From Sediminibacterium sp. (GTDB lineage: Bacteria; Bacteroidota; Bacteroidia; Chitinophagales; Chitinophagaceae): DNA of 64,000 bases. The notes under the pieces were generated by a model, which ran no database searches, had not been told where the DNA came from, and worked only from the letters and a program-made list of their open reading frames with translations. Positions 1 through 64,000 of the stretch are shown here, one piece after another. Made by a program: the position numbers and the translations under genes. How positions within the stretch are numbered: the first letter of the stretch is position 1; every line of letters starts with the position of its first letter. The stretch spans positions 25,742 through 89,741 of the forward strand of contig CBDDIT010000045.1 in assembly GCA_965229175.1 (NCBI GenBank). The letters are read 5' to 3'.

Positions 1-176
1 GAAAATTTTAGACCAAAATAATTATTAGCATACTTTTTTAAATCAATTAAATCGAAGTCGACCATAAAATCTACATCACTTTTATCTGTAAATCGGTCAG
101 ATACTACAGATCCAAATACATAAAGACTCTTTACATTATATAAAATGCAAACCGTTTTATGTCTGCGGAGTATCTG
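1..176 (-). pseudogene. Nucleotidyltransferase-domain (MNT/KNTase-like) gene fragment that runs off the left edge
   Basis: My own translation of minus strand 176->1 gives QILRRHKTVCILYNVKSLYVFGSVVSDRFTDKSDVDFMVDFDLIDLKKYANNYFGLKF. The pattern LYVFGS...SDVDFMVDF matches the G-S / D-x-D signature of minimal nucleotidyltransferases. There is an in-frame TAA at 177-179 and no ATG/GTG/TTG before the GS motif, so the start is missing or non-canonical. The fragment is absent from the supplied ORF track. Confidence 0.4.
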
Positions 177-346
177 TTAATATAAGTCGTCGGGATATCG
201 AAAATAATTTACCTATTTTAAAAAGTCTGGACTTTCATAAATTCTTAGTCATTTTCTATCACATAAAATTACGTATCTTTTTCCTCCGAACAAGTTGTCA
301 GCAGGATTAAAATGCAGGCAACTACAATGCTTCACTAAATATAAGT

Positions 347-354
347 TACCTTTG
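347..354 (+). promoter_or_regulatory. Candidate Bacteroidota sigma-A -7 box (TACCTTTG)
   Basis: The octamer fits TAnnTTTG and lies about 35 nt upstream of the ATG at 389. I saw no clear -33 TTTG. Confidence 0.3.
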
Positions 355-388
355 CACTTCCTGTTGAAAAACAGCAAACCTCTCTCAA

Positions 389-1522
389 ATGAAAAAACAG
401 CGTACGGACAACTTCGACAAGTTTGCCAATAAGAAGAAAGGCAGTGCCATTAAGGAGCAATACCGCCAGGAAAAGAAAAAGGAAAAAGCGGCTTCCCGTG
501 CTTTAGGCGAAGAGTTGCGGCAGAAGAAAAAAGACAAGATGCGCGGCATTGAAACGCCCCCGAAAGAAGAACGTCAGCCAGCGGCCCGGTTTGGGAAACG
601 CGTACCGGCAGCGGGTGCCGCAAGACCCGATACCAAAAGAACAGGTGCCAGGGGACCGGTGAAGCCCGGCAAACGGCAGCCTGGTAAAGTGCAGGACGCA
701 TCTGTTCCACCCGAAGGCGGACAGTTGGCAGCTAATACTACCGAGTTGATGCCATTGAATAAATTCATTGCGCATGCGGGTGTATGCGGAAGAAGGGAAG
801 CGGCGGAGCTGGTAAAAGCGGGCTATGTAACTGTAAATGGCGATAAGATTTTTGAACCCGGGTATAAAGTAACGGGTATTGATAAAGTGTTGGTAAAGGG
901 CAAGCAGGTATTCCTGCAGCGGAATGCCGTTTATATTTTACTGAATAAACCCAAGGACTTTATTACCACGTCCAACGATCCGCAGGGCCGGAAAACCGTG
1001 CTGGACCTGGTGAAACAGGCAACACCCGAAAGAGTATACCCAGTAGGAAGGCTTGACAGGAATACGACAGGGGTATTATTACTGACAAATGATGGTGAAC
1101 TGGCGCAAAAGTTAACGCACCCTTCTTTTGAAGTAAAAAAAATATACGAAGTAACACTCGACAAACCCGTTACCAGGAAAGACCTGGAGAGCATAGTAAC
1201 CGGCATCACATTGGAAGATGGGTTTATACAGGCTGATGCCGCAGGTTATGCAGATGCCAAAGACAAGCATGTTGTGGGCATTGAGATCCATAGCGGCCGT
1301 AACAGGATTGTGAGAAGAATATTTGAACATTTGGGATATGATGTGAAGGGGCTTGACAGGGTAATGTTCGCCAACCTTACCAAAAAGAATGTAGACAGAA
1401 GCAAATGGCGCTTTCTGAATGAAAAAGAAGTGCGTTTACTTAAGTTCATGAATAAATCTTTCCTCCGAAAAAGCACCGGGCCTGCGGGAAAGCGTGGAGC
1501 CGATACCGGCGATGGTGAATAA
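389..1522 (+). CDS. rluB: RsuA/RluB-family 23S rRNA pseudouridine synthase with a Lys/Arg-rich N-terminal extension
   Basis: An S4 domain (MPLNKFIAHAGVCGRREAAELVKAGYVTVNGDKI) is followed by the catalytic motif GRLDRNTTGVLLLTNDG. The first ~110 aa are a low-complexity K/R/E/P-rich tail. Confidence 0.85.
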   Translation: MKKQRTDNFDKFANKKKGSAIKEQYRQEKKKEKAASRALGEELRQKKKDKMRGIETPPKEERQPAARFGKRVPAAGAARPDTKRTGARGPVKPGKRQPGKVQDASVPPEGGQLAANTTELMPLNKFIAHAGVCGRREAAELVKAGYVTVNGDKIFEPGYKVTGIDKVLVKGKQVFLQRNAVYILLNKPKDFITTSNDPQGRKTVLDLVKQATPERVYPVGRLDRNTTGVLLLTNDGELAQKLTHPSFEVKKIYEVTLDKPVTRKDLESIVTGITLEDGFIQADAAGYADAKDKHVVGIEIHSGRNRIVRRIFEHLGYDVKGLDRVMFANLTKKNVDRSKWRFLNEKEVRLLKFMNKSFLRKSTGPAGKRGADTGDGE

Positions 1523-1542
1523 TCAATTCCAAAACCTTATTT

Positions 1543-2247
1543 GTGAACATTATACTTGACAACGATCAATTTATTGCGGTTAACAAACCATCGGGCCTGT
1601 TGAGCATACCCGACAGGCTGGGGCAGGAAATTTCCCTGAAAGATATATTGAAAGAAAAATACGGGGCTATTTATACCGTGCACCGGTTAGACAGGGATAC
1701 CAGCGGTATTATTGTATTTGCGAAAACAGAGGAAAGTCACAAAGAATTGTCCCAACTTTTCGAGGGCCGGGAAATGGAAAAATACTATGCAGGCCTGGTA
1801 TATGGAAACATGATGGTGCCCCGGGGCAGTATTGACGCCCCGACAATGGAACATCCCGGCAAGACCACTAAAATGGTAACACACGCGAAAGGAAAGGCTT
1901 CCCTTACTGACTATGAAGTGCTGGAGTCATTCCGCCAGTATTCCTGGGTACAGTTCAGGATCCATACCGGCCGTACCCACCAGATCCGTGTGCATATGCA
2001 GCATATCGGCCACCCGATCGTTTGCGACGAGTTGTATGGAGATCCGAAACCGGTATTATTATCTTCTCTAAAAAAGAATTTTAAGCTGTCGAAAATGGCT
2101 GATGAAGAACGGCCCATCCTGTCGAGGCTGGCCCTGCACTCTTACAGGCTCCGGTTTACGCTGCAGGGAGAGGCTTTTGACCTGGAGGCGGAAATACCCA
2201 AAGACCTGCGGGCTTTGCTTACGCAGCTGCGGAAGTGGAAGGCTTGA
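1543..2247 (+). CDS. RluA-family pseudouridine synthase
   Basis: Contains the catalytic motif HRLDRDTSGIIVFAK and the HQIRVH motif. It uses a GTG start at 1543, 20 nt after the previous stop, so the two synthase genes are probably co-transcribed. Confidence 0.85.
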   Translation: MNIILDNDQFIAVNKPSGLLSIPDRLGQEISLKDILKEKYGAIYTVHRLDRDTSGIIVFAKTEESHKELSQLFEGREMEKYYAGLVYGNMMVPRGSIDAPTMEHPGKTTKMVTHAKGKASLTDYEVLESFRQYSWVQFRIHTGRTHQIRVHMQHIGHPIVCDELYGDPKPVLLSSLKKNFKLSKMADEERPILSRLALHSYRLRFTLQGEAFDLEAEIPKDLRALLTQLRKWKA

Positions 2248-2262
2248 TACCAGATTGCGTTG

Positions 2263-3540
2263 TCAATCGTTTTTATACACAACCCCGTTCTTCATAACAA
2301 ACTTTACCCTTCCCATACTATTTATATCTTTTACGGGGTCGCCATCAACCGCAATGATGTCGGCCAGTTTATCTTTTTCAATGATGCCAATCCTGTCATC
2401 GCCCAGGAGATCGGCAGCATGTAAGGTGGCGGCCCTGATGGCTTCCAAAATGGGCATGCCCGCTTCCGTCATATAAACAAATTCCATCCAGTTCTTGCCA
2501 TGCGCGTACACCCCGGCATCGGTACCGAATGCGATTTTAACGCCGGCCTTATAGGCTTTGGCAAATGTGGCCTGTATGTAGTTGCCAACCACCAGTGCTT
2601 TGGCCCGAACAATATCCGGATAGTAGCCTGGCTTCTTGGCCGAGTCGGCGGATGATTTACCGGCGATGATGGTGGGCACAAGATAAGTGCCTCTTTCTTT
2701 CATCAATTGCATCACTTCTTCACTCATATAGGTTCCATGTTCAATGGAACTAACGCCGCCCAGAACGGCACGTTTCATGCCTTCCGCGCCATGGGCATGC
2801 GCCGCTACCTTAAAACCATAATCTTTGGCTGTGGCAACAATGGCCCTTACTTCCGCTTCGGTAAACTGTGCGCCGGCACCGTCTTTGGCCATACTTAATA
2901 CACCACCTGTAGCCGTTATTTTGATCAGGTCTGAACCATCTTTATAGCGTTGCCGTACAGCTTTGGCGCAATCATCCGGGCCATTCACCACCCCTTCCCG
3001 CGGACCGGGATCGCCCATCAGGTCTTTCCTGTAGTTGTTGGTAGGGTCGGCATGTCCGCCGGTAGTAGCAATGGATTTGCCTGCCGTATAAATGCGCGGC
3101 CCTTTCACCCATTCTTTGTTAACCGCATTACGTAATGATATATTGGCACCTGTTCCACCCAGATCTCTTACCGCCGTAAAGCCACTCATCAGCGTTTTTT
3201 CGGCAAATACCACCGATTGAAAGGCATAATCCGGGCCATTCCAGGTAAACCCATTGAGATAGTTGTTGGGGCTTGTTTCGCTTTCCAGGTGTACATGCAT
3301 ATCTATGAGCCCTGGCATTACGGTTTTGCTTTTCAGGTCCACCAGTTTGTCAGCGGCCGTGGCAGCGGTATATCCTTTTTCTACCCCGGTAATCCGGTTT
3401 TCGGTTACGATGATAGACATCTCTTTCAATACAGCTAAATTCTTAACATCTATCAGTTGCCCGCAATGGATAATGGTGCGCTGGGCGTTGAGGTTGAGGA
3501 GCAGGCACACGAGGATACAGAGCAGGGAGAACTTTCTCAT
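2263..3540 (-). CDS. Secreted amidohydrolase-family metallohydrolase
   Basis: Has a signal peptide (MRKFSLLCILVCLLLNLNAQ), the metal-binding motif PGLIDMHVHL, and the later AHAHG and GTDAG motifs typical of the amidohydrolase superfamily. Confidence 0.8.
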   Translation of the reverse strand: MRKFSLLCILVCLLLNLNAQRTIIHCGQLIDVKNLAVLKEMSIIVTENRITGVEKGYTAATAADKLVDLKSKTVMPGLIDMHVHLESETSPNNYLNGFTWNGPDYAFQSVVFAEKTLMSGFTAVRDLGGTGANISLRNAVNKEWVKGPRIYTAGKSIATTGGHADPTNNYRKDLMGDPGPREGVVNGPDDCAKAVRQRYKDGSDLIKITATGGVLSMAKDGAGAQFTEAEVRAIVATAKDYGFKVAAHAHGAEGMKRAVLGGVSSIEHGTYMSEEVMQLMKERGTYLVPTIIAGKSSADSAKKPGYYPDIVRAKALVVGNYIQATFAKAYKAGVKIAFGTDAGVYAHGKNWMEFVYMTEAGMPILEAIRAATLHAADLLGDDRIGIIEKDKLADIIAVDGDPVKDINSMGRVKFVMKNGVVYKND

Positions 3541-3603
3541 GGAGTTAATTTCCGGTAAGATAATAAAATTCCTGCGGCAAAGCGTGCGCTCTACCCCATC
3601 TCT

Positions 3604-4239
3604 CTATTTATTGGGTTGTGGAGTATACCTGAGGTAAGGTTTTACAATATCAACCCCCTTAGGAAACTTCTTGATAGCGTCTTCCGTGCTTACGGCGGGC
3701 ACTACAATTACGTCTTCCCCTTCTTTCCAGTCGGCCGGCGTGGCTACACTATAGTTGGCGGTAAGCTGCAGCGAATCAATCACACGCAATACCTCAACAA
3801 AGTTCCTTCCGGTAGAAGCCGGATAGGTAATCATCAATTTTACTTTCTTATCGGGGCCAATGATGAACAGGGAACGAACCGTAAAGGTTTCAGAAGCATT
3901 GGGATGAATCATCCGATAAGCGTTGGCCACTGATTTATCTACGTCAGAAATGATGGGAAAATCCACTGTTGTCTTCTGGGTTTCGTTAATATCATTGATC
4001 CAGCCTTCATGCCTTTCAAGACTGTCTACACTCAGTGCCAGTACTTTTACATTTCTTTTCTCAAACTCCGCTTTTAAAGATGCCGTTCTTCCCAACTCGG
4101 TGGTACATACCGGGGTATAATCAGCGGGGTGAGAGAATAATACGCCCCAGCTGTCGCCGAGATATTCATAAAAATCAATGTCACCAATAGAGGTGCTGGC
4201 TTTGAAATTTGGCGCGATATCGCCTAAACGTAAACTCAT
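3604..4239 (-). CDS. 1-Cys (Prx6-type) peroxiredoxin
   Basis: Reads MSLRLGDIAPNF...FSHPADYTPVCTTELG, with the PVCTTE active site. I prefer the ATG at 4239. The ORF-track start at 4263 adds 8 aa that are unusual for this family. Confidence 0.85.
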   Translation of the reverse strand: MSLRLGDIAPNFKASTSIGDIDFYEYLGDSWGVLFSHPADYTPVCTTELGRTASLKAEFEKRNVKVLALSVDSLERHEGWINDINETQKTTVDFPIISDVDKSVANAYRMIHPNASETFTVRSLFIIGPDKKVKLMITYPASTGRNFVEVLRVIDSLQLTANYSVATPADWKEGEDVIVVPAVSTEDAIKKFPKGVDIVKPYLRYTPQPNK

Positions 4240-4304
4240 AGGGTTGTGGTTTTGAGTTATCAAATTTAATGATTTCCTACTAAAAAAGTAGACTACTTAA
4301 AAAT

Positions 4305-5471
4305 TTAACGATCGGGTTGCTTTTTCACGGTCCGGGCCTTTTGCAGTGAGGCTTTCCCAAACTTATTCTTCACTTCGTCGATGGCCTTGTACAGGTTATT
4401 CTTCCGCTCGGCATCGTCAAACAGGCTGGCCTGTACGGGGTGGTTGGTAAGTTCACTCAGCCGCACCCCCAGCAGCCGAACCGGTTGGCCCTTCCGGTAC
4501 AATTTGTGAAAAAGGTCTATTGCAACCGGTATCATTTCATCGTCGCGCAAGGTATAATCGATTGTGGTTTGCCGGGATGTTGTTTCGAAATCGGGGTACC
4601 GGATCTTTACCGCCACACATCCCGCCAGCTTTCCATCCTGGCGAAGCTCATACCCTACCCTTTCCGCCATCCTTACCAGTTCGCGTAATAAAAACTCCGT
4701 ATCGTTTGAATTTTCTTCGAATGTATTTTCAGTGGAAATGGATTTCGCTTCATGGTACGGATGCACTTCACCATGGTGAATACCCTGCGATTTGTTCCAT
4801 AGCCCTACCCCATATTTGCCCAGTTTTTTTTCGAGAACAGCAAGCGGCGTTTCACTCAGATCACGGATGGTATGTATACCCATGGCCTTCAGCGTAAGAA
4901 AAGTTTGCTCGCCCACCCCCGAAAACTTATTTACCGGCAGGGGTGCCAGGAACTCTTTTTCCATACCGGGTTGTACAAAAATATAGCCATTGGGTTTGGC
5001 CTCATCGGTTGCGATCTTGGCGATCATTTTATTGGTTCCCAGCCCAAATGATATAGGCAGCTGTGTTTGGCTGATGATCTCTTCACGCAGGCTGATGGTC
5101 CATTGGTAGGGATCAAAGAACCTGTCCATCCCTGTGAGGTCGATAAAAAATTCATCAATCGATGCTTTCTCAAACAAGGGGGCTTTGGCAGCGATGATAT
5201 CGGTTACCCAGCGGGAATAACGGCTGTATTCGCCACGGGTTCCCCGCACAAGGATGGCATGCGGGCAGAGTTTTAACGCGGTTTTCATGGGCATAGCACT
5301 CTTTACCCCGAACTTACGGGCCTCATAGCTGCAGGTACTAACCACACCCCTTTCCGCCGAACCGCCCACGATAACCGCCTTTCCTTTGAGCGAGGGATCG
5401 TTGAGTACCTCAACGCTTACAAAGAAAGAGTCGAGATCGAAATGGGCAATATACCGCTGGGGGGTGGCCAT
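4305..5471 (-). CDS. dinB: DNA polymerase IV (Y-family)
   Basis: MATPQRYIAHFDLDSFFVSVE is a canonical DinB N-terminus, and SIDEFFIDLTG is present. I chose the internal ATG at 5471. The 51 codons upstream in the ORF track are a low-complexity translation of the leader. Confidence 0.9.
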   Translation of the reverse strand: MATPQRYIAHFDLDSFFVSVEVLNDPSLKGKAVIVGGSAERGVVSTCSYEARKFGVKSAMPMKTALKLCPHAILVRGTRGEYSRYSRWVTDIIAAKAPLFEKASIDEFFIDLTGMDRFFDPYQWTISLREEIISQTQLPISFGLGTNKMIAKIATDEAKPNGYIFVQPGMEKEFLAPLPVNKFSGVGEQTFLTLKAMGIHTIRDLSETPLAVLEKKLGKYGVGLWNKSQGIHHGEVHPYHEAKSISTENTFEENSNDTEFLLRELVRMAERVGYELRQDGKLAGCVAVKIRYPDFETTSRQTTIDYTLRDDEMIPVAIDLFHKLYRKGQPVRLLGVRLSELTNHPVQASLFDDAERKNNLYKAIDEVKNKFGKASLQKARTVKKQPDR

Positions 5472-5691
5472 ACTGCTAAGGTAGGAATTGCGAATTACGG
5501 ATTGTGGATTACGGATTGGGATTTGCCTGGGGGGGGTATTTGTGGGTTGTGGATGAAGGTTTATTTTCGGGGGATGGAAGAGGGGGCACTGGCGGAGTTG
5601 AAAAAGATTGTTTTTGGGGTTCATCCTTTGTCGGATGAGGAATGGGGAGATTTTGCTTCCATCTGATACCCATGGCAGGCCTACTAAAAAA

Positions 5692-5988
5692 ATGTCGGCC
5701 CCTAAAGACCATTATCCGCAGGTGCAGGAGGATAGTCATAAGGTAATTGCCGAGTTCATTGAACACCAGGAACAGCTGCTTGGCTTACTGGGGCAGGCTT
5801 CCATTGTTGACATCAATCAAGCAAGGGTACCCGTATCCATCGCAAAATGGATGAAACTGAAACTGGGAGATACCTTCCTGTTTTTAATTGCGCATCATTA
5901 CCGGCATGTTCTGCAGGCGGGAAGGGCATTAGAGAAAGAAGGGGTGGGGGGCAGGAAGCCGGAGTCTTTTGTTTTGTCGGAATTATGA
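5692..5988 (+). CDS. Hypothetical protein, possibly the C-terminal part of a DinB/YfiT-like helical-bundle protein
   Basis: The only family hint is the ending LFLIAHHYRHVLQAGRAL, which resembles the HxxxH...Q end of DinB_2-type proteins. The product looks short for that family and the start is uncertain (5608 or 5692). Confidence 0.3.
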   Translation: MSAPKDHYPQVQEDSHKVIAEFIEHQEQLLGLLGQASIVDINQARVPVSIAKWMKLKLGDTFLFLIAHHYRHVLQAGRALEKEGVGGRKPESFVLSEL

Positions 5989-5991
5989 GGG

Positions 5992-6510
5992 TTAGCGATA
6001 CACATCCAGGAGGCCATCGGGAAGCGTTACGTGTACCTGCTTTTTTGTGTGATCAATTTTGTTTAGGGTTTCGGCATGGAGAGGTATTAGTGCTTCTTTA
6101 CCTTCGAGGCTGATACGCAGGAGTACCTGGTGAGGTTGTTCAATTACTTCTTCTATAGGCCCAAGGCTTCCATCGTCTTCGGATACCAGTTCAAAACCCA
6201 GCAGGGAAATAGCGGCCGTTTTTCCGGCCAGCTTGCGAAAATCCTGATCCAGCAACCATACGTTACGCGTAGACAACCGGTTGGCAGCTTCTTTGGTATT
6301 GACGGATTCCAGTTTTACATATGTCTCTTCTTCATTCCTGGCTTTGGAAGATTCTATAAAATAGGGCAGATAAGAACCTTTTACTTCTTCCACAAAAAGA
6401 GCATCAATATCTTTCAGTATCGTTTTTTTACCCAATGCGTGCTTGAGTATCACTTCGCCGGTAAGGCCGAAGCTGGCAACGATCTTTCCAATGTGGATGT
6501 AGTCTTTCAT
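5992..6510 (-). CDS. rimM: 16S rRNA processing protein RimM
   Basis: The N-terminus IGKIVASFGLTGEVILKH is the RimM signature, the size is typical (172 aa), and the gene lies downstream of rpsP as in the classical operon. Confidence 0.9.
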   Translation of the reverse strand: MKDYIHIGKIVASFGLTGEVILKHALGKKTILKDIDALFVEEVKGSYLPYFIESSKARNEEETYVKLESVNTKEAANRLSTRNVWLLDQDFRKLAGKTAAISLLGFELVSEDDGSLGPIEEVIEQPHQVLLRISLEGKEALIPLHAETLNKIDHTKKQVHVTLPDGLLDVYR

Positions 6511-6536
6511 GGAAGGGGATTCAAAAGTAAAAAGTA

Positions 6537-6599
6537 AAAATTAAAAAGTCAAAATTCAAAAGATTGGTTTTGACTTTTGAATTTTGACTTTTTAATTTT
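6537..6599. terminator. Perfect 26-bp inverted repeat (hairpin) between rpsP and rimM
   Basis: The left arm at 6537-6562 (aaaattaaaaagtcaaaattcaaaag) is the exact reverse complement of 6574-6599, with an 11-nt loop. T-rich sequence follows on the minus strand. Confidence 0.6.
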
Positions 6600-6658
6600 G
6601 AATTATAAAAAAAGGATCGAAATTTCTTTCGATCCCTGGAATATTGTCAGCCGTACAT

Positions 6659-7129
6659 CTAAGCTTCAGCTGGTGCTTCAGCCGGACCTTCAGAAACTTC
6701 AGCTTGCTTGGATTCCACTTTTCTTGCTACTGGAACATAAGCTTTCTTGGCTCTTTGTGTCTTCTTGTGCTCTTCTGAACGACGGGTAACGTTGCTTTCA
6801 TGCTCAGTATGCCAGGCTTGGAACTTGGTCATAGCTGTTGCTTCATCAAACAATCCCAGTTTCACACCTCTTAACAGGTGCTTCAGGAACAATACTCCCT
6901 TGAAAGAGAGGATTCGGCGAACAGTATCCGTAGGTTGTGCACCTTTGTTCAGCCATTCCAGCGCTTTCTGACGATCGAGCTGAATGGTTGCGGGTACTGT
7001 AAGCGGGTTGTAAGTTCCCACTTTCTGGATGAACTTACCATCCCTTGGGGCACGGGCGTCGGCCACTACAATAAAGTAGAATGGACGCTTTTTACTACCG
7101 TGTCTCTGTAGTCTCATTTTTACTGCCAT
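6659..7129 (-). CDS. rpsP: 30S ribosomal protein S16 with a C-terminal extension
   Basis: Begins [43 protein letters not shown] chose the start at 7129; the 30 upstream codons in the ORF track are not S16-like. Confidence 0.92.
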
Positions 7130-7336
7130 GTTAAATAGAAATTTAACGTTAGGAATTTGGTTAATCTGACTAAGAATAATCAGGACGACAAAATTAACCC
7201 GAAATACCGGGTTGACCAAGTTTAAAAGAAAAGGAATTGTTAGAAATTGAGTGCCTTCCGAATAAATAAGGTATTGAATTATAAATATTTGTAAATAAAT
7301 ACATTACAAATATAAAATATACATCTAAGTATTGTA

Positions 7337-9520
7337 TTACCGGATCAGCACAATACTTCCCCTGCTCACTCTTTTTTGTCCTGCCGCATTCACATATTCC
7401 ATTATCCATACATAGGTGGCGGGTGGCTGGGGTAAGCCGTTTAGCTTTCCATTCCATCCCTGTCCGGCACTGCGTGTTTCGTAAACCATTTGTCCAACCC
7501 GGTTATATATCCTGAAAACAAATGCCTGCACTCCTGCGTTCAGGATGGGCTTTGCCAGGTCGTTATTTCCATCCGCATTGGGGGTAAATGCGGAAGGAAC
7601 ATAGATGGTATCGCAATTTACGCCCGCCGAATTCTGGCTATTGATGGTAAATGCCGTTGAATCAACCAGGCAGTTTCCTGATGCATATATTCTTGTGGTA
7701 TAATTACCGGGCAGTAGCCTTGGCACTTCCTGGCCCGACAGGTATCGCTTTCCTTCTACTTCAAAAAAGTACGGGGCTCCGGTACCTGAAATTTGCAGGG
7801 TAACGCGTCCTGGTTGTGATTGAAAACATTCCGCATGTGTAATATGCTGTTGGATGGAGGTGGGTGCTATAACGTAAGGTGGCACCGTACTGCTGGTTTT
7901 CCATTCACAGCCTGCCTGATCTTTTACAACAAACTGGTAGGTACCCGGGGCAAGGCCGTTATAGCTGGTTGCAGCGGAAGGCGTACCTCCATTCATACTC
8001 ACGGTAAAGGGCTGAAGAATATTCGAAATAGTCATCCGGATACTGCCTGTATGGCGATCATAGCAATCCGGGGAAGTAGTGGAAAAATGAATCAGGGGTG
8101 CGGCTACAGTGCTAATAGGTATTACAATTACCGTATCGTATATACAGCCTGCGCTTTGCAACTGAAGATGGTAGGTACCGGCTGCAAGATCTGTAAAATA
8201 ATTACCCGGAATAAAATTACCGCCGTTGATCCTGGCACCTGTTATTACAGGGCTGGGCAGAAAGCTTAGTGTAACCGATCCGCCGCTGTTGCAGGATGCC
8301 GGCGTGATCTCAATTTTACTGAGAGGCAGCGGCGGGGAAACGGAAGCTATTGTGACAGAGCGGGTAAGCAGGCAACCATTTTTATCTTCCATTTTCACCG
8401 TATGTGAGCCAGCGGCGAGGTTTCCGAAAAAGGGAGAGGTTTGCGGGGTATTGTTATTGATGGAAAAAGAGAATGGCTGCGTTCCACTGGTTGGCTGTGC
8501 CAGTATTGAACCCTTCATGGCCCCGCAGGTATCTGCTGTTAATACAAAATTGCCATCGACTTTATCCGCCAGTATTAATACTGCCGTGGTGTCCAGTGAG
8601 CAGCCATTGCTGCTATTGATCCTGATGGCGTAGTTTCCTGCGGAAAGATCAGGGAACTTTCCATCCGTATTTGTAACGGAACTATTGAGTGTGTATTGCA
8701 GGCTCACATTTGCTGTTCCTGATATCGCACTGATACGGATGCTTCCTTTTTCCGCCGTACTGCATTGGGGCGTTATGTTCAGGCTGTTAACAGTGATTCC
8801 CTGGTTGATCCCGGCTTCCGTAATACTAGCCGCATCATATACTTCTATCGGAAGTGTGCAATAGGTACCCAGGATGGCTTTATTGTCGAGGTCCAGTTCC
8901 ACCACCGCGCTTGTGCTGTTGGCTTCCAGGGCATATATCCTGCTGTTGTTACAGTCTACCGGCAAACTGAACAACCCGTAAAATAAGCGACCTGTAGGCA
9001 GAATCAGTTTGCTGGTAACAGGTTTTGCCGAAATATCAATTTCCACAATACCTGCAGTTGATGCCAGCAATAACTTATCCTTATAAAAAACAAGATCGCC
9101 TGCGGCCAGGAAAGGCACCCTGGCGGTAATGGAAGTAACACCGGTTTGCGGGTTAAAGGTAACCAGGTCGCTTCCGGTCATCCAATACAAAATACCATTC
9201 CTGTCTACCGTGAGTGAATTTGCAAAAACATTCCTTGCAAGAACCGTACAAGTCTGGGGCTGGTTAAGAACCGTTCGGTAGAGAACACCCAGGCTGGTAT
9301 AGTATAGCGTATCCTTATAGAGCGCGATGGAAAAAAAACCGGTCTGCGAACCGGCGCAGGGTAGGTCTACGGGTTGAGTTACGCAGGACCCGTTGGAAAC
9401 GTCCAATGAATACAGTTTGCTGTCGGCCGCCGCCATTAATATTTTCTGGCCAGAAACGGTAACGCATAACAGTCCGGCGATGCAGAGTGCAATAATTTTG
9501 GTTATGAAGTGTTGCTTCAT
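7337..9520 (-). CDS. T9SS cargo protein with an N-terminal propeller-like region, about 5 SprB-type repeats and a type-B (gliding-motility-associated) C-terminal sorting domain
   Basis: Has a signal peptide (MKQHFITKIIALCIAGLLCVTVSGQ). Cys-bounded repeats such as CGAMKGSILAQPTSGTQPFSFSINN...NLAAGSHTVKMEDKNGC recur. The C-terminus IYVPSAFTPNADGNNDLAKP...GWNGKLNGLPQPPATYVWIMEY matches the TIGR04131-type CTD pattern. Confidence 0.8.
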   Translation of the reverse strand: MKQHFITKIIALCIAGLLCVTVSGQKILMAAADSKLYSLDVSNGSCVTQPVDLPCAGSQTGFFSIALYKDTLYYTSLGVLYRTVLNQPQTCTVLARNVFANSLTVDRNGILYWMTGSDLVTFNPQTGVTSITARVPFLAAGDLVFYKDKLLLASTAGIVEIDISAKPVTSKLILPTGRLFYGLFSLPVDCNNSRIYALEANSTSAVVELDLDNKAILGTYCTLPIEVYDAASITEAGINQGITVNSLNITPQCSTAEKGSIRISAISGTANVSLQYTLNSSVTNTDGKFPDLSAGNYAIRINSSNGCSLDTTAVLILADKVDGNFVLTADTCGAMKGSILAQPTSGTQPFSFSINNNTPQTSPFFGNLAAGSHTVKMEDKNGCLLTRSVTIASVSPPLPLSKIEITPASCNSGGSVTLSFLPSPVITGARINGGNFIPGNYFTDLAAGTYHLQLQSAGCIYDTVIVIPISTVAAPLIHFSTTSPDCYDRHTGSIRMTISNILQPFTVSMNGGTPSAATSYNGLAPGTYQFVVKDQAGCEWKTSSTVPPYVIAPTSIQQHITHAECFQSQPGRVTLQISGTGAPYFFEVEGKRYLSGQEVPRLLPGNYTTRIYASGNCLVDSTAFTINSQNSAGVNCDTIYVPSAFTPNADGNNDLAKPILNAGVQAFVFRIYNRVGQMVYETRSAGQGWNGKLNGLPQPPATYVWIMEYVNAAGQKRVSRGSIVLIR

Positions 9521-9615
9521 CAGTTAACTGGATCTGAGCATTATCCCAGCGGTAAAGTATATTTTCTGCCGGATATTTACTCCATTCCTGCGGTTCGCAG
9601 TTTCAATATCGTCCT

Positions 9616-10935
9616 TTATCTACGCATGCCCGGCAGCTTTCCCATCGGCATATTATTCATCATCTTCATCATCTGCTTCATTTGTTCGAACTGTTTCATA
9701 AAAGCATTGACTTCCGAAATGTCCTTTCCGCTGCCTTTGGCTATACGTGTTTTTCTGCTGGGAGTGAGGGAATCCGGGTTGGCGCGTTCGAAGGGTGTCA
9801 TAGAGCTGATCATCGCCTCTATTCCCTTGAAAGCATCATCATTGATATCAATGTCCTTTACGGCTTTTCCAACCCCGGGTATCATCCCCATCAGGTCTTT
9901 CAGGTTACCCATTTTCTTAATCTGCTGCAGCTGATCCATAAAATCCTGGAAATCGAACTGGTTCTTGCGGATCTTTTTCTCCAGTTTCTTTGCCTCGGCT
10001 TCATTGTACTGGGCCTGCGCTTTTTCTACGAGTGTTGTAATATCACCCATTCCCAGTATTCTTTGCGCCATCCGTTCAGGATAGAATACATCCAGGGTAT
10101 CCATCTTTTCCCCGCTGCTTACAAACTTAATGGGTTTGTTAACTGTGTATTTAATGGAAAGTGCCGCTCCCCCACGGGTATCTCCATCCAGTTTGGTGAG
10201 TACTACGCCGGTAAAATCAAGCCGGTCGTTAAATGCTTTCGCTGTGTTTACCGCATCCTGGCCGGTCATTGCATCCACCACAAACAATATTTCCGATGGG
10301 TTAATCGCATGTTTTATATCCGAAACCTCGGTCATCATCGCTTCATCTATCGCCAAACGGCCGGCGGTATCTATGATGATCACATTTTTGTTCTTTGTCT
10401 TTGCTTCCTTAATGGCGTTCTGCGCAATGGAAACCGCATTTTTATTGTCGGGTTCGCTATAAATATCCACCCCCACCTGGCCGGCCAAAACCGTTAACTG
10501 GTCGATAGCCGCGGGCCGATAGATATCCGCCGCTACCAGCAATACCGATTTGCCTTTTTTTGTTTTGAGATAATGGGCCAGCTTACCGGTAAAAGTTGTT
10601 TTACCACTACCCTGCAATCCCGCGATCAGAATAATGGTGGGGTTGCCGCTGATATTAAACTGCGCCTCTTCGCCCCCCATCAATTGCGTTAGTTCATCCT
10701 GCACAATCTTCACCATCAACTGTCCCGGGCTGATCGCATTGATCACCTTCTCCCCCACCGCCTTATCGCGCACCTTATCGGTAAACTCTTTGGCTATCTT
10801 GAAGTTCACATCAGCGTCTATCAGCGCACGGCGGATTTCTTTTACTGTATTGGCAATATTAAGATCGTTGATACGGGCTTCGCCTTTGAGATTCTTAAAG
10901 GCAGATTCGAGCTTTTCACTGAGAGAATTAAACAT
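9616..10935 (-). CDS. ffh: Signal recognition particle protein Ffh
   Basis: Begins MFNSLSEKLESAFKNLKG and carries the GTPase motifs GLQGSGKTT, DTAGR and TKLD, plus a Met-rich M domain at the C-terminus. I chose the internal ATG at 10935. Confidence 0.93.
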   Translation of the reverse strand: MFNSLSEKLESAFKNLKGEARINDLNIANTVKEIRRALIDADVNFKIAKEFTDKVRDKAVGEKVINAISPGQLMVKIVQDELTQLMGGEEAQFNISGNPTIILIAGLQGSGKTTFTGKLAHYLKTKKGKSVLLVAADIYRPAAIDQLTVLAGQVGVDIYSEPDNKNAVSIAQNAIKEAKTKNKNVIIIDTAGRLAIDEAMMTEVSDIKHAINPSEILFVVDAMTGQDAVNTAKAFNDRLDFTGVVLTKLDGDTRGGAALSIKYTVNKPIKFVSSGEKMDTLDVFYPERMAQRILGMGDITTLVEKAQAQYNEAEAKKLEKKIRKNQFDFQDFMDQLQQIKKMGNLKDLMGMIPGVGKAVKDIDINDDAFKGIEAMISSMTPFERANPDSLTPSRKTRIAKGSGKDISEVNAFMKQFEQMKQMMKMMNNMPMGKLPGMRR

Positions 10936-11043
10936 GGATCGCGTATTGTATGATTTTTTTATGATTTTTTTATGATTCCGGAGCGGCAACAGGCTTACAT
11001 TTCTGCATGTACGAATCTTTTAAATTGGAGGCTGGGGCAATAC

Positions 11044-11074
11044 AAAAAAATACCCCTGATCTGCCATCAGGGGT
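11044..11074 (-). terminator. Rho-independent terminator downstream of rpoD
   Basis: On the minus strand the sequence reads ACCCCTGAT-GGCAG-ATCAGGGGT followed by ATTTTTTTG. The 9-bp GC-rich stem is at 11052-11060 / 11066-11074 and the T-tract at 11044-11050. Confidence 0.7.
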
Positions 11075-11171
11075 GCAAATATCGCCTATTCAACTGATTT
11101 TGATAAAAACTTTCACCCCAATACCTTCTCCCTCCTACTAAAAAATCATAAAAAAATCATCCAATCCGTGA

Positions 11172-12038
11172 TCACCCGAGGTAAAACCGCAAATGCTTAC
11201 ACCGGTTGGTGCTCCTGAGTTTGGTTATCGCCTTGTCTTTGATCTGCCTTACTCTTTCGCGCGTCAGATGAAATTTTTCGCCGATGTCTTCCAGGCTAAG
11301 GGGATGGTCAACGCCGATACCATAGAAAAAACACAATACCTCTTTCTGCCGTTCGGTAAGGGTTCGCAGGCTTCTTTCTATCTCCATGCGGAGTGACTCA
11401 TGGTGTACCAGGTTCTGGTCGGTTCTGTCGGCATTGGGGTTTTCCATCATGTCCATCAGCGTGCCATCTTCCCCGTCTGACAATGGCGAGTCCATGCTCA
11501 CATGCCTGAAACCGGCACTCATGGTGGCTGTTACCTCTTCTACCCCGATATCGAGCATATCCGCCAGTTCCTGTGGGGTAGGCTCCCGCTCAAACTCCTG
11601 TTCCAACTGCTGGTAAGCTTTGCTGATACGGTTGGTAAGGCCTACTTTGTTCAGGGGCAGCCGCACAATACGACTTTGCTCGGCCAGTGACTGCAGTATG
11701 CTCTGCCGGATCCACCAAACGGCGTAGGAGATAAATTTAAACCCCCGGGTTTCATCAAACCTCAGTGCCGCTTTAATCAGTCCCAGGTTTCCTTCATTGA
11801 TCAGGTCGGGAAGCGTTAATCCCTGGTTCTGGTACTGCTTGGCAACAGAAACCACAAATCGTAAATTGGATTTAACCAGCCGGTCCAGTGCACATTGATC
11901 GCCCTCCCTTATACGGAGGGCCAGCTTTACTTCTTCTTCCGGGGAGATCAGCTCAACTTTTCCGATCTCCTGCAGGTACTTTTCGAGGCTCTGCGACTCG
12001 CGGTTGGTAATAGACTTCGTTATTTTGAGTTGACGCAT
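11172..12038 (-). CDS. rpoD: Primary RNA polymerase sigma factor (sigma-70 family, Bacteroidota SigA type)
   Basis: Begins [27 protein letters not shown]. Region 2 ([13 protein letters not shown]) and region 4 ([24 protein letters not shown]) are recognisable. An alternative ATG at 12044 would add 2 aa. Confidence 0.9.
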
Positions 12039-12329
12039 ACTCATAATAAGCAGTTTAGGTTGTATATAGTTTTGGTAGTGCGCTTGGGGTATGTACCGGC
12101 GGGGGACCGGGATCACGAAATCGTCTACAGCAATTTAAGAAAAAAATAATATCCGGCAAAAAAAATAATTATTATAACATACTGATTTACAGTCGCTTAC
12201 AAGGCTGCTTTTGGGGAGGTTTTTATTTGTACACCGGAAACCGTGTAAGGTGCTAAAAAAACATTTGCATCAGAAGGATTATTTAATATTATTGCAGCCC
12301 TACGATGATTGTAGATTAAAGAGATTGTA

Positions 12330-12716
12330 ATGAGTAAGAAGCAACTATTTACGTTGGAGTTCCCGGTCAGATGTTCACCCAGTATTTTATTCGAATTTTT
12401 AGCCACACCAGCAGGATTACAGGAATGGTTTGCAGATAAAGTGGATGAATGGGAAAATGTGTACAGCTTTTCATGGAATGGAGAGAAGCCCGATAAAGCG
12501 GAGATTGTAGACAAGGAGGAAGATAAATTTGTGCGGTATCACTGGCTGCATTCCGATAAGAACGAATACTTCGAATTCAAAATAGAGAAAACAGAGATCT
12601 CTAATCAGACCATTCTGGTGATTAAGGACTTTGCTGAAAAGAATGAAATCAAAGACCAGAGCCAGCTTTGGGAGTACCAGGTGAAGGATTTGTTTCACCG
12701 CCTGGGAAGTGCTTAA
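12330..12716 (+). CDS. START-like / SRPBCC (AHSA1-like) domain protein
   Basis: The N-terminus LEFPVRCSPSILFEFLATPAGLQEWFADKV is typical of small START-like domain proteins, and the size (128 aa) fits. Confidence 0.6.
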   Translation: MSKKQLFTLEFPVRCSPSILFEFLATPAGLQEWFADKVDEWENVYSFSWNGEKPDKAEIVDKEEDKFVRYHWLHSDKNEYFEFKIEKTEISNQTILVIKDFAEKNEIKDQSQLWEYQVKDLFHRLGSA

Positions 12717-13318
12717 ATATTACCAAGCATTTGCAGTATTTCCTCGAAACTAACGTTCAGCAACTCCGGCATTCTGTCCCATTCCTGTAACGGAAATCTT
12801 TTGGTGAGTTTAATAAAATGATGGGAAGAAAATACTTCCGGCGCAAGTTCGAGTGCTTTGTAATTATCTTCCCGGAAATGATGGGCCCACTGATCCTGGC
12901 CCGTTCCCATCAGCCAGTTTTCGCTGCGTTCCGGATACAATGTAAAATACCTGTGGATAGCCCCTGCATATAACAGCTGGTACTTGCCTGTCAGCTGCAG
13001 GGTGATGCTGAATCCGTTTCCCCACCAGAAGAAGCTTCGTATTCCAAATCCATCCTCCTGTGTATAGTACCGTGGCTGATCCAGCATTACCCAGGGAAGC
13101 CCTTCGTACTGCTCACCCCTGGATATCTTGGGTGAAAGAGTTCCGATGATTTCTTTATCATCTATCGAACTTTTCTCCCAGGCCAGGGTATACGCCGCAC
13201 TTACTTCGCCAAAAAGCTGGTAAACCTTTTGTATAATAGCGTTCTTTGTTAAAATCCAGCCGGTAGCTGTTACCAGTTCCCGTTCCTCTGATGAAAGCGT
13301 TACTTTTGCGGGGCTCAT
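12713..13318 (-). CDS. Hypothetical protein
   Basis: This is a clean 201-aa ORF with normal composition that is convergent with the START-like gene. I recognise no family. Confidence 0.55.
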   Translation of the reverse strand: MSPAKVTLSSEERELVTATGWILTKNAIIQKVYQLFGEVSAAYTLAWEKSSIDDKEIIGTLSPKISRGEQYEGLPWVMLDQPRYYTQEDGFGIRSFFWWGNGFSITLQLTGKYQLLYAGAIHRYFTLYPERSENWLMGTGQDQWAHHFREDNYKALELAPEVFSSHHFIKLTKRFPLQEWDRMPELLNVSFEEILQMLGNI

Positions 13319-13341
13319 CGGTCAATATTAAGACGCACAAA

Positions 13342-14778
13342 GTGATAAAAAAACTTGATATCCTCATCATCCGCTCATTTGTAGGGCCTTTTATCGCCGC
13401 GTTTGGTATTTCGCTTTTCGTATTAACCATGCAATTCTTCTGGTTATATATAGATGACCTGGTAGGTAAGGGCCTGGAACTTTTTACGGTATTAAAACTG
13501 GTAGGGCTGGTTACATTGATCTGGGTACCTACGGCATTGCCACTGGCCCTGCTTTTTTCCTCCATTATGACCTTTGGCAATCTTGGCGAGTCATTTGAAC
13601 TGGTAGCCATCAAAGCGTCTGGGATACCCTTGCTGCGCTTTATGCGGCCGTTGCTGATCATCGCTGTATTTATCAGTGGGCTGGCTTTCGTTTTTGCCAA
13701 TAACTTCATCCCGGTAACCCAGATGAAATTATCGGCACTTAAATATGATATTATTGTTGCTAAACCCGCTTTTGATATCAAGGAGGGGGTTTTCTATGAT
13801 AAGATAGACGGCTATGTTATCAAGCTGGGCCGTAAGGAAAAGAACGACAGTATCATTCATGATATCGTAATCTTTGATAAGAACCGGGGCCTGCAGGATT
13901 ATTTAATGATTGCGAAAAGCGGGGTGATGCGGATTACGAAAGACAAACGCTTTCTTGAGTTTGTGCTGAAAGATGGCTGGCGTTATGAAGAAGCCGGCCC
14001 GCGCAACTCGGTAAATACACAGTTTACACGCATGGGATTCAAGGAATACAAGAAAGTGTTTGACCTGAAGAGTTTCCAGCTGAATAAAACAGGCGACAGT
14101 GCTTTTTACGACCCCAAGATGCTGAGTGTGCGCCAGCTTAATAAAACGATCGATTCGCTGAATAACCTCGACTCGTTTTATGTGAAGAAGGCGGATAAGG
14201 AGTATAATTTTTATCTCAGGTTTACAAAATTTGCGGATACCGGCTGGGTTAAGACAGATACCCTGAAATACGCCCGGGGAAAAGATATCGACGCTATGAT
14301 GCCCGATTCCATCCGGCAGAATGTATATACCTCAGCCATCAACCAGCTCACCAGCGTAAGGGGTGGCGTGGGTATGCTGGCAAATGATTACAATGAGAAA
14401 CATAAGAACCTGCGTCTTCACGAGATAGAATGGCACCGGAAGTTTACACTCTCGGTAGCCTGCCTGGTACTGTTCCTCATCGGCGCGCCGCTGGGCTCCA
14501 TCATCCGTAAGGGAGGTTTGGGAACACCGCTGGTTTTTGCGATCATTTTTTTCGTGATTTTTCACCTCTTCAACACCTTTGGCGAGAAATTTGTAAAGTC
14601 AGAAGAGATCAGTCCGCTGGGTGGCATGTGGTTATCTACCTTTATACTGATACCCATTGGCTGCTTCCTTACGTACAAAGCCATGCGCGACTCGCAACTC
14701 TTTAACCAGGAATCTTATTACCGAGCCTTCCGGAAGTTGCGGGGATTTTTGGTTAATTTCAGGTTGTCTAAAAAGTAA
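13342..14778 (+). CDS. LptF/LptG (YjgP/YjgQ) family permease
   Basis: Begins (V)IKKLDILIIRSFVGPFIAAFGISLFVLTMQFFWLYIDDLVGKG, the typical LptF/G N-terminus, and has C-terminal TM helices. I chose the GTG at 13342 to avoid overlap with the divergent gene. The ORF-track ATG at 13291 is the alternative. Confidence 0.8.
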   Translation: MIKKLDILIIRSFVGPFIAAFGISLFVLTMQFFWLYIDDLVGKGLELFTVLKLVGLVTLIWVPTALPLALLFSSIMTFGNLGESFELVAIKASGIPLLRFMRPLLIIAVFISGLAFVFANNFIPVTQMKLSALKYDIIVAKPAFDIKEGVFYDKIDGYVIKLGRKEKNDSIIHDIVIFDKNRGLQDYLMIAKSGVMRITKDKRFLEFVLKDGWRYEEAGPRNSVNTQFTRMGFKEYKKVFDLKSFQLNKTGDSAFYDPKMLSVRQLNKTIDSLNNLDSFYVKKADKEYNFYLRFTKFADTGWVKTDTLKYARGKDIDAMMPDSIRQNVYTSAINQLTSVRGGVGMLANDYNEKHKNLRLHEIEWHRKFTLSVACLVLFLIGAPLGSIIRKGGLGTPLVFAIIFFVIFHLFNTFGEKFVKSEEISPLGGMWLSTFILIPIGCFLTYKAMRDSQLFNQESYYRAFRKLRGFLVNFRLSKK

Positions 14779-14796
14779 ACGTAAAACCTATCCTAT

Positions 14797-15522
14797 ATGT
14801 CCCATCATGATAACAGCCGCCGTGAATTTATTAAAAATACTACCAGGGCGGGGCTTGCTACCGGCATTGCCTTAACCGTTTTGCCTTCCTGGGCCGGTAC
14901 TCATTCATTTGCGCCTACTCCTTTTGCGCAACAGCCTTTACCGTATGGCTATACGGCACTGGAGCCGGTTATTGACGCTTTAACCATGGAAATCCATTAT
15001 TCCAAACACGCCGCCACGTATGCAAAAAACCTGGCTGACGCCTGTGCGGCAGAAAAAGTAGACACGGGCAGTGTAAAGCTGGAAGATGTTTTGAGGAATA
15101 TCTCGAAATACTCGGCCAAAATGCGCAACAATGGAGGCGGGCATTATAACCATGAGCTTTTCTGGCAATGTATGAAACCGGGTGCGGCTTCAAAGCCAAC
15201 CGGCAAATTGCTGGATGCCATTACCAGCTCTTTCGGCTCTTTTGAGGCATTTACTACCCAATTCAGTGATGCGGGTAAAAACCGTTTCGGCAGCGGATGG
15301 GCCTGGCTGGTACAGAATGCGGATAAAAAACTGGTAGTAGGTTCAACTCCTAACCAGGATAATCCCCTGATGGATATCAGTGAACTGAAAGGAACGCCAC
15401 TGCTGGGACTTGATGTTTGGGAGCATGCTTACTACCTGAAGTATCAAAATAAAAGACCCGACTATATTGCCAACTGGTGGAATGTAGTGAACTGGGATTT
15501 CGTACAATCCCGGATGGCTTGA
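14797..15522 (+). CDS. Fe/Mn superoxide dismutase with a twin-arginine (Tat) signal peptide
   Basis: The N-terminus SRREFIKNTTRAGLATGIALTVLPSWA fits the S/T-R-R-x-F-L-K Tat consensus. The SOD core motifs IHYSKHAATY and DVWEHAYYLKYQNKRPDYI are present. Confidence 0.88.
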   Translation: MSHHDNSRREFIKNTTRAGLATGIALTVLPSWAGTHSFAPTPFAQQPLPYGYTALEPVIDALTMEIHYSKHAATYAKNLADACAAEKVDTGSVKLEDVLRNISKYSAKMRNNGGGHYNHELFWQCMKPGAASKPTGKLLDAITSSFGSFEAFTTQFSDAGKNRFGSGWAWLVQNADKKLVVGSTPNQDNPLMDISELKGTPLLGLDVWEHAYYLKYQNKRPDYIANWWNVVNWDFVQSRMA

Positions 15523-15555
15523 TCTGTATAATCATACTTTAAAATCATATAATCC

Positions 15556-15966
15556 GTGATCGTTACAACTAACTGGGCCGGCGCACTTGCTTTTGATGCG
15601 GTGGCGGATACAGGCCATACTTTGCGAATAGATACTTCCGTTGAGGGCGGCGGCTTAGGAACCGGCATGAACCCCAAAAAAATGCTGCTGGCTTCCGTGA
15701 GTGGCTGCAGCGGTATGGATGTGGTAGATATCCTCAGAAAAGGTAAAGTGGCTTTCAACAAACTGGAGATTGTAGCGGAAGCCGAACAAACGGAAGAACA
15801 TCCGAAAGTTTTCAAATTTATTACAATGACCTACCGGGTTGATGCGGATGCGATGGACCTGGAGAAAGTAAAACGCGCAGTAGCACTTTCCCACGAAAAA
15901 TACTGCGGTGTTTCTGCCATGCTGTCCAAGCACTGTGATATTACCTATACCGTAGAGCTGTTATAA
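15556..15966 (+). CDS. osmC: OsmC-family peroxiredoxin / hydroperoxide reductase
   Basis: Size (136 aa) fits, and the two conserved Cys contexts SVSGCSGMDVV and KYCGVSAML are present. The start is a GTG, 33 nt after the SOD stop. Confidence 0.8.
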   Translation: MIVTTNWAGALAFDAVADTGHTLRIDTSVEGGGLGTGMNPKKMLLASVSGCSGMDVVDILRKGKVAFNKLEIVAEAEQTEEHPKVFKFITMTYRVDADAMDLEKVKRAVALSHEKYCGVSAMLSKHCDITYTVELL

Positions 15967-15978
15967 AGATCCAATTAT

Positions 15979-16028
15979 CAATGTCCAATGTCAAATGAAA
16001 ACAGCGGTTCATTGGACATTGGACATTG
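15979..16028. terminator. Hairpin between convergent genes (candidate bidirectional terminator)
   Basis: Arm 15979-15999 (caatgtccaatgtcaaatgaa) pairs with 16008-16028 (ttcattggacattggacattg), giving a 21-bp stem with one mismatch and an 8-nt loop. Only weak T-runs flank it. Confidence 0.5.
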
Positions 16029-16040
16029 GTAATTTCTCCC

Positions 16041-19000
16041 CTAGTGTCGTCCGCAGCTACACCCTTCTGTCTCAGATTCTGTTTCTTCGTGAAAGGTGAA
16101 AGCGGATGCGTTCTTGTTCAGTTCCCAATAGAATTTGGTTCTTGGTTTGGTACGGTTTCCTATCTCATTCATGAATGCCGCATCAAATAACCTTCCGTTT
16201 ACCATGGTATAACGGACCAGCTCTGTGTTGCGGATATCGTCTAATGGATTTTTATCTATTACAATCAGGTCGGCCAGTTTGCCCGCTTCGATGGAACCTA
16301 CCCATTTATCAAGTCCCAGGCTGAAAGCGGGATTGATGGTAGCTGCCTGCAAGGCCTGCAGGTTGGTCATGCCACCCTGCTGCTGCATCCATATTTCCCA
16401 GTGTACGCCCAGGCCCTGTAACTGACCGTGCGCGCCCATATTAACTTTAACGCCAACATCAGTTAGCTTTTTCAGGGCTCTTGATGTGGCAAGGTGACCG
16501 ATTTCGTATTCCTCATCCGGTGCCATAATCCTGAAACGGCTGCGGGGGTCTATGATGCCGCGGGGTACAAAACGGTTGAGGCGTTCTTTCTCCCAGACAT
16601 TGGTATGCTGATACCAGTAGTATTCCCCGCTGAGCCCGGCAAAGTTTACAATCAGTGTGGGTGTGTAGGCTGTTTTGGCATTCTTCCATAAATTAATAAC
16701 ATCATTATACAGCGGCGCAACCGGCAGGTTATGCTCGATGGTGGTATGCCCATCCAGTATCATACCGATATTATGGTAAAAGAAAGAGCCGCCTTCGGGC
16801 ACCACTTCCATATTCAGTTCACGTGCCGCCTGTAGTATCATCTGGTTCTGCTCGCGACGGGGCTGGTTATAACTTTTTACCGAGAATGCCCCGTAAGATT
16901 TGCTTCTTCGCAATGCGCTTCTTGCGTCATCAATGGAGTTGATCACCGCTTTTGTATCGCTTTCCGCACCGTATAATACTGTGCCGGTTGAGAAAACCCG
17001 GGGGCCGGTCATCCATCCTGCTTTTACCAGTTCGCTTTGTGCAAATACCATTTCACTATTGGCTGAAGGATCGTGTATACTCGTTACACCATATGCCATT
17101 GCGGCATAATAGGGCCAGTGCTTTTGCGGTGTAATTCCGTTGCGGAAATGGTTGGCGTGCGCATGCGCATCTATTAATCCCGGCATGATGGTCTTGCCTT
17201 TGCAATCCACCAGTTTTGCTCCCGCAGGAATTTCTATCTCACCGGCTTTCCCCACCGATTTGATAAGATTCTCCTCCACAATCACGGTTCCATTGGTAAT
17301 TACTTCATCGCCTTTCATGGTGATGATGGTTGCATTGGTAAAGGCAATAATGCCGGCTGGCTTATCTGATTTTACCTCCAACCCGATATCAATACCTTTT
17401 ACCGGCACTTTAAAAGCCGAATCGGGTTTGTTGGCCACAAAAGAAAAACGCTCATCCACACGGATGGTATAGTACTGATCGCCCAGTGTATAATGTAATA
17501 GCTGATTATCCGCCGACCAATGCAGGTTGATACCGGCATCGCGTGAAACGATTTTTACCGGGTAATCGCGGGTGGTGGCACCCATGTCAATCGTCTTCCC
17601 TGTTTTAGGAAATGCTGCGATATACACTTCATGCAGGTCGATGAAAGCTACCCATTTTTCATCGGGTGATACAGTAAACTGGCTTCCATACGTGCTTTTC
17701 AGGTGTACCCGCTCATCTGACCCGTTAACCGAGTTACTGGCATAACTGCGACCCAGTTGGTAGTAAATCCTGTCGCCCGCCTTATTGAAAGAAGGTAAAT
17801 CTCCTCTTTCCGTCAGTAACTTTTCATTTTCCCCATCTGTTCCTACCAGGTAAATACCTGTTCTGCTTGTGTAGGCAGCACCTAGCACATTATTGCCCCC
17901 TTCTTTTCTGAAAACAATCCATTTGCCGTCAGGTGAAAAAGACGGTACCCGATAAATGGCTTTGGCCTTTGTGATTTTCACCGGCTGACCGTTCTTTTTC
18001 CAGTCAACCTGGTAAATAGCACCGGCCGTAGAATCATTCCAGGTAGTGTAAACCAGCTTGCTACCATCCGCTGAAAAAGAGGGCTCAAATTCAAAATCAT
18101 CTCCCGTAGTAATTCTTTCAGGCTTACCGGCCGGTAATTCCTTTTTCCATAAATGTCCCACGGCATTAAAAACCAGCCACTTTCCATCAGGTGAGGTTTT
18201 AGCCTGGCGTATTACATGCGCCGTAAATGATGCGGGGTTCAGTTCCTGCTGAAAACGCAGGGCATCATAGATCTTCTGGTCTACTTTACAGGTAAATGGA
18301 ATTTCTACCGCGCTGTTAACCGCGTTCACATCTACTTTCATGATCTTACCCCCCGCCCAGATAACAATCTGCCGGTCGTTTGGCGTCCATGCAAAACCGG
18401 TATACAATCCGAACACCGACCAGGCTTCCTGCTGGTCCTTGCTCAATTTATCGTAAACAGGTGTTTCCTCGCCTGTTTCCAGGTTGCGCAGGTACAGCAC
18501 AGTTTTGGTGCGAACCCTTTTTACAAATGCCAGTGTTTTCCCATCATGTGATAACTGGGGCCTTACCGCACCACCCGGACCACCCGTTACGGTTTCGGTG
18601 GTACCTTTTTCACGGTCGAACCGTTTGATAACAAATATCTGGTCGTTAGGATCCTTGTTGTACTCAAACTGTCCGCCCGGGTACATATCCTCGCTGAAAT
18701 AAACGTACTTTCCGTCGGGCGAAATGCAGGGTTCGTTTACATCCTGCTGGTCGTTTTTACGTGCCGTTAGCTGTAGTCCACCGCCGCCACTGGTATGATA
18801 CAGCCACATCTCGCCCGCACCCAATGAGCGTGATGATGTAAAGTGTTTCCGGGCTACAATATATTCACCATCGGGCGACCATACTGCGTTATTCAACAGT
18901 CTAAAGGTTTCTTTGGTTATCTGCACCGCATTACTTCCATCGCGGTTCATTACCCAAATATTATCGCCACCTCCGGCATCTGAAGTAAACAGAATTTTCG

Positions 19001-19301
19001 AGCCATCCGGGCTGAACCTCGGCTGCACTTCCATGGCATGTCCGCCCCTGATCAGCTTTGCATTTCCGCCTTCTGCCGGGATAGAATAAATATCACCCAG
19101 CAGATCAAACACAATTTCTTTGCCATCTGGTGAAATATCCAGATTCATCCAGGTGCCTTCATTAACGGTAAATGACACTTGTTTGAACGTTCCATCAGGA
19201 TTGTTAACATCCCATTTTTTGGCTTCCCGTCTTTCCTGTGCGGGCAAAATAAAAGGCGCGCAGAAAAATACAGCGGCCATCATCAGTCTTGTTCTGAACA
19301 T
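16041..19301 (-). CDS. Periplasmic fusion of TolB-like PD40 beta-propellers with an amidohydrolase domain
   Basis: Has a signal peptide. At least 9 PD40-type repeats recur (FSPDGSKILFTSD, WSPDGEYIV, ISPDGKYVYF, FSPDGKWIVF and others). The C-terminal domain carries MPGLIDAHAHANHF and later amidohydrolase motifs. Confidence 0.8.
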   Translation of the reverse strand: MFRTRLMMAAVFFCAPFILPAQERREAKKWDVNNPDGTFKQVSFTVNEGTWMNLDISPDGKEIVFDLLGDIYSIPAEGGNAKLIRGGHAMEVQPRFSPDGSKILFTSDAGGGDNIWVMNRDGSNAVQITKETFRLLNNAVWSPDGEYIVARKHFTSSRSLGAGEMWLYHTSGGGGLQLTARKNDQQDVNEPCISPDGKYVYFSEDMYPGGQFEYNKDPNDQIFVIKRFDREKGTTETVTGGPGGAVRPQLSHDGKTLAFVKRVRTKTVLYLRNLETGEETPVYDKLSKDQQEAWSVFGLYTGFAWTPNDRQIVIWAGGKIMKVDVNAVNSAVEIPFTCKVDQKIYDALRFQQELNPASFTAHVIRQAKTSPDGKWLVFNAVGHLWKKELPAGKPERITTGDDFEFEPSFSADGSKLVYTTWNDSTAGAIYQVDWKKNGQPVKITKAKAIYRVPSFSPDGKWIVFRKEGGNNVLGAAYTSRTGIYLVGTDGENEKLLTERGDLPSFNKAGDRIYYQLGRSYASNSVNGSDERVHLKSTYGSQFTVSPDEKWVAFIDLHEVYIAAFPKTGKTIDMGATTRDYPVKIVSRDAGINLHWSADNQLLHYTLGDQYYTIRVDERFSFVANKPDSAFKVPVKGIDIGLEVKSDKPAGIIAFTNATIITMKGDEVITNGTVIVEENLIKSVGKAGEIEIPAGAKLVDCKGKTIMPGLIDAHAHANHFRNGITPQKHWPYYAAMAYGVTSIHDPSANSEMVFAQSELVKAGWMTGPRVFSTGTVLYGAESDTKAVINSIDDARSALRRSKSYGAFSVKSYNQPRREQNQMILQAARELNMEVVPEGGSFFYHNIGMILDGHTTIEHNLPVAPLYNDVINLWKNAKTAYTPTLIVNFAGLSGEYYWYQHTNVWEKERLNRFVPRGIIDPRSRFRIMAPDEEYEIGHLATSRALKKLTDVGVKVNMGAHGQLQGLGVHWEIWMQQQGGMTNLQALQAATINPAFSLGLDKWVGSIEAGKLADLIVIDKNPLDDIRNTELVRYTMVNGRLFDAAFMNEIGNRTKPRTKFYWELNKNASAFTFHEETESETEGCSCGRH

Positions 19302-19461
19302 GTTAGTTTGGTATTAGAAAAAGGAAGGTACTTAAAACAACCTATTAATAAACAACCGCTCATCCTTTGAAAAAATAAAGCTTTACTTTTGATCAAATTT
19401 TCTGGCCCTGCAACCCTCACAGCAAAATTTCCGTATCCAGTTAGGCATCAGTATACTCAGT

Positions 19462-20412
19462 GTGGTACTGTTCCTGGCCAAGATCATTGCTTACCAGTTT
19501 ACCCATTCATTATCTATACTTACCGATGCGCTGGAAAGTATTGTTAATGTGATTGCTGGCTTTGTTGGCCTTTTCAGCTTATATGTAGTTGCCAAACCCC
19601 GCGACCTTGATCATCCCTATGGCCACGGGAAGGCAGAATTTGTTTCCGCAGCGGTGGAAGGCGGGCTGATTGTAGCGGCAGGGATCATGATCATTTATGA
19701 AACGGTGCTGAACATTCTTCAAAAGAGCCCTATTGAAAAGCTGGATACAGGACTGATACTGGTAGCCGCAACCGCCATCATCAATTTTATAGCTGGCCGG
19801 ATCTGCTTCCGGATCGGCAAAAAAAACAATTCCCTGGCATTACAGGCCAGCGGGAAACATTTACAGATCGATACCTACACAACATTCGGTATCGTTGCCG
19901 GTTTAATTGTTATTTATTTTACACAGCTCTACTGGCTCGATAAAGTAATTGCCTTAACCATGAGCGGTGTTGTAATTTATAACGGCTATAAAATATTCCG
20001 CAGTTCGCTGGCGGGCATTATGGATGAAGCCGATGTTGAATTATTGAAAAGATTTATCAAACTGATGAACGATCAGCGTTCCGAGAACTGGGTGGATCTT
20101 CACAACCTCCGTGTAATAAAATATGGAAGCCTGCTGCATATCGACTGTCACTTTACCGTTCCCTGGTACCTCAATGTTAATGAGGCGCATCTGGAAATTG
20201 ATAAGCTGACGGTTCTCAGCAAGAACGAAATGGGTGATGCGATAGAGTTTTTTGTGCATACCGATGGCTGCATGACGTTCAGTTGCCCCATCTGCACCAA
20301 AACCGACTGCCCTGTGCGCCAGCACCCCTTTCAACAGAAGCTCGAATGGACCTTTGAGAATGTGATTTCAAATCAGAAGCATCAGTTGGGGGAGCTAGGA
20401 ATCAGGAGCTAG
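19462..20412 (+). CDS. Cation diffusion facilitator (CDF) family transporter, start uncertain
   Basis: Contains LSILTDALESIVNV and DHPYGHGKAEF, 5-6 TM helices and a cytoplasmic C-terminal domain. TM1-like residues (QQNFRIQLGISILS) continue in frame upstream of the GTG at 19462, but there is no start codon back to the TGA at 19390-19392. Confidence 0.8.
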   Translation: MVLFLAKIIAYQFTHSLSILTDALESIVNVIAGFVGLFSLYVVAKPRDLDHPYGHGKAEFVSAAVEGGLIVAAGIMIIYETVLNILQKSPIEKLDTGLILVAATAIINFIAGRICFRIGKKNNSLALQASGKHLQIDTYTTFGIVAGLIVIYFTQLYWLDKVIALTMSGVVIYNGYKIFRSSLAGIMDEADVELLKRFIKLMNDQRSENWVDLHNLRVIKYGSLLHIDCHFTVPWYLNVNEAHLEIDKLTVLSKNEMGDAIEFFVHTDGCMTFSCPICTKTDCPVRQHPFQQKLEWTFENVISNQKHQLGELGIRS

Positions 20413-20424
20413 TTGCTAATCCCT

Positions 20425-20432
20425 TATTTTTG
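20425..20432 (+). promoter_or_regulatory. Candidate -7 box (TATTTTTG) for the M20 dipeptidase gene
   Basis: The octamer fits TAnnTTTG and lies about 40 nt upstream of the ATG at 20473. Confidence 0.3.
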
Positions 20433-20472
20433 TGCTGAATCCTTATACTCATCGAATCATAAATAAATATCC

Positions 20473-21840
20473 ATGCAAGCTTGGAAAGATTACCAGGAGA
20501 AGAATAAAGAACGGTTTCTGAATGAATTACTGGATTTACTGCGGATACCGAGTATTAGTGCGCGTACGGAGCATAAAGAGGACATGGTTGCCTGTGCCGA
20601 GGCTGTAAAACAACGTTTGTCAGAAGCCGGTGCGGATACGGTTACCATCTATCCAACAGCGGGGCACCCGATTGTTTATGCGGAAAAAATAATCGATCCT
20701 TCCAGGCCTACGGTGCTGGTGTATGGCCACTATGATGTGCAGCCTGCCGATCCGCTGGAGCTGTGGAAGAGCGGGCCTTTTGATCCGGTGATCATTGACG
20801 GCAAAATATTTGCCAGGGGATCCTGTGATGATAAGGGGCAGTTTTATATGCATGTAAAAGCCCTGGAGATCATGAGCCAGACAAATAGCCTGCCCGGCAA
20901 TATCAAATTTTTAATAGAGGGTGAGGAAGAAGTGGGAAGTCCTAACCTCGCCACTTTTGTAAAGGCCAATAAAGAACTGTTAAAAGCTGACGTGATCCTG
21001 ATCAGCGATACCTCTATGCTAAGCATGGATACGCCATCCATTGATATTGGCGTTCGCGGGCTCAGCTATATTGAGGTGGAAGTTACCGGTGCCAACCGCG
21101 ACCTGCATAGCGGCGTGTATGGTGGCGCGGTAGCCAACCCCGCTACCATACTGGCAAAAATGATAGCGTCTTGTCACGATGAAAACAATCACATTACGAT
21201 CCCCGGCTTTTATGATGATGTAGTGGAAGCCACACCCGAAGAAAGGGCCAAAATGGCAAAAGCGCCGTTTAATGAAGAGGAATACAAAAAAGACCTGGGC
21301 ATCAACAGCCTTTGGGGAGAGAAAGGATATACAACAAATGAGAGAACGGGTATCCGTCCAACGCTTGAGGTAAATGGAATATGGGGTGGTTATACGGGAG
21401 AAGGCGCTAAAACGGTACTGCCATCCAAAGCTTTTGCCAAGATATCCTGCCGGCTGGTTCCCAATCAGTCTTCTGCCACGATTACGGAGAAAGTATTGAA
21501 CTATTTCAAAACCATTGCTCCCCCTGGCGTTACGGTTACCGCACAGGAGCATCACGGTGGCGAGCCTTATATGACCCCTATTGATTCCGACGCATTTCGC
21601 GCAGCGGCCAAAGCGGTGGAAACAACTTTTGGCAAAGAGCCGATCCCGGTTCGCGGAGGCGGAAGCATTCCCATCTGCGCTTTGTTTGAAAAAGAACTGG
21701 GCCTGAAAATCGTATTCATGGGTTTTGGCCTCGACAGCGATAACCTGCACAGCCCCAACGAAAAATATGACCTGTTCAATTTTTATAAAGGGATAGAAAC
21801 GATACCCTATTTCCACCAGTTTTACGCCCAAAATAAATAA
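20473..21840 (+). CDS. M20-family dipeptidase
   Basis: The motifs YGHYDVQPADP, ARGSCDDKGQ and IEGEEEVGS are the M20 metal-ligand motifs, and the size (455 aa) fits. Confidence 0.85.
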   Translation: MQAWKDYQEKNKERFLNELLDLLRIPSISARTEHKEDMVACAEAVKQRLSEAGADTVTIYPTAGHPIVYAEKIIDPSRPTVLVYGHYDVQPADPLELWKSGPFDPVIIDGKIFARGSCDDKGQFYMHVKALEIMSQTNSLPGNIKFLIEGEEEVGSPNLATFVKANKELLKADVILISDTSMLSMDTPSIDIGVRGLSYIEVEVTGANRDLHSGVYGGAVANPATILAKMIASCHDENNHITIPGFYDDVVEATPEERAKMAKAPFNEEEYKKDLGINSLWGEKGYTTNERTGIRPTLEVNGIWGGYTGEGAKTVLPSKAFAKISCRLVPNQSSATITEKVLNYFKTIAPPGVTVTAQEHHGGEPYMTPIDSDAFRAAAKAVETTFGKEPIPVRGGGSIPICALFEKELGLKIVFMGFGLDSDNLHSPNEKYDLFNFYKGIETIPYFHQFYAQNK

Positions 21841-21872
21841 TCACCACCATCCCTAACAACCAACTTTTCTTA

Positions 21873-22262
21873 ATGCCGGAACCAAAAGAAAAACTTCGTA
21901 TCGACAAGTACCTCTGGTCCATTCGTTTGTTTAAAACGAGGAGCCAGGCGGGGGATGCTTGTGATAAGGGGCGGGTGAAATGGAATGGCACCGCGGTAAA
22001 AGCCTCACGTATTGTAGCGGTGGGTGATGAATACGAAGTAAAGAATGAAGTAAGAAAATGGGTGATAAGGGTTACGGCCCTTTTGCATAAACGCGTTCAG
22101 TATCAGGAAGCCATCAAGCACTACGAAGACATTACCCCACCGGAAGAGCTCGACAGGATACAGTTCCAGGCCGCGAGTTTTCAAACCGGGAAACGTACCA
22201 GTACTATTGGCCGCCCTACAAAAAAAGACAGGCGCGATATTGGGGATTTTATGCAGGAATAG
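21873..22262 (+). CDS. hslR: S4-domain RNA-binding protein (Hsp15-like)
   Basis: LRIDKYLWSIRLFKTRSQAGDACDKGRVKWNGTAVKAS is the S4 fold typical of Hsp15, and the size (129 aa) fits. Confidence 0.75.
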   Translation: MPEPKEKLRIDKYLWSIRLFKTRSQAGDACDKGRVKWNGTAVKASRIVAVGDEYEVKNEVRKWVIRVTALLHKRVQYQEAIKHYEDITPPEELDRIQFQAASFQTGKRTSTIGRPTKKDRRDIGDFMQE

Positions 22263-22331
22263 ACCAAAGAAAGTACCCGCGCGGCTATAGACCACCGGTG
22301 ATCTATCCTCCTCAATCCGTACTTTCGCATC

Positions 22332-23015
22332 ATGAACATAGATATCATCACAGTACTTCCCGAATTACTGGAAAGCCCGTTCAGCCATAGCATTATGAAG
22401 CGTGCGCAGGACAAAGGCTTGCTTACTGTGCGTGCCCATAATCTCAGGAAATGGGCCATTAATAAACACATGCAGGTGGATGATTACCAGTTTGGCGGCG
22501 GCGCGGGAATGGTAATGATGTGTGAGCCGCTGGCCAATGCTATTGATGAACTGCAGAAAGATGTACGATATGACGAGATCATTTATCTCACGCCCGACGG
22601 AAAAACATTTAACCAAAAAGCCGCCAATCAACTGTCCCTGAAAAATAACCTGCTGATTATTTGCGGGCATTACAAAGGAATTGATGAACGCATCCGCCAG
22701 CAATACGTAACAATGGAAATTTCCATTGGCGATTATGTATTAAGTGGCGGCGAACTGGCTGCAGCCGTGTTGGTAGATTCTATTGGCAGGTTGTTGCCCG
22801 GCGTATTGAATGACGAAACCTCCGCCCTTTTCGATTCTTTCCAGGACGATATGCTGGCCCCCCCTGTATACACCCGCCCTGCCGATTTCAGGGGTAACAA
22901 GGTACCTGAAGTATTACTCCAGGGCGACCCCAAAAAAGTAGAAGAATGGCGGGCCGAACAATCTTTGCTTCGCACCAAAGAAAGAAGGCCCGATCTGTTG
23001 GGAACGGATGAATGA
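22332..23015 (+). CDS. trmD: tRNA (guanine37-N1)-methyltransferase
   Basis: Begins MNIDIITVLPE, has GGGAGMVM, and carries the SIGDYVLSGGELAAAVLVDSIGRLLPGVL knot motif. Confidence 0.92.
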   Translation: MNIDIITVLPELLESPFSHSIMKRAQDKGLLTVRAHNLRKWAINKHMQVDDYQFGGGAGMVMMCEPLANAIDELQKDVRYDEIIYLTPDGKTFNQKAANQLSLKNNLLIICGHYKGIDERIRQQYVTMEISIGDYVLSGGELAAAVLVDSIGRLLPGVLNDETSALFDSFQDDMLAPPVYTRPADFRGNKVPEVLLQGDPKKVEEWRAEQSLLRTKERRPDLLGTDE

Positions 23016-23019
23016 TGCG

Positions 23020-23868
23020 TTAGAACCCTCTTCTCGCCGGTATGGTAGCGTGGTACCATTTTTCTTCCAGCCCTTCGTTGATTTTGATGGATGTGTTTTC
23101 AATTTCAGAATCTACCGGTCCGAAGCTGAGATTGAGCTTGCTGGGATATTTCACTCCTTTTACCTCTTCGTATTCCTTAACCTGGATCGTGCATTTGGTA
23201 TCCTTTTTCAAATTGCTTCCATAGGCTTTTATCAGGGCACCAAACCCGGCAAGGTTAGCGGCCATCTCACCCGTAGCCTCCATTTGCTTTACCAGGAAAG
23301 TCTGCTGATCGATGTAGTAGGTTACGTTCTGACCCGTGTTGAGGGTCATTTTTATCTTGTAACAGGGTACTTTACTTACTTTTTCCGTACCCGTTAGTTC
23401 CGCTTTATGCCCTTTGGCCGCATAATTTACCAGTTCACCAAAAGCACCGGCGCAATCAAGTTCATATTGTTGTGCGGTAACTTCTGCGGGTTTCATCTGG
23501 AGGATAGTGGGCTGTTCGCCGCCACCGGGGCCGCCACCGCCGGGGCCGCCAAATCCGCGCATAACCGGTATCAGCAGGTAACCTGCCGTATCCGTAATCA
23601 TGGTATAGCTATCCCCCATTCCCATAATACCGCCTACCTGGCGGCGGAACAACTTTCCTTTTTCACGAACCAGCGTGATGGGCAGGTCGATGCTGTTGCC
23701 CATCATACTCATCCTCAGGTTGGTAGAAACCTCCAGGTAGCGGATCTCTTCCAGTTTCTGCCGGCCGCCTACGGCATTTTCATACTTGAGCAGGATTTCG
23801 TCGGCCGTTTGCGCAAAAGCACCGGTTGCCATGGCCAGTAAAAACAAAGCCGTTATTATTTTTTTCAT
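23020..23868 (-). CDS. Secreted hypothetical protein (a LolA-like / lipoprotein-sorting-like fold is suspected only)
   Basis: Has a signal peptide (MKKIITALFLLAMATGAFAQ) and an internal Gly/Pro loop (GFGGPGGGGPGGGEQP). No confident family assignment can be made from the sequence alone. Confidence 0.55.
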   Translation of the reverse strand: MKKIITALFLLAMATGAFAQTADEILLKYENAVGGRQKLEEIRYLEVSTNLRMSMMGNSIDLPITLVREKGKLFRRQVGGIMGMGDSYTMITDTAGYLLIPVMRGFGGPGGGGPGGGEQPTILQMKPAEVTAQQYELDCAGAFGELVNYAAKGHKAELTGTEKVSKVPCYKIKMTLNTGQNVTYYIDQQTFLVKQMEATGEMAANLAGFGALIKAYGSNLKKDTKCTIQVKEYEEVKGVKYPSKLNLSFGPVDSEIENTSIKINEGLEEKWYHATIPARRGF

Positions 23869-23972
23869 ATACTTACTTTCGTTGGGATTATTATTATTGG
23901 CAAAAGTAACGGCTGTAAATTGTTTTTAAGCTGTTCCCGGATCTTTTATCGGTCATTTAGCATTTATAACCT

Positions 23973-25619
23973 ATGAACAAGCCTTCCTTCACCATCACCG
24001 GCCACCTGGTGGATCCCTGGAAAAGATCTATCTATCCCGCTGAGCTTATTATTGAGAATGGTATCATCAAAACCATTACACCCTTTCACGGGGAATCGCA
24101 TATCCCGGAACACTTTATTATGCCGGGTTTTGTAGACAGCCATGTTCACGTGGAAAGCAGTATGCTTATCCCCAGTGAATTTGCCAGGCTGGCAGTGGTA
24201 CATGGTACCGTGGGTACCGTGAGTGATCCGCATGAGATTGCCAATGTATGTGGTATGGAAGGGGTTGCGTTTATGATTGAGAATGGAAAAAAAGTCCCTT
24301 TCAAGTTCAACTTCGGTGCCCCAAGCTGTGTGCCGGCTACTGTTTTTGAAACTGCAGGTGCCTCACTGAACAGTGATGCCGTAGAAGAGTTGCTTAAGCG
24401 TGAGGATATTAAATACCTGAGTGAAATGATGAACTTCCCGGGCGTTCTTTTTAAGGACCCGGAAGTGATGAAAAAGATCGCGGCCGCGCATCGCCTGGGC
24501 AAACCGGTAGACGGGCACGCACCCGGTTTACGGGGGCAGGAAGCGAAACAATATATTGAAGCGGGCATCTCTACGGATCACGAGTGTTTTACCGCCGATG
24601 AAGCATTGGATAAGCTGGAGCATGGCATGAAGATCATCATCCGGGAAGGCAGTGCCGCCAAAAATTTTGAGGCGCTGATTGAGCTGCTGGATGACCATCC
24701 CCGGATGGTAATGTTTTGCAGCGACGACAAGCACCCCGACAGTTTGGTAGCCGGCCATATTAACCAGCTTTGCGCAAGGGCGGTTGCGAAAAATATTGAC
24801 TTGTTTCATGTAATTCAGGCGGCCTGTGTTAATCCCGTGCTGCATTACCAGCTGGATATTGGCCTGCTGCGCGAAGGTGACCCTGCCGATTTTATTATCA
24901 CGGGAGATGTTGAGAACTTTCATGTTATCAAAACCTATATTGATGGACAGCTGGTGGCGGAAAATGGTACCTCTTTCATTCAATCGGTAGATGTTTTTCC
25001 GGTTAACCAGTTTAGCTGTCAAAAAATTGAGCCTTCTGCCCTGAAAATCCCTACGGATAGCTATCCCTCCACCAACGGGGAGATACCCGTTATTGAAGCA
25101 CTGGACGGGCAGTTAATAACCAACCGCTTGCAACTAAGTGGCAAGGAAGAGAATGGCGAATGGGTTAGCGATACCCGGCATGATATTTTGAAAATGGTAG
25201 TGGTAAACCGCTACCATCCGGCACCGGTGGCCAAATGCTTTATAAAGAATTTTGGGTTTAAGCAGGGGGCCATCGCTTCTTCGGTAGCGCATGATAGCCA
25301 TAATATCGTTGCCATTGGCGCAGATGATGAAAGCCTGGCCCGCGCCATTAACCTGGTGATAGCTGAAAGGGGCGGTGTTAGCTGTTGCTCGGCATCGGGG
25401 GAAAAAGTGCTGGGCCTGCCTGTTGCCGGGCTGATGAGTACGGAAGATGGATACAAGGTAGCAGCAGCGTATACGGCTATTGACACTATGGCTAAATCGC
25501 TGGGCTCCACCCTGGCCGCTCCATTTATGACGCTCAGCTTTATGGCATTGCTGGTAATACCCCATTTGAAGCTGAGTGACAAGGGCTTGTTTGACGGCGA
25601 CAGGTTTTCTTTCGTGTAA
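23973..25619 (+). CDS. ade: Adenine deaminase
   Basis: Contains [22 protein letters not shown] and the C-terminal Adenine_deam_C-like region. The size (548 aa) is typical. Confidence 0.85.
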
Positions 25620-25682
25620 AAAACAAATTTTCCATTACAACCGATAGCATATAGTTTTGAGCCTGAACCTAACTGCAATTCC

Positions 25683-26336
25683 ATGATAGTAAATCTGAGC
25701 GAGAAACACAGCCTTTTAAGCAACTGGGTATCTGAATTGAGGGATGTAGCCGTGCAGGGCGACCGTCTCCGCTTTCGCCGTAACCTGGAGCGCATTGGTG
25801 AAATTGCCGCTTATGAGATCAGCAAGACCCTGCCCTGGAAAGTACAGGAAATTCCAACGCCATTGGGAACGCATGAAAGCAAAGTGCTGGAGTTCCAACC
25901 GGTGCTGGCAACCATCCTGCGCGCGGGACTGCCCCTGCACAATGGAATGCTGAACTATTTTGACAAGGCCGATAATGCGTTTATTTCTGCCTATCGCAAA
26001 CACCATCGCGATGGCTCTTTTGAAATAAACCTGCAATACATGAGCAGCCCGGCACTGGAAGACAGGATTGTGATTATCAGCGACCCGATGCTGGCAACCG
26101 GTGCCTCCATTGTAAAAACCATCCAATACATGAAGAGCGAAGGGAAGCCGAAAGAAATACATGTGGTGGTGGCTATCGCCTGCACAGTGGGTATTGAATT
26201 CATTCACAGGGAGTGTGGTGCGGATATCAAGATCTGGTGTGGTGATATAGATGATGAACTAACAGCAAAAGGGTATATTGTTCCGGGTTTGGGAGATGCA
26301 GGCGACCTCGCCTATGGGGTTAAAGTGCAGGCCTGA
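25683..26336 (+). CDS. upp: Uracil phosphoribosyltransferase
   Basis: Contains the PRPP-binding motif VIISDPMLATGAS and the C-terminal YIVPGLGDAGD motif. Confidence 0.9.
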   Translation: MIVNLSEKHSLLSNWVSELRDVAVQGDRLRFRRNLERIGEIAAYEISKTLPWKVQEIPTPLGTHESKVLEFQPVLATILRAGLPLHNGMLNYFDKADNAFISAYRKHHRDGSFEINLQYMSSPALEDRIVIISDPMLATGASIVKTIQYMKSEGKPKEIHVVVAIACTVGIEFIHRECGADIKIWCGDIDDELTAKGYIVPGLGDAGDLAYGVKVQA

Positions 26337-26429
26337 TAGAACGATAGTCGATTTATTTGGCCGTTTTATCGTTATTTGGCGCAAAAAAAGCCAGGTTGTA
26401 CAGCAGGCTCGGTCAATTTACTTATTTTC

Positions 26430-27449
26430 ATGGGTCTGATGGGTGCGCGAAAGATCCTATATTTCCTTTTTTTCAGTATGCTGCTGGGCAAGGCCTACGC
26501 GCAGGATCCGCATTATTCTCAATTTTTTTCTTCCCCCCTTACTTTAAATCCTGCTTTTACCGGTAAGTTTTCGGGTACCTACAGGCTGGCGGGAAACTAC
26601 CGCAACCAGTGGCCATCTATCAATAACGCGTTTACCACCTCCACTTTTTCCGCCGATGTGCACCTCTTGCAGGATCAGATTGCCAATAATGATACCTGGG
26701 GCATTGGGCTGGCAGGGTATAGCGACAACAGTTCCAATGGTGCCGTTAAGTTTAACTACGCCTCTCTTTCCACCGCTTACCATAAGGGCCTTGATGAGGA
26801 CGGGTTTCACCAGTTAGGAGCCGGTTTCCAGGTAACGTACGCCAATATGCTGATCAATACCGCCAACCTCAAATTTGAGGACCAGCTTACCAGCAGCGGG
26901 TTCACAGGGGTTAGTTCAGAAATATTCAATGGCGCGCAACTCTCCTCGCACTACCTGGACATCAATGCCGGCCTTCTTTACAACGGGAGTACTTCCGACA
27001 GGAACAATTTTTACCTGGGCGTGAGTATGTATCATATCAACCGTCCCAAGCAACAGTTTACAGGTGCCGACTATATTGTAAATCCCCGTACCACTTTTCA
27101 TGGCGGCGGGTATTTTCCGCTGGGCCCCAGCAGTACCCTTCACCTGAGCGGTTTGTACATGACACAGGGTGGGGCCTCGGAAACGATGTTCGGCGGGGCT
27201 TTACAACTAACCGCTAACCCCGATGTTCCAAAACCTTCCAGTTTCTATGTAGGCAGCTGGATCCGCTTTAATGACGCCATTATCCCTTATCTCGGCCTGG
27301 AGTTTGATGATTTCCGGCTGGGACTAACCTACGACTATAACAACTCCGCTCTCAAAACAGCCTCCCAAAACCGCGGCGGGATTGAAATCTCGCTCATTTA
27401 TGTCCGCCGCCCCTCCACCGACAGACCCGTTAACTGCCCTAAGTTCTGA
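26430..27449 (+). CDS. PorP/SprF-family type IX secretion system membrane protein
   Basis: After the signal peptide the protein reads AQDPHYSQFFSSPLTLNPAFTG, the family-defining N-terminal motif, and the remainder is beta-barrel-like. The start is 26430 or 26439; the ORF-track ATG at 26376 is less likely. Confidence 0.8.
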   Translation: MGLMGARKILYFLFFSMLLGKAYAQDPHYSQFFSSPLTLNPAFTGKFSGTYRLAGNYRNQWPSINNAFTTSTFSADVHLLQDQIANNDTWGIGLAGYSDNSSNGAVKFNYASLSTAYHKGLDEDGFHQLGAGFQVTYANMLINTANLKFEDQLTSSGFTGVSSEIFNGAQLSSHYLDINAGLLYNGSTSDRNNFYLGVSMYHINRPKQQFTGADYIVNPRTTFHGGGYFPLGPSSTLHLSGLYMTQGGASETMFGGALQLTANPDVPKPSSFYVGSWIRFNDAIIPYLGLEFDDFRLGLTYDYNNSALKTASQNRGGIEISLIYVRRPSTDRPVNCPKF

Positions 27450-27474
27450 TGAACGGACCCGTATATCGCAGGTA

Positions 27475-28110
27475 TCAGGATTCGCGCCTAGTGCCGCTTA
27501 CAAAGGGATTGTCCTTTACGATAAATCTATAAGGTAAAAGCGCATCTGTTCCGGCATAGTCAACACCTATCCGGGGCGTAGCCAGTATTTGGGAGGGTTT
27601 AATTGTATAGCCATCATCGGCAATAAATATTTCCGGACCCTGGAGGTCAGTTCCGGTGTGACGGGTATGGATACCCAGGGCCTTGGCTACATTGCCGGGG
27701 CCACGGGTGAGGGTATGATCGGCTTTGATCTTTCGGGTTCTCTCCAGCATGATGTCGATACCCGCCACCGGCTCCACACTTCTGATCAAAACGGCTTTTG
27801 GAACATCCCGGGTGCTGGTAACCACATTAAACAGGTGATGGATACCATAACAGAGGTAGACATATGCCACCCCGCCCGGCGCATACATGATTTCAGTTCT
27901 GGCGGTTCGGCGGCCATTCCAGGAATGAGCGGCGCGGTCTGCCACGCCATCATAGGCTTCGGTTTCAACGATTCTTCCGGCCGTAAGCGCACCATTAAAG
28001 CCGGTAACCAGCAGTTTACCGATCAGCGAGCGGGCTACACTACATACATTTTTACGCCGGTAAAATGCAGGGGGCAATTTATGGGAATGTAATTGCGTTA
28101 TACCATTCAT
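27475..28110 (-). CDS. mpg: DNA-3-methyladenine glycosylase (AAG/Mpg family)
   Basis: Contains LPPAFYRR...VARSLIGKLLV...GRIVETEAYDG..DRAAHS...MYAPGGVAYVYLCYGIHHLFNVV. I chose the ATG at 28110; the longer ORF-track N-terminus is not family-like. Confidence 0.85.
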   Translation of the reverse strand: MNGITQLHSHKLPPAFYRRKNVCSVARSLIGKLLVTGFNGALTAGRIVETEAYDGVADRAAHSWNGRRTARTEIMYAPGGVAYVYLCYGIHHLFNVVTSTRDVPKAVLIRSVEPVAGIDIMLERTRKIKADHTLTRGPGNVAKALGIHTRHTGTDLQGPEIFIADDGYTIKPSQILATPRIGVDYAGTDALLPYRFIVKDNPFVSGTRRES

Positions 28111-28170
28111 AGCTGTAAACTTACTGAATGTAGTACCTTCGCCCGCCAAACTATCCATTTGCTGAAAGAA

Positions 28171-28923
28171 ATGATCATAGCGATACAGGCCTATTTTGAG
28201 GCGCACCGGTTCATCCGCAAACACAACCTGTGGAAGTGGATACTGGTACCGGGGATCCTGTATGCGGTGCTTTTTATGATCGGGATGCGCTTTTTTAGTG
28301 AAACCTCCAGCCATTTTATCGAATCTATTATCCTGCGCACAGGATTGAAAGGATGGCTGGATAGAAGTGACAGCAGTTTCCTGGGTTTTATTTTTACGAT
28401 CGGCGCATTGCTGGTTTGGCTGATACTGCTCCTGTTTTATTTCTCCCTCTTCAAATACTTTTTCCTCATCGTTGGCTCCCCGCTTTTCGCGTACCTCAGT
28501 GAAAAAACCGAAGCCATCATGGAAGGAAGCGATATTCCGTTCAGCTTTCCGCAGTTGTTAAAGGATATCGTAAGAGGTATCCGGCTGGCAGTACGTAACA
28601 GCCTTTGGCAAACAGTATATGTATTGTCTATCCTGCTGCTAAGCCTTATTCCGCTCGCCGGCTGGTTAACGCCGATACTGGCCGTGCTGGTAGAATGTTA
28701 CTATTATGGCTTCTCCATGCTGGATTACAGTATGGAAAGGCACAAGAAAACACCGGCAGAAAGTATTTTTTTTATCGGGAACCACAAAGGACTGGCCGTA
28801 GGAAACGGGCTTGTGTTTTACCTGATGCACCTGTTGCCCTTTGTGGGCTGGGTACTGGCCCCCGCCTATGCGGTGGTAGCCGCCACCCTCAGTATGTACC
28901 CGCTTAAAAAAGCCGACAAGTAG
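28171..28923 (+). CDS. EI24/CysZ-like (DUF540) membrane protein
   Basis: The protein has multiple TM helices. The N-terminus MIIAIQAYFEAHRFIRKHNLWKWILVPGILY and the central FSLFKYFFLIVGSPLFAYLSE are typical of EI24-domain proteins. I chose the ATG at 28171. Confidence 0.65.
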   Translation: MIIAIQAYFEAHRFIRKHNLWKWILVPGILYAVLFMIGMRFFSETSSHFIESIILRTGLKGWLDRSDSSFLGFIFTIGALLVWLILLLFYFSLFKYFFLIVGSPLFAYLSEKTEAIMEGSDIPFSFPQLLKDIVRGIRLAVRNSLWQTVYVLSILLLSLIPLAGWLTPILAVLVECYYYGFSMLDYSMERHKKTPAESIFFIGNHKGLAVGNGLVFYLMHLLPFVGWVLAPAYAVVAATLSMYPLKKADK

Positions 28924-28924
28924 T

Positions 28925-29626
28925 ATGAGTCCCGGCAAAGTGTACCTGGTGCCCACCGTACTATACGAGGAAGCACTTGAAACCATCCCACCCTATGTGC
29001 TGGAGGCGGTAAAAGACTGCCAGGCATTTTTTGTTGAGAATGAAAAAACGGCACGCCGCTTTCTCAAAAAGATCTGGAAGGAAATGGTGATAGACAACTA
29101 CCAATGGTTCGCCATCCACAAAGCCGAACAGGAAGTAAGCAGGCCGTTTATCCAACTACTACAGGAAGGAAAAAACATCGGGATCATCAGTGAAGCCGGC
29201 TGCCCCGGTGTGGCAGACCCCGGGCAAATACTGGTACAGCTTGCCCAACAAGCCGGTATACCCGTTAAACCATTGGTAGGCCCGAGTTCCATCTTGTTAT
29301 CTTTAATGGCATCGGGCATGAACGGACAAAGCTTCCAGTTTCATGGCTACCTGCCCATTGCCTCACTGGACAGAAAGAAGAAGATAAAAGAGCTGGAAAA
29401 CTATTCTCACCAACATAACTGCACACAGATCTTTATTGAAACGCCTTACAGGAATAACAGCCTGGTGAAAGAAGTGGTTCAGTGCTGCAAAGACACTACC
29501 CGTTTTTGTATAGCGATAGATATTACAGGGCCAACCGAACTGATCCGAACCCAAACCATTAAAGAATGGAAATTAAAGGAAGTGGATATTCACAAAAGAC
29601 TGGCGATTTTCCTGCTGCATTCATGA
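28925..29626 (+). CDS. SAM-dependent tetrapyrrole-methylase-fold methyltransferase (RsmI-like)
   Basis: Begins KVYLVPTVL and contains the GIISEAGCPGVADPG motif characteristic of TP_methylase/RsmI-like enzymes. It starts 2 nt after the previous stop. Confidence 0.7.
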   Translation: MSPGKVYLVPTVLYEEALETIPPYVLEAVKDCQAFFVENEKTARRFLKKIWKEMVIDNYQWFAIHKAEQEVSRPFIQLLQEGKNIGIISEAGCPGVADPGQILVQLAQQAGIPVKPLVGPSSILLSLMASGMNGQSFQFHGYLPIASLDRKKKIKELENYSHQHNCTQIFIETPYRNNSLVKEVVQCCKDTTRFCIAIDITGPTELIRTQTIKEWKLKEVDIHKRLAIFLLHS

Positions 29627-29652
29627 TAGGGGTGGCAGGTATTTTTACGCTG

Positions 29653-30045
29653 CTATCGTGCTTTTAAAATCGTTTCACCATTGGCTCCGCGAACCTCATA
29701 AATGCTATCAACAATATAATTCTGCATTCCGCGCCAGGGCAGGGAAGACAGGTATTGTTTGTAATGCACATTGATCTCCCTTCCCGACACTTTCAGCAGT
29801 TGCTCCGCCACTGCAGGCTTGGTAACACTGAAAGAAAATTCGTTACTCTGCACATTAGCTTTGAAACCACTGAGGATAATCTTTCCCTCGTAGGTCTTGA
29901 AAAGAAAACCTTTTTTCTGAAAAATATTCAGTGTTCCCGCCTGTGTACCTTCGGCCAGCACGAAATAGTAGCGCCAGTAAATAATTCCACTAAGCACCAA
30001 CAACAATACGATAACAACTACAGCAATTATTTTTCGTTTATTCAT
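29653..30045 (-). CDS. Hypothetical membrane-anchored protein
   Basis: Has a single N-terminal TM helix (IIAVVVIVLLLVLSGIIYW) followed by a ~100-aa soluble domain. I recognise no family. Confidence 0.5.
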   Translation of the reverse strand: MNKRKIIAVVVIVLLLVLSGIIYWRYYFVLAEGTQAGTLNIFQKKGFLFKTYEGKIILSGFKANVQSNEFSFSVTKPAVAEQLLKVSGREINVHYKQYLSSLPWRGMQNYIVDSIYEVRGANGETILKAR

Positions 30046-30068
30046 ACTATTTCTGTCAATACGGTAAA

Positions 30069-31434
30069 CTACAACCCGTATTTATCTATAAGGTACACCA
30101 ATGCGGCCATATTTACGGCCCCCAGTAATAATTCCCTGCGGTTTACATTTTCAAATACATCACTCCTGGCATGGTGAACATCAAAATATCGTTGCGGGTC
30201 GGGCAGTAACTCGCCCACCGGTGTGCCTAAACGCATCAGGGGACCCACATCGGCACCGCCCACCATCATTGGTAAACTCGGTGGTTCCATAGGGTGAGAG
30301 TAAGGGCAGCCATGACTGGAACCTGGCCATCTGCTCCTTACTTACCGACAGGGAGAACCCCCGCGGTGTGAAGCCGCCGGCATCGCTTTCGAGGCCGAAT
30401 ATGTGCTTTTCTCCTTTTGCTTTTGCTTCCTCTGCATATTTTGTTCCGCCGCGTAAATCCATTCTCTTCATTGGCGAACAACACAAACCGGATAGTATGC
30501 TTAGGTTTATAGCCCAAGGCCACCAGGGTTCGCATGATCTCTATGGTTTGTACCACGCCGGGCTCCGTCGTCATGCGCTCCTTCATTCACATCCCAGCTA
30601 TCGAGGTGTCCGCCTACGGTAATGTATTCATTGGGATACTGGCTGCCGGTTAGCTCACCTATTACATTGTGACCAATCGTATCCGGCAAAAAATGTCCGT
30701 GGGTAGTCATCGACATAACAAAAGAAGACTTCTGGCTTAATGCCCACACTTCATCGGCATCCCTGGGTCCTACCGCAATAGCCGGTATTTTCGGAAAGGA
30801 ATCCATATAGGCCATTCCGCCGGTATGCGGGTCGTTGGCGGTAGATTCGGTAAGTGAGCGGATCATACAACCCACTGCCCCATATTTTGCCGCCCGGCTG
30901 GGACCTGAACGCCGGTAAATGCCCGCCTGGCCGTAAGAAACAAATGTTTTAACGTTGGTTGGGTCAAATGCGTTGTTATAGTAAACAATCTTTCCTTTTA
31001 CTTCCTCCTTCCTTCTTTCCAGTTCATCAAAATTCGCCACCGCCAAAACGGGTGCTGTAACGGTACCGCTACCCAGCGAGTTGCCCAGTGCCAGCACATC
31101 CAGTTTTCCGCGCCGCTTTTTTATGATCCACCTCTACAATCACCGCCTTATCCTCTCCACCCCTAACCCAATGTGGTACCATACACTCCTGCAGGAATAC
31201 GCGGTCGGCACCATTCTTTTCCAGCGCAAGTTTACCCCACTGAACGGCTTTGGCAAACTGCGGAGATCCGGCCAGTCTGCCACCAACCTGTTTGGTAAGC
31301 TGGTATAACAGGTCGTAGGCTTTCCCGTTGCGGAGTATTTTCATCTGATATTTTTTTTGATATTGGCTGCATCATCTGTTTGTGGCCAGTCCGGCCAGCG
31401 GCAGTGCCAGCAGGGAGAATAGAATCCTTTTCAT
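30069..31434 (-). pseudogene. M28-family aminopeptidase pseudogene (at least 4 frameshifts plus one in-frame stop)
   Basis: Six minus-strand pieces join into one M28 peptidase. (1) 31434-31372: signal peptide MKRILFSLLALPLAGLATNR, then TGA. (2) 31344-31069: ..NGKAYDLLYQLTKQVGGRLAGSPQ... (3) 31097-30507: ..LALGNSLGSG..GGHLDSWDVNEGAHDDGA. (4) 30586-30338: GVVQTIEIMRTLVALGYKPKHTIRFVLFANEENG. (5) 30486-30181: LRGGTKYAEEAKAKGEKHIFGLESDAGGFTPRGF... (6) 30290-30069: GGADVGPLMRLGTPVGELLPDPQRYFDVHHARSD. The frame changes fall near 31117-31122 (T6), 30553-30566, 30458-30470 and 30265-30285. Confidence 0.8.
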
Positions 31435-31532
31435 GCGTAATAGGCTGTTTGGGTATTTATGGTTTGAAGATATCATTTAAAATCTGATCCCGGAAGCCCT
31501 TATTTGAGCGGCTGCCGTGAAATGAGGAAATA

Positions 31533-31559
31533 ATTGTTACTTGCAACAAAATAGGTTTG
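31533..31559 (+). promoter_or_regulatory. Candidate bshA promoter (-7 box TAGGTTTG, possible -33 ATTG)
   Basis: TAGGTTTG at 31552-31559 fits TAnnTTTG, and ATTG at 31533-31536 lies 15 nt upstream of it. The ATG is at 31637. Confidence 0.35.
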
Positions 31560-31636
31560 ACATTTGTAATATGTGATTGCGCTGGCAACCCCGAGAACCA
31601 CAAACTACAAACCACAAATCACAAACTGCAGTTATT

Positions 31637-32776
31637 ATGAAGATCGGAATTGTTTGCTATCCCACTTTCGGGGGCAGTGGGGTTTTAGCCACGGAATTGG
31701 GTAAAGCCCTGGCGGATGAGGGCCATAAAGTACATTTTATCACTTACCAGCAGCCTGTCAGGCTCAATGTTTTCAACGCCAATATTTTTTATCATGAAGT
31801 AAGGGTACCCACGTATCCCCTGTTCGATTACCCCCCATATGAAGTAGCATTGGCCAGTACCATGGTAGATGTGATCATGAACCATGACCTGGATCTGCTG
31901 CATGTTCACTATGCCATACCTCATGCGTCCGCTGCCTATATGGCCAAGCAAATTGTAAAACAAAAAACCGGGCGCAGTGTTCCTTTTATTACCACGCTGC
32001 ACGGAACGGATATTACCCTGGTGGGTAAGGATAAGACTTATGAACCGGTAGTAACGTTTTCTATCAATGAAAGTGATGCGATAACGGCCGTTTCGCAAAA
32101 CCTGAAAGATGAAACCTATCGTTCCTTCGCGATCACCAAAGAAATACAGGTGATCTACAATTTTGTGGATGTAGACCGCTTCAATAAAAAACCTATTGAC
32201 GCTTTCCGCAAAGTAATCGCGCCGGAGGGAGAAAAAATACTGATGCACGCCTCTAATTTCAGGAAGATAAAACGCGTGGATGATGTGGTAAAGATTTTTG
32301 CCACGGTAAGAGCCGCCATGCCCGCCAAATTGCTGATGGTGGGTGATGGCCCCGAAAGACCCTATATTGAAGAGCTTACCCGTAAGCTGGGCGTAACTGA
32401 AGATGTAAGGTTCCTGGGCAAGCAGGAGCAGATGGAAGATATACTGGCGGTGAGCGATGTATTCCTTCTGCCATCTGAATATGAGAGCTTTGGATTGGCG
32501 GCATTGGAAGCCATGGCAGCAAGGGCGGTTGTAATTAGCACCAATGCGGGCGGCCTTACAGAAATCAATATCCAGAACGAAACCGGCTTTATGGCCAATG
32601 TGGGTGATGTTGATGCCATGAGTAATTTTGCCATTGCACTGCTAAATGATGATGCACGCCTGGCCGCCATGAAAGAAGCAGCCTACCAGCATGCCTGCAA
32701 TTTTGATATCAAACATATTATTCCCGTGTATGAGAAACTGTACAGGAAGTTTTGCAGGGAAGAAAAGTGTGAATAG
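31637..32776 (+). CDS. bshA: N-acetyl-alpha-D-glucosaminyl L-malate synthase (bacillithiol biosynthesis, GT4)
   Basis: MKIGIVCYPTFGGSGVLATELGKALADEGHKVHFITY is the BshA-type N-terminus, and the GT4 motif E(Y)ESFGLAALEAMA is present. I chose the ATG at 31637; the 20 upstream codons translate a CACAAA repeat leader. Confidence 0.85.
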   Translation: MKIGIVCYPTFGGSGVLATELGKALADEGHKVHFITYQQPVRLNVFNANIFYHEVRVPTYPLFDYPPYEVALASTMVDVIMNHDLDLLHVHYAIPHASAAYMAKQIVKQKTGRSVPFITTLHGTDITLVGKDKTYEPVVTFSINESDAITAVSQNLKDETYRSFAITKEIQVIYNFVDVDRFNKKPIDAFRKVIAPEGEKILMHASNFRKIKRVDDVVKIFATVRAAMPAKLLMVGDGPERPYIEELTRKLGVTEDVRFLGKQEQMEDILAVSDVFLLPSEYESFGLAALEAMAARAVVISTNAGGLTEINIQNETGFMANVGDVDAMSNFAIALLNDDARLAAMKEAAYQHACNFDIKHIIPVYEKLYRKFCREEKCE

Positions 32777-32904
32777 TTTGGGGTTTGGAGTTGTTTAGGG
32801 TTTGGGGTTGTTTAGAGTTTGGGGTTGTTTAGAGTTTGGGGTTGTTTAGGGCTTTTGGGTTTATGGTTTTTTTGGTTTAGGGGTTGGGTGGAGGTGGAAT
32901 TTAG
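32777..32904. repeat. G/T-rich tandem repeat with a 17-nt period between convergent genes
   Basis: Units (A/G)GTTTGGGGTTGTTTAG lie at 32799-32815, 32816-32832 and 32833-32849, with degenerate copies on both sides. Many GGG/GGGG runs are present. Confidence 0.8.
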
Positions 32905-34088
32905 GTTAGAACCTGGCTGATGCTTTGGAGAATGGTTTGGCATACCTGTTTTAGTTCTTCTTCTGTTATGATCAGGGGGGGAGCGATTCTGAGCCTATCG
33001 GGGGCGAAGAGGAACCAGTCGGTTACCAAGCCGTTTTTAATACATTGATGAATTATCTTTTGCGCAATTTCAGCCGACTCGAATTGTAAAGACATCCACA
33101 GGCCATAACTGTTGCGTGAGACAATGGCGGGATGTACCAATTGAGTGAGCAATATTTCTTCTTTTTGTTTTACCGTTTCTATATATCTCCCTTCCAGTAA
33201 TACTTCCAACGCGGCTTTACCTGCGGCGCAGGAAACGGGGTGGCCCCCAAATGTGGTAATATGGCCCAGTACCGGCGCATAGGTAAGCGTATTCATCAGC
33301 CTGTGATGCGCTATAAAAGCACCCAGCGGCATCCCCCCTCCCAATGCCTTTCCAAGTAACAGGATATCCGGCACCACGCCCATTCTTTCAAAAGCCCAGA
33401 GAGACCCTGTTCTGCCAAACCCGGCCTGTATCTCATCAAATATCAATAACACACAATGCTCATCACATTTTTTCCTGATCGCGAGGAGCCAGTCTTTATC
33501 AGGTGCTACAATACCACTTTCTGCCTGTACGGTTTCAATCACCACACAAGCGGTGGTTGAGTTGATGGCACTCACCAGGGCATAGTCGTTATACCCCAGG
33601 TGCAGGATTCCCGGCAATAAGGGCCTGAAAGCATTGCGCCAGTACTCATCCCCCATCAGGCTTAGTGCCCCTTGCGTGCTTCCGTGGTAAGCATTCTTAC
33701 AGGCAATGATAGCGGAACGCCCCGTAATACGCTTGGCCAGCTTCATGGCACCTTCTGTAGCTTCTGCACCGCTATTGGTAAAATACACACAATTCAGCGA
33801 AGCAGGCAAATGATCGGTAAGCAGCTGGGCATACGAGGTTTGCGGCGATTCAATAAACTCACCATATACAATCAGGTGCATGTACTCCGCCGCCTGCTCC
33901 TGCACCGCTTTTACCACTTTCGGGTGGCTATGGCCTATATTACAAACACTGAACCCGGAAATAAGATCCACATACTTTTTCCTGTCCACATCCCAAAGAT
34001 GAATACCCCCGGCCTTCACCATTTCAATACCTATTGGCGCAGCGGAGGTCTGGGCTACATGACTGAGAAAGAGTTGCCTGTTGTTCAA
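32901..34088 (-). CDS. Class-III (acetylornithine/GABA-type) PLP-dependent aminotransferase
   Basis: Contains NIGHSHPKVVKAV, YHGST, and LLIFDEIQAGFGRTGSLWAFE followed by K(A)LGGG, the PLP-lysine region. Confidence 0.85.
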   Translation of the reverse strand: MNNRQLFLSHVAQTSAAPIGIEMVKAGGIHLWDVDRKKYVDLISGFSVCNIGHSHPKVVKAVQEQAAEYMHLIVYGEFIESPQTSYAQLLTDHLPASLNCVYFTNSGAEATEGAMKLAKRITGRSAIIACKNAYHGSTQGALSLMGDEYWRNAFRPLLPGILHLGYNDYALVSAINSTTACVVIETVQAESGIVAPDKDWLLAIRKKCDEHCVLLIFDEIQAGFGRTGSLWAFERMGVVPDILLLGKALGGGMPLGAFIAHHRLMNTLTYAPVLGHITTFGGHPVSCAAGKAALEVLLEGRYIETVKQKEEILLTQLVHPAIVSRNSYGLWMSLQFESAEIAQKIIHQCIKNGLVTDWFLFAPDRLRIAPPLIITEEELKQVCQTILQSISQVLT

Positions 34089-34195
34089 TTGATAGCAATT
34101 ATGTCCAATTATTGAATCTGCATCCGACTACAAATTCATCTGCAATATAGATAAATTGAGTGGTGGCAACACAAATGCTTACAATCAGTCCTATC

Positions 34196-34972
34196 TTACT
34201 TACTTCTCATGATCTGATCGTAGATACAATCCCATAAATCTACTCGCTTTTCCAACGCCTTAACAGCGGCTTGTTCAGCTTCAGCCCAATAGATATCATT
34301 GTCTTTACATAAATCGGCAACCATTTGTAGTGCCAAAATACTATGATGGCCACCATCAACCTCTATATGCCTTTCTAAATAATATTTTAAAACCGATGTT
34401 TTTCCTGGCATAACAAGAGAAATATCCCTCACAATAGAGGTAAAAACGGCGGGAATCAAATCTTCACGTCCAAAGGTGAACACAGCAGCCTGAAGATGCG
34501 AACTGCCTGATTCAATACATTGAAATGTATACGCTATAAAATCTCTCACTGCTGGAGAAACTCCGGCCACCCTGCATGCGAAATCAATGTTTCCTGACTC
34601 TCTTAAAATGTAACTGAAAGTTTCAAACTGCGTAATTCTCGCGCCACTCTGCTTCATGGCATCTAAATATATCTCAAAATGGCTTTTCCGGCTTCCATTG
34701 ATATCAACATCGGTTTCTTCTCCTAATACAATTTCGTTGATTAAATAACTTACTTCGGGAAGGGATGATGGGAACCAGGGAGTAGTGGTGCAGGTTAACT
34801 TATTTTGGAGTGATTTCAATAAAGACATAAAGTCCCAGACTGCAAAAACATGATGCTCCATAAAGATCTGCAAATCATTAATATCTTGGATTACCTTGTA
34901 TATTTTGTGATCAATTAGCTTTCTTCTGAAAGGTTCAATGTTCTCCTGAATTCTTATAATATAGGGATTCAT
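34196..34972 (-). CDS. DUF3050 (heme-oxygenase-like fold) protein
   Basis: The N-terminus KIYKVIQDINDLQIFMEHHVFAVWDFMSLLKSLQ is typical of DUF3050 proteins. Confidence 0.65.
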   Translation of the reverse strand: MNPYIIRIQENIEPFRRKLIDHKIYKVIQDINDLQIFMEHHVFAVWDFMSLLKSLQNKLTCTTTPWFPSSLPEVSYLINEIVLGEETDVDINGSRKSHFEIYLDAMKQSGARITQFETFSYILRESGNIDFACRVAGVSPAVRDFIAYTFQCIESGSSHLQAAVFTFGREDLIPAVFTSIVRDISLVMPGKTSVLKYYLERHIEVDGGHHSILALQMVADLCKDNDIYWAEAEQAAVKALEKRVDLWDCIYDQIMRSK

Positions 34973-35023
34973 AAAATGTTATTTGGCAAACCAGGAACCA
35001 GGTATACTACACCCGCTACTTTT

Positions 35024-35686
35024 CTATCCATTCAACTCTTTCAGCAGCTTATCAAGTGCCGACCTAATATAAGTTAATTCCTGTTCCGTTCTCCTGATTA
35101 CGGCTTCCAAATCATTTTCGCTTTTGCGATTAATATCAGTAGGGTCTTCCTCTTCCGAAACATCCTGTATATCACTTAACAGATGTATATACCGCCCCTC
35201 TTTCTGTCCAACTTTCCGCGGCACCTTTTTTACATACGGATTCGCTCTGTCAGATAATGCTTCCAATATTTGATATACCTCGGCAATCGACTCAAAAGAA
35301 TACAATCTTCCTGAGTTAATATTAATCTCACCAGGAGTTTGAGGGCCTCTCAGCATCAACAAGCACATAATTGCCAAGGCAGCATCGTCTACCGGGTAAA
35401 CCAGTTGAAAGTTATGTTTGTACTTAATTACCCTGCTTGTGCCCCCCGTAACCGTTGAAACCAACCCTTTCTTTTTTAATGAGGCGAGGGCTTCAATAAC
35501 AATATTCTCATCATAATTTACAATAGGCTTTCGAGAAGTCTTTTGATTGCTAGCCGACACTATTGAATTAATTGTCATTGGATAATACTCCGGTGTAATC
35601 TTCGATTTTTCAACTAAACAAGCCAACACTCTGACTTCTGTATTATCCAGCTTTGTTAAAAAAATTATCTCTTGCTCCATATACAA
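35024..35686 (-). CDS. YceH-family (DUF480) protein
   Basis: LDNTEVRVLACLVEKSKITPEYYPMTINSIVSASNQKTSRKPIVNYDE matches the YceH N-terminal winged-helix pattern. Confidence 0.7.
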   Translation of the reverse strand: MYMEQEIIFLTKLDNTEVRVLACLVEKSKITPEYYPMTINSIVSASNQKTSRKPIVNYDENIVIEALASLKKKGLVSTVTGGTSRVIKYKHNFQLVYPVDDAALAIMCLLMLRGPQTPGEININSGRLYSFESIAEVYQILEALSDRANPYVKKVPRKVGQKEGRYIHLLSDIQDVSEEEDPTDINRKSENDLEAVIRRTEQELTYIRSALDKLLKELNG

Positions 35687-35942
35687 ATTATTAATGGCTA
35701 GTAACGGCCGTTAGAAGGCTTACAAAAATAATCAGAAGGAACTGATATGCCATTGAGCTAAACGGGCTGTTTGTCACATTTTGACGCAGCGGAGCTATAC
35801 TTTTATGAATAAGTGAATTAATTTGATTAGCTCACCTACATACTAGATTAAAATTAAAGTGCGACATAGTTAATTCGCTTTTTAGTTTTCATAAAACAAC
35901 CCCCCAATTGTTGCTTTATCAAAAACGTAAAATGAATTCTGT

Positions 35943-36340
35943 ATGCCACAAAAGAAAACAGACGATATTGCCATTATTGTCGTAGAAGAAGACGACCAAA
36001 ATCGAATGCAAATTTCCGAATACTTGAGAAAGTATAATAAAAGAATATCATTGCATATGATGGTGTTGAAGCTCTTATCATTGTCGACTCTTTAATCGGG
36101 AAAAAGAAGATACTCCTGATTACAGATATTGATCTTCCGTATATTAACGGATACGGAATCGTTAATATAATAGGCAAGTGGAATAGTAATATGGGGAATA
36201 TTAAAAAAGTGATTGCCAGCAAAAAGTCACACGCAGAAGTAAGTTGTATTGCTAATAAAAAGTTCGATGCGTATATAAAAATGCCTACCACCAAACAAAA
36301 AATACTTAAAGTAATAAACCATTTAATGCTAAGCCTCTAA
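35943..36340 (+). pseudogene. Single-domain response regulator (CheY-like receiver) with a 1-nt frameshift
   Basis: This is my own translation; neither half is in the ORF track. Frame A (35943 onward) reads MPQKKTDDIAIIVVEEDDQNRMQISEYLRKYNK. Frame B reads KNIIAYDGVEALIIVDSLIGKKKILLITDIDLPYINGYGIVNII...KKVIASKKSHAEVSCIANKKFDAYIKMPTTKQKILKVINHLMLSL*. The receiver hallmarks are all present: an acidic pair, a phospho-acceptor Asp in LLITDIDLP, and K-P in YIKMP. Adding one A to the A4 run at 36039-36042 restores the frame. Confidence 0.65.
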
Positions 36341-36364
36341 ACAAAACACATACTAAATTCAGCC

Positions 36365-36961
36365 ATGCGTCTAAACAAGTATTTTAAAAGCATGTATTTT
36401 GTACAATGTAATAGATACAAGTTTTACATAGTTCTTTTACTAATACTTATCAACTATCTGGTTGTCTATATAAAACTCCTGTTGTCTTCGCAGGGAATAT
36501 CCGCACCCATTAAAGAATCAACTGTCGAAGAGATGGCTTCTTCCTGGTCCGCACTGAACTATAAAATTATTCTACTAACACTTTACGCCAATACTTTCTT
36601 ATTTGCGACGAGTACCGCTTTTCGATTTATAAACAGCGGGCCGATATTCGCTAGATATCTTAACTCCAGTCGAATTAAGATTATTAAAAGAAAACTAAAA
36701 CTGAAATTTAGCAATCCCTATTTAATGCTTACTAGCAATTTTGCTTTAATTTTACTAGCTGCTATGCTGTTTCTTTGGATACTTCAAGTAGATAGAGATA
36801 TGAAATTATTCTTTTTTATTTGTACTCACTTTATAGGCGTATTTGCCCTTTTATATAACAGAAAGCATCCGACTTTTCATAGATTAAAAATTCTATCCTA
36901 TTTTTTTATTTTGTTGAATGTGCCTATTGGCCAGTTCATAATTATGCATGAAATAATGTAA
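36365..36961 (+). CDS. Hypothetical polytopic membrane protein
   Basis: This is an AT-rich 198-aa ORF with about 4-5 hydrophobic helices. I recognise no family. Confidence 0.45.
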   Translation: MRLNKYFKSMYFVQCNRYKFYIVLLLILINYLVVYIKLLLSSQGISAPIKESTVEEMASSWSALNYKIILLTLYANTFLFATSTAFRFINSGPIFARYLNSSRIKIIKRKLKLKFSNPYLMLTSNFALILLAAMLFLWILQVDRDMKLFFFICTHFIGVFALLYNRKHPTFHRLKILSYFFILLNVPIGQFIIMHEIM

Positions 36962-37081
36962 GCGTAAGAGAAATTCCAAACACACTTATCAGGCTGACGA
37001 AGATTCAAAACAATCAATGTTTTTGTGTCCTGTGATTGATCAATTCCCGGTGTTTCTACACAGGGAATTAAACTGTATAGA

Positions 37082-37495
37082 ATGAAATATTATATTGCGG
37101 CAATTAGAAAGTATGCCATGTTTACCGGAAGAGCACGTCGAAAAGAATACTGGTATTTCACGTTGTTCAATCTTCTTTTTTTGTTCATCACTTTAGTAAT
37201 TGATCGCCTGATTGCAACAAAAATGGGATTCACTTCTTTTAGGGGAACCTACGGTTTAGTCTTTGGGCCTTTATCCATTTTATACTCTCTTTTTATTTTG
37301 GTACCTACAGCTGCGGTTTTTGTTCGTCGTATGCATGATATTAATAAAAGTGGTTGGTATATTCTTCTGTTGCTAGTACCCATCATTGGATTCATCCGCG
37401 CTATTATCCGTTTAGCTGAAGATGGTGAGCCGGAAGAAAACAAATATGGTCCGGCTCCAAAAAAGATAAAATATGATATTGTTATTTACTTGTAA
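37082..37495 (+). CDS. DUF805 (YhaH-like) inner-membrane protein
   Basis: Contains GRARRKEYWYFTLFN, VRRMHDINKSGWYILLLLVPIIG and the C-terminal NKYGP motif typical of DUF805. Confidence 0.75.
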   Translation: MKYYIAAIRKYAMFTGRARRKEYWYFTLFNLLFLFITLVIDRLIATKMGFTSFRGTYGLVFGPLSILYSLFILVPTAAVFVRRMHDINKSGWYILLLLVPIIGFIRAIIRLAEDGEPEENKYGPAPKKIKYDIVIYL

Positions 37496-37522
37496 GTGAT
37501 AACATTTGAAAAACAACCTATT

Positions 37523-38993
37523 CTAGTTCACTATCTTAAGATCGATTCTCCTGTTAATTCTCCTTCCGGATTCTGTGTTATTATCAGCGATAGGTTTCCC
37601 GGGGCCATATCCTTCTGCCCTAAGCCTGCTCTTGTCAATTCCGCCGTTCGTGATAATATACTGAGCAACAGCTATCGCCCTTTTTAAACTCAGGGCCATA
37701 TTCCAACTCATAGATCCCCTATTATCCGTATTCCCCTCAATATTAAGGCGTATGGAAGGATTGCGTTGTAGTATCGCAATTACTTCATCGATTACCGCAA
37801 ATGAACCCGGAAGTATGCTATCACGCCCTTCCGCAAATACAATTCTTCTTCCGGTAGCCAACAACTTTCCTTTCAACTTCGAAAGGCTGTCACCCACCAT
37901 TCTTTCCTGTATCTCCCTATTTACTAATGGCCTATCTACCAATGGCCTATCTATCACAGGGGGGATGATGTAACCCGGCACTCTTTTCGGGTTATTCCCT
38001 GCTTCACCGGATGTATCAACCTGCTTTACACTGGCTGCTGGTGTACCCTGTATGAAGGATTGCTGGCTATTTGCGCTATCGGCTTTCTTAGCCGCCTTAC
38101 TATCCAAAAGAACGGCTTGGGCCTTCAGGCTATTAATGGAATCCGGCTGAAATGAATTTTTTAAAGCAATACCCTGCAAGCTATCTTCTCTTCGAATTGG
38201 TTTAATCTCACCTTTATCCACTGTATACGGTTGTACACTAATATTAATGTTGGTTACCCCCCGTGCTAACATATCTTCTTTAGTCAGTTCCGACTTACTT
38301 ACTGTATCCACCTTAGTTGTTAAATGTAACGTACTGTCTGATGAAACATTGTGGTCCGTAAGCGGAAGGCTCAGCGGCGCAGCAGGTTTTCTAACTCTTT
38401 TCAGCGGGAAACCCATACCCACCGAATAATTGAAATAGTTTTCCGTAGTGGGAAAGTAGTTCATATTATAGGCAACAACGGTATGTAAAAAAACACCTCT
38501 CCCCATACTAAGCTGCAGTCCCAAACCAGGCCGGTATATAGATAGCCAGGTAGCTCCCGCCATACACTGAAAAACCCAGTCCTGCATACACATAAGGAAC
38601 CATAATATGATTGTCGGCGAGTAACTTAATATTCAGCCCACCCGAAGCCTCCACCATTAACTTCTTACTGGCCGAATCAGCAATACTGGAATGATCTGAA
38701 AAAGGGTGTTTAGTCACCGCAGCATTAATGGAACCGACAAAATCTATATTCGGGTTGAGGGTACCTTGAAGATAACTTATGCTTATTCCCGGAGCCATTT
38801 CCGAAACTTTCGTCCACCGGTTATTCAGCAAAACATCCGTAAAAGATGATCTGCTGAAGAGATTAGGAGTATAGATATCCTTTAGGGAAAAAGAAAATTG
38901 AATGGTAGGAGGTTTTCGTTTACCCTTCATTTTTTGACTGAAAGCACCGGTTACACTGAATAACACTGAAAAAAAAGTAAGAAATAGTCTCAT
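37523..38993 (-). pseudogene. OmpA-family outer-membrane protein (N-terminal barrel plus C-terminal OmpA_C peptidoglycan-binding domain) with an apparent frameshift
   Basis: ORF 38993-38508 has a signal peptide (MRLFLTFFSVLFSVTGAFSQ) and beta-strand-like segments that end ..VPYVYAGLGFSVYGGSYLAIYIPAWFGTAA*. ORF 38593-37523 continues in another frame as ..GLGLQLSMGRGVFLHTVVAYNMNYF... Its C-terminus reads RRIVFAEGRDSILPGS...IRLNIEGNTDNRGSMSWNMALSLKRAIAVAQYI...RRINRRIDLKIV. The frame junction lies near 38525-38545. Confidence 0.7.
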
Positions 38994-39004
38994 TTGATTA
39001 ATTA

Positions 39005-39031
39005 AAGCTCATACCGATACGGCATGAGCTT
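39005..39031 (-). terminator. Intergenic hairpin between the giant adhesin gene and the OmpA-family gene
   Basis: aagctcataccg (39005-39016) pairs with cggcatgagctt (39020-39031), giving a 12-bp stem with one mismatch and a 3-nt loop. It is followed on the minus strand by TAATTAATC rather than a clean U-tract, so it could be an attenuator or processing site rather than a full terminator. Confidence 0.4.
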
Positions 39032-39071
39032 CTCCCATTATAAATCTTCACAATAACTGGCTGCTATTCTC

Positions 39072-42000
39072 TTATTTAATAATATTCACGGCTCCTGATC
39101 GAACTACTGTTTTACCATCGGTCGTAACAGCCTGAACCACCCAAATATAAGTACCCACCGGAACAGGAACTCCATTGTAACGACCGTCCCATCCCTTGTT
39201 AACATCGCTGGTTTCAAACATAACCTGATGGTATTGGTTATATATTATGAACCTATTAAGTGTTTTGATACTTACCGTATTTAAAAGGAACAGGTCGTTT
39301 ATTCCGTCACCGTTGGGTGAGAATGAGTTAGGTGCATATACATACCCTTTATCCTCACTGAAAGCAATCACCTGCAATGTGTCAATAGTTTGACATCCGG
39401 AAGCCTGTACAATCTTTATAGTATAAACAATGCCTGTATCGGCTGTAATAACCGGGTTAACAATTGTGCTATCATCGAGGTACTTGGATGGATACCAGGT
39501 ATAGCTTACTCCGATATTTCTCGCACTTAACTGGGTAGCTGTGTTCTTAAGCACATTTACCACTGTTTTCTCGGCAGGCACAGGGTCTGCAACAATAACA
39601 CTCTTAGTTACACTATCCTTCGCTGCATCACAACCCGCTATGGACGCCACCAGTTTTACCTGGTAGTTACCTGTACCAGCAAACTGGTAATTGAAACTCT
39701 GGCTGTTTGAAACCAGGGAGTTATCTACTGACCAGCTATAGTTAACCGGTAATGGATCATTGGATACGGTTGTGCTGGTGAAGGTACCCGCTTTGCTTAC
39801 ACAACTAACACTATACGTAAAGTCTGGTGCAGGCTTGCTGATCGTGGTTAATGTGATGCTGTTGGTTGCCTCTACCGAACACCTGTTGGCGTCTGCCACA
39901 GACAGGGTGTAGGTTCCCGGCAACTGGGTGCTAAATGAATTGAGGTTATTTGTTCCGGCAGCAATTACTGCACCATCCCTGTACCAGGTATAAGATATCA
40001 ATCCAGTGTTACTAGCTTGTAAAATCAGGTCTGTTCCAGTACATATCCTGTTGGTGACCGATGTTATAGATACGGATGGCAATGCCTGAACAGTTACGGA
40101 CTTGCTCATGACAATTACGCGGCTGCCCACTTTAATGGTATAATTGATAACGGCTGTACCTGCTGTAAGCGCTGTGGCAACACCGCTTGCTGATATTGAA
40201 ATAATACTGCTGTTGCTGCTGCTCCATGTGCCGCCGCTTATACTCAATGAATCAGTATAGTTAGCCTGCGATCCCAAACAGATGTAATCTGGCCCCATGA
40301 TCTTATCGCTGGAAGCGGCAGGATTGAAATCTTCCACAAACAGGCTTACCGTAGTAGATGCCGCAAGGAAATTTGCAGTGGCAGGTACCCTGGCTGTGAT
40401 GGTTGCAGTTCCGGCTCCGGTAATGGTGGCAGTATTGCCGGATATGGTAACAATGGCCGCATTGCTGCTTTCGTATACTACCGCTCCATCTGAATTAGTG
40501 GTGGAAGTAAGCGCAAACGGCGCGTCTCCATACGACTTATTAAGGTTGGTCATGGCAATGGTTGCCGGAGCCTGCAGTACGGTTATGGTAGCCGTTATGG
40601 TGTACGGCATGAAGTTGGCGGTTTCAGCCACCGTAACGGTAACTGTGGCCTGTCCGCCTCCATTAATGAATGCCATACTATCCACAAAGCTTACCACAGA
40701 CAGGTTATTGCTTGCAAAACGGAGCGTACCCGGCGAGTTGGTGGAAACACCAGGCACAAATGGCGCATTGCCAAATACCTTGCTGGTATTGCTAAAACTC
40801 ATAACCGGTGTTGCTTTGGCTACCGTTACCGTTGCCGTAGCAGACATGGCCGGGTAACCCGCTGTAGCGGCTACATTTACCGTTATCACCGCAGAACCGG
40901 CACCCTGTATAGTTGCCGTGTTACCGTTTATGCTAAGGATAGCAGCATCACTGCTCACGTAACTGATCGGCCCGTTTGAGCTGGTAACCGCACTCAGCGT
41001 AAATGGCGCATCTCCATATACCTTATTGATATTGCCCATAACAACCGTGCTGGTAGCAGCACCTACTTTAATGGTAGCGGTTGTTGTTGCGCCCGTATAG
41101 TTAGTAGTAGCAGCCAGGTTTGCCGTAATGGTAGCGGTACCTGCACCTACTATGGTTGCTGTTTGTCCTGTTATGCTTACCACAGACGGATCATTGCTGA
41201 TATAGCTGATGGCACCGCCAGAGTTTGTGGTAGCTGAAAGTGTAAATGGTACATCACCATACACTTTATTCAGGTTACCCATTGCTATTGTTCCATTCGA
41301 AGGACTTACTGTAACGGTAGCAGTGGTTGTTGCGGCAGTATAGTTGTTGGTAGCAGCCAGGTTTGCTGAAATGGTAGCGGTACCCGCACCTACTATGGTT
41401 ACCGTTTCTCCTGTTATGCTTACCACAGACGGATCACTACTGATATAGCTGATGGCACCGCCTGAGTTTGTGGTAGCTGAAAGTGTAAATGGTACATCGC
41501 CATACACCTTATTCAGGTTACCCAATGTGATCGTTCCACTGGCAGCACTTACCCTAACCATGGCAGCAATGCTGGCTGATGAATAGCTGGTGGTTGCGGC
41601 AACATTAGCGGTAATAGTGGCATTGCCTGCCCCAACTACAGTGGCTGTATTTCCATTAACAGCTATCACGGATGGATTGGAACTGGTATAAGTGATGGCC
41701 CCACCTGAGTTAGTAACGGCAGAGAGTGTAAATGGTGCATCTCCATATACTTTGGTGATATCAGCCAGGGTTATAGTACCTGCCCCCGCACTTACCACCA
41801 CGGCTGCTGTTACAGAATTAGCCGTAAAGTTAGCGGTTGCCGCTACCGTTGCGGTAATAATGGCACTGCCTCCACCTGTAATGGTAGCAATATTACCGCT
41901 GATGCTCACTACCGATGGGTTACTGCTCACATAAGTGATGGCTCCGCCGGAAAGAGCTGTTGCCGACAGGGTATAGGTCATTGGAGACACTCCATAGACA

Positions 42001-45000
42001 GCCGTTATAGATGTTGGTGTAAGGGTTATTGTAGGCGTAGCCGCGTAAACAGTTACCATAGCGGTAGCAGACACCGCCGCAAAATTAGCTGTACCCGCAA
42101 CCTGAACGGTGATGGTGGCTGTACCCGCAACACCTACCGTTGCGGCGGTTGTATTGATACTTAATACAGCAGGATTACTGCTGGTATAAGTTACCAAACC
42201 ATCCGAATTGGTGGCGGCAGAGAGTACAAAGCTACCTGAGCCATAAGCCCTTGTAATATCCGCCATACTCAGTGTTGGCAAGGCCGCCGATACGGTAATC
42301 GTAGCCGTAGTGGTTACAGATACAAAATTAGCCGTTGCAGCTACCGTGGCAGTTATATGCGCGGTACCGCCACTTCTTATGGTAGCCTTGTTGGCCACAA
42401 TACTGATCACAGACGGATCATCACTTACATAACTGATGGCGCCGTTTGAGTTGGTTACGGCTGCCAGTATAAACTGCGCATCGCCATACACCTTGCTCAC
42501 ATTGGCCAGGCTCAGGGTTGGGGTATTGCTGTTAACGGTAATATTAGCCGTGGCGCTGGCTGCCCCGTAATTGGCGGTTTGCGCCACACTGGCGGTAATG
42601 ATAGCCGAACCTCCGCTTACTACACTGGCCCTGTTGCCACTAATACTGATAACAGATGGATCACTGCTTGTATATGTGATGGTAGCATCCGAATTGGTAG
42701 TAGCTCCCAACAGGAAGTCCGGATCACCGTAGGTCTTACTAAGCGGATGGAAGTTGCTGATAGAAGCGGCAAGTTTCGATACATTTACGGTAACCTGTGA
42801 TGAAGCAGCCTGGTAATTCCGGGTTGCCGGTACACTGGCCGTAATGATAGCCGATCCTGCCCCCACCACCGTGGCAATATTGCCATTGATGCGAACTACC
42901 GACGTGTTACTACTGCTATAACTTACTACTCCATCGGAAGCAGTCGTAGAAGTCAGGGTATAGCTCATTGTTCCTGATCCATATACGGTATTAATAGCCG
43001 CCGGTGCAATGGAAAGCGTTGCCGGTGATTTCAGTACCAACATTATTAGCGTTGCACTACCTGCTAAATAGTTATTGGTTTCCGCTACGTTCACTGTAAT
43101 ATGGGTTGATCCTGCACCGGTTACCGTAGCTGTATTGTCATTAATAACAACCACAGATTTTGAAAGACTATTCTCAGGTACATAACTGATGTCTCCATCG
43201 GAATTGGTGGTGGCAGTCAGCGTAAATGGAGCATCCCCAAATGTTTTTGCAATATCATCAGCAGTTATCGTTGGTACTGCGCGGGTAACCGTAATGATCT
43301 TTTGTAAGCTAGGTGCCGGGTTAATAAACAAACCAGGATCACCAGCCTGATTCGCTGTTACAATAATAGTACCTGCGGCTGTTATTAGTAAAGTATTGCC
43401 GGTAATAACACCAGGGCCGCTAACAGAATAGGTAATTGGGAAATTATTAGAGCCGTTATTCTCCAAAGTAGACTGCGCGGTAAGGGCTATTGTCTTTCCG
43501 GGTTCATATACAACGGTAGCAGGCAGGTCTGTTGTATATACAATTCGCTGATTGTCGCCCTGAATATTCCAATTAACACTACTTCCAGCAGGTTCATAGT
43601 TATCATCACCCGCCTGGCTCAATTCTACATTAACATTACCGCTATCAGCTAAGATGCTGAGAAGATTACCCGTAAGGTCTGCTACCCCAGACGTAGTAAA
43701 AGCCCCCAGTGTCAGCGTCACAGCGAGTCCGGACGTTGATGTTGCCGATAGTGCTAGTTTCTCGTTAGTGAAATACAAGTATGACAAAGGATAAACATCT
43801 ATACCTGCCAGTGTAAGCACCTGTTTAGCCTTGCTGATCACCACAGTGGACGTAGCACTTACCGCTGCAAAATTGGTGGTGGCTGCTATATCTGCGGTAA
43901 CATGTACGGTACCCGCTTTGTGTATGGTTGCCTGGCTGCCGGTGATGCTCAGTATTGATGGATCACTGCTGGTATAGGTGATGGCGCCATCGGAATTTGT
44001 TATCGCTTTCAGCGTAAAGTCAGCATCCCCATACGTACGGCTGATATTGGCGAAGTTGATGACAGGCATTTCTTTGCTGGCCGTTACCGTAGCGGTGGCT
44101 GAGCTTGCTGCAAAATTGGTTGTGGCTGCTACAGTAGCCGTAATAGTTGCGCTGCCGGCCCCTACAATACTTACCGTGTTGCCACTTACCAGTGCTACCG
44201 AGGTGTTACTGCTGGCAAACGATACAATTCCATTTGAATTAGTGGAATAATTCAGGGTATAGGTAAGCGGCGCTGCTCCATTTACCGCATTAATGGAAGT
44301 TGGTGTAATGGTGAGGGTTGGCGTTTGCTTACTTACGGTTACAGTAGCCGTTGTAGAAGCCGCGGCAAAGTTAGCCGTGGCAGCCACTGTTGCTGTAATA
44401 ATGGCACTACCCGCTCCCGTAACAGTAGCGCTATTACCACTGATCGTTACAACACCGGCATTGCTGCTGGTATAAGTAACCAGTCCATCAGCATTGGTAA
44501 CAGCCGATAGGGTAAATGGTGCGTCACCATATTGCTTGCTGATATTAGCCAGGCTAATAGTGGATGATGCGGTACTTACTGATACAGAGGCTGTTGATGA
44601 AGCAGCGATAAAGTTGGCTGTTGCGGCAACCGTTGCGGTAATGGTTGCATGTCCGGCAGCCTTAACCGTTGCTGTATTTCCGCTAATGCTTACCACCGAT
44701 GGATCACTGCTTGCATAAGTTACCGCTCCATCTGAGTTGGTGGTAGCTGTTAATGTATACGACTGTGGAGCACCTGTAAATATGATGTTTGTTACGGCCG
44801 GGGTAATGGATATGGTGGTTGTTACCGTACTAACCGTTACCGCAACCGTTACAGAGGCGGCAGCAAAATTAGCCGTGGCAGCAACCATTACTTTTACTGT
44901 TGTAGAACCGCCGCCTGTTACCGTAGCAGTATTGCCATTAATGCCCAGTACATAAGGATCTGCACTCACATAACTGATCGCTCCATCTGAATTGGTTGTA

Positions 45001-48000
45001 GCAGAAAGTGTGAACGGAGCCGATCCATACACTTTGCTGATAGCAGCCATGTTAATGTTCGGAGTCGCTGCCGCTACCGTTACCGTAGCAGTTGTGCTGG
45101 CCGCATAGTAATTAGCCGATGCGGCTACCGTAGCCGTAATGGTAGCCACCCCTCCGCTGTGGATGGTAGCCGTATTACCACTGATGCTCACCACCGATGG
45201 CGCATCACTGCTGTAAGTGATCACACCTGCAGGGTTATTGGTCGTTGCACTCAAAGTAAAGGCTGCATCGCCATATACCTTGCTGATATCATTTAAATGG
45301 ATGGTCGCACTAGCCTTGTCCACCGTTACGTTAGCCGTAGTGGTAGCGGCTGTATAGTTGGTGGTCTGCGTTACACTAGCCGTAATAACAGCCGTGCCAG
45401 CTCCCACTACTGTGGCAGTATTACCGCTAACGCTTACTACCAGCGGATTAGAACTGCTGTAAGTAATGCCCGCATCGGAATTAGTCGTACCTCCCAGCGT
45501 AAAGCTAGCATCACCATAGGTCTTGCTCATCGGTGCAAGCGTTACCGTTGCGCTAGCCCTGCTCACCACCACGCTCACCGTTGCACTGGCAGCTGTATAG
45601 TTAGCCGTGGCAGCCACGCTTGCTGTAATGGTAGCCGTTCCTGCTCCCTTCACCGTAGCTGTTGTGCCCACTACCGCTATCACAGATGGATCACTACTGC
45701 TGTAGCTAACCACTCCATTGGAATTACTGGTCGAACTGAAGGTATACACCGTACCCGCTCCTGTCAGTGCGAAGACCGTACTGATAGAGGATGGGCTAAC
45801 CGATAGGGTACCTGTTGCCACCGATACGCTCACATTGGCCGTTGTGCTCGCTGCCACGTAGTTGGCCGTTGCCGGTACGCTCACCGTAAGGATCGCGTTA
45901 CCCGCTCCTACTACCGTAGCTATATTACCGCTCACCGACAATACCAATGGATCGGAGCTTACATACTCAACCACTCCATCGGAATTAGTGGTAGCACTTA
46001 ATACAAAGCTGCCATCACCGTATACCTTACTGATATTATTGTGCTCTATACTTACCGCCGCCCTGGTCACATTGATCGTATGCCACTGCGTTGGTGCAGC
46101 ATTGTATACATTATCACCTGACTGGTCGGCTGTCAGGATCACCGTTCCGCCGCCCAGTACCGTTAACACATTACCCGATACGCTCGCTGAACCAGACTGT
46201 ACCGTATAGGTAACCGTTAATCCGGAGCTGGCACTACCCGTCAAGCTAAGGGTAAGACCCGGCTGGTAGCCCACCGATGATGGAAGTGCCGGTACAAAGC
46301 TGATCGCCTGGTTAGAACGCGTAACATCTACTGTAAGGCTACCGCTGGCAGCATTATAGTTCTCATTACCCGGCTGGCTGTAGATCACAGTAAGGGTACC
46401 GGTGGCCGCCGTCAACGTCAGCCTATCATCAACAGACAGCGTAGCAGGACTGCCCGCTCCAAGGCTTAAAGTAACCGACAGACCCGCTGTAGAACTACCC
46501 GCAAGCTGGATCGGTACATTGAGATAGGTTGACAATGGTACACCACTGTCCGGAAGACCCGACAGGCTCAATACCTGGGTGGCCTTGGATACCACCGCTA
46601 TCGCCGTGGCCGTAGCCGCTCCGTACTGAGGTGTGGCTGCTACCTCGGCCGTAAGGGTTACCGTACCCGCTTTAAGGATCGTAGCCGTATTACCACTCAC
46701 AGAGATGATAGAAGGATCCGCACTGAAATAAGTGATCGCTCCACCGGAGTTGCTCACCGCATTGAGCGTAAAGCTGCCGTCACCATATACCTTATTGATA
46801 TTACTGAAGCTGATCGTGGTAGAACCCGAGGTTACCGTTACACTAGCCGTTGCACTGGCTGCCGTATAGTTAGCCGTTGCGCTCACGCTCGCCGTAATGG
46901 TAGCCACACCCGATCCCATCACCGTAGCAGTCGTTCCTACAACGGAGATCACTGCAGGGTTAGAGCTGGCATAACTTACCACTCCATCTGAATTAACCAC
47001 CGAACTTAATGTATACGTAAGCGGTGCCACTCCATAGTTAGCCACTATAGAAGCAGGGCTGATAGTAATGCTGCCCGTTGCTGGAGACACATACACACTG
47101 GCCGTTACAGAGGCCGCAGCAAAATTAGCCGTGGCAGCCACACTAGCCGTTACATGCGCCGTACCCGCTCCGATGATCGTTACCTGGTTACCACTGATGC
47201 TAAGTACGCCAGGTGCATCGGTAGTATAGCTGATCAAGCCATTAGAGTTCGTAGTAGCACTTAACGTAAAGGACGCATCACCATATACCTTACTGATATC
47301 ACCCAAACTGATCGTAGAGGAAGCCGTACTTACGCTCACCGATGTTGTAGCGGAGGCCGCCGCAAAATAAGCTGTTTCACCTACCGAAACAGTAATAGTA
47401 GCAGTACCAGCACCCTTTACAACAGCAGTCGTAGTACCGGAAATGGCAATTACAGCGGTGTTATCGCTACTATACATTAGCTCTCCTCCATAGTAATTAG
47501 TAGTAGCCGACAGTGTAAATGGCTGGTCGCCAAATACCTTGCTTATCGGAGCTAAAGACAGTGTTGGTATAACCTTGCCTACTCTTACCGTAGCCGTAGT
47601 GCTATATGCAAAATAATCGGCTGTTTCTGCTACCGTTATAGTAATTGTGGCTGTACCCACTCCGTGCACCACAGCTGTATTAGTGCCAGAAATAGACACT
47701 ACAGAGGTATTATCACTCGTATAAATAATAGTACCTCTATAATAGTTGGTAGTAGCTGACAATGTAAATGGCTGATCTGCAAAACTTTTACTAATCGGTG
47801 CCAATGAAAGCGTTGGTGTAATCTTACCCACTATTGCAGAAGCAGTCACACTAAAGGCGTTAAAGTTAACTGTCTCTGCCACCTGTATCGTGATGCTGGC
47901 TGTTCCGCCACCTACTACTACTCCTGTATTAGTACCCGATATCGATACCACAGCGGCATCACTGCTGCTGTAAGTAATCGCTCCTCCATAATAATTAGTA

Positions 48001-51000
48001 GTAGCGGACAGCGTAAAGTCGGCATCACCAAGTGTCTTCGTGATATCTGCCAGTGCAAGTGTTGGTGTGAGTTTACCTACCGTTACTGTAGCGGTCGCGC
48101 TGAAGGCATTGAAGTTCGTTGTCTCTGCTACGCTTACTGTAATAGTCACGGTTCCGCCACCTACTACTACTCCTGTATTAGTACCCGATATCGATACCAC
48201 AGCGGCATCGCTACTACTGTAAGTAATCGCTCCTCCATAATAATTCGTGGTAGCTGACAGCGTAAAGTCGGCATCACCAAATGTCTTCGTGATATCTGCC
48301 AGTGCCAGTGTTGGTGTTAACTTACCTACCGTTACAATGGCAGTAGTGCTATAAGCATTGAAGTTCGTTGTCTCTGCTACGCTTACTGTAATAGTCACGG
48401 TTCCGCCACCTACTACTACTCCTGTATTAGTACCCGATATCGATACCACAGCGGCATCACTGCTACTGTAAGTGATCGCTCCTCCATAGTAATTCGTGGT
48501 AGCTGACAGCGTAAAGTCGGCATCACCAAATGTCTTCGTAATGTTGGCAAAGTTAAGTGTTGGGGTAGCCCTGCCTACGGTAGCAGTTGCTGTTGCACTC
48601 AACGCATTAAAGTTAGCTGTCTCTGCCAGGTAGATCGTAATGTCTGCTGTTCCGCCACCCTTCACTTCTCCCGTTGATGTGCCGGAGATATTTATTACAG
48701 ATGGGTTACTGCTGGTGTAAGTAATCGCACCTCCGTAGTAGTTCGTAGTAGCCGTCAGTGCGAAGTCTGCTTCGCCAAAGGTCTTCGTAATGTTGGCAAA
48801 GTTAAGTGTTGGGGTAGCCCTGCCTACGGTAGCAGTTGCTGTTGCACTCAACGCATTAAAGTTAGCTGTCTCTGCCAGGTAGATCGTAATGTCTGCTGTT
48901 CCGCCACCCTTCACTTCTCCCGTTGATGTGCCGGAGATATTTATTACAGATGGGTTACTGCTGGTGTAAGTAATCGCACCTCCATAGTAGTTCGTAGTAG
49001 CCGTCAGTGCAAAGTCTGCTTCGCCAAAGGTCTTCGTAATGTTGGCAAAGTTAAGTGTTGGGGTAGCCCTGCTCACTATCGCAGTAGTGGTAGCACTAAA
49101 GCTTGGGAAATTAGCCGTTTCGGCCACATTTACCGTTATTGTAGCTGTTCCGCCGCCTGCCACTGTTGCAGTTGTTCCATTGATTGAAATTACATTCGGG
49201 TCAGAACTGCTGTAAGTAATAGGGCCACCGAAATAATTGGTTGTTGCAGATAGTGTAAAGCTACCGTCTCCAAACGTTTTGCTGATAGGAGCCAGCGATA
49301 ACTCGGGGGTAGTTCTTTTAACATCTACCGTTGTGGTTGCACTAACAGACACATACCTTGCCGTTGGAGAGAGGGTTGCGGTAACTATTGCTGTACCACC
49401 ACCTACAATTGTTACCTGTGATCCATTGATAGAAATTACAGAAGCATCTGGTGATGTATAGGTGATAGCACCATTAGAAGTAGTTACCGTTTTGGGGGTT
49501 AATGAGAAAGGACCATCCCCATACACTACAGTAGAAGGGCTAAGTGTTAGGACTGGCGTGGCCTGCAATATAGTAATATTAGCTGTTGCTGATGCCGCCA
49601 CAAAATTGGCTGTTGCATCTACATATGCCGTGATACTGGCTGCTCCCCCGTCCAGTATGCTGGCTATGTTAGGACTTACGATCTTTACAATAGCTGGAGC
49701 ACTGCTGGTATAGTGTATGGTGGCATCGGATGTTGTGATACCATTCAACACAAAATCTGCATCCTCATACCGTTTGGTCATATTGGCCAGGCTGATAGAA
49801 GGCACCCCTTGCGATACGATGATGGTATTGCTGATATCCGGCGCCTGGTTATAGAAAGTATTACCTGCCTGGCTGGCTGTGATCAATACAGAACCCGTTC
49901 CGGTTATGTTTAGAATACCAGTATTGTTATCTACTACACCTGGGCCACTCTGAACGCTATAGGTTACAGAAAGACCAGAAGTGGCTACACCAGTAAGCGT
50001 AATAGTTAATCCGGTTTGATACAAAACCGTTCCGGGTAACGCTGTTGTATAACTGATACTCTGCTGATCCTTCACTACATCAAAGGATGAGGTTTTTGTG
50101 ATGGCGTTAAAATTCTCATTACCCGCCTGGGCATAGATAATTTCAATGATACCGGTTGTGGATGTACTCTTTAAACCCGTTCCGTTCACCAGTTCGGCAG
50201 GACTGCCATCGCCGAGAGAAATAACCACAGGTAACCCGGATGTAGAGGTTGCGGTTAACGGTATTTCCTGGTTAACAAAATCCTTCAGCTTATAAGGCGA
50301 GGTAGGTAGCCCGCTCAGGGTTAGCGACTGGTTCGCTTTGCTAATGTCAACAGTGGCGGTAGCGGAAGCCGACATAAAATTACCCGTTGCCGGCACGGTA
50401 GCTATCACCTGCACTGTTCCCGCCCCCTTGATAGTAGCTGTTTTACCGTTTATTTCCAGCAAGGCAGGGTTGCTACTTACATACCCGATTGTACCATCAG
50501 AAGTAGTGGTAGCCGTAAGATCAAATGATCCCTCTCCATAGGTTTTACTAAAACTATTGAAAGTAACACTGGCGGTTGCCTGGGTTACCGTTACCTGCGC
50601 GGTGGCTGAAGTTGCATAATAACCCGCGGTGGCAGCTACGTTCGCAGTAATAGTGGCGGTTCCTCCTTTATCCAGGGTAACAATATTTCCATCAACAGAA
50701 GCTACCTGGCTATTGCTGCTTGTAAACGTAACAGTTCCGTCCGGTACCGGTGATACACTGACCAGGTAGGTAAACGGTGCCGTACCGTACTTGGCTGTAA
50801 TAGAAGATGGCTCAATATTCACCGTTGGCGTGGCCTTAAGAACGGTAACGTTAGCTGTTACAGAGAACGCCTGGAAATTGCTGGTTGCCGCCTGCGTTAC
50901 AGTTACCTGCGCAGTGCCTGCTGCATTCATAGACGCAGTGGCATTCGATTGGCCAGAAAGAACAATAACACCGGTATTTCCGCTTTCATAGTTCAGCGCT

Positions 51001-51935
51001 CCATCTGAGTTGGTAGTAGCAGACAAAACAAAAGAACCAGTACCGTAGGTTTTGGTAATATCGGCAAGACCCAGTTGTGGCACGGCTTTCTCTACCGTAA
51101 TAGTGGTTGTGATAGATCTAGCTATATAATTAGCCGTTTCGGGCATGACCAGTGTAATAACGGCAGTACCTGTATTATGTACATTAGCTACAGCTGTTTG
51201 GTTGCTGGTAGCTCCAATACTAATTACATCGGTATTATCACTTGAAAAGCTGATAGGATTTGCTGAATTAACAGCAGGCGTTAACGTAAATGGCGCATCT
51301 CCGTATGCTTTGGTGATATCAGCCAGCGATAAGGTTGGCGTAGCTTTTACAACAACAGCACTAGCCGTTATGGTTAACGGCCCGAAATCCGCTGAAGCAG
51401 CCAACGAAACAGTAATGGTTGCCGTACCGGCACCTGCTACCGTAGCGGTTGTTCCACTAATACTTATGACACTGGTATTACTGCTGCTGTACACGATTGC
51501 CCCGGGTGAATTGGTAGTAGCAGATAATACAAAAGTACCATCCCCATATACCTTGGTAATATTGACCAATGACAAGGTAGGATTAAAAACATTTCTATAC
51601 GCATACAGAAGGCTATTGCCCGTACCTGCGCTGATGATCTCTGTGCGCCCATCTCCATCTATATCGGCTGCCTCAATAAATCCGGTGCCACTTCCGGTAA
51701 ACGTTGCCTGGGTTACGAATGATGCGGCCGTTACAGCGGCCCCCGTTACTGCCTGGCTACGTAAGAAATATACTAGGCCATTCGTATTATCTGAATAGGC
51801 TATATCTGCTTTACCATCCCCATCCAGGTCCGAAGCTACCAGATCATAAGGAACGCCCGGTACGGTACCCAAAGATACGTGCGCCTGGAAACTGGCCTGA
51901 CTAAGTGAACCCGGAACAGCTATATTACGGAACAC
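39072..51935 (-). CDS. C-terminal portion of a giant T9SS adhesin: 2 FG-GAP blades, about 45 Ig-like (BIG2/MBG-like) units, a PKD-like domain and a type-B T9SS C-terminal sorting domain
   Basis: The ORF is 4287 aa and has no signal peptide. The N-terminus has the FG-GAP blades SDLDGDGKADIA and ADIDGDGRTEII. Then 39 units of 80-85 aa follow, of the form ..ITKVYGDAPFTLSATTNSDGAISY.SSNPSVVSISGNTATVVGAGTATITA.VAATANY.AAS.TATVTV, plus three ~180-aa bipartite inserts. The PKD-like segment (FTYSVSCVSKAGTFTST...NYQVKLVA) is at ~39590-39840. The CTD (YVYAPNSFSPNGDGINDLF...KGWDGRYNGVPVPVGTYIWVV) is at ~39075-39350. The called GTG start at 51935 is probably not a real start; see the poly-G finding. Confidence 0.85.
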   Translation of the reverse strand: MFRNIAVPGSLSQASFQAHVSLGTVPGVPYDLVASDLDGDGKADIAYSDNTNGLVYFLRSQAVTGAAVTAASFVTQATFTGSGTGFIEAADIDGDGRTEIISAGTGNSLLYAYRNVFNPTLSLVNITKVYGDGTFVLSATTNSPGAIVYSSSNTSVISISGTTATVAGAGTATITVSLAASADFGPLTITASAVVVKATPTLSLADITKAYGDAPFTLTPAVNSANPISFSSDNTDVISIGATSNQTAVANVHNTGTAVITLVMPETANYIARSITTTITVEKAVPQLGLADITKTYGTGSFVLSATTNSDGALNYESGNTGVIVLSGQSNATASMNAAGTAQVTVTQAATSNFQAFSVTANVTVLKATPTVNIEPSSITAKYGTAPFTYLVSVSPVPDGTVTFTSSNSQVASVDGNIVTLDKGGTATITANVAATAGYYATSATAQVTVTQATASVTFNSFSKTYGEGSFDLTATTTSDGTIGYVSSNPALLEINGKTATIKGAGTVQVIATVPATGNFMSASATATVDISKANQSLTLSGLPTSPYKLKDFVNQEIPLTATSTSGLPVVISLGDGSPAELVNGTGLKSTSTTGIIEIIYAQAGNENFNAITKTSSFDVVKDQQSISYTTALPGTVLYQTGLTITLTGVATSGLSVTYSVQSGPGVVDNNTGILNITGTGSVLITASQAGNTFYNQAPDISNTIIVSQGVPSISLANMTKRYEDADFVLNGITTSDATIHYTSSAPAIVKIVSPNIASILDGGAASITAYVDATANFVAASATANITILQATPVLTLSPSTVVYGDGPFSLTPKTVTTSNGAITYTSPDASVISINGSQVTIVGGGTAIVTATLSPTARYVSVSATTTVDVKRTTPELSLAPISKTFGDGSFTLSATTNYFGGPITYSSSDPNVISINGTTATVAGGGTATITVNVAETANFPSFSATTTAIVSRATPTLNFANITKTFGEADFALTATTNYYGGAITYTSSNPSVINISGTSTGEVKGGGTADITIYLAETANFNALSATATATVGRATPTLNFANITKTFGEADFALTATTNYYGGAITYTSSNPSVINISGTSTGEVKGGGTADITIYLAETANFNALSATATATVGRATPTLNFANITKTFGDADFTLSATTNYYGGAITYSSSDAAVVSISGTNTGVVVGGGTVTITVSVAETTNFNAYSTTAIVTVGKLTPTLALADITKTFGDADFTLSATTNYYGGAITYSSSDAAVVSISGTNTGVVVGGGTVTITVSVAETTNFNAFSATATVTVGKLTPTLALADITKTLGDADFTLSATTNYYGGAITYSSSDAAVVSISGTNTGVVVGGGTASITIQVAETVNFNAFSVTASAIVGKITPTLSLAPISKSFADQPFTLSATTNYYRGTIIYTSDNTSVVSISGTNTAVVHGVGTATITITVAETADYFAYSTTATVRVGKVIPTLSLAPISKVFGDQPFTLSATTNYYGGELMYSSDNTAVIAISGTTTAVVKGAGTATITVSVGETAYFAAASATTSVSVSTASSTISLGDISKVYGDASFTLSATTNSNGLISYTTDAPGVLSISGNQVTIIGAGTAHVTASVAATANFAAASVTASVYVSPATGSITISPASIVANYGVAPLTYTLSSVVNSDGVVSYASSNPAVISVVGTTATVMGSGVATITASVSATANYTAASATASVTVTSGSTTISFSNINKVYGDGSFTLNAVSNSGGAITYFSADPSIISVSGNTATILKAGTVTLTAEVAATPQYGAATATAIAVVSKATQVLSLSGLPDSGVPLSTYLNVPIQLAGSSTAGLSVTLSLGAGSPATLSVDDRLTLTAATGTLTVIYSQPGNENYNAASGSLTVDVTRSNQAISFVPALPSSVGYQPGLTLSLTGSASSGLTVTYTVQSGSASVSGNVLTVLGGGTVILTADQSGDNVYNAAPTQWHTINVTRAAVSIEHNNISKVYGDGSFVLSATTNSDGVVEYVSSDPLVLSVSGNIATVVGAGNAILTVSVPATANYVAASTTANVSVSVATGTLSVSPSSISTVFALTGAGTVYTFSSTSNSNGVVSYSSSDPSVIAVVGTTATVKGAGTATITASVAATANYTAASATVSVVVSRASATVTLAPMSKTYGDASFTLGGTTNSDAGITYSSSNPLVVSVSGNTATVVGAGTAVITASVTQTTNYTAATTTANVTVDKASATIHLNDISKVYGDAAFTLSATTNNPAGVITYSSDAPSVVSISGNTATIHSGGVATITATVAASANYYAASTTATVTVAAATPNINMAAISKVYGSAPFTLSATTNSDGAISYVSADPYVLGINGNTATVTGGGSTTVKVMVAATANFAAASVTVAVTVSTVTTTISITPAVTNIIFTGAPQSYTLTATTNSDGAVTYASSDPSVVSISGNTATVKAAGHATITATVAATANFIAASSTASVSVSTASSTISLANISKQYGDAPFTLSAVTNADGLVTYTSSNAGVVTISGNSATVTGAGSAIITATVAATANFAAASTTATVTVSKQTPTLTITPTSINAVNGAAPLTYTLNYSTNSNGIVSFASSNTSVALVSGNTVSIVGAGSATITATVAATTNFAASSATATVTASKEMPVINFANISRTYGDADFTLKAITNSDGAITYTSSDPSILSITGSQATIHKAGTVHVTADIAATTNFAAVSATSTVVISKAKQVLTLAGIDVYPLSYLYFTNEKLALSATSTSGLAVTLTLGAFTTSGVADLTGNLLSILADSGNVNVELSQAGDDNYEPAGSSVNWNIQGDNQRIVYTTDLPATVVYEPGKTIALTAQSTLENNGSNNFPITYSVSGPGVITGNTLLITAAGTIIVTANQAGDPGLFINPAPSLQKIITVTRAVPTITADDIAKTFGDAPFTLTATTNSDGDISYVPENSLSKSVVVINDNTATVTGAGSTHITVNVAETNNYLAGSATLIMLVLKSPATLSIAPAAINTVYGSGTMSYTLTSTTASDGVVSYSSSNTSVVRINGNIATVVGAGSAIITASVPATRNYQAASSQVTVNVSKLAASISNFHPLSKTYGDPDFLLGATTNSDATITYTSSDPSVISISGNRASVVSGGSAIITASVAQTANYGAASATANITVNSNTPTLSLANVSKVYGDAQFILAAVTNSNGAISYVSDDPSVISIVANKATIRSGGTAHITATVAATANFVSVTTTATITVSAALPTLSMADITRAYGSGSFVLSAATNSDGLVTYTSSNPAVLSINTTAATVGVAGTATITVQVAGTANFAAVSATAMVTVYAATPTITLTPTSITAVYGVSPMTYTLSATALSGGAITYVSSNPSVVSISGNIATITGGGSAIITATVAATANFTANSVTAAVVVSAGAGTITLADITKVYGDAPFTLSAVTNSGGAITYTSSNPSVIAVNGNTATVVGAGNATITANVAATTSYSSASIAAMVRVSAASGTITLGNLNKVYGDVPFTLSATTNSGGAISYISSDPSVVSITGETVTIVGAGTATISANLAATNNYTAATTTATVTVSPSNGTIAMGNLNKVYGDVPFTLSATTNSGGAISYISNDPSVVSITGQTATIVGAGTATITANLAATTNYTGATTTATIKVGAATSTVVMGNINKVYGDAPFTLSAVTSSNGPISYVSSDAAILSINGNTATIQGAGSAVITVNVAATAGYPAMSATATVTVAKATPVMSFSNTSKVFGNAPFVPGVSTNSPGTLRFASNNLSVVSFVDSMAFINGGGQATVTVTVAETANFMPYTITATITVLQAPATIAMTNLNKSYGDAPFALTSTTNSDGAVVYESSNAAIVTISGNTATITGAGTATITARVPATANFLAASTTVSLFVEDFNPAASSDKIMGPDYICLGSQANYTDSLSISGGTWSSSNSSIISISASGVATALTAGTAVINYTIKVGSRVIVMSKSVTVQALPSVSITSVTNRICTGTDLILQASNTGLISYTWYRDGAVIAAGTNNLNSFSTQLPGTYTLSVADANRCSVEATNSITLTTISKPAPDFTYSVSCVSKAGTFTSTTVSNDPLPVNYSWSVDNSLVSNSQSFNYQFAGTGNYQVKLVASIAGCDAAKDSVTKSVIVADPVPAEKTVVNVLKNTATQLSARNIGVSYTWYPSKYLDDSTIVNPVITADTGIVYTIKIVQASGCQTIDTLQVIAFSEDKGYVYAPNSFSPNGDGINDLFLLNTVSIKTLNRFIIYNQYHQVMFETSDVNKGWDGRYNGVPVPVGTYIWVVQAVTTDGKTVVRSGAVNIIK
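41040..41525 (-). repeat. Two adjacent 243-nt units with high nucleotide identity
   Basis: Compare 41107-41280 with 41350-41523, offset 243 nt. Long identical runs include cctgttatgcttaccacagacggatca and gatatagctgatggcaccgcc. The encoded units are GNLNKVYGDVPFTLSATTNSGGAISYIS(S/N)DPSVVSITG(E/Q)T. Confidence 0.75.
47328..49316 (-). repeat. Block of eight 249-nt (83-aa) NYYGG-type units that includes near-identical tandem copies
   Basis: Anchor gtcttcgtaatgttggcaaag recurs at 48532, 48781 and 49030. Anchor gtcttcgtgatatctgcc recurs at 48034 and 48283. The period is exactly 249 nt. Copies 48532-48780 and 48781-49029 differ at only 2 positions that I could find (48725 g/a and 48762 g/a). Confidence 0.85.
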
Positions 51936-54900
51936 AAATACTTGAGATGGTGCCCCCCCCCCCCAATGGCCAGGTCAATTTTACCATCGCCATCAAAGTC
52001 ACCTGAAGTGATCACCCTTGCACCTACACCGTTGGCAACATACGTAACGCGATTTGTAAATGTAATACCTCCAATTCCGTTTGACGTATTTCTATACAAA
52101 TAAATAGTTTGACTAGTAGTGCAAGCTGCCAGATCCAATTTACCATCCCCATCAAAATCATTAATCGTAAACCGCTTTCCGGACTGGATTCCCTTGGCAT
52201 CTGAAAGAAGGTACCTGGACCTAAATGAAAGGGACCCTACATCCGTAGATGAGTTAAGATAAACAGAGATGCCGGAACTGCCCATAGTTACCAGGTCAAT
52301 TTTACCATCACTATCAAAATCACCTGCTCCCGCCTGTTCTGCATTGTTCAAAAGCGTAACTGTGAATGCTGATGCAAAACTGCCTGCTGTAATACTTCCG
52401 CTGGTGGCGGTATTGAGGTACACCGTTGCCAATGCACTGCCTGTATTGGTAACCGCAATATCTAATTTTCCGTTCCCGTCAAAATCGGCTACCAGAACAC
52501 TGGTAGCAGGTGTGGCAGACAGGGTAACCGGTGCATCGTAACTAGTGGTGCTGATACTACCCTTTGTAGCAGTATTGCGTAATACCGCTACACCGCCATC
52601 CGTTGCGGTTACTATATCTATTTTACCGTCGCCGTCAATATCTCCATAAGCCACGGCTCTCGCAGTGCCGGGTAAGGTAAAATCTACTTTTGACAGGAAA
52701 CTCGTATTGCCATTACTGCCCCCGGCATAAGTAACGGCAAAGGAGGTTGCACTATAGGCTGTATATCCTGCGCTGATATCCGTTACACTAATATCTTTAT
52801 AGGCAGTTCCGTACGGTACATTTACCGTTAAGCTACTGGTGGTACCCGTTACAACCTGGGCTTTTACAGGGCCAAAGTAAACGGCATTATTGCCTGGCGT
52901 TGCATTAAAACCCGACCCGTTTATAATAACGCTTGTGCCAATGGTACCGGTTACCGGTGTGATGGTGCTGATAGATAATACGGGCTTGTTTCTAAAGACG
53001 GCAACCCCCATGGCATCTCCATTACCCACCACTATATCCAGCTTGCCATCATTATCAAAATCGGCCAATCCAATACCGTAAGGGTCGGATGAGTTAATGC
53101 TTTTAAATAGTTGCATTGGGCTAAAACTGGCCGCTGTAATACTGGCATTTGCGCTATTTGTGTTTCTTAATATAACAATACCTTGATTAGTCGGGTCTGC
53201 CGCCACAATATCTACCTTACCATCACCATCATAATCACCTACTGCTACTGATACCGGCGACGCAGATGAGAAAATGACTACCGCTGTACCAAAGCTGCCG
53301 GTAGTAAAACTACCCGTACTGGAATTATTTTGAAGTATCGCTACACCAGCATACCCAATACTCCCATAATAACTAGCAGCTACCAGATCCGGCTTGCCAT
53401 CTCCATTAACATCTGCACTTGCTAAACTGTTTGGACCACCAAGGTCAGATGTATCTAGTCTTACAGCAGCATCGAAAGACATCGTTCCGCTACTGGTATT
53501 ACGTAACAAGTATATGAAATCGCCCGTGCCGAGCGGACCGCCAGCAACAGCAATGTCTAGTTTACCATCGCCATTCAGGTCAGCGGCTATCATACTAACA
53601 GGACTACGATTATACAAATAACTGCCAATGTAAAAATCTGATTTTACTGCGAAGCTCAGGCCTGTCAGGGATGATTGGTTAAGGAATACAGAAACTGTTT
53701 CGGTATTGTCAAGGTTACTACCCATATTACACAACGCAATATCGGTTTTCCCATCCCCATCAAAATCACCTGAGGTTATAGCGCATGGATTTGCACGGGT
53801 AATTAGTACCAGCTGCGTGGCAAAACTAATAGACCCGGAAGAAGAAGTATTCAGGTATACGGATACTGTATTATCGCCTTTGTTGGTTACCGCGATATCC
53901 AGCTTTCCATCGCCATTATAATCAGCTACCGTAACACCAGTAGGATTATTACCTGCTGCAAAGCTTAGCGCAGCCGCAAAACTGCTGCTGTTAATGGACC
54001 CGGTAGTGGCTGTATTTCTCCAAACCGATATACTATTCCCCCCTGTTCCATTCGCGGCTACTATATCTACCTTTCCATCACCATCAAAATCCCCATACGC
54101 TACATCTTTACTGCCGACCGAGGAGAATAATACAGGACTGGCAAAAGTGGTGTTACCCGCATCGCCACCACTATAGGTAACATTATAGGCAATACTGGTA
54201 AATGCTGTATACCCGGTGTTAATGTCGGTTACCGTAATATTCTGGTAACTGGTTCCGTAAGGCGCTGTAACCGTTAGCGTATTTATACTGGCTGCTGTTA
54301 CCGTGGCAGCAGTGGCGCCAAAGAAAACACGGTTATTAGCAGCAGTGGTATTAAAATTATTACCATTAATAGTAACGTTACCCAATACCGGCCCCGCAAT
54401 AGGGGTAACGGAAGTTATGCTCATCACCAGCCTGTTACGCAATACAGACACGGAGGATAGCAAATTATTGGATGCTACCAGGTCCTGTCTGCCATCTCCA
54501 TCTATATCCGCAAATGCTACTGTATAATTTGAGGTTCCTGTGTAAGCGTAGGCGGTTGCAAAACTGGCGGTGGTTAGTGATGTGCCCGGTGTTTGATGGG
54601 TATTGCGTAATAAAAAAGCCCCGGCCCATGCGTTGTTCAAAGCCAAGTCTGTTTTACCATCCCCATCATAGTCGCCTGCCACAATTGCTACGCCGCCATT
54701 TGCTATTGAAATACCTATGCCACTATCGAAGCTAAGTGTGCCTGCTACGGTATTGGTATTGGTAACCAGTGATACCTTGCCATAGGAAGATGCGGCAATG
54801 TCTGGCAAACCATCCTGGTTAAAATCGCCTACTGTAATACCAGAAAAAGCTTCTGAAGAACCCAATACATATTCGCCTCCAACAAACCGAATGGAACCAT

Positions 54901-57900
54901 AACTGGTCGATGTGTTCAGGCGAACCTTAATATATGAATAAGCTTGATCTGCTTCAACAAATGCCAAGTCTATCTTTCCATCCTGGTTAAAGTCGCCGGT
55001 TGCTAATAATCTTTTCCTAAGAGTATAGACCTGAATACCATTCGTAGTAAAGTCAAACGAGATCTTTCCCGCAGACAATGTGGTATTTAGATACGTACCA
55101 ATACCAGTAGAACTACTATTAGATACAACAAAATCTGGCTTTCCATCCCCATCAAAATCAGCTACCTGCACATCAATTGGCGAGCTGCCTGCACCGGTGG
55201 TAAAGGTAAGCGGGCTAGCAAAACTGCCGGCAGAGATATTACCCGAACTATGGGTGTTACGGTATATGGCAACCGAATTGGCGGATTGGTTAACAACAAC
55301 AATATCCTGCTTGCCATCGCCATCAAAATCGGCTACCTGCATTTTTACAGGGCCGCTCTCTGTGGTAAAATCAACTTTGGTGGCCAGGCTGCCGCTGGTA
55401 ATGGTGCCGGCCGTGGCAGTATTCTGTAGTACAGAGAAGCTATTGGCCCCGTTATTAACCACCACAAGATCCACTTTTCCATCGGCATTAAAATCTCCGA
55501 AGGCAACATCGGTTGGACTTTGCCCGGTAGCCGTGGCCACCGCTGTTTCCAGGGTGGTAAGGCCACCATCGCCCCCACTATACGTAACATTGAAGGCGGT
55601 ATTGGTGTAAGCGGTATAACCGGTGGTGATATCCGTTACCTGCAGGTTTTGTAAACCGGCGCCGTATGGCACTTGTACCACGAGTGTATTGGTAGACCCC
55701 TGGGTTACCAGTGCCGCAGTTGGGCCAAAATAAACTTTGTTATTGGTAGGTGTTGCATTAAAATTAACACCCTTAATGGTTACGCTAGTTCCTATAATGC
55801 CTGATACAGGGCTGAAGGATACCATTTTCATTAACTTCCGGTTTCTTAATACTGCCAGGCTACTGGTTGTGTTATTAACCATCAGCAGGTCCTGTGCCTC
55901 ATCTCCATCTATATCGGCCATGGCTACCTGGTATGGGCTATTACCGGTAATCGCATAAGAAACACCGGCAGCAAAACTGCTGGTGGTAATATTACCGCTT
56001 ACCTGCATATTACGGAAAACGCTAACCGAACTGCCGCTATAATCGGCTACAGCCAGGTCAAGCCAGCCATCGCCATCATGATCGGCTACCGCTATAGAAA
56101 CCGGGTTACTGCCAGTGGTAAAGCTTACAGGGCCGTTAAAGCTGATGGTACCGGATGAGCCGGTATTGCGCAGAACGGCCATACCCGAACTGCCGGTAAC
56201 CGCCAGGTCGGGCTTGCCATCCTGGTTAAAATCGCCGGTTACTATTCTATTGGAACCCGCTATGGTTGTTGTGGTTGCTTCCGTAGCAAAACTGATGCTT
56301 CCGCTACCCGCTGATGTATTCCGGAAAATCGATAAACTGGCAGAGCCGGTGGCTACTGCTATATCTGTTTTGCCATCCCCATCATAATCGCCGGTTGTAA
56401 TACCCTGTGGATTAGCACTGGTTATGGCTGTATAAGGTGTGGCAAAAGATATGGTTGACGGCCCGGTAGAATTGTTTAGATAAACATACACATTGGTAGT
56501 TCCATTATGGGTAACCGCCATATCCATTTTGCCGTCTTTGTCAAAATCGGCTACCGCAATATTATACGGGGTGGCCAGGGTGGTAAAGGTTACCTGCGTG
56601 GCAAAACTGGCCGCTGTAATGCTGCCGTTAGTAGCCGTGTTGCGTAAAACAGATACCAGGTTACTGCCTTTATTGGTTACCAGTATATCCAGCTTACCAT
56701 CGCCATCCATATCGGCCAGGGTTACTCCCTCCGGTGATGTGCCGACGGTAAAATCAACTTTTGTAGCCAGGCTGCCTGCATCTATCAAATTGGCGGTTGC
56801 GGTATTTTTTAGTACCGAAACGGTTCCGCCGGTGGCATTGGCCACTACTACATCTACTTTACCATCATTATCTATATCACCATACGCCAGGCCCTGCGGT
56901 GCCGACCCCGTGGTAAACGTTTTAAAAGGCATGAAGACGGTATTACCATTATCGCCACCATCATAGGTAATATTGTATGCCGAAGTACTATACGCAGAAA
57001 ATCCGCTGGTGATATCCGTTACCGACAAATTCTGGTAGCTGGAACCATACGGTACCGTTACACTAAGGGTAGTGCTACTGGCCTGGGTTACGGTTGCCGC
57101 TGTGGCACCAAAATATACTTTGTTATTAGTAGCAATTGAGTTAAACCCTACCCCCTTGATGGTTACTGTACTGCCAATAGCACCCTGCACCGGGTTAAAG
57201 GACGTCATGTACATGGTTAACCTGTTTCGCAAAACAGACACCGTGTTACCGGCGCTGTTACTGGTTACCAGGTCCAGTTTTCCATCCCCGTCCAGATCGG
57301 CCATTCCTACGCCATTAGGCGTACTGCCGGTGGCATAGGAAACCATAGCAGCAAAAGTACCGGCACTAAATGTTGATGAAACAACAGCTGCATTGCGATA
57401 TACCATCACGGTACTGTTTGCCGAATTAGCAACCGCCAGGTCGGGCCAGCCATCGCCATCATAATCGCCCGCCGCTATGCGGTATGGAGCGGTACCTATG
57501 GCGATGGTTACCTGCGTCTGAAAACTGAAATTACCGGCGCCTGAACTGGCATTGGCTAACAAACTTATACTTGTGCCTGCTGAATTGGTTACTGCCAGAT
57601 CTATTTTTCCATCCCGGTTAAGATCTGCCGCTACAATCCCGCGTGGTGTAGTGCCTACGGTAAGGGTATTGAAAAGCGTAAACCCAATGAGTCCATAGCC
57701 GGTGGAAGTATTCTGGAAAATTGATACGGTACCGGCACCGGAATTAACCACGGCTATATCCGTTTTTCCATCCCGGTCAAAATCGCCGGTGGCTATATCT
57801 GCAGGCGTTGTACCTGCCGTATACGTACTTGATGAGAACGATATCCTACCAGGGGCAATGGACGTGTTCATAAACACGGTAATGCTATTGGCAGTGGAAT

Positions 57901-60900
57901 TGGATACTACCATATCCATTTTGCCATCGCCATCAAAATCACCAGTGGCTACATGGTTGAGTGAAGAGGCGGTTGCAAAAGTAAAGGCAGTTGCAAAACC
58001 AGCGGCTGTAATATTCGCTCCCGCTGTTGTGGTATTGAGCAATACGGTTACAAAACTGGAACCGCCATTGGTAAAAGCTATATCCAGTTTTCCATCCCCA
58101 TCAAAATCGGTCACATTTACACTATTGGCACCCGTGCCAGCTCCGCTTGTGGCAAAACTAACCTGTGTATTAAAACTACCTTTGGCATTAATATTACCCA
58201 CGGTAGCTGTATTTTGGAGAACAGACACGCCATTGGTTGTATTATTAGCGGTTACCAGGTCTATTTTACCATCCAGGTTCAGATCTCCATACGCCACATC
58301 CTGCGGGGCGCTACCTGTTGCAAATGCCTGCTGCCCCATGAACACGGTATTGCCGTTCTCGCCCCCGCTATAAGTAATATTATAGGCGGTATTGGTATAG
58401 GCGGACAAGCCCGATGTGATATCAGTTACCGATAAATTGCGGTAGCTGGCCCCATAAGGCACGGTTACTACCAGGGTGTTGGTACTACCCTGTGTGATGG
58501 CTGCCGCAGTGGCGCCAAAATATACCCTGTTATTGGTGAGTGTTGGATTAAAATTGGTTCCTGTTATGGTTACCGTACTGCCCACCGCACCCGCTGTAGG
58601 GGTAAACTGGGTGATGGTCATGATAAGCCGGTTTCTTAACACAGACAGGGTGGCGCTGCCATTATTGGCCACTACCAGGTCCTGTTCCCCGTCTCCATCC
58701 ATATCGGCAAAACCTACGCCATTGGGGGTAGTTCCGCTTGCGTAGTTTACACGGGTGGCAAAGCTGCTGGCAGTAATGTTGCCGCTAACGGAAAGATTTC
58801 GGAGGATGCTCACATTGGCGCTGCCGCTGTTGCCCGCCGCCAGGTCCAGCCAGCCATCTCCATCATAATCGCCTGCAGCAATAAACAATGGTGTGGTTCC
58901 CACGCTCAGGTTAACGGCGGTACCAAAGCCAATACTACCCGCGCCTGAGCTTGTATTTTGCAGGATGGCTACGTTTGAACTGCCGGCAACAACGGCAATG
59001 TCTGGCTTACCATCCCTGTTAAAATCACCCGACACAATGCCGGATGGGCTTGTACCCGCTGCGCTATTGGCTGCAGTGGCAAAACTTACACCGCCGGCCA
59101 CGCCGTAATTGGCGCTGGTATTTCTAAATACGCTGATCGTTGTAGTTCCATTATTGGCCGAGGCGATGTCTGGTTTGCCATCCCCATCAAAATCATCCGA
59201 TACCAACGCGAATATCGTGGCCGGTGCAGTAAGCGTTAGGGTATTGGTAAAGCTGAGCGTATTACCCGATGACAAATTTAAAAACAGTATGATGCTATTA
59301 TTGGTGCTGTTGCCCACTGCTAGGTCTGCCAAACCGTCTCCATCATAATCTGCTATGGCCAGTGCGCGTGGTAGTGTTCCCCCGCTTGAAAAGGTAAACT
59401 GCGTGGCAAAGCTGCCCGCGGTTATACTACCCTGGGTTGATGTGTTCCTGAAAACAGACACCGTATTATCCGTTGCATTTAACACAATGATATCCAGTTT
59501 TCCATCGCCGTTTATATCTGCCAACCTTACGCGCTGCGGCCCGTTGCCGGTGGCAAAACTTACCTGCGTACTAAAGCTGGCCGGGCTGGCTATTACACCT
59601 GCCGTTGCGGTATTACGAAGTACCGAAATAGTATTACTACCCTGGTTTACGTTTACAATATCTATTTTACCATCCTGGTCAAGGTCGCCAAATACTGCCT
59701 CTACCGGGTTGGTACCCACCGCAAAGGTTTGCTGGCCCATAAATATCGTCGCCCCATTATTTCCGCCGCCATAGGTTGGGAAGAATGAGGTAGTACTGAA
59801 AGCCGTTAACCCCGTAGCAATATCCGTTACGGAAAGATTCTGGTAGGATGCGCCTATGGGGGCCGTTACTGAAAGGCTTGTAGTAGATCCTGATAAAACG
59901 GTTGCAGCTGTAGCACCAAAATATACCACATTACTTGATGTGGTTGCATTAAAATTTCTTCCAGTAATGTTTACCACCGTACTGCCAGCAGTTCCTGAAC
60001 TTGGCGCAAAAGAGGTAATAGCTATCGGCGTATAATTTCTGCGTACCGATATAGTATTGCTTCCAAAGTCGGCAGTTACAATATCCTGCTTTCCATCTCC
60101 GTTTATATCGGCAAAAGCTACCTCATACGGGGTATTGCCCGTAGGATACACTGTGGCAGTAAATGTATTGGCATTGAAAGCCCCCGATGTTGAAGTATTC
60201 CGGTAAACAGCTAAGCCATTGCCTACAGCAGCTACCACGGCAATATCTACCTTGCCATCCCCATCATAATCACCCGAAACGATACCACGTTGGGTACTAT
60301 ACACTGAAGTAGCATAGGGTATATCCTGCTTAGCCTGGAAGCTTATTGTGCTGCCCGAACTGGTATTCCTGTAAATGGCAATGCTCCTGTCGCCCGAACT
60401 ACCATTACTTAAAGCTATATCCAGCTTGCCATCTGCATCATAATCACCCACAGTTATCTGGTCTGGAAAAGCAGTAGTACCAAAATTTACGGCAGCAGCA
60501 AAGGTCATGGCTAAGCCTATGGCACCCGAACTGGTGTATACATTGCGGAATACTTGTAACCCCGATGTGCCGTCAATTGTTGCCCAGTTGGTTACCGCTA
60601 CATCCGTGTTGCCATCTCCATCAAAATCCCCCGCTATTATCGATTGGGGATTGCTTCTTGTAACAAGCCTTACAACCGGTAGAAAGGCGATAGTACCTAC
60701 CCGGGAGGCATTGGTTAAAAAGTAGGCCCGGTTATCCGTACTGTTTACAAACACTATATCTGGCTTACCATCCTTATTGAAATCTGCAATATCCAGCGAC
60801 TCAAAAGAACTGGAGATACTGGCAAGAACATCTCTACTTGGAAAACTTATACTGCCTATTGTACTTTGATTACGGGAAACTAAAAGATTACCAGCTGCTA

Positions 60901-63900
60901 CTTTAGTAGTATATACAATATCTAAATTGCCATCGCCATCCAGGTCAACCAACTTGATCTTGCTAACAGGGGCGGTTGCAGTAAAAGTAGTTATTGTTAA
61001 TGCGGTAAAACTAATAACAGAACTGGTGCTCGTATTCAGGTACACCTTCACCCTACTGGTGGAACCAGAAGCACTATCCGCAGTTACAATATCTATCTTA
61101 CCATCACCATCCACATCCCCATACGCAATAGCCATAGGATTGTTTACTCCCGTAAAGGAAACACGGCCCGCAAAACTACTATATGCTGTTCCACCCGATC
61201 CGCCAGCATAGGTTACCAAAAACGGACTGGAGAAACCGGCAGTATAACCCGTTGCCGTATTAGCCACCGTTACATTCTGGTAAGAAGCTCCGGTAGGTAC
61301 CGTTACCTTTAACGTGGTGGTACTGGCCTCCGTTACAGCGGCGGCTACCGCACCAAAGAATACTTTGTTATTAGCGATATTATTGGTGAAACTATTACCG
61401 CTGATCGTTACGCTACTGCCTATCGCACCCTGTAAAGGACTTATACTGCTGATATTGGCTTGTATATCGATATTCTCTGCGACATTGATTCTATTAGAAG
61501 GCGTACCTGAATAATAAGCAATATCAAGCCTGCCATCACGGTTCAGATCCTGCAATACAAAACCACCAGGGGCTGCGCCAGTCAATACCTGCTGAAACAA
61601 AAAGCTACTCGATGAAAAAGCACCGACAGATGCAATATTGTTTCGAAATACAAAGAAAACATTCGAACTAGTAGTATTAGCAATAATATCTATTTTACCG
61701 TCCCCATTATAATCACCCGAACTCACGCCTCTAAGACTACCAACATTAGGCGAAGCACTGAAATCATAGGCAACAGGTGTATCAAAACTAATGCTCGTTG
61801 TAGACGTATTACGCAAAAAATAAACAGCTTGCTCCGAAGTACTAACAGCCACCAGGTCTTCAGCACCATCTCCATCATAATCGCCACTGCTAAGATACAA
61901 TGCATTACCAGCTCCTACTCTTGTGTTAATAATGTTTGTGAAACTAAGATTACCGGGTATACTATTATTCTTATAAACGAAAAGATTATTGCCACCGGGA
62001 TTACTGCTGCCTGCTGCCAGATCTACTTTGCCATCCCTATCAAAATCTACTGCCCATATTCCGTAGGTTCCTGCACCAGCATTAATCATGGTAATATCTA
62101 CACGAGAAAAGCTTAGGTTACCGCCACCCGAACTGGTATTAAGAAAAATACTACCAATAGTACCCACACTATTTGATACCGCGACATCTACATTTCCGTC
62201 GCCATCAAAATCTGCCGTTACTACCCGGAATGGAGCTGTATTGTTAGGACCGGTAGTCAAGGTAAGCGCGGAGGAAAAACTGGAAGAGTTGATGACTCCT
62301 GCCGTAGCGGTATTACGAAAAAAATTAAGCGTACCGGCAGATGAATTACCAACTACCAGATCAAGCTTGCCATCATTGTTAAAATCTGCCTTACCTAAGG
62401 GAACGTTAATTGTTGCAGTATAACCGGTTGGAAACAATGTTTCGGTAAAACTGGTAGTACTTAATGGTACACCAGCTGCAGAAGTATTGCGGAAAAAAGA
62501 CAAGTTAGTGGAACTCGCTTGCATAACAAGGTCTACAGCTCCGTCTCCATCAAAATCACCGGATTCTATCAAACTCGAATTGATACCATATGTAGCTATC
62601 GTATAACCGGTATTCTGAATATTCTGGCGGAAACCGGCTGTATTACTAATACCCGTAAACGTAGGTACAAACCTGGATGAACTACTGGCACTACCATTTG
62701 TTTCTGTATTTACCACCGTTATATAATCCAACGATGCTCCCAAAGGCACTGTTACCGTTAGACTGGTTGCGGTAGCTGCGCTTACCGTAGCCGCCACACC
62801 GCCAAAGTATACCGTATTGCTGAGCTGGTTATTGGCATTAAAACCAGTACCCGTTATTGTTACAGAAGCTGTTCCCGGAACTCCGCTCTGCGGGCTAAAA
62901 GAAGTTACCGTAACCGGTACTGTATTTCTTAATACCGATATGGTATTACCCCCAAAGTCTGCGGTTGCGATATCCTGTTTACCATCCCCGTTAATATCAG
63001 CAAATGCCACATCATACGGGGTAGTGCCCGTAATAAATACAGTGTTGGTGAACGTACTGGCACTAAAGGCTGCTGATGTTGTTGCTGTATTGCGGTACAC
63101 TGCTACGCCATTGCCGGTAGCTGCTGTAACGGCTATATCTATCTTTCCATCACCATCATAATCACCCGAAGCGATACCACACATGATGCTAAATCCGGCA
63201 GTTCCTACCGCAAGGTCTACTTTGCCCTGGAAACTTATCGTACCCGGTGACCCGGTGTTCCTGTATATAGAAATAGAATTGGTAGTGATATTACTTACCG
63301 CTATATCCAGCTTGCTATCTCCATCATAATCGCCTATCGTTAACTGGTTGGGCTGGTTATCAAGCGTAACCAAGTTCACAGCTCCCGCAAAAGTTAACGC
63401 TACCCCTATTGCCCCCGAACTGGTATATAGATTACGGTATACCTGTATGCCAGTGCTTGCTGTTGATCCCCAGTTGGATACCGCTACATCCACATTGCCA
63501 TCACCATCAAAATCCCCGGCTACTACCGAGCGCGGATTGGTGGATGTTGGCATACCTACATACCTGATAAAGCTGATGTTTCCTACCGTTGAGATATTGG
63601 TTAAAAAGTAAATATTGTTATCCCGGGTACTGGCAAGCACAATATCTGGCTTGCCATCTTTATTAAAATCAGCAAAATCAAGCGACTGGGATGTCACGTT
63701 TACGCCACCAATACTGATCCAGCTGCCAAAACTGATATTACCGGTTGTACTGGTATTAAGCGCTGCAGCAAAATTAGTACCGCTCGTATTCGTCGAGACG
63801 GCAATATCCAGCTTTCCATCACCATCCAGGTCTACCAACCGGATACGGGTAATAGGAAGGCGGCCAGTTGTATTAGTTGGCGTTAGTGCCGTAAAACTGA

Positions 63901-64000
63901 TCACCGAGCTGGTACTGGTATTCAGGTACACCTTAATGCGACTGTAACCGCCAGTATTGATACTATCTGCTGTTACTATATCTACCTTGCCATCATTATC
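51920..64000 (-). CDS. N-terminal/central portion of the giant T9SS adhesin (5' end outside the window): tandem seven-bladed FG-GAP/VCBS propellers separated by IPT/TIG domains
   Basis: The frame stays open from 63931 to the window edge; my translation of 64000->63932 is DNDGKVDIVTADSINTGGYSRIK, continuing the repeat. There are 61 DxDxDG blades of the form ..FRNT...SF.....G..P..v..GDFDGDGK.DIAV.N. Eight IPT domains of the form ITSF.P..G..GS.VTI.G.NFN....NN.VYFGATAA.V...S...L.V.VP.GASYQNLSVTD lie at 62657-62914, 61208-61459, 59771-60025, 58370-58621, 56963-57214, 55580-55831, 54173-54424 and 52727-52978. The ORF has no CTD and ends 31 nt after the G12 tract (the stop codon is 51920-51922). Confidence 0.85.
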   Translation of the reverse strand, partial: DNDGKVDIVTADSINTGGYSRIKVYLNTSTSSVISFTALTPTNTTGRLPITRIRLVDLDGDGKLDIAVSTNTSGTNFAAALNTSTTGNISFGSWISIGGVNVTSQSLDFADFNKDGKPDIVLASTRDNNIYFLTNISTVGNISFIRYVGMPTSTNPRSVVAGDFDGDGNVDVAVSNWGSTASTGIQVYRNLYTSSGAIGVALTFAGAVNLVTLDNQPNQLTIGDYDGDSKLDIAVSNITTNSISIYRNTGSPGTISFQGKVDLAVGTAGFSIMCGIASGDYDGDGKIDIAVTAATGNGVAVYRNTATTSAAFSASTFTNTVFITGTTPYDVAFADINGDGKQDIATADFGGNTISVLRNTVPVTVTSFSPQSGVPGTASVTITGTGFNANNQLSNTVYFGGVAATVSAATATSLTVTVPLGASLDYITVVNTETNGSASSSSRFVPTFTGISNTAGFRQNIQNTGYTIATYGINSSLIESGDFDGDGAVDLVMQASSTNLSFFRNTSAAGVPLSTTSFTETLFPTGYTATINVPLGKADFNNDGKLDLVVGNSSAGTLNFFRNTATAGVINSSSFSSALTLTTGPNNTAPFRVVTADFDGDGNVDVAVSNSVGTIGSIFLNTSSGGGNLSFSRVDITMINAGAGTYGIWAVDFDRDGKVDLAAGSSNPGGNNLFVYKNNSIPGNLSFTNIINTRVGAGNALYLSSGDYDGDGAEDLVAVSTSEQAVYFLRNTSTTSISFDTPVAYDFSASPNVGSLRGVSSGDYNGDGKIDIIANTTSSNVFFVFRNNIASVGAFSSSSFLFQQVLTGAAPGGFVLQDLNRDGRLDIAYYSGTPSNRINVAENIDIQANISSISPLQGAIGSSVTISGNSFTNNIANNKVFFGAVAAAVTEASTTTLKVTVPTGASYQNVTVANTATGYTAGFSSPFLVTYAGGSGGTAYSSFAGRVSFTGVNNPMAIAYGDVDGDGKIDIVTADSASGSTSRVKVYLNTSTSSVISFTALTITTFTATAPVSKIKLVDLDGDGNLDIVYTTKVAAGNLLVSRNQSTIGSISFPSRDVLASISSSFESLDIADFNKDGKPDIVFVNSTDNRAYFLTNASRVGTIAFLPVVRLVTRSNPQSIIAGDFDGDGNTDVAVTNWATIDGTSGLQVFRNVYTSSGAIGLAMTFAAAVNFGTTAFPDQITVGDYDADGKLDIALSNGSSGDRSIAIYRNTSSGSTISFQAKQDIPYATSVYSTQRGIVSGDYDGDGKVDIAVVAAVGNGLAVYRNTSTSGAFNANTFTATVYPTGNTPYEVAFADINGDGKQDIVTADFGSNTISVRRNYTPIAITSFAPSSGTAGSTVVNITGRNFNATTSSNVVYFGATAATVLSGSTTSLSVTAPIGASYQNLSVTDIATGLTAFSTTSFFPTYGGGNNGATIFMGQQTFAVGTNPVEAVFGDLDQDGKIDIVNVNQGSNTISVLRNTATAGVIASPASFSTQVSFATGNGPQRVRLADINGDGKLDIIVLNATDNTVSVFRNTSTQGSITAGSFATQFTFSSGGTLPRALAIADYDGDGLADLAVGNSTNNSIILFLNLSSGNTLSFTNTLTLTAPATIFALVSDDFDGDGKPDIASANNGTTTISVFRNTSANYGVAGGVSFATAANSAAGTSPSGIVSGDFNRDGKPDIAVVAGSSNVAILQNTSSGAGSIGFGTAVNLSVGTTPLFIAAGDYDGDGWLDLAAGNSGSANVSILRNLSVSGNITASSFATRVNYASGTTPNGVGFADMDGDGEQDLVVANNGSATLSVLRNRLIMTITQFTPTAGAVGSTVTITGTNFNPTLTNNRVYFGATAAAITQGSTNTLVVTVPYGASYRNLSVTDITSGLSAYTNTAYNITYSGGENGNTVFMGQQAFATGSAPQDVAYGDLNLDGKIDLVTANNTTNGVSVLQNTATVGNINAKGSFNTQVSFATSGAGTGANSVNVTDFDGDGKLDIAFTNGGSSFVTVLLNTTTAGANITAAGFATAFTFATASSLNHVATGDFDGDGKMDMVVSNSTANSITVFMNTSIAPGRISFSSSTYTAGTTPADIATGDFDRDGKTDIAVVNSGAGTVSIFQNTSTGYGLIGFTLFNTLTVGTTPRGIVAADLNRDGKIDLAVTNSAGTSISLLANASSGAGNFSFQTQVTIAIGTAPYRIAAGDYDGDGWPDLAVANSANSTVMVYRNAAVVSSTFSAGTFAAMVSYATGSTPNGVGMADLDGDGKLDLVTSNSAGNTVSVLRNRLTMYMTSFNPVQGAIGSTVTIKGVGFNSIATNNKVYFGATAATVTQASSTTLSVTVPYGSSYQNLSVTDITSGFSAYSTSAYNITYDGGDNGNTVFMPFKTFTTGSAPQGLAYGDIDNDGKVDVVVANATGGTVSVLKNTATANLIDAGSLATKVDFTVGTSPEGVTLADMDGDGKLDILVTNKGSNLVSVLRNTATNGSITAASFATQVTFTTLATPYNIAVADFDKDGKMDMAVTHNGTTNVYVYLNNSTGPSTISFATPYTAITSANPQGITTGDYDGDGKTDIAVATGSASLSIFRNTSAGSGSISFATEATTTTIAGSNRIVTGDFNQDGKPDLAVTGSSGMAVLRNTGSSGTISFNGPVSFTTGSNPVSIAVADHDGDGWLDLAVADYSGSSVSVFRNMQVSGNITTSSFAAGVSYAITGNSPYQVAMADIDGDEAQDLLMVNNTTSSLAVLRNRKLMKMVSFSPVSGIIGTSVTIKGVNFNATPTNNKVYFGPTAALVTQGSTNTLVVQVPYGAGLQNLQVTDITTGYTAYTNTAFNVTYSGGDGGLTTLETAVATATGQSPTDVAFGDFNADGKVDLVVVNNGANSFSVLQNTATAGTITSGSLATKVDFTTESGPVKMQVADFDGDGKQDIVVVNQSANSVAIYRNTHSSGNISAGSFASPLTFTTGAGSSPIDVQVADFDGDGKPDFVVSNSSSTGIGTYLNTTLSAGKISFDFTTNGIQVYTLRKRLLATGDFNQDGKIDLAFVEADQAYSYIKVRLNTSTSYGSIRFVGGEYVLGSSEAFSGITVGDFNQDGLPDIAASSYGKVSLVTNTNTVAGTLSFDSGIGISIANGGVAIVAGDYDGDGKTDLALNNAWAGAFLLRNTHQTPGTSLTTASFATAYAYTGTSNYTVAFADIDGDGRQDLVASNNLLSSVSVLRNRLVMSITSVTPIAGPVLGNVTINGNNFNTTAANNRVFFGATAATVTAASINTLTVTAPYGTSYQNITVTDINTGYTAFTSIAYNVTYSGGDAGNTTFASPVLFSSVGSKDVAYGDFDGDGKVDIVAANGTGGNSISVWRNTATTGSINSSSFAAALSFAAGNNPTGVTVADYNGDGKLDIAVTNKGDNTVSVYLNTSSSGSISFATQLVLITRANPCAITSGDFDGDGKTDIALCNMGSNLDNTETVSVFLNQSSLTGLSFAVKSDFYIGSYLYNRSPVSMIAADLNGDGKLDIAVAGGPLGTGDFIYLLRNTSSGTMSFDAAVRLDTSDLGGPNSLASADVNGDGKPDLVAASYYGSIGYAGVAILQNNSSTGSFTTGSFGTAVVIFSSASPVSVAVGDYDGDGKVDIVAADPTNQGIVILRNTNSANASITAASFSPMQLFKSINSSDPYGIGLADFDNDGKLDIVVGNGDAMGVAVFRNKPVLSISTITPVTGTIGTSVIINGSGFNATPGNNAVYFGPVKAQVVTGTTSSLTVNVPYGTAYKDISVTDISAGYTAYSATSFAVTYAGGSNGNTSFLSKVDFTLPGTARAVAYGDIDGDGKIDIVTATDGGVAVLRNTATKGSISTTSYDAPVTLSATPATSVLVADFDGNGKLDIAVTNTGSALATVYLNTATSGSITAGSFASAFTVTLLNNAEQAGAGDFDSDGKIDLVTMGSSGISVYLNSSTDVGSLSFRSRYLLSDAKGIQSGKRFTINDFDGDGKLDLAACTTSQTIYLYRNTSNGIGGITFTNRVTYVANGVGARVITSGDFDGDGKIDLAIGGGGHHLKYLCSVI
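51953..51964 (-). repeat. Homopolymer C12 on the plus strand (G12 on the coding strand) at the junction of the two giant ORFs
   Basis: By direct count, tgcccccccc|cccc gives 12 C. This is the longest homopolymer I noticed in the window. It encodes GGGG in the upstream ORF frame. Confidence 0.95.

Follow-up and report, generated by a model that had tools for sequence, protein, structure and literature searches.

A giant gene for a predicted T9SS-exported chain of FG-GAP propellers in Sediminibacterium sp., split at a 12-G tract

Background

The FG-GAP proteins Bap1 and RbmC of Vibrio cholerae are biofilm adhesins (PMC3161981), and VCBS propellers bind, as a rule, carbohydrate or protein (PMC9218822). 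Giant T9SS adhesins with a type-B C-terminal sorting domain (CTD) are held by a PorP/SprF-like protein, and type-B cargo is anchored by a PorE-PorP complex (PMC9143113).

The locus described here lies in 64,000 nt of Sediminibacterium sp. DNA (contig CBDDIT010000045.1, positions 25,742 to 89,741 of the forward strand), referred to as the window and numbered from its first letter. The Ffh protein shares 92% identity with its counterpart in Sediminibacterium roseum and 91% with the one in Hydrobacter penzbergensis, which places the bacterium close to both genera within the Chitinophagaceae. The propeller array encoded in the window makes up the N-terminal half of a single giant minus-strand gene, the half that would face outward. 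Taking all parts of the reading together, the product is probably a T9SS-exported fibril with an Ig extender and distal propellers, functioning as a multivalent adhesin, and its gene is split by a 12-G tract. The propeller and IPT anatomy had been recognized in an earlier note on this DNA and stands. However, that account missed the frameshift, the array of 46 Ig-like domains and the type-B T9SS sorting signal, and it was incomplete because these features define the nature of the protein.

The propeller-IPT array

The minus strand is the coding strand, and ORF A (51920-64000) is open from the window edge at 64000 through 4026 codons to a TAG at 51920-51922. Its 5' end lies outside the window, in agreement with the earlier view that the gene is still open there. 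ORF A encodes propellers 1-8, IPT domains 1-8 and blades 1-5 of propeller 9. The Pfam search that had been proposed as a check gave strong matches to FG-GAP_3 (E=0, 53 stretches), FG-GAP (5.6e-210, 31 stretches) and TIG (5.8e-55, 8 stretches). A regular expression found 60 complete D-x-D/N-x-D-G-x-x-D loops in ORF A, arranged in sevens with gaps of about 140 aa between them; one more is truncated by the window edge, and another two (DLDGDGKAD and DIDGDGRTE) come shortly after the frameshift. This makes 63 blades in nine groups of seven, each blade with an integrin-type DxDxDGxxD loop, which bears out the nine groups, the 63 blades and the loop in every blade that had been claimed. The IPT core motif V[YF]FG..AA occurs at aa 397, 880, 1359, 1826, 2295, 2756, 3225 and 3707. 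The spacings (483, 479, 467, 469, 461, 469 and 482 aa) correspond to 1383-1449 nt, the same values as had been reported for eight IPT domains. All peptides quoted in the earlier note were found in the translation.

The window thus holds at least nine seven-bladed FG-GAP/VCBS beta-propellers, with an IPT/TIG Ig-fold domain (each recognized by both Pfam and the core motif) after all except the last. In the direction of reading, these minus-strand features are propeller 1 (62939-64000; blade 1 cut by the window edge), IPT 1 (62654-62938), propeller 2 (61490-62653), IPT 2 (61205-61489), propeller 3 (60053-61204), IPT 3 (59768-60052), propeller 4 (58652-59767), IPT 4 (58367-58651), propeller 5 (57245-58366), IPT 5 (56960-57244), propeller 6 (55862-56959), IPT 6 (55577-55861), propeller 7 (54455-55576), IPT 7 (54170-54454), propeller 8 (53009-54169), IPT 8 (52724-53008) and propeller 9 (51585-52723). 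Propellers 2 to 8 have seven blades each, the assignment of propellers 7 and 8 coming from the Ca-loop count. Propeller 9 has blades 6 and 7 in ORF B, and the coordinate 51585, previously given as the start of the whole feature, is its true end.

The modules are related to different degrees, with pairwise identities of 60-82% in DNA and about 35-54% in protein. Modules 1 and 3 form subfamily a (59% protein identity) and modules 4, 5 and 6 subfamily b (52-54%), against a background of 33-46%; module 2 is the most divergent (33-37% identity to the others). The subfamilies proposed in the earlier note were therefore upheld, but the multi-module segmental duplication read from them was not, since modules 2 and 4 are only 37% identical, unlike modules 1 and 3. 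Repeats differing by 18-40% in DNA could not be collapsed or expanded, and so the assembly expansion that the note had raised against its own reading is ruled out.

In the AlphaFold2 model of a single module (propeller 5 with IPT 5; pLDDT 94.8, pTM 0.91), 28 strands close into a propeller and 7 more form an Ig domain. The seven-blade groups are thus predicted with high confidence to close as integrin-alpha-type propellers, each then followed by an Ig-fold IPT domain, as had been supposed. A two-module fragment that includes IPT 6 also gave a confident global model (pLDDT 92.3, pTM 0.85, the latter from an alignment rich in paralogues). The suggested binding rod needs a chain of defined geometry, with which the predicted two-module structure is compatible. 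In Foldseek searches with the module model, the nearest structures were ITFG2, CRTAC1 and the integrin alpha4 and alphaV heads (E 1e-12 to 1e-9), and a sequence profile run against the PDB matched CRTAC1, a secreted esterase propeller and the Ca-binding blades of integrin alpha.

The Ig-like array, the sorting domain and neighboring genes

Beyond propeller 9, the minus strand encodes 46 tandem Ig-like units of about 82 aa each (40080-51581), with a weak match to Big_2; this array is presumed to be a stalk or extender. It is followed by a type-B T9SS C-terminal sorting domain (39111-39335, minus strand), which scores 48.9 bits with CHU_C (cutoff 27) and 51.3 bits with TIGR04131 (cutoff 35). The combination of 46 Ig-like domains and a type-B sorting domain argues for a surface fibril that is exported by the T9SS. 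Most likely it is an adhesin whose outer tip is formed by the propeller chain.

The product of the next gene downstream on the same strand (37523-38993) has a signal peptide and a barrel-like N-terminal part, which a linker joins to an OmpA_C domain. An apparent 1-nt frameshift near 38520-38590 divides this gene into two ORFs, of 161 and 356 aa. Its product may be a peptidoglycan-anchoring partner; no PorP similarity was found in this gene. The window also encodes PorP/SprF and a second CHU_C protein, but the PorP/SprF gene is not adjacent to the giant gene, the nearest being 11.6 kb away on the opposite strand. The giant gene of two type-B relatives is followed immediately by PorP_SprF and PD40+OmpA genes, an arrangement consistent with the published complex of PorE, PorP and type-B cargo (PMC9143113).

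The interrupted reading frame

The propeller array as assembled is divided between two ORFs, because blade 5 of propeller 9 contains a frame break. It falls at a 12-G homopolymer of the coding strand (51953-51964, minus strand) that encodes the peptide GGGG in a blade turn. ORF B (39072-51935, minus strand; 4287 codons) continues the same gene out of frame and overlaps ORF A by 16 nt in the ORF list. A single frame is regained with 13 or 10 G in the tract (+1 or -2), and the addition of one G yields one stop-free ORF of 8,309 codons in the window, which is a lower bound for the gene since its 5' end lies beyond the window. In the frame-corrected translation, the blade peptide runs continuously over the tract (...DFDGDGKIDLAIGGGG(A)PSQVFVFRNIAVPGS...). 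No terminator or promoter signals above chance were found at the junction between the ORFs. With a front part that lacks a secretion signal and a back part that lacks a signal peptide, the gene is off as sequenced. The cause is either a slipped-strand mutation, phase-variable or recent, or a homopolymer miscounted in assembly.

Long G homopolymers are indel-error hotspots on all platforms, and a miscount in sequencing or assembly, with a true tract of 10 or 13 G and a gene intact in the organism, is a serious possibility that we nonetheless rate below even. The flanks are perfectly coding on both sides, +1 or -2 gives a canonical blade, and there is no second defect in 25 kb. However, the other ORFs in the window are long and intact, even over runs of G8/C8 and A8/T8, which argues that the assembly is not generally indel-prone, and the apparent frameshift in the adjoining OmpA-like gene is at a non-homopolymer site, an indication of genuine mutation in this locus.

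Phase variation classically affects large surface adhesins, and the tract could be a hypermutable slipped-strand switch of a contingency gene, ON with 10 or 13 G and OFF with 11 or 12, in a sequenced population that is mostly OFF. This proposal, which refines the adhesin reading and does not conflict with it, is tentative and rather unlikely. The tract is the sole G/C run of at least 10 bases in the 64 kb (chance expectation for G10, 0.31; count reached in 0 of 100 shuffles), and no comparable tract occurs in about 1.3 Mb of related loci. It is placed in a Gly-tolerant blade turn, and no other frame break occurs in about 25 kb of coding sequence. Switching by homopolymer tracts within coding genes is reported for many prokaryotes (PMC2831843). 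On the other hand, a literature search found no paper on homopolymer phase variation in Bacteroidota, the tract is preceded by about 12 kb of the gene, unlike classic switches, which are near the 5' end, and a length error in sequencing or assembly would give an identical picture.

Two adjacent same-strand genes each with an apparent frameshift could also mark a decaying pseudogene locus, in which the adhesin and its OmpA-like partner are both inactivated and out of use. This is improbable: there is a single lesion and no stop in the 8,309 codons of the giant gene, so that any inactivation must be very recent, and all 63 Ca loops and every IPT core residue are intact.

Proposed function

The adhesin reading suggests the following pathway. 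Sec would carry the protein over the inner membrane, its type-B CTD would serve as the recognition signal for the T9SS, and an outer-membrane protein of the PorP/SprF type would retain it at the cell surface by the C-terminus. As a long extender, the Ig array would span perhaps 150-180 nm, and the propeller-IPT chain at its distal tip would display at least nine diverged ligand-binding propellers, each rigidified by seven predicted Ca2+ sites. Their ligands are probably glycans or surface proteins. An extender with diverged ligand-binding propellers at its distal end would amount to a multivalent adhesin.

Polysaccharide-degrading enzymes are often T9SS cargo, and the propellers might instead be enzymes or enzyme-associated (similar to RGL11 lyase or to the "secreted esterase" propeller), in which case the protein would serve degradation and not adhesion. 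At the sequence level, a "secreted esterase" chain is indeed the best PDB match (9oee_A, E 2e-24), and PL11/YesX lyase propellers match weakly. This is nevertheless very unlikely, as Pfam and NCBIfam reveal no catalytic domain across the whole 8,309 aa, the matches are confined to Ca-loop blades, a stalk of 46 domains bearing nine diverged copies suits binding and reach, and VCBS propellers are mainly lectin-like. Finally, the idea of two independent genes (ORF A and ORF B do appear as separate, overlapping ORFs) or of an assembly expansion artefact is scarcely credible and is contradicted by the sequence: the ORF boundary interrupts a strand of blade 5 of propeller 9 and the blade resumes in the other frame, ORF B lacks a signal peptide and ORF A a CTD, and the modules are too different in DNA.

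Relatives in the Bacteroidota

A module search of 1.84 billion representative proteins gave 19,016 matches at E<1e-30. Almost all of the best 150 of these are multi-propeller proteins, mostly with 2-9 propellers (mode 3, maximum 8-9), and the protein described here shares the highest count among them. Such chains are thus abundant in Bacteroidota, and the architecture is not unusual, contrary to the earlier suggestion. Among the same best 150, the sorting domain at the C-terminus is of type A in about 90 and of type B in at least 10, and the N-termini of the relatives consist of a signal peptide and then an IPT domain. No orthologue above about 40% identity was found in the relative searches, and a literature search found no experimental work on this protein or on its multi-module relatives. 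The protein is a very large, extreme example of a design that is common in Bacteroidota, catalogued but uncharacterised.

Comparison with known systems

Single-module Bacteroidota proteins (signal peptide, IPT/TIG, seven-bladed FG-GAP propeller, T9SS CTD; about 650-700 aa) number in the thousands; examples are a Taibaiella koreensis FG-GAP-like repeat-containing protein (P0053) and a Chitinophagaceae MAG T9SS type A protein (P0057). They share the IPT-propeller unit (35-45% identity), the seven Ca loops and export as T9SS cargo, but have one module against at least nine here, mostly a type-A CTD, and no Ig-like stalk. The multi-module relatives share the alternation of IPT and seven-bladed propeller, 2-9 per protein, and the terminal T9SS CTD, with up to about 37% identity over 3,700 aa. 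They come from metagenomes as well as genomes and include P0121 (4954 aa, "gliding motility-associated-like protein"), P0129 (6941 aa), MDX2189123.1 (7398 aa, Bacteroidota, "FG-GAP-like repeat-containing protein"), and Pedobacter cryophilus and Mucilaginibacter gotjawali proteins of about 1,800-2,200 aa. Among relatives, the Ig-like unit forms an array only in P0210 (12 copies versus 46 here), and six others have 1-3.

The closest solved folds are CRTAC1 and ITFG2, VCBS/FG-GAP-type propellers with Ca loops (Foldseek entries 9etn_A, E 1.5e-12, and 9v80_B, E 1e-12, TMt 0.65), but these are eukaryotic single-propeller proteins with only 12-18% identity. The integrin alpha head (Foldseek E about 1e-9 to 1e-10; profile E about 1e-6 on the Ca blades) likewise combines an FG-GAP propeller of seven blades, bearing DxDxDGxxD Ca2+ hairpins, with an Ig-like thigh domain that follows it. 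However, integrins are eukaryotic proteins that have a single propeller and a TM helix and pair with a beta subunit, none of which applies here, and they carry Ca loops only in blades 4-7, as opposed to every blade here.

Among bacterial proteins, Bap1 and RbmC are also secreted FG-GAP propeller proteins for attachment (PMC3161981), but each is a T2SS-secreted protein of about 700-950 aa in which a single propeller carries an inserted beta-prism lectin. Flavobacterium johnsoniae SprB and other giant type-B-CTD T9SS adhesins are similarly giant, repetitive and at the surface; SprB, however, is made of SprB repeats (PF13573), and none were found in ORF A or ORF B. SiiE, LapA and MpIBP are Ca2+-rigidified giant fibrillar adhesins with a long Ig-type extender and distal ligand-binding modules, and LRP1 and megalin are propeller-spacer chains, LRP1 having 8 YWTD propellers between small spacer domains. 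Although these proteins differ from the present one in domain families, secretion route (T1SS) and kingdom, they follow a like design logic.

Architecture of the array

Translation of the minus strand from position 64000 yields a frame that stays open for 4026 codons, up to a TAG stop at 51920-51922. Within this front part of the giant gene (ORF A), a regular expression for integrin-type cation loops finds 60 complete matches to D-x-D/N-x-D-G-x-x-D, which are spaced 50-62 aa apart inside groups of seven, with jumps of 139-147 aa between the groups. Another loop is cut by the window edge, and two more (DLDGDGKAD and DIDGDGRTE) stand at the start of ORF B, the out-of-frame continuation of the gene. 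That makes 63 blades, arranged as nine groups of seven, exactly as an earlier note had counted them. The 62 complete loops and the edge-cut one fit the pattern D/N-x-D/N-x-D/N-G-x-x-D/E, with S, N or E replacing the G at position 6 in three cases. Position 51585, which that note gave as the start of the array, proves to be the last codon of propeller 9.

The core motif of the IPT domains, V[YF]FG..AA, recurs in ORF A at aa 397, 880, 1359, 1826, 2295, 2756, 3225 and 3707. The spacing of 461-483 aa equals 1383-1449 nt, the very range first read from the DNA, and all the peptides quoted with it are found in the ORF A translation. Pfam searches of ORF A agree with these assignments, returning FG-GAP_3 (E = 0, 53 stretches), FG-GAP (5.6e-210, 31 stretches) and TIG (5.8e-55, 8 stretches). 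The PF01839 and PF13517 repeats reach 677.6 and 1078.5 bits, against gathering cutoffs of 22.1 and 26.9, and membership of the IPT/TIG family (PF01833) is further borne out by a 7-strand beta-sandwich in the AlphaFold2 model described below. With all testable features present, the array module (one propeller plus the IPT domain after it) belongs to the FG-GAP/VCBS propeller superfamily and the IPT/TIG family.

The modules fall into real subfamilies, with 59% identity for M1-M3 and 52-54% for M4/M5/M6 over a background of 33-46%. The multi-module segmental duplication that had been proposed from these likenesses is not shown by the window, where M2 and M4 are just 37% identical; what is seen are similar single modules two positions apart, with no demonstrated two-module block. 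The eight complete modules share 35-54% protein identity with module 5, and the longest inter-module DNA similarities are 60-82%. At such divergence no assembler could have expanded or collapsed the modules, and an assembly artefact of this kind is ruled out.

Predicted structure

The AlphaFold2 input was module 5 (469 aa), aligned with the other modules and 120 homologues. The single module is predicted to close into seven blades, as had been anticipated, with 28 strands (7 x 4) followed by the beta-sandwich (pLDDT 94.8, pTM 0.91); the IPT part comprises 7 strands at residues 386-466, with pLDDT 89-97. A Foldseek search of the PDB with this model places ITFG2 at the top (E 1e-12, target-normalised TM 0.65), followed by CRTAC1, propellers of the BBSome and the heads of integrins alpha4 and alphaV, and about 380 columns align to the seven-bladed propellers of ITFG2, BBS9 and integrins. 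A profile built from the sequences of the modules picks out the propeller of a 'secreted esterase' (2e-24), CRTAC1 (3e-16) and, at about 1e-6, the Ca-binding blades in integrins alphaIIb, alphaV and alpha5.

A two-module fragment (930 aa, propeller-IPT-propeller-IPT) is predicted with pLDDT 92.3 and pTM 0.85, so that in the model all four domains take up one defined arrangement. Foldseek with the two-module model finds only local matches to SF3B3/DDB1/CPSF160 propellers, at TM 0.2-0.3, and the tandem geometry is without a solved template. Seven invariant Ca-type loops per propeller and a confident two-module model fit the predicted Ca-stiffened chain. The structural interpretation first offered for the array is supported at the level of prediction.

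The Ig-like array and the sorting domain

Propeller 9 is not followed by an IPT domain. Next come 46 tandem Ig-like units of about 82 aa each (consensus ...ISKVYGDA.FTLSATTNS.G.I.Y.SSDP.VVSISGNTATI.G.GTATITV.VAATANF.AAS.TATVTVS), and then further Ig-like segments. The 82-aa unit has only weak family matches, to Big_2 (3.7e-5) and to the S-layer Sap/EA1 Ig domain (about 0.009). At the C-terminus is a type-B sorting domain for type IX secretion (T9SS), scoring 48.9 bits with CHU_C/PF13585 (cutoff 27) and 51.3 with TIGR04131 (cutoff 35); as assembled, it is out of frame with the propeller part.

Two adjacent 249-nt units in ORF B, at 48569-49067 on the minus strand, show 99.2% identity and share an exact repeat of up to 203 nt, whereas neighbouring units are 72-89% identical. 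The pair stems from a tandem duplication of very recent date, and the number of Ig-like units here could be variable or mis-assembled.

The frame break in propeller 9

ORF A ends in ...DFDGDGKIDLAIGGGGHHLKYLCSVI and a stop codon, and ORF B (51935 to 39072, minus strand, 4287 codons) opens in another frame with VFRNIAVPGS..., which continues the same blade; a reading of the two as separate genes is thereby ruled out. The break lies at a run of 12 G (the G12 tract, 51953-51964); nowhere else in the window does a G/C run reach 10 bases. By chance, 0.31 matches to G10 would be expected, and the observed count was reached in 0 of 100 shuffles. With one G more or two fewer, the sequence reads ...DLAIGGGG(A)PSQVFVFRN... 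and one frame stays open for 8,309 codons, up to the stop at 39072. As assembled, the gene is off, because the front part has no secretion signal and the back part no signal peptide. Contingency genes are recognized by an intragenic homopolymer of at least 8 nt that sets the frame, and the G12 tract is of this type. A promoter and terminator scan of the ORF A/B junction and the gene end gave no signal above shuffle expectation.

The explanation that survives best, if only as a tentative one, is that the length of the homopolymer was miscounted. However, the assembly is otherwise clean through 8-nt runs, and the neighbouring OmpA-family gene (37523-38993, minus strand, about 489 aa) has its own apparent 1-nt shift near 38520-38590, at a non-homopolymer site, which leaves ORFs of 161 and 356 aa. 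A genuine slipped-strand variant, making the gene phase-variable, is somewhat unlikely. The tract is unique in the 64 kb, poly-G runs of at least 10 are absent from 79 related loci (about 1.3 Mb), the run falls in a Gly-tolerant turn, and homopolymer switches are widespread in prokaryotes (PMC2831843); weighing against phase variation are the position of the tract, 12 kb into the gene, and the failure of a literature search to find a precedent in Bacteroidota. Early pseudogenisation of the locus would account for frameshifts in two adjacent genes, but is improbable given one lesion in 8,309 codons and every conserved residue intact.

It is likewise improbable that the whole of a larger picture holds jointly, namely that the G12 tract truly switches on and off, by strand slippage, a >830 kDa T9SS adhesin which, when ON, would display at least nine propeller-IPT modules as a rigid Ca2+-dependent rod with nine distinct lectin-like sites. 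If true, this would represent a kind of phase variation for which Bacteroidota offer hardly any documented case, and the longest beta-propeller chain known in one polypeptide, with a tandem geometry that has no PDB counterpart. The tract offers a concrete, cheap test of homopolymer phase variation in Chitinophagaceae.

Relatives and the frequency of the architecture

A word-indexed search with module 1 gave 1,570 matches. The best of them are about 650-700 aa long, consist of a signal peptide, an IPT domain, a seven-blade propeller and a T9SS type-A CTD, and belong to Chitinophagaceae, Taibaiella, Puia, Ginsengibacter and numerous MAGs; the two protein searches that used window fragments yielded only matches of query-like length. 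An exhaustive HMMER scan with module 5 covered 1.84 billion representative proteins, with 126,452 matches at E<=0.001, of which 19,016 reach E<=1e-30. The best 150 of these are 1,042-7,398 aa long, with several matched stretches apiece. Propellers in this set were counted with an IPT HMM built from the eight IPT domains of the window and by grouping the Ca loops, which gave 1-9 per protein with a mode of 3. For example, P0121 (4,954 aa) has 8 IPT domains, P0129 (6,941 aa) 8 propellers, P0122 7 and P0229 about 9. A type-A CTD is found in about 90 of the 150 and a CHU_C-like CTD in at least 10. The relatives start with a signal peptide and then an IPT domain, and cultured Pedobacter and Mucilaginibacter carry versions of about 1,800-2,200 aa. 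The architecture, at first taken to be unusual, is therefore abundant though unstudied, with thousands of relatives and mostly multi-propeller proteins among the best 150. They go under generic names in public records ('gliding motility-associated-like protein', 'uncharacterized protein YjdB', and 'FG-GAP-like repeat-containing protein' for MDX2189123.1), and a literature search returned no paper on FG-GAP together with T9SS and nothing on multi-propeller IPT chains.

No orthologue of the window protein occurs in the searched collections, where the best match has about 37% identity across 3,700 aa, and 37-38% is reached at the junction; a search of one genome per species gave nothing above 38% identity. 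The Ig-like unit forms an array only in P0210 (12 copies versus 46), and six other proteins have 1-3 copies. Since full-sequence HMMER scores rise with the number of modules, any much longer chain of this family would have outranked P0121. Judged by sequence, the window protein is an extreme and distinct member of the family, and its predicted complement of at least nine propellers ties for the most among relatives.

FG-GAP propeller relatives with identities of 25-36% are present in genomes of Acidobacteriota, Planctomycetota, Betaproteobacteria and Actinomycetota as well (for example at loci L007, L015, L029, L042, L067 and L069). These groups have no T9SS, arguing that the propeller module is used with other export routes.

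Genomic context and surface anchoring

The window is chromosomal (ffh, a sigma-70 gene, rimM, lptF/G and adenine deaminase), and among named sequences its Ffh comes nearest to that of Sediminibacterium roseum (92%) and of Hydrobacter penzbergensis (91%), which places the organism in the Chitinophagaceae. Type-B CTD cargo is kept at the cell surface by a PorP/SprF-like outer-membrane protein, with PorE (OmpA_C) linking to peptidoglycan, and SprB is held by SprF in the same way (PMC9143113). Consistent with such anchoring, the multi-propeller type-B relatives P0403 and P0399 have a PorP_SprF gene and a PD40/OmpA gene directly after the giant gene.

No PorP/SprF gene adjoins the giant gene in the window. 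Its downstream neighbour, the OmpA-family gene, encodes a signal peptide, a barrel-like N-terminal part, a low-complexity linker and OmpA_C, and has no PorP similarity; a PorP/SprF-OmpA fusion was rejected after neither Pfam at E<=1 nor BLASTP against two PorP proteins gave a PorP signal. A PorP/SprF-family gene does lie 11.6 kb from the giant gene (26376-27449, plus strand, E 3e-41), and a further type-B cargo, a 727-aa protein that combines SprB repeats with a CHU_C domain, is encoded at 7337-9520 (minus strand). The genome therefore encodes type-B anchoring machinery, though not beside the giant gene; adjacency of PorP/SprF to type-B cargo is common, not obligatory.

Gene order is conserved in two unrelated metagenomic relatives (L080/L081, 12619-18594, and L082, 12746-18780): the multi-propeller type-B cargo is followed by PorP_SprF and by PD40+OmpA (PorE-like), after which come a WD40 propeller protein (about 600 aa) and, last, a protein (about 1,100 aa) in which Reg_prop, Y_Y_Y and SpoIIE domains are combined. 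This order suggests a dedicated anchoring and regulation cassette.

Two other features of the window deserve mention. A mutator-type Y-family DNA polymerase gene (impB/mucB/samB, DinB-like; 4305-5624, minus strand) has a C8 run on its coding strand about 90 nt into the gene (5529-5536), with the frame intact; so close to the 5' end, the run is a candidate for slippage. Just downstream of the adhesin/OmpA locus, G+C falls to 0.36-0.38 at 34001-38000, from about 0.47 elsewhere; this segment takes in the genes for DUF3050 and DUF480 along with a pair of small ORFs (36365-36961 and 37082-37495) that match no family.

Proposed function and comparison with known systems

For the most part, VCBS/FG-GAP propellers bind carbohydrates or proteins (PMC9218822), and two FG-GAP proteins, Bap1 and RbmC, act as adhesins in biofilms (PMC3161981). 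Together with the nine diverged propellers, this suggests that the giant protein is a multivalent and possibly multi-specific adhesin. Its C-terminus would be cell-proximal, the 46 Ig-like domains would act as an extender on the order of 150-180 nm, and the propeller-IPT chain would form the distal business end.

Among Bacteroidota of soil and fresh water, chains of IPT domains and FG-GAP propellers make up a large T9SS surface-protein family, with thousands of generically named members that are completely uncharacterised. The giant gene is among the largest of them and a good entry point into the family. It reveals no new fold, secretion route or principle; the questions that it raises are what nine diverged propellers in one protein bind, whether Ca2+ stiffens the chain, and how the T9SS handles a cargo of more than 8,000 residues.

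As a system, the protein is best classed, from its domain content, as a putative giant T9SS type-B cargo adhesin. The likeness to an integrin alpha subunit is limited to the propeller and the following Ig fold; the giant protein has no TM helix or calf domains and its C-terminus is a T9SS CTD. Because only propeller and Ig fold are common to both, it is not an integrin alpha subunit. Nor is it a homologue of SprB, since SprB repeats (PF13573) have no match in ORF A or ORF B, although its design logic resembles that of SprB. A similar logic is found in Ca-rigidified Ig-extender adhesins and, as a chain of propellers and spacers, in LRP1/megalin. What is new here is a single gene of at least 8,309 codons, in a T9SS type-B context, with a 46-domain stalk and a frame break at the G12 tract.
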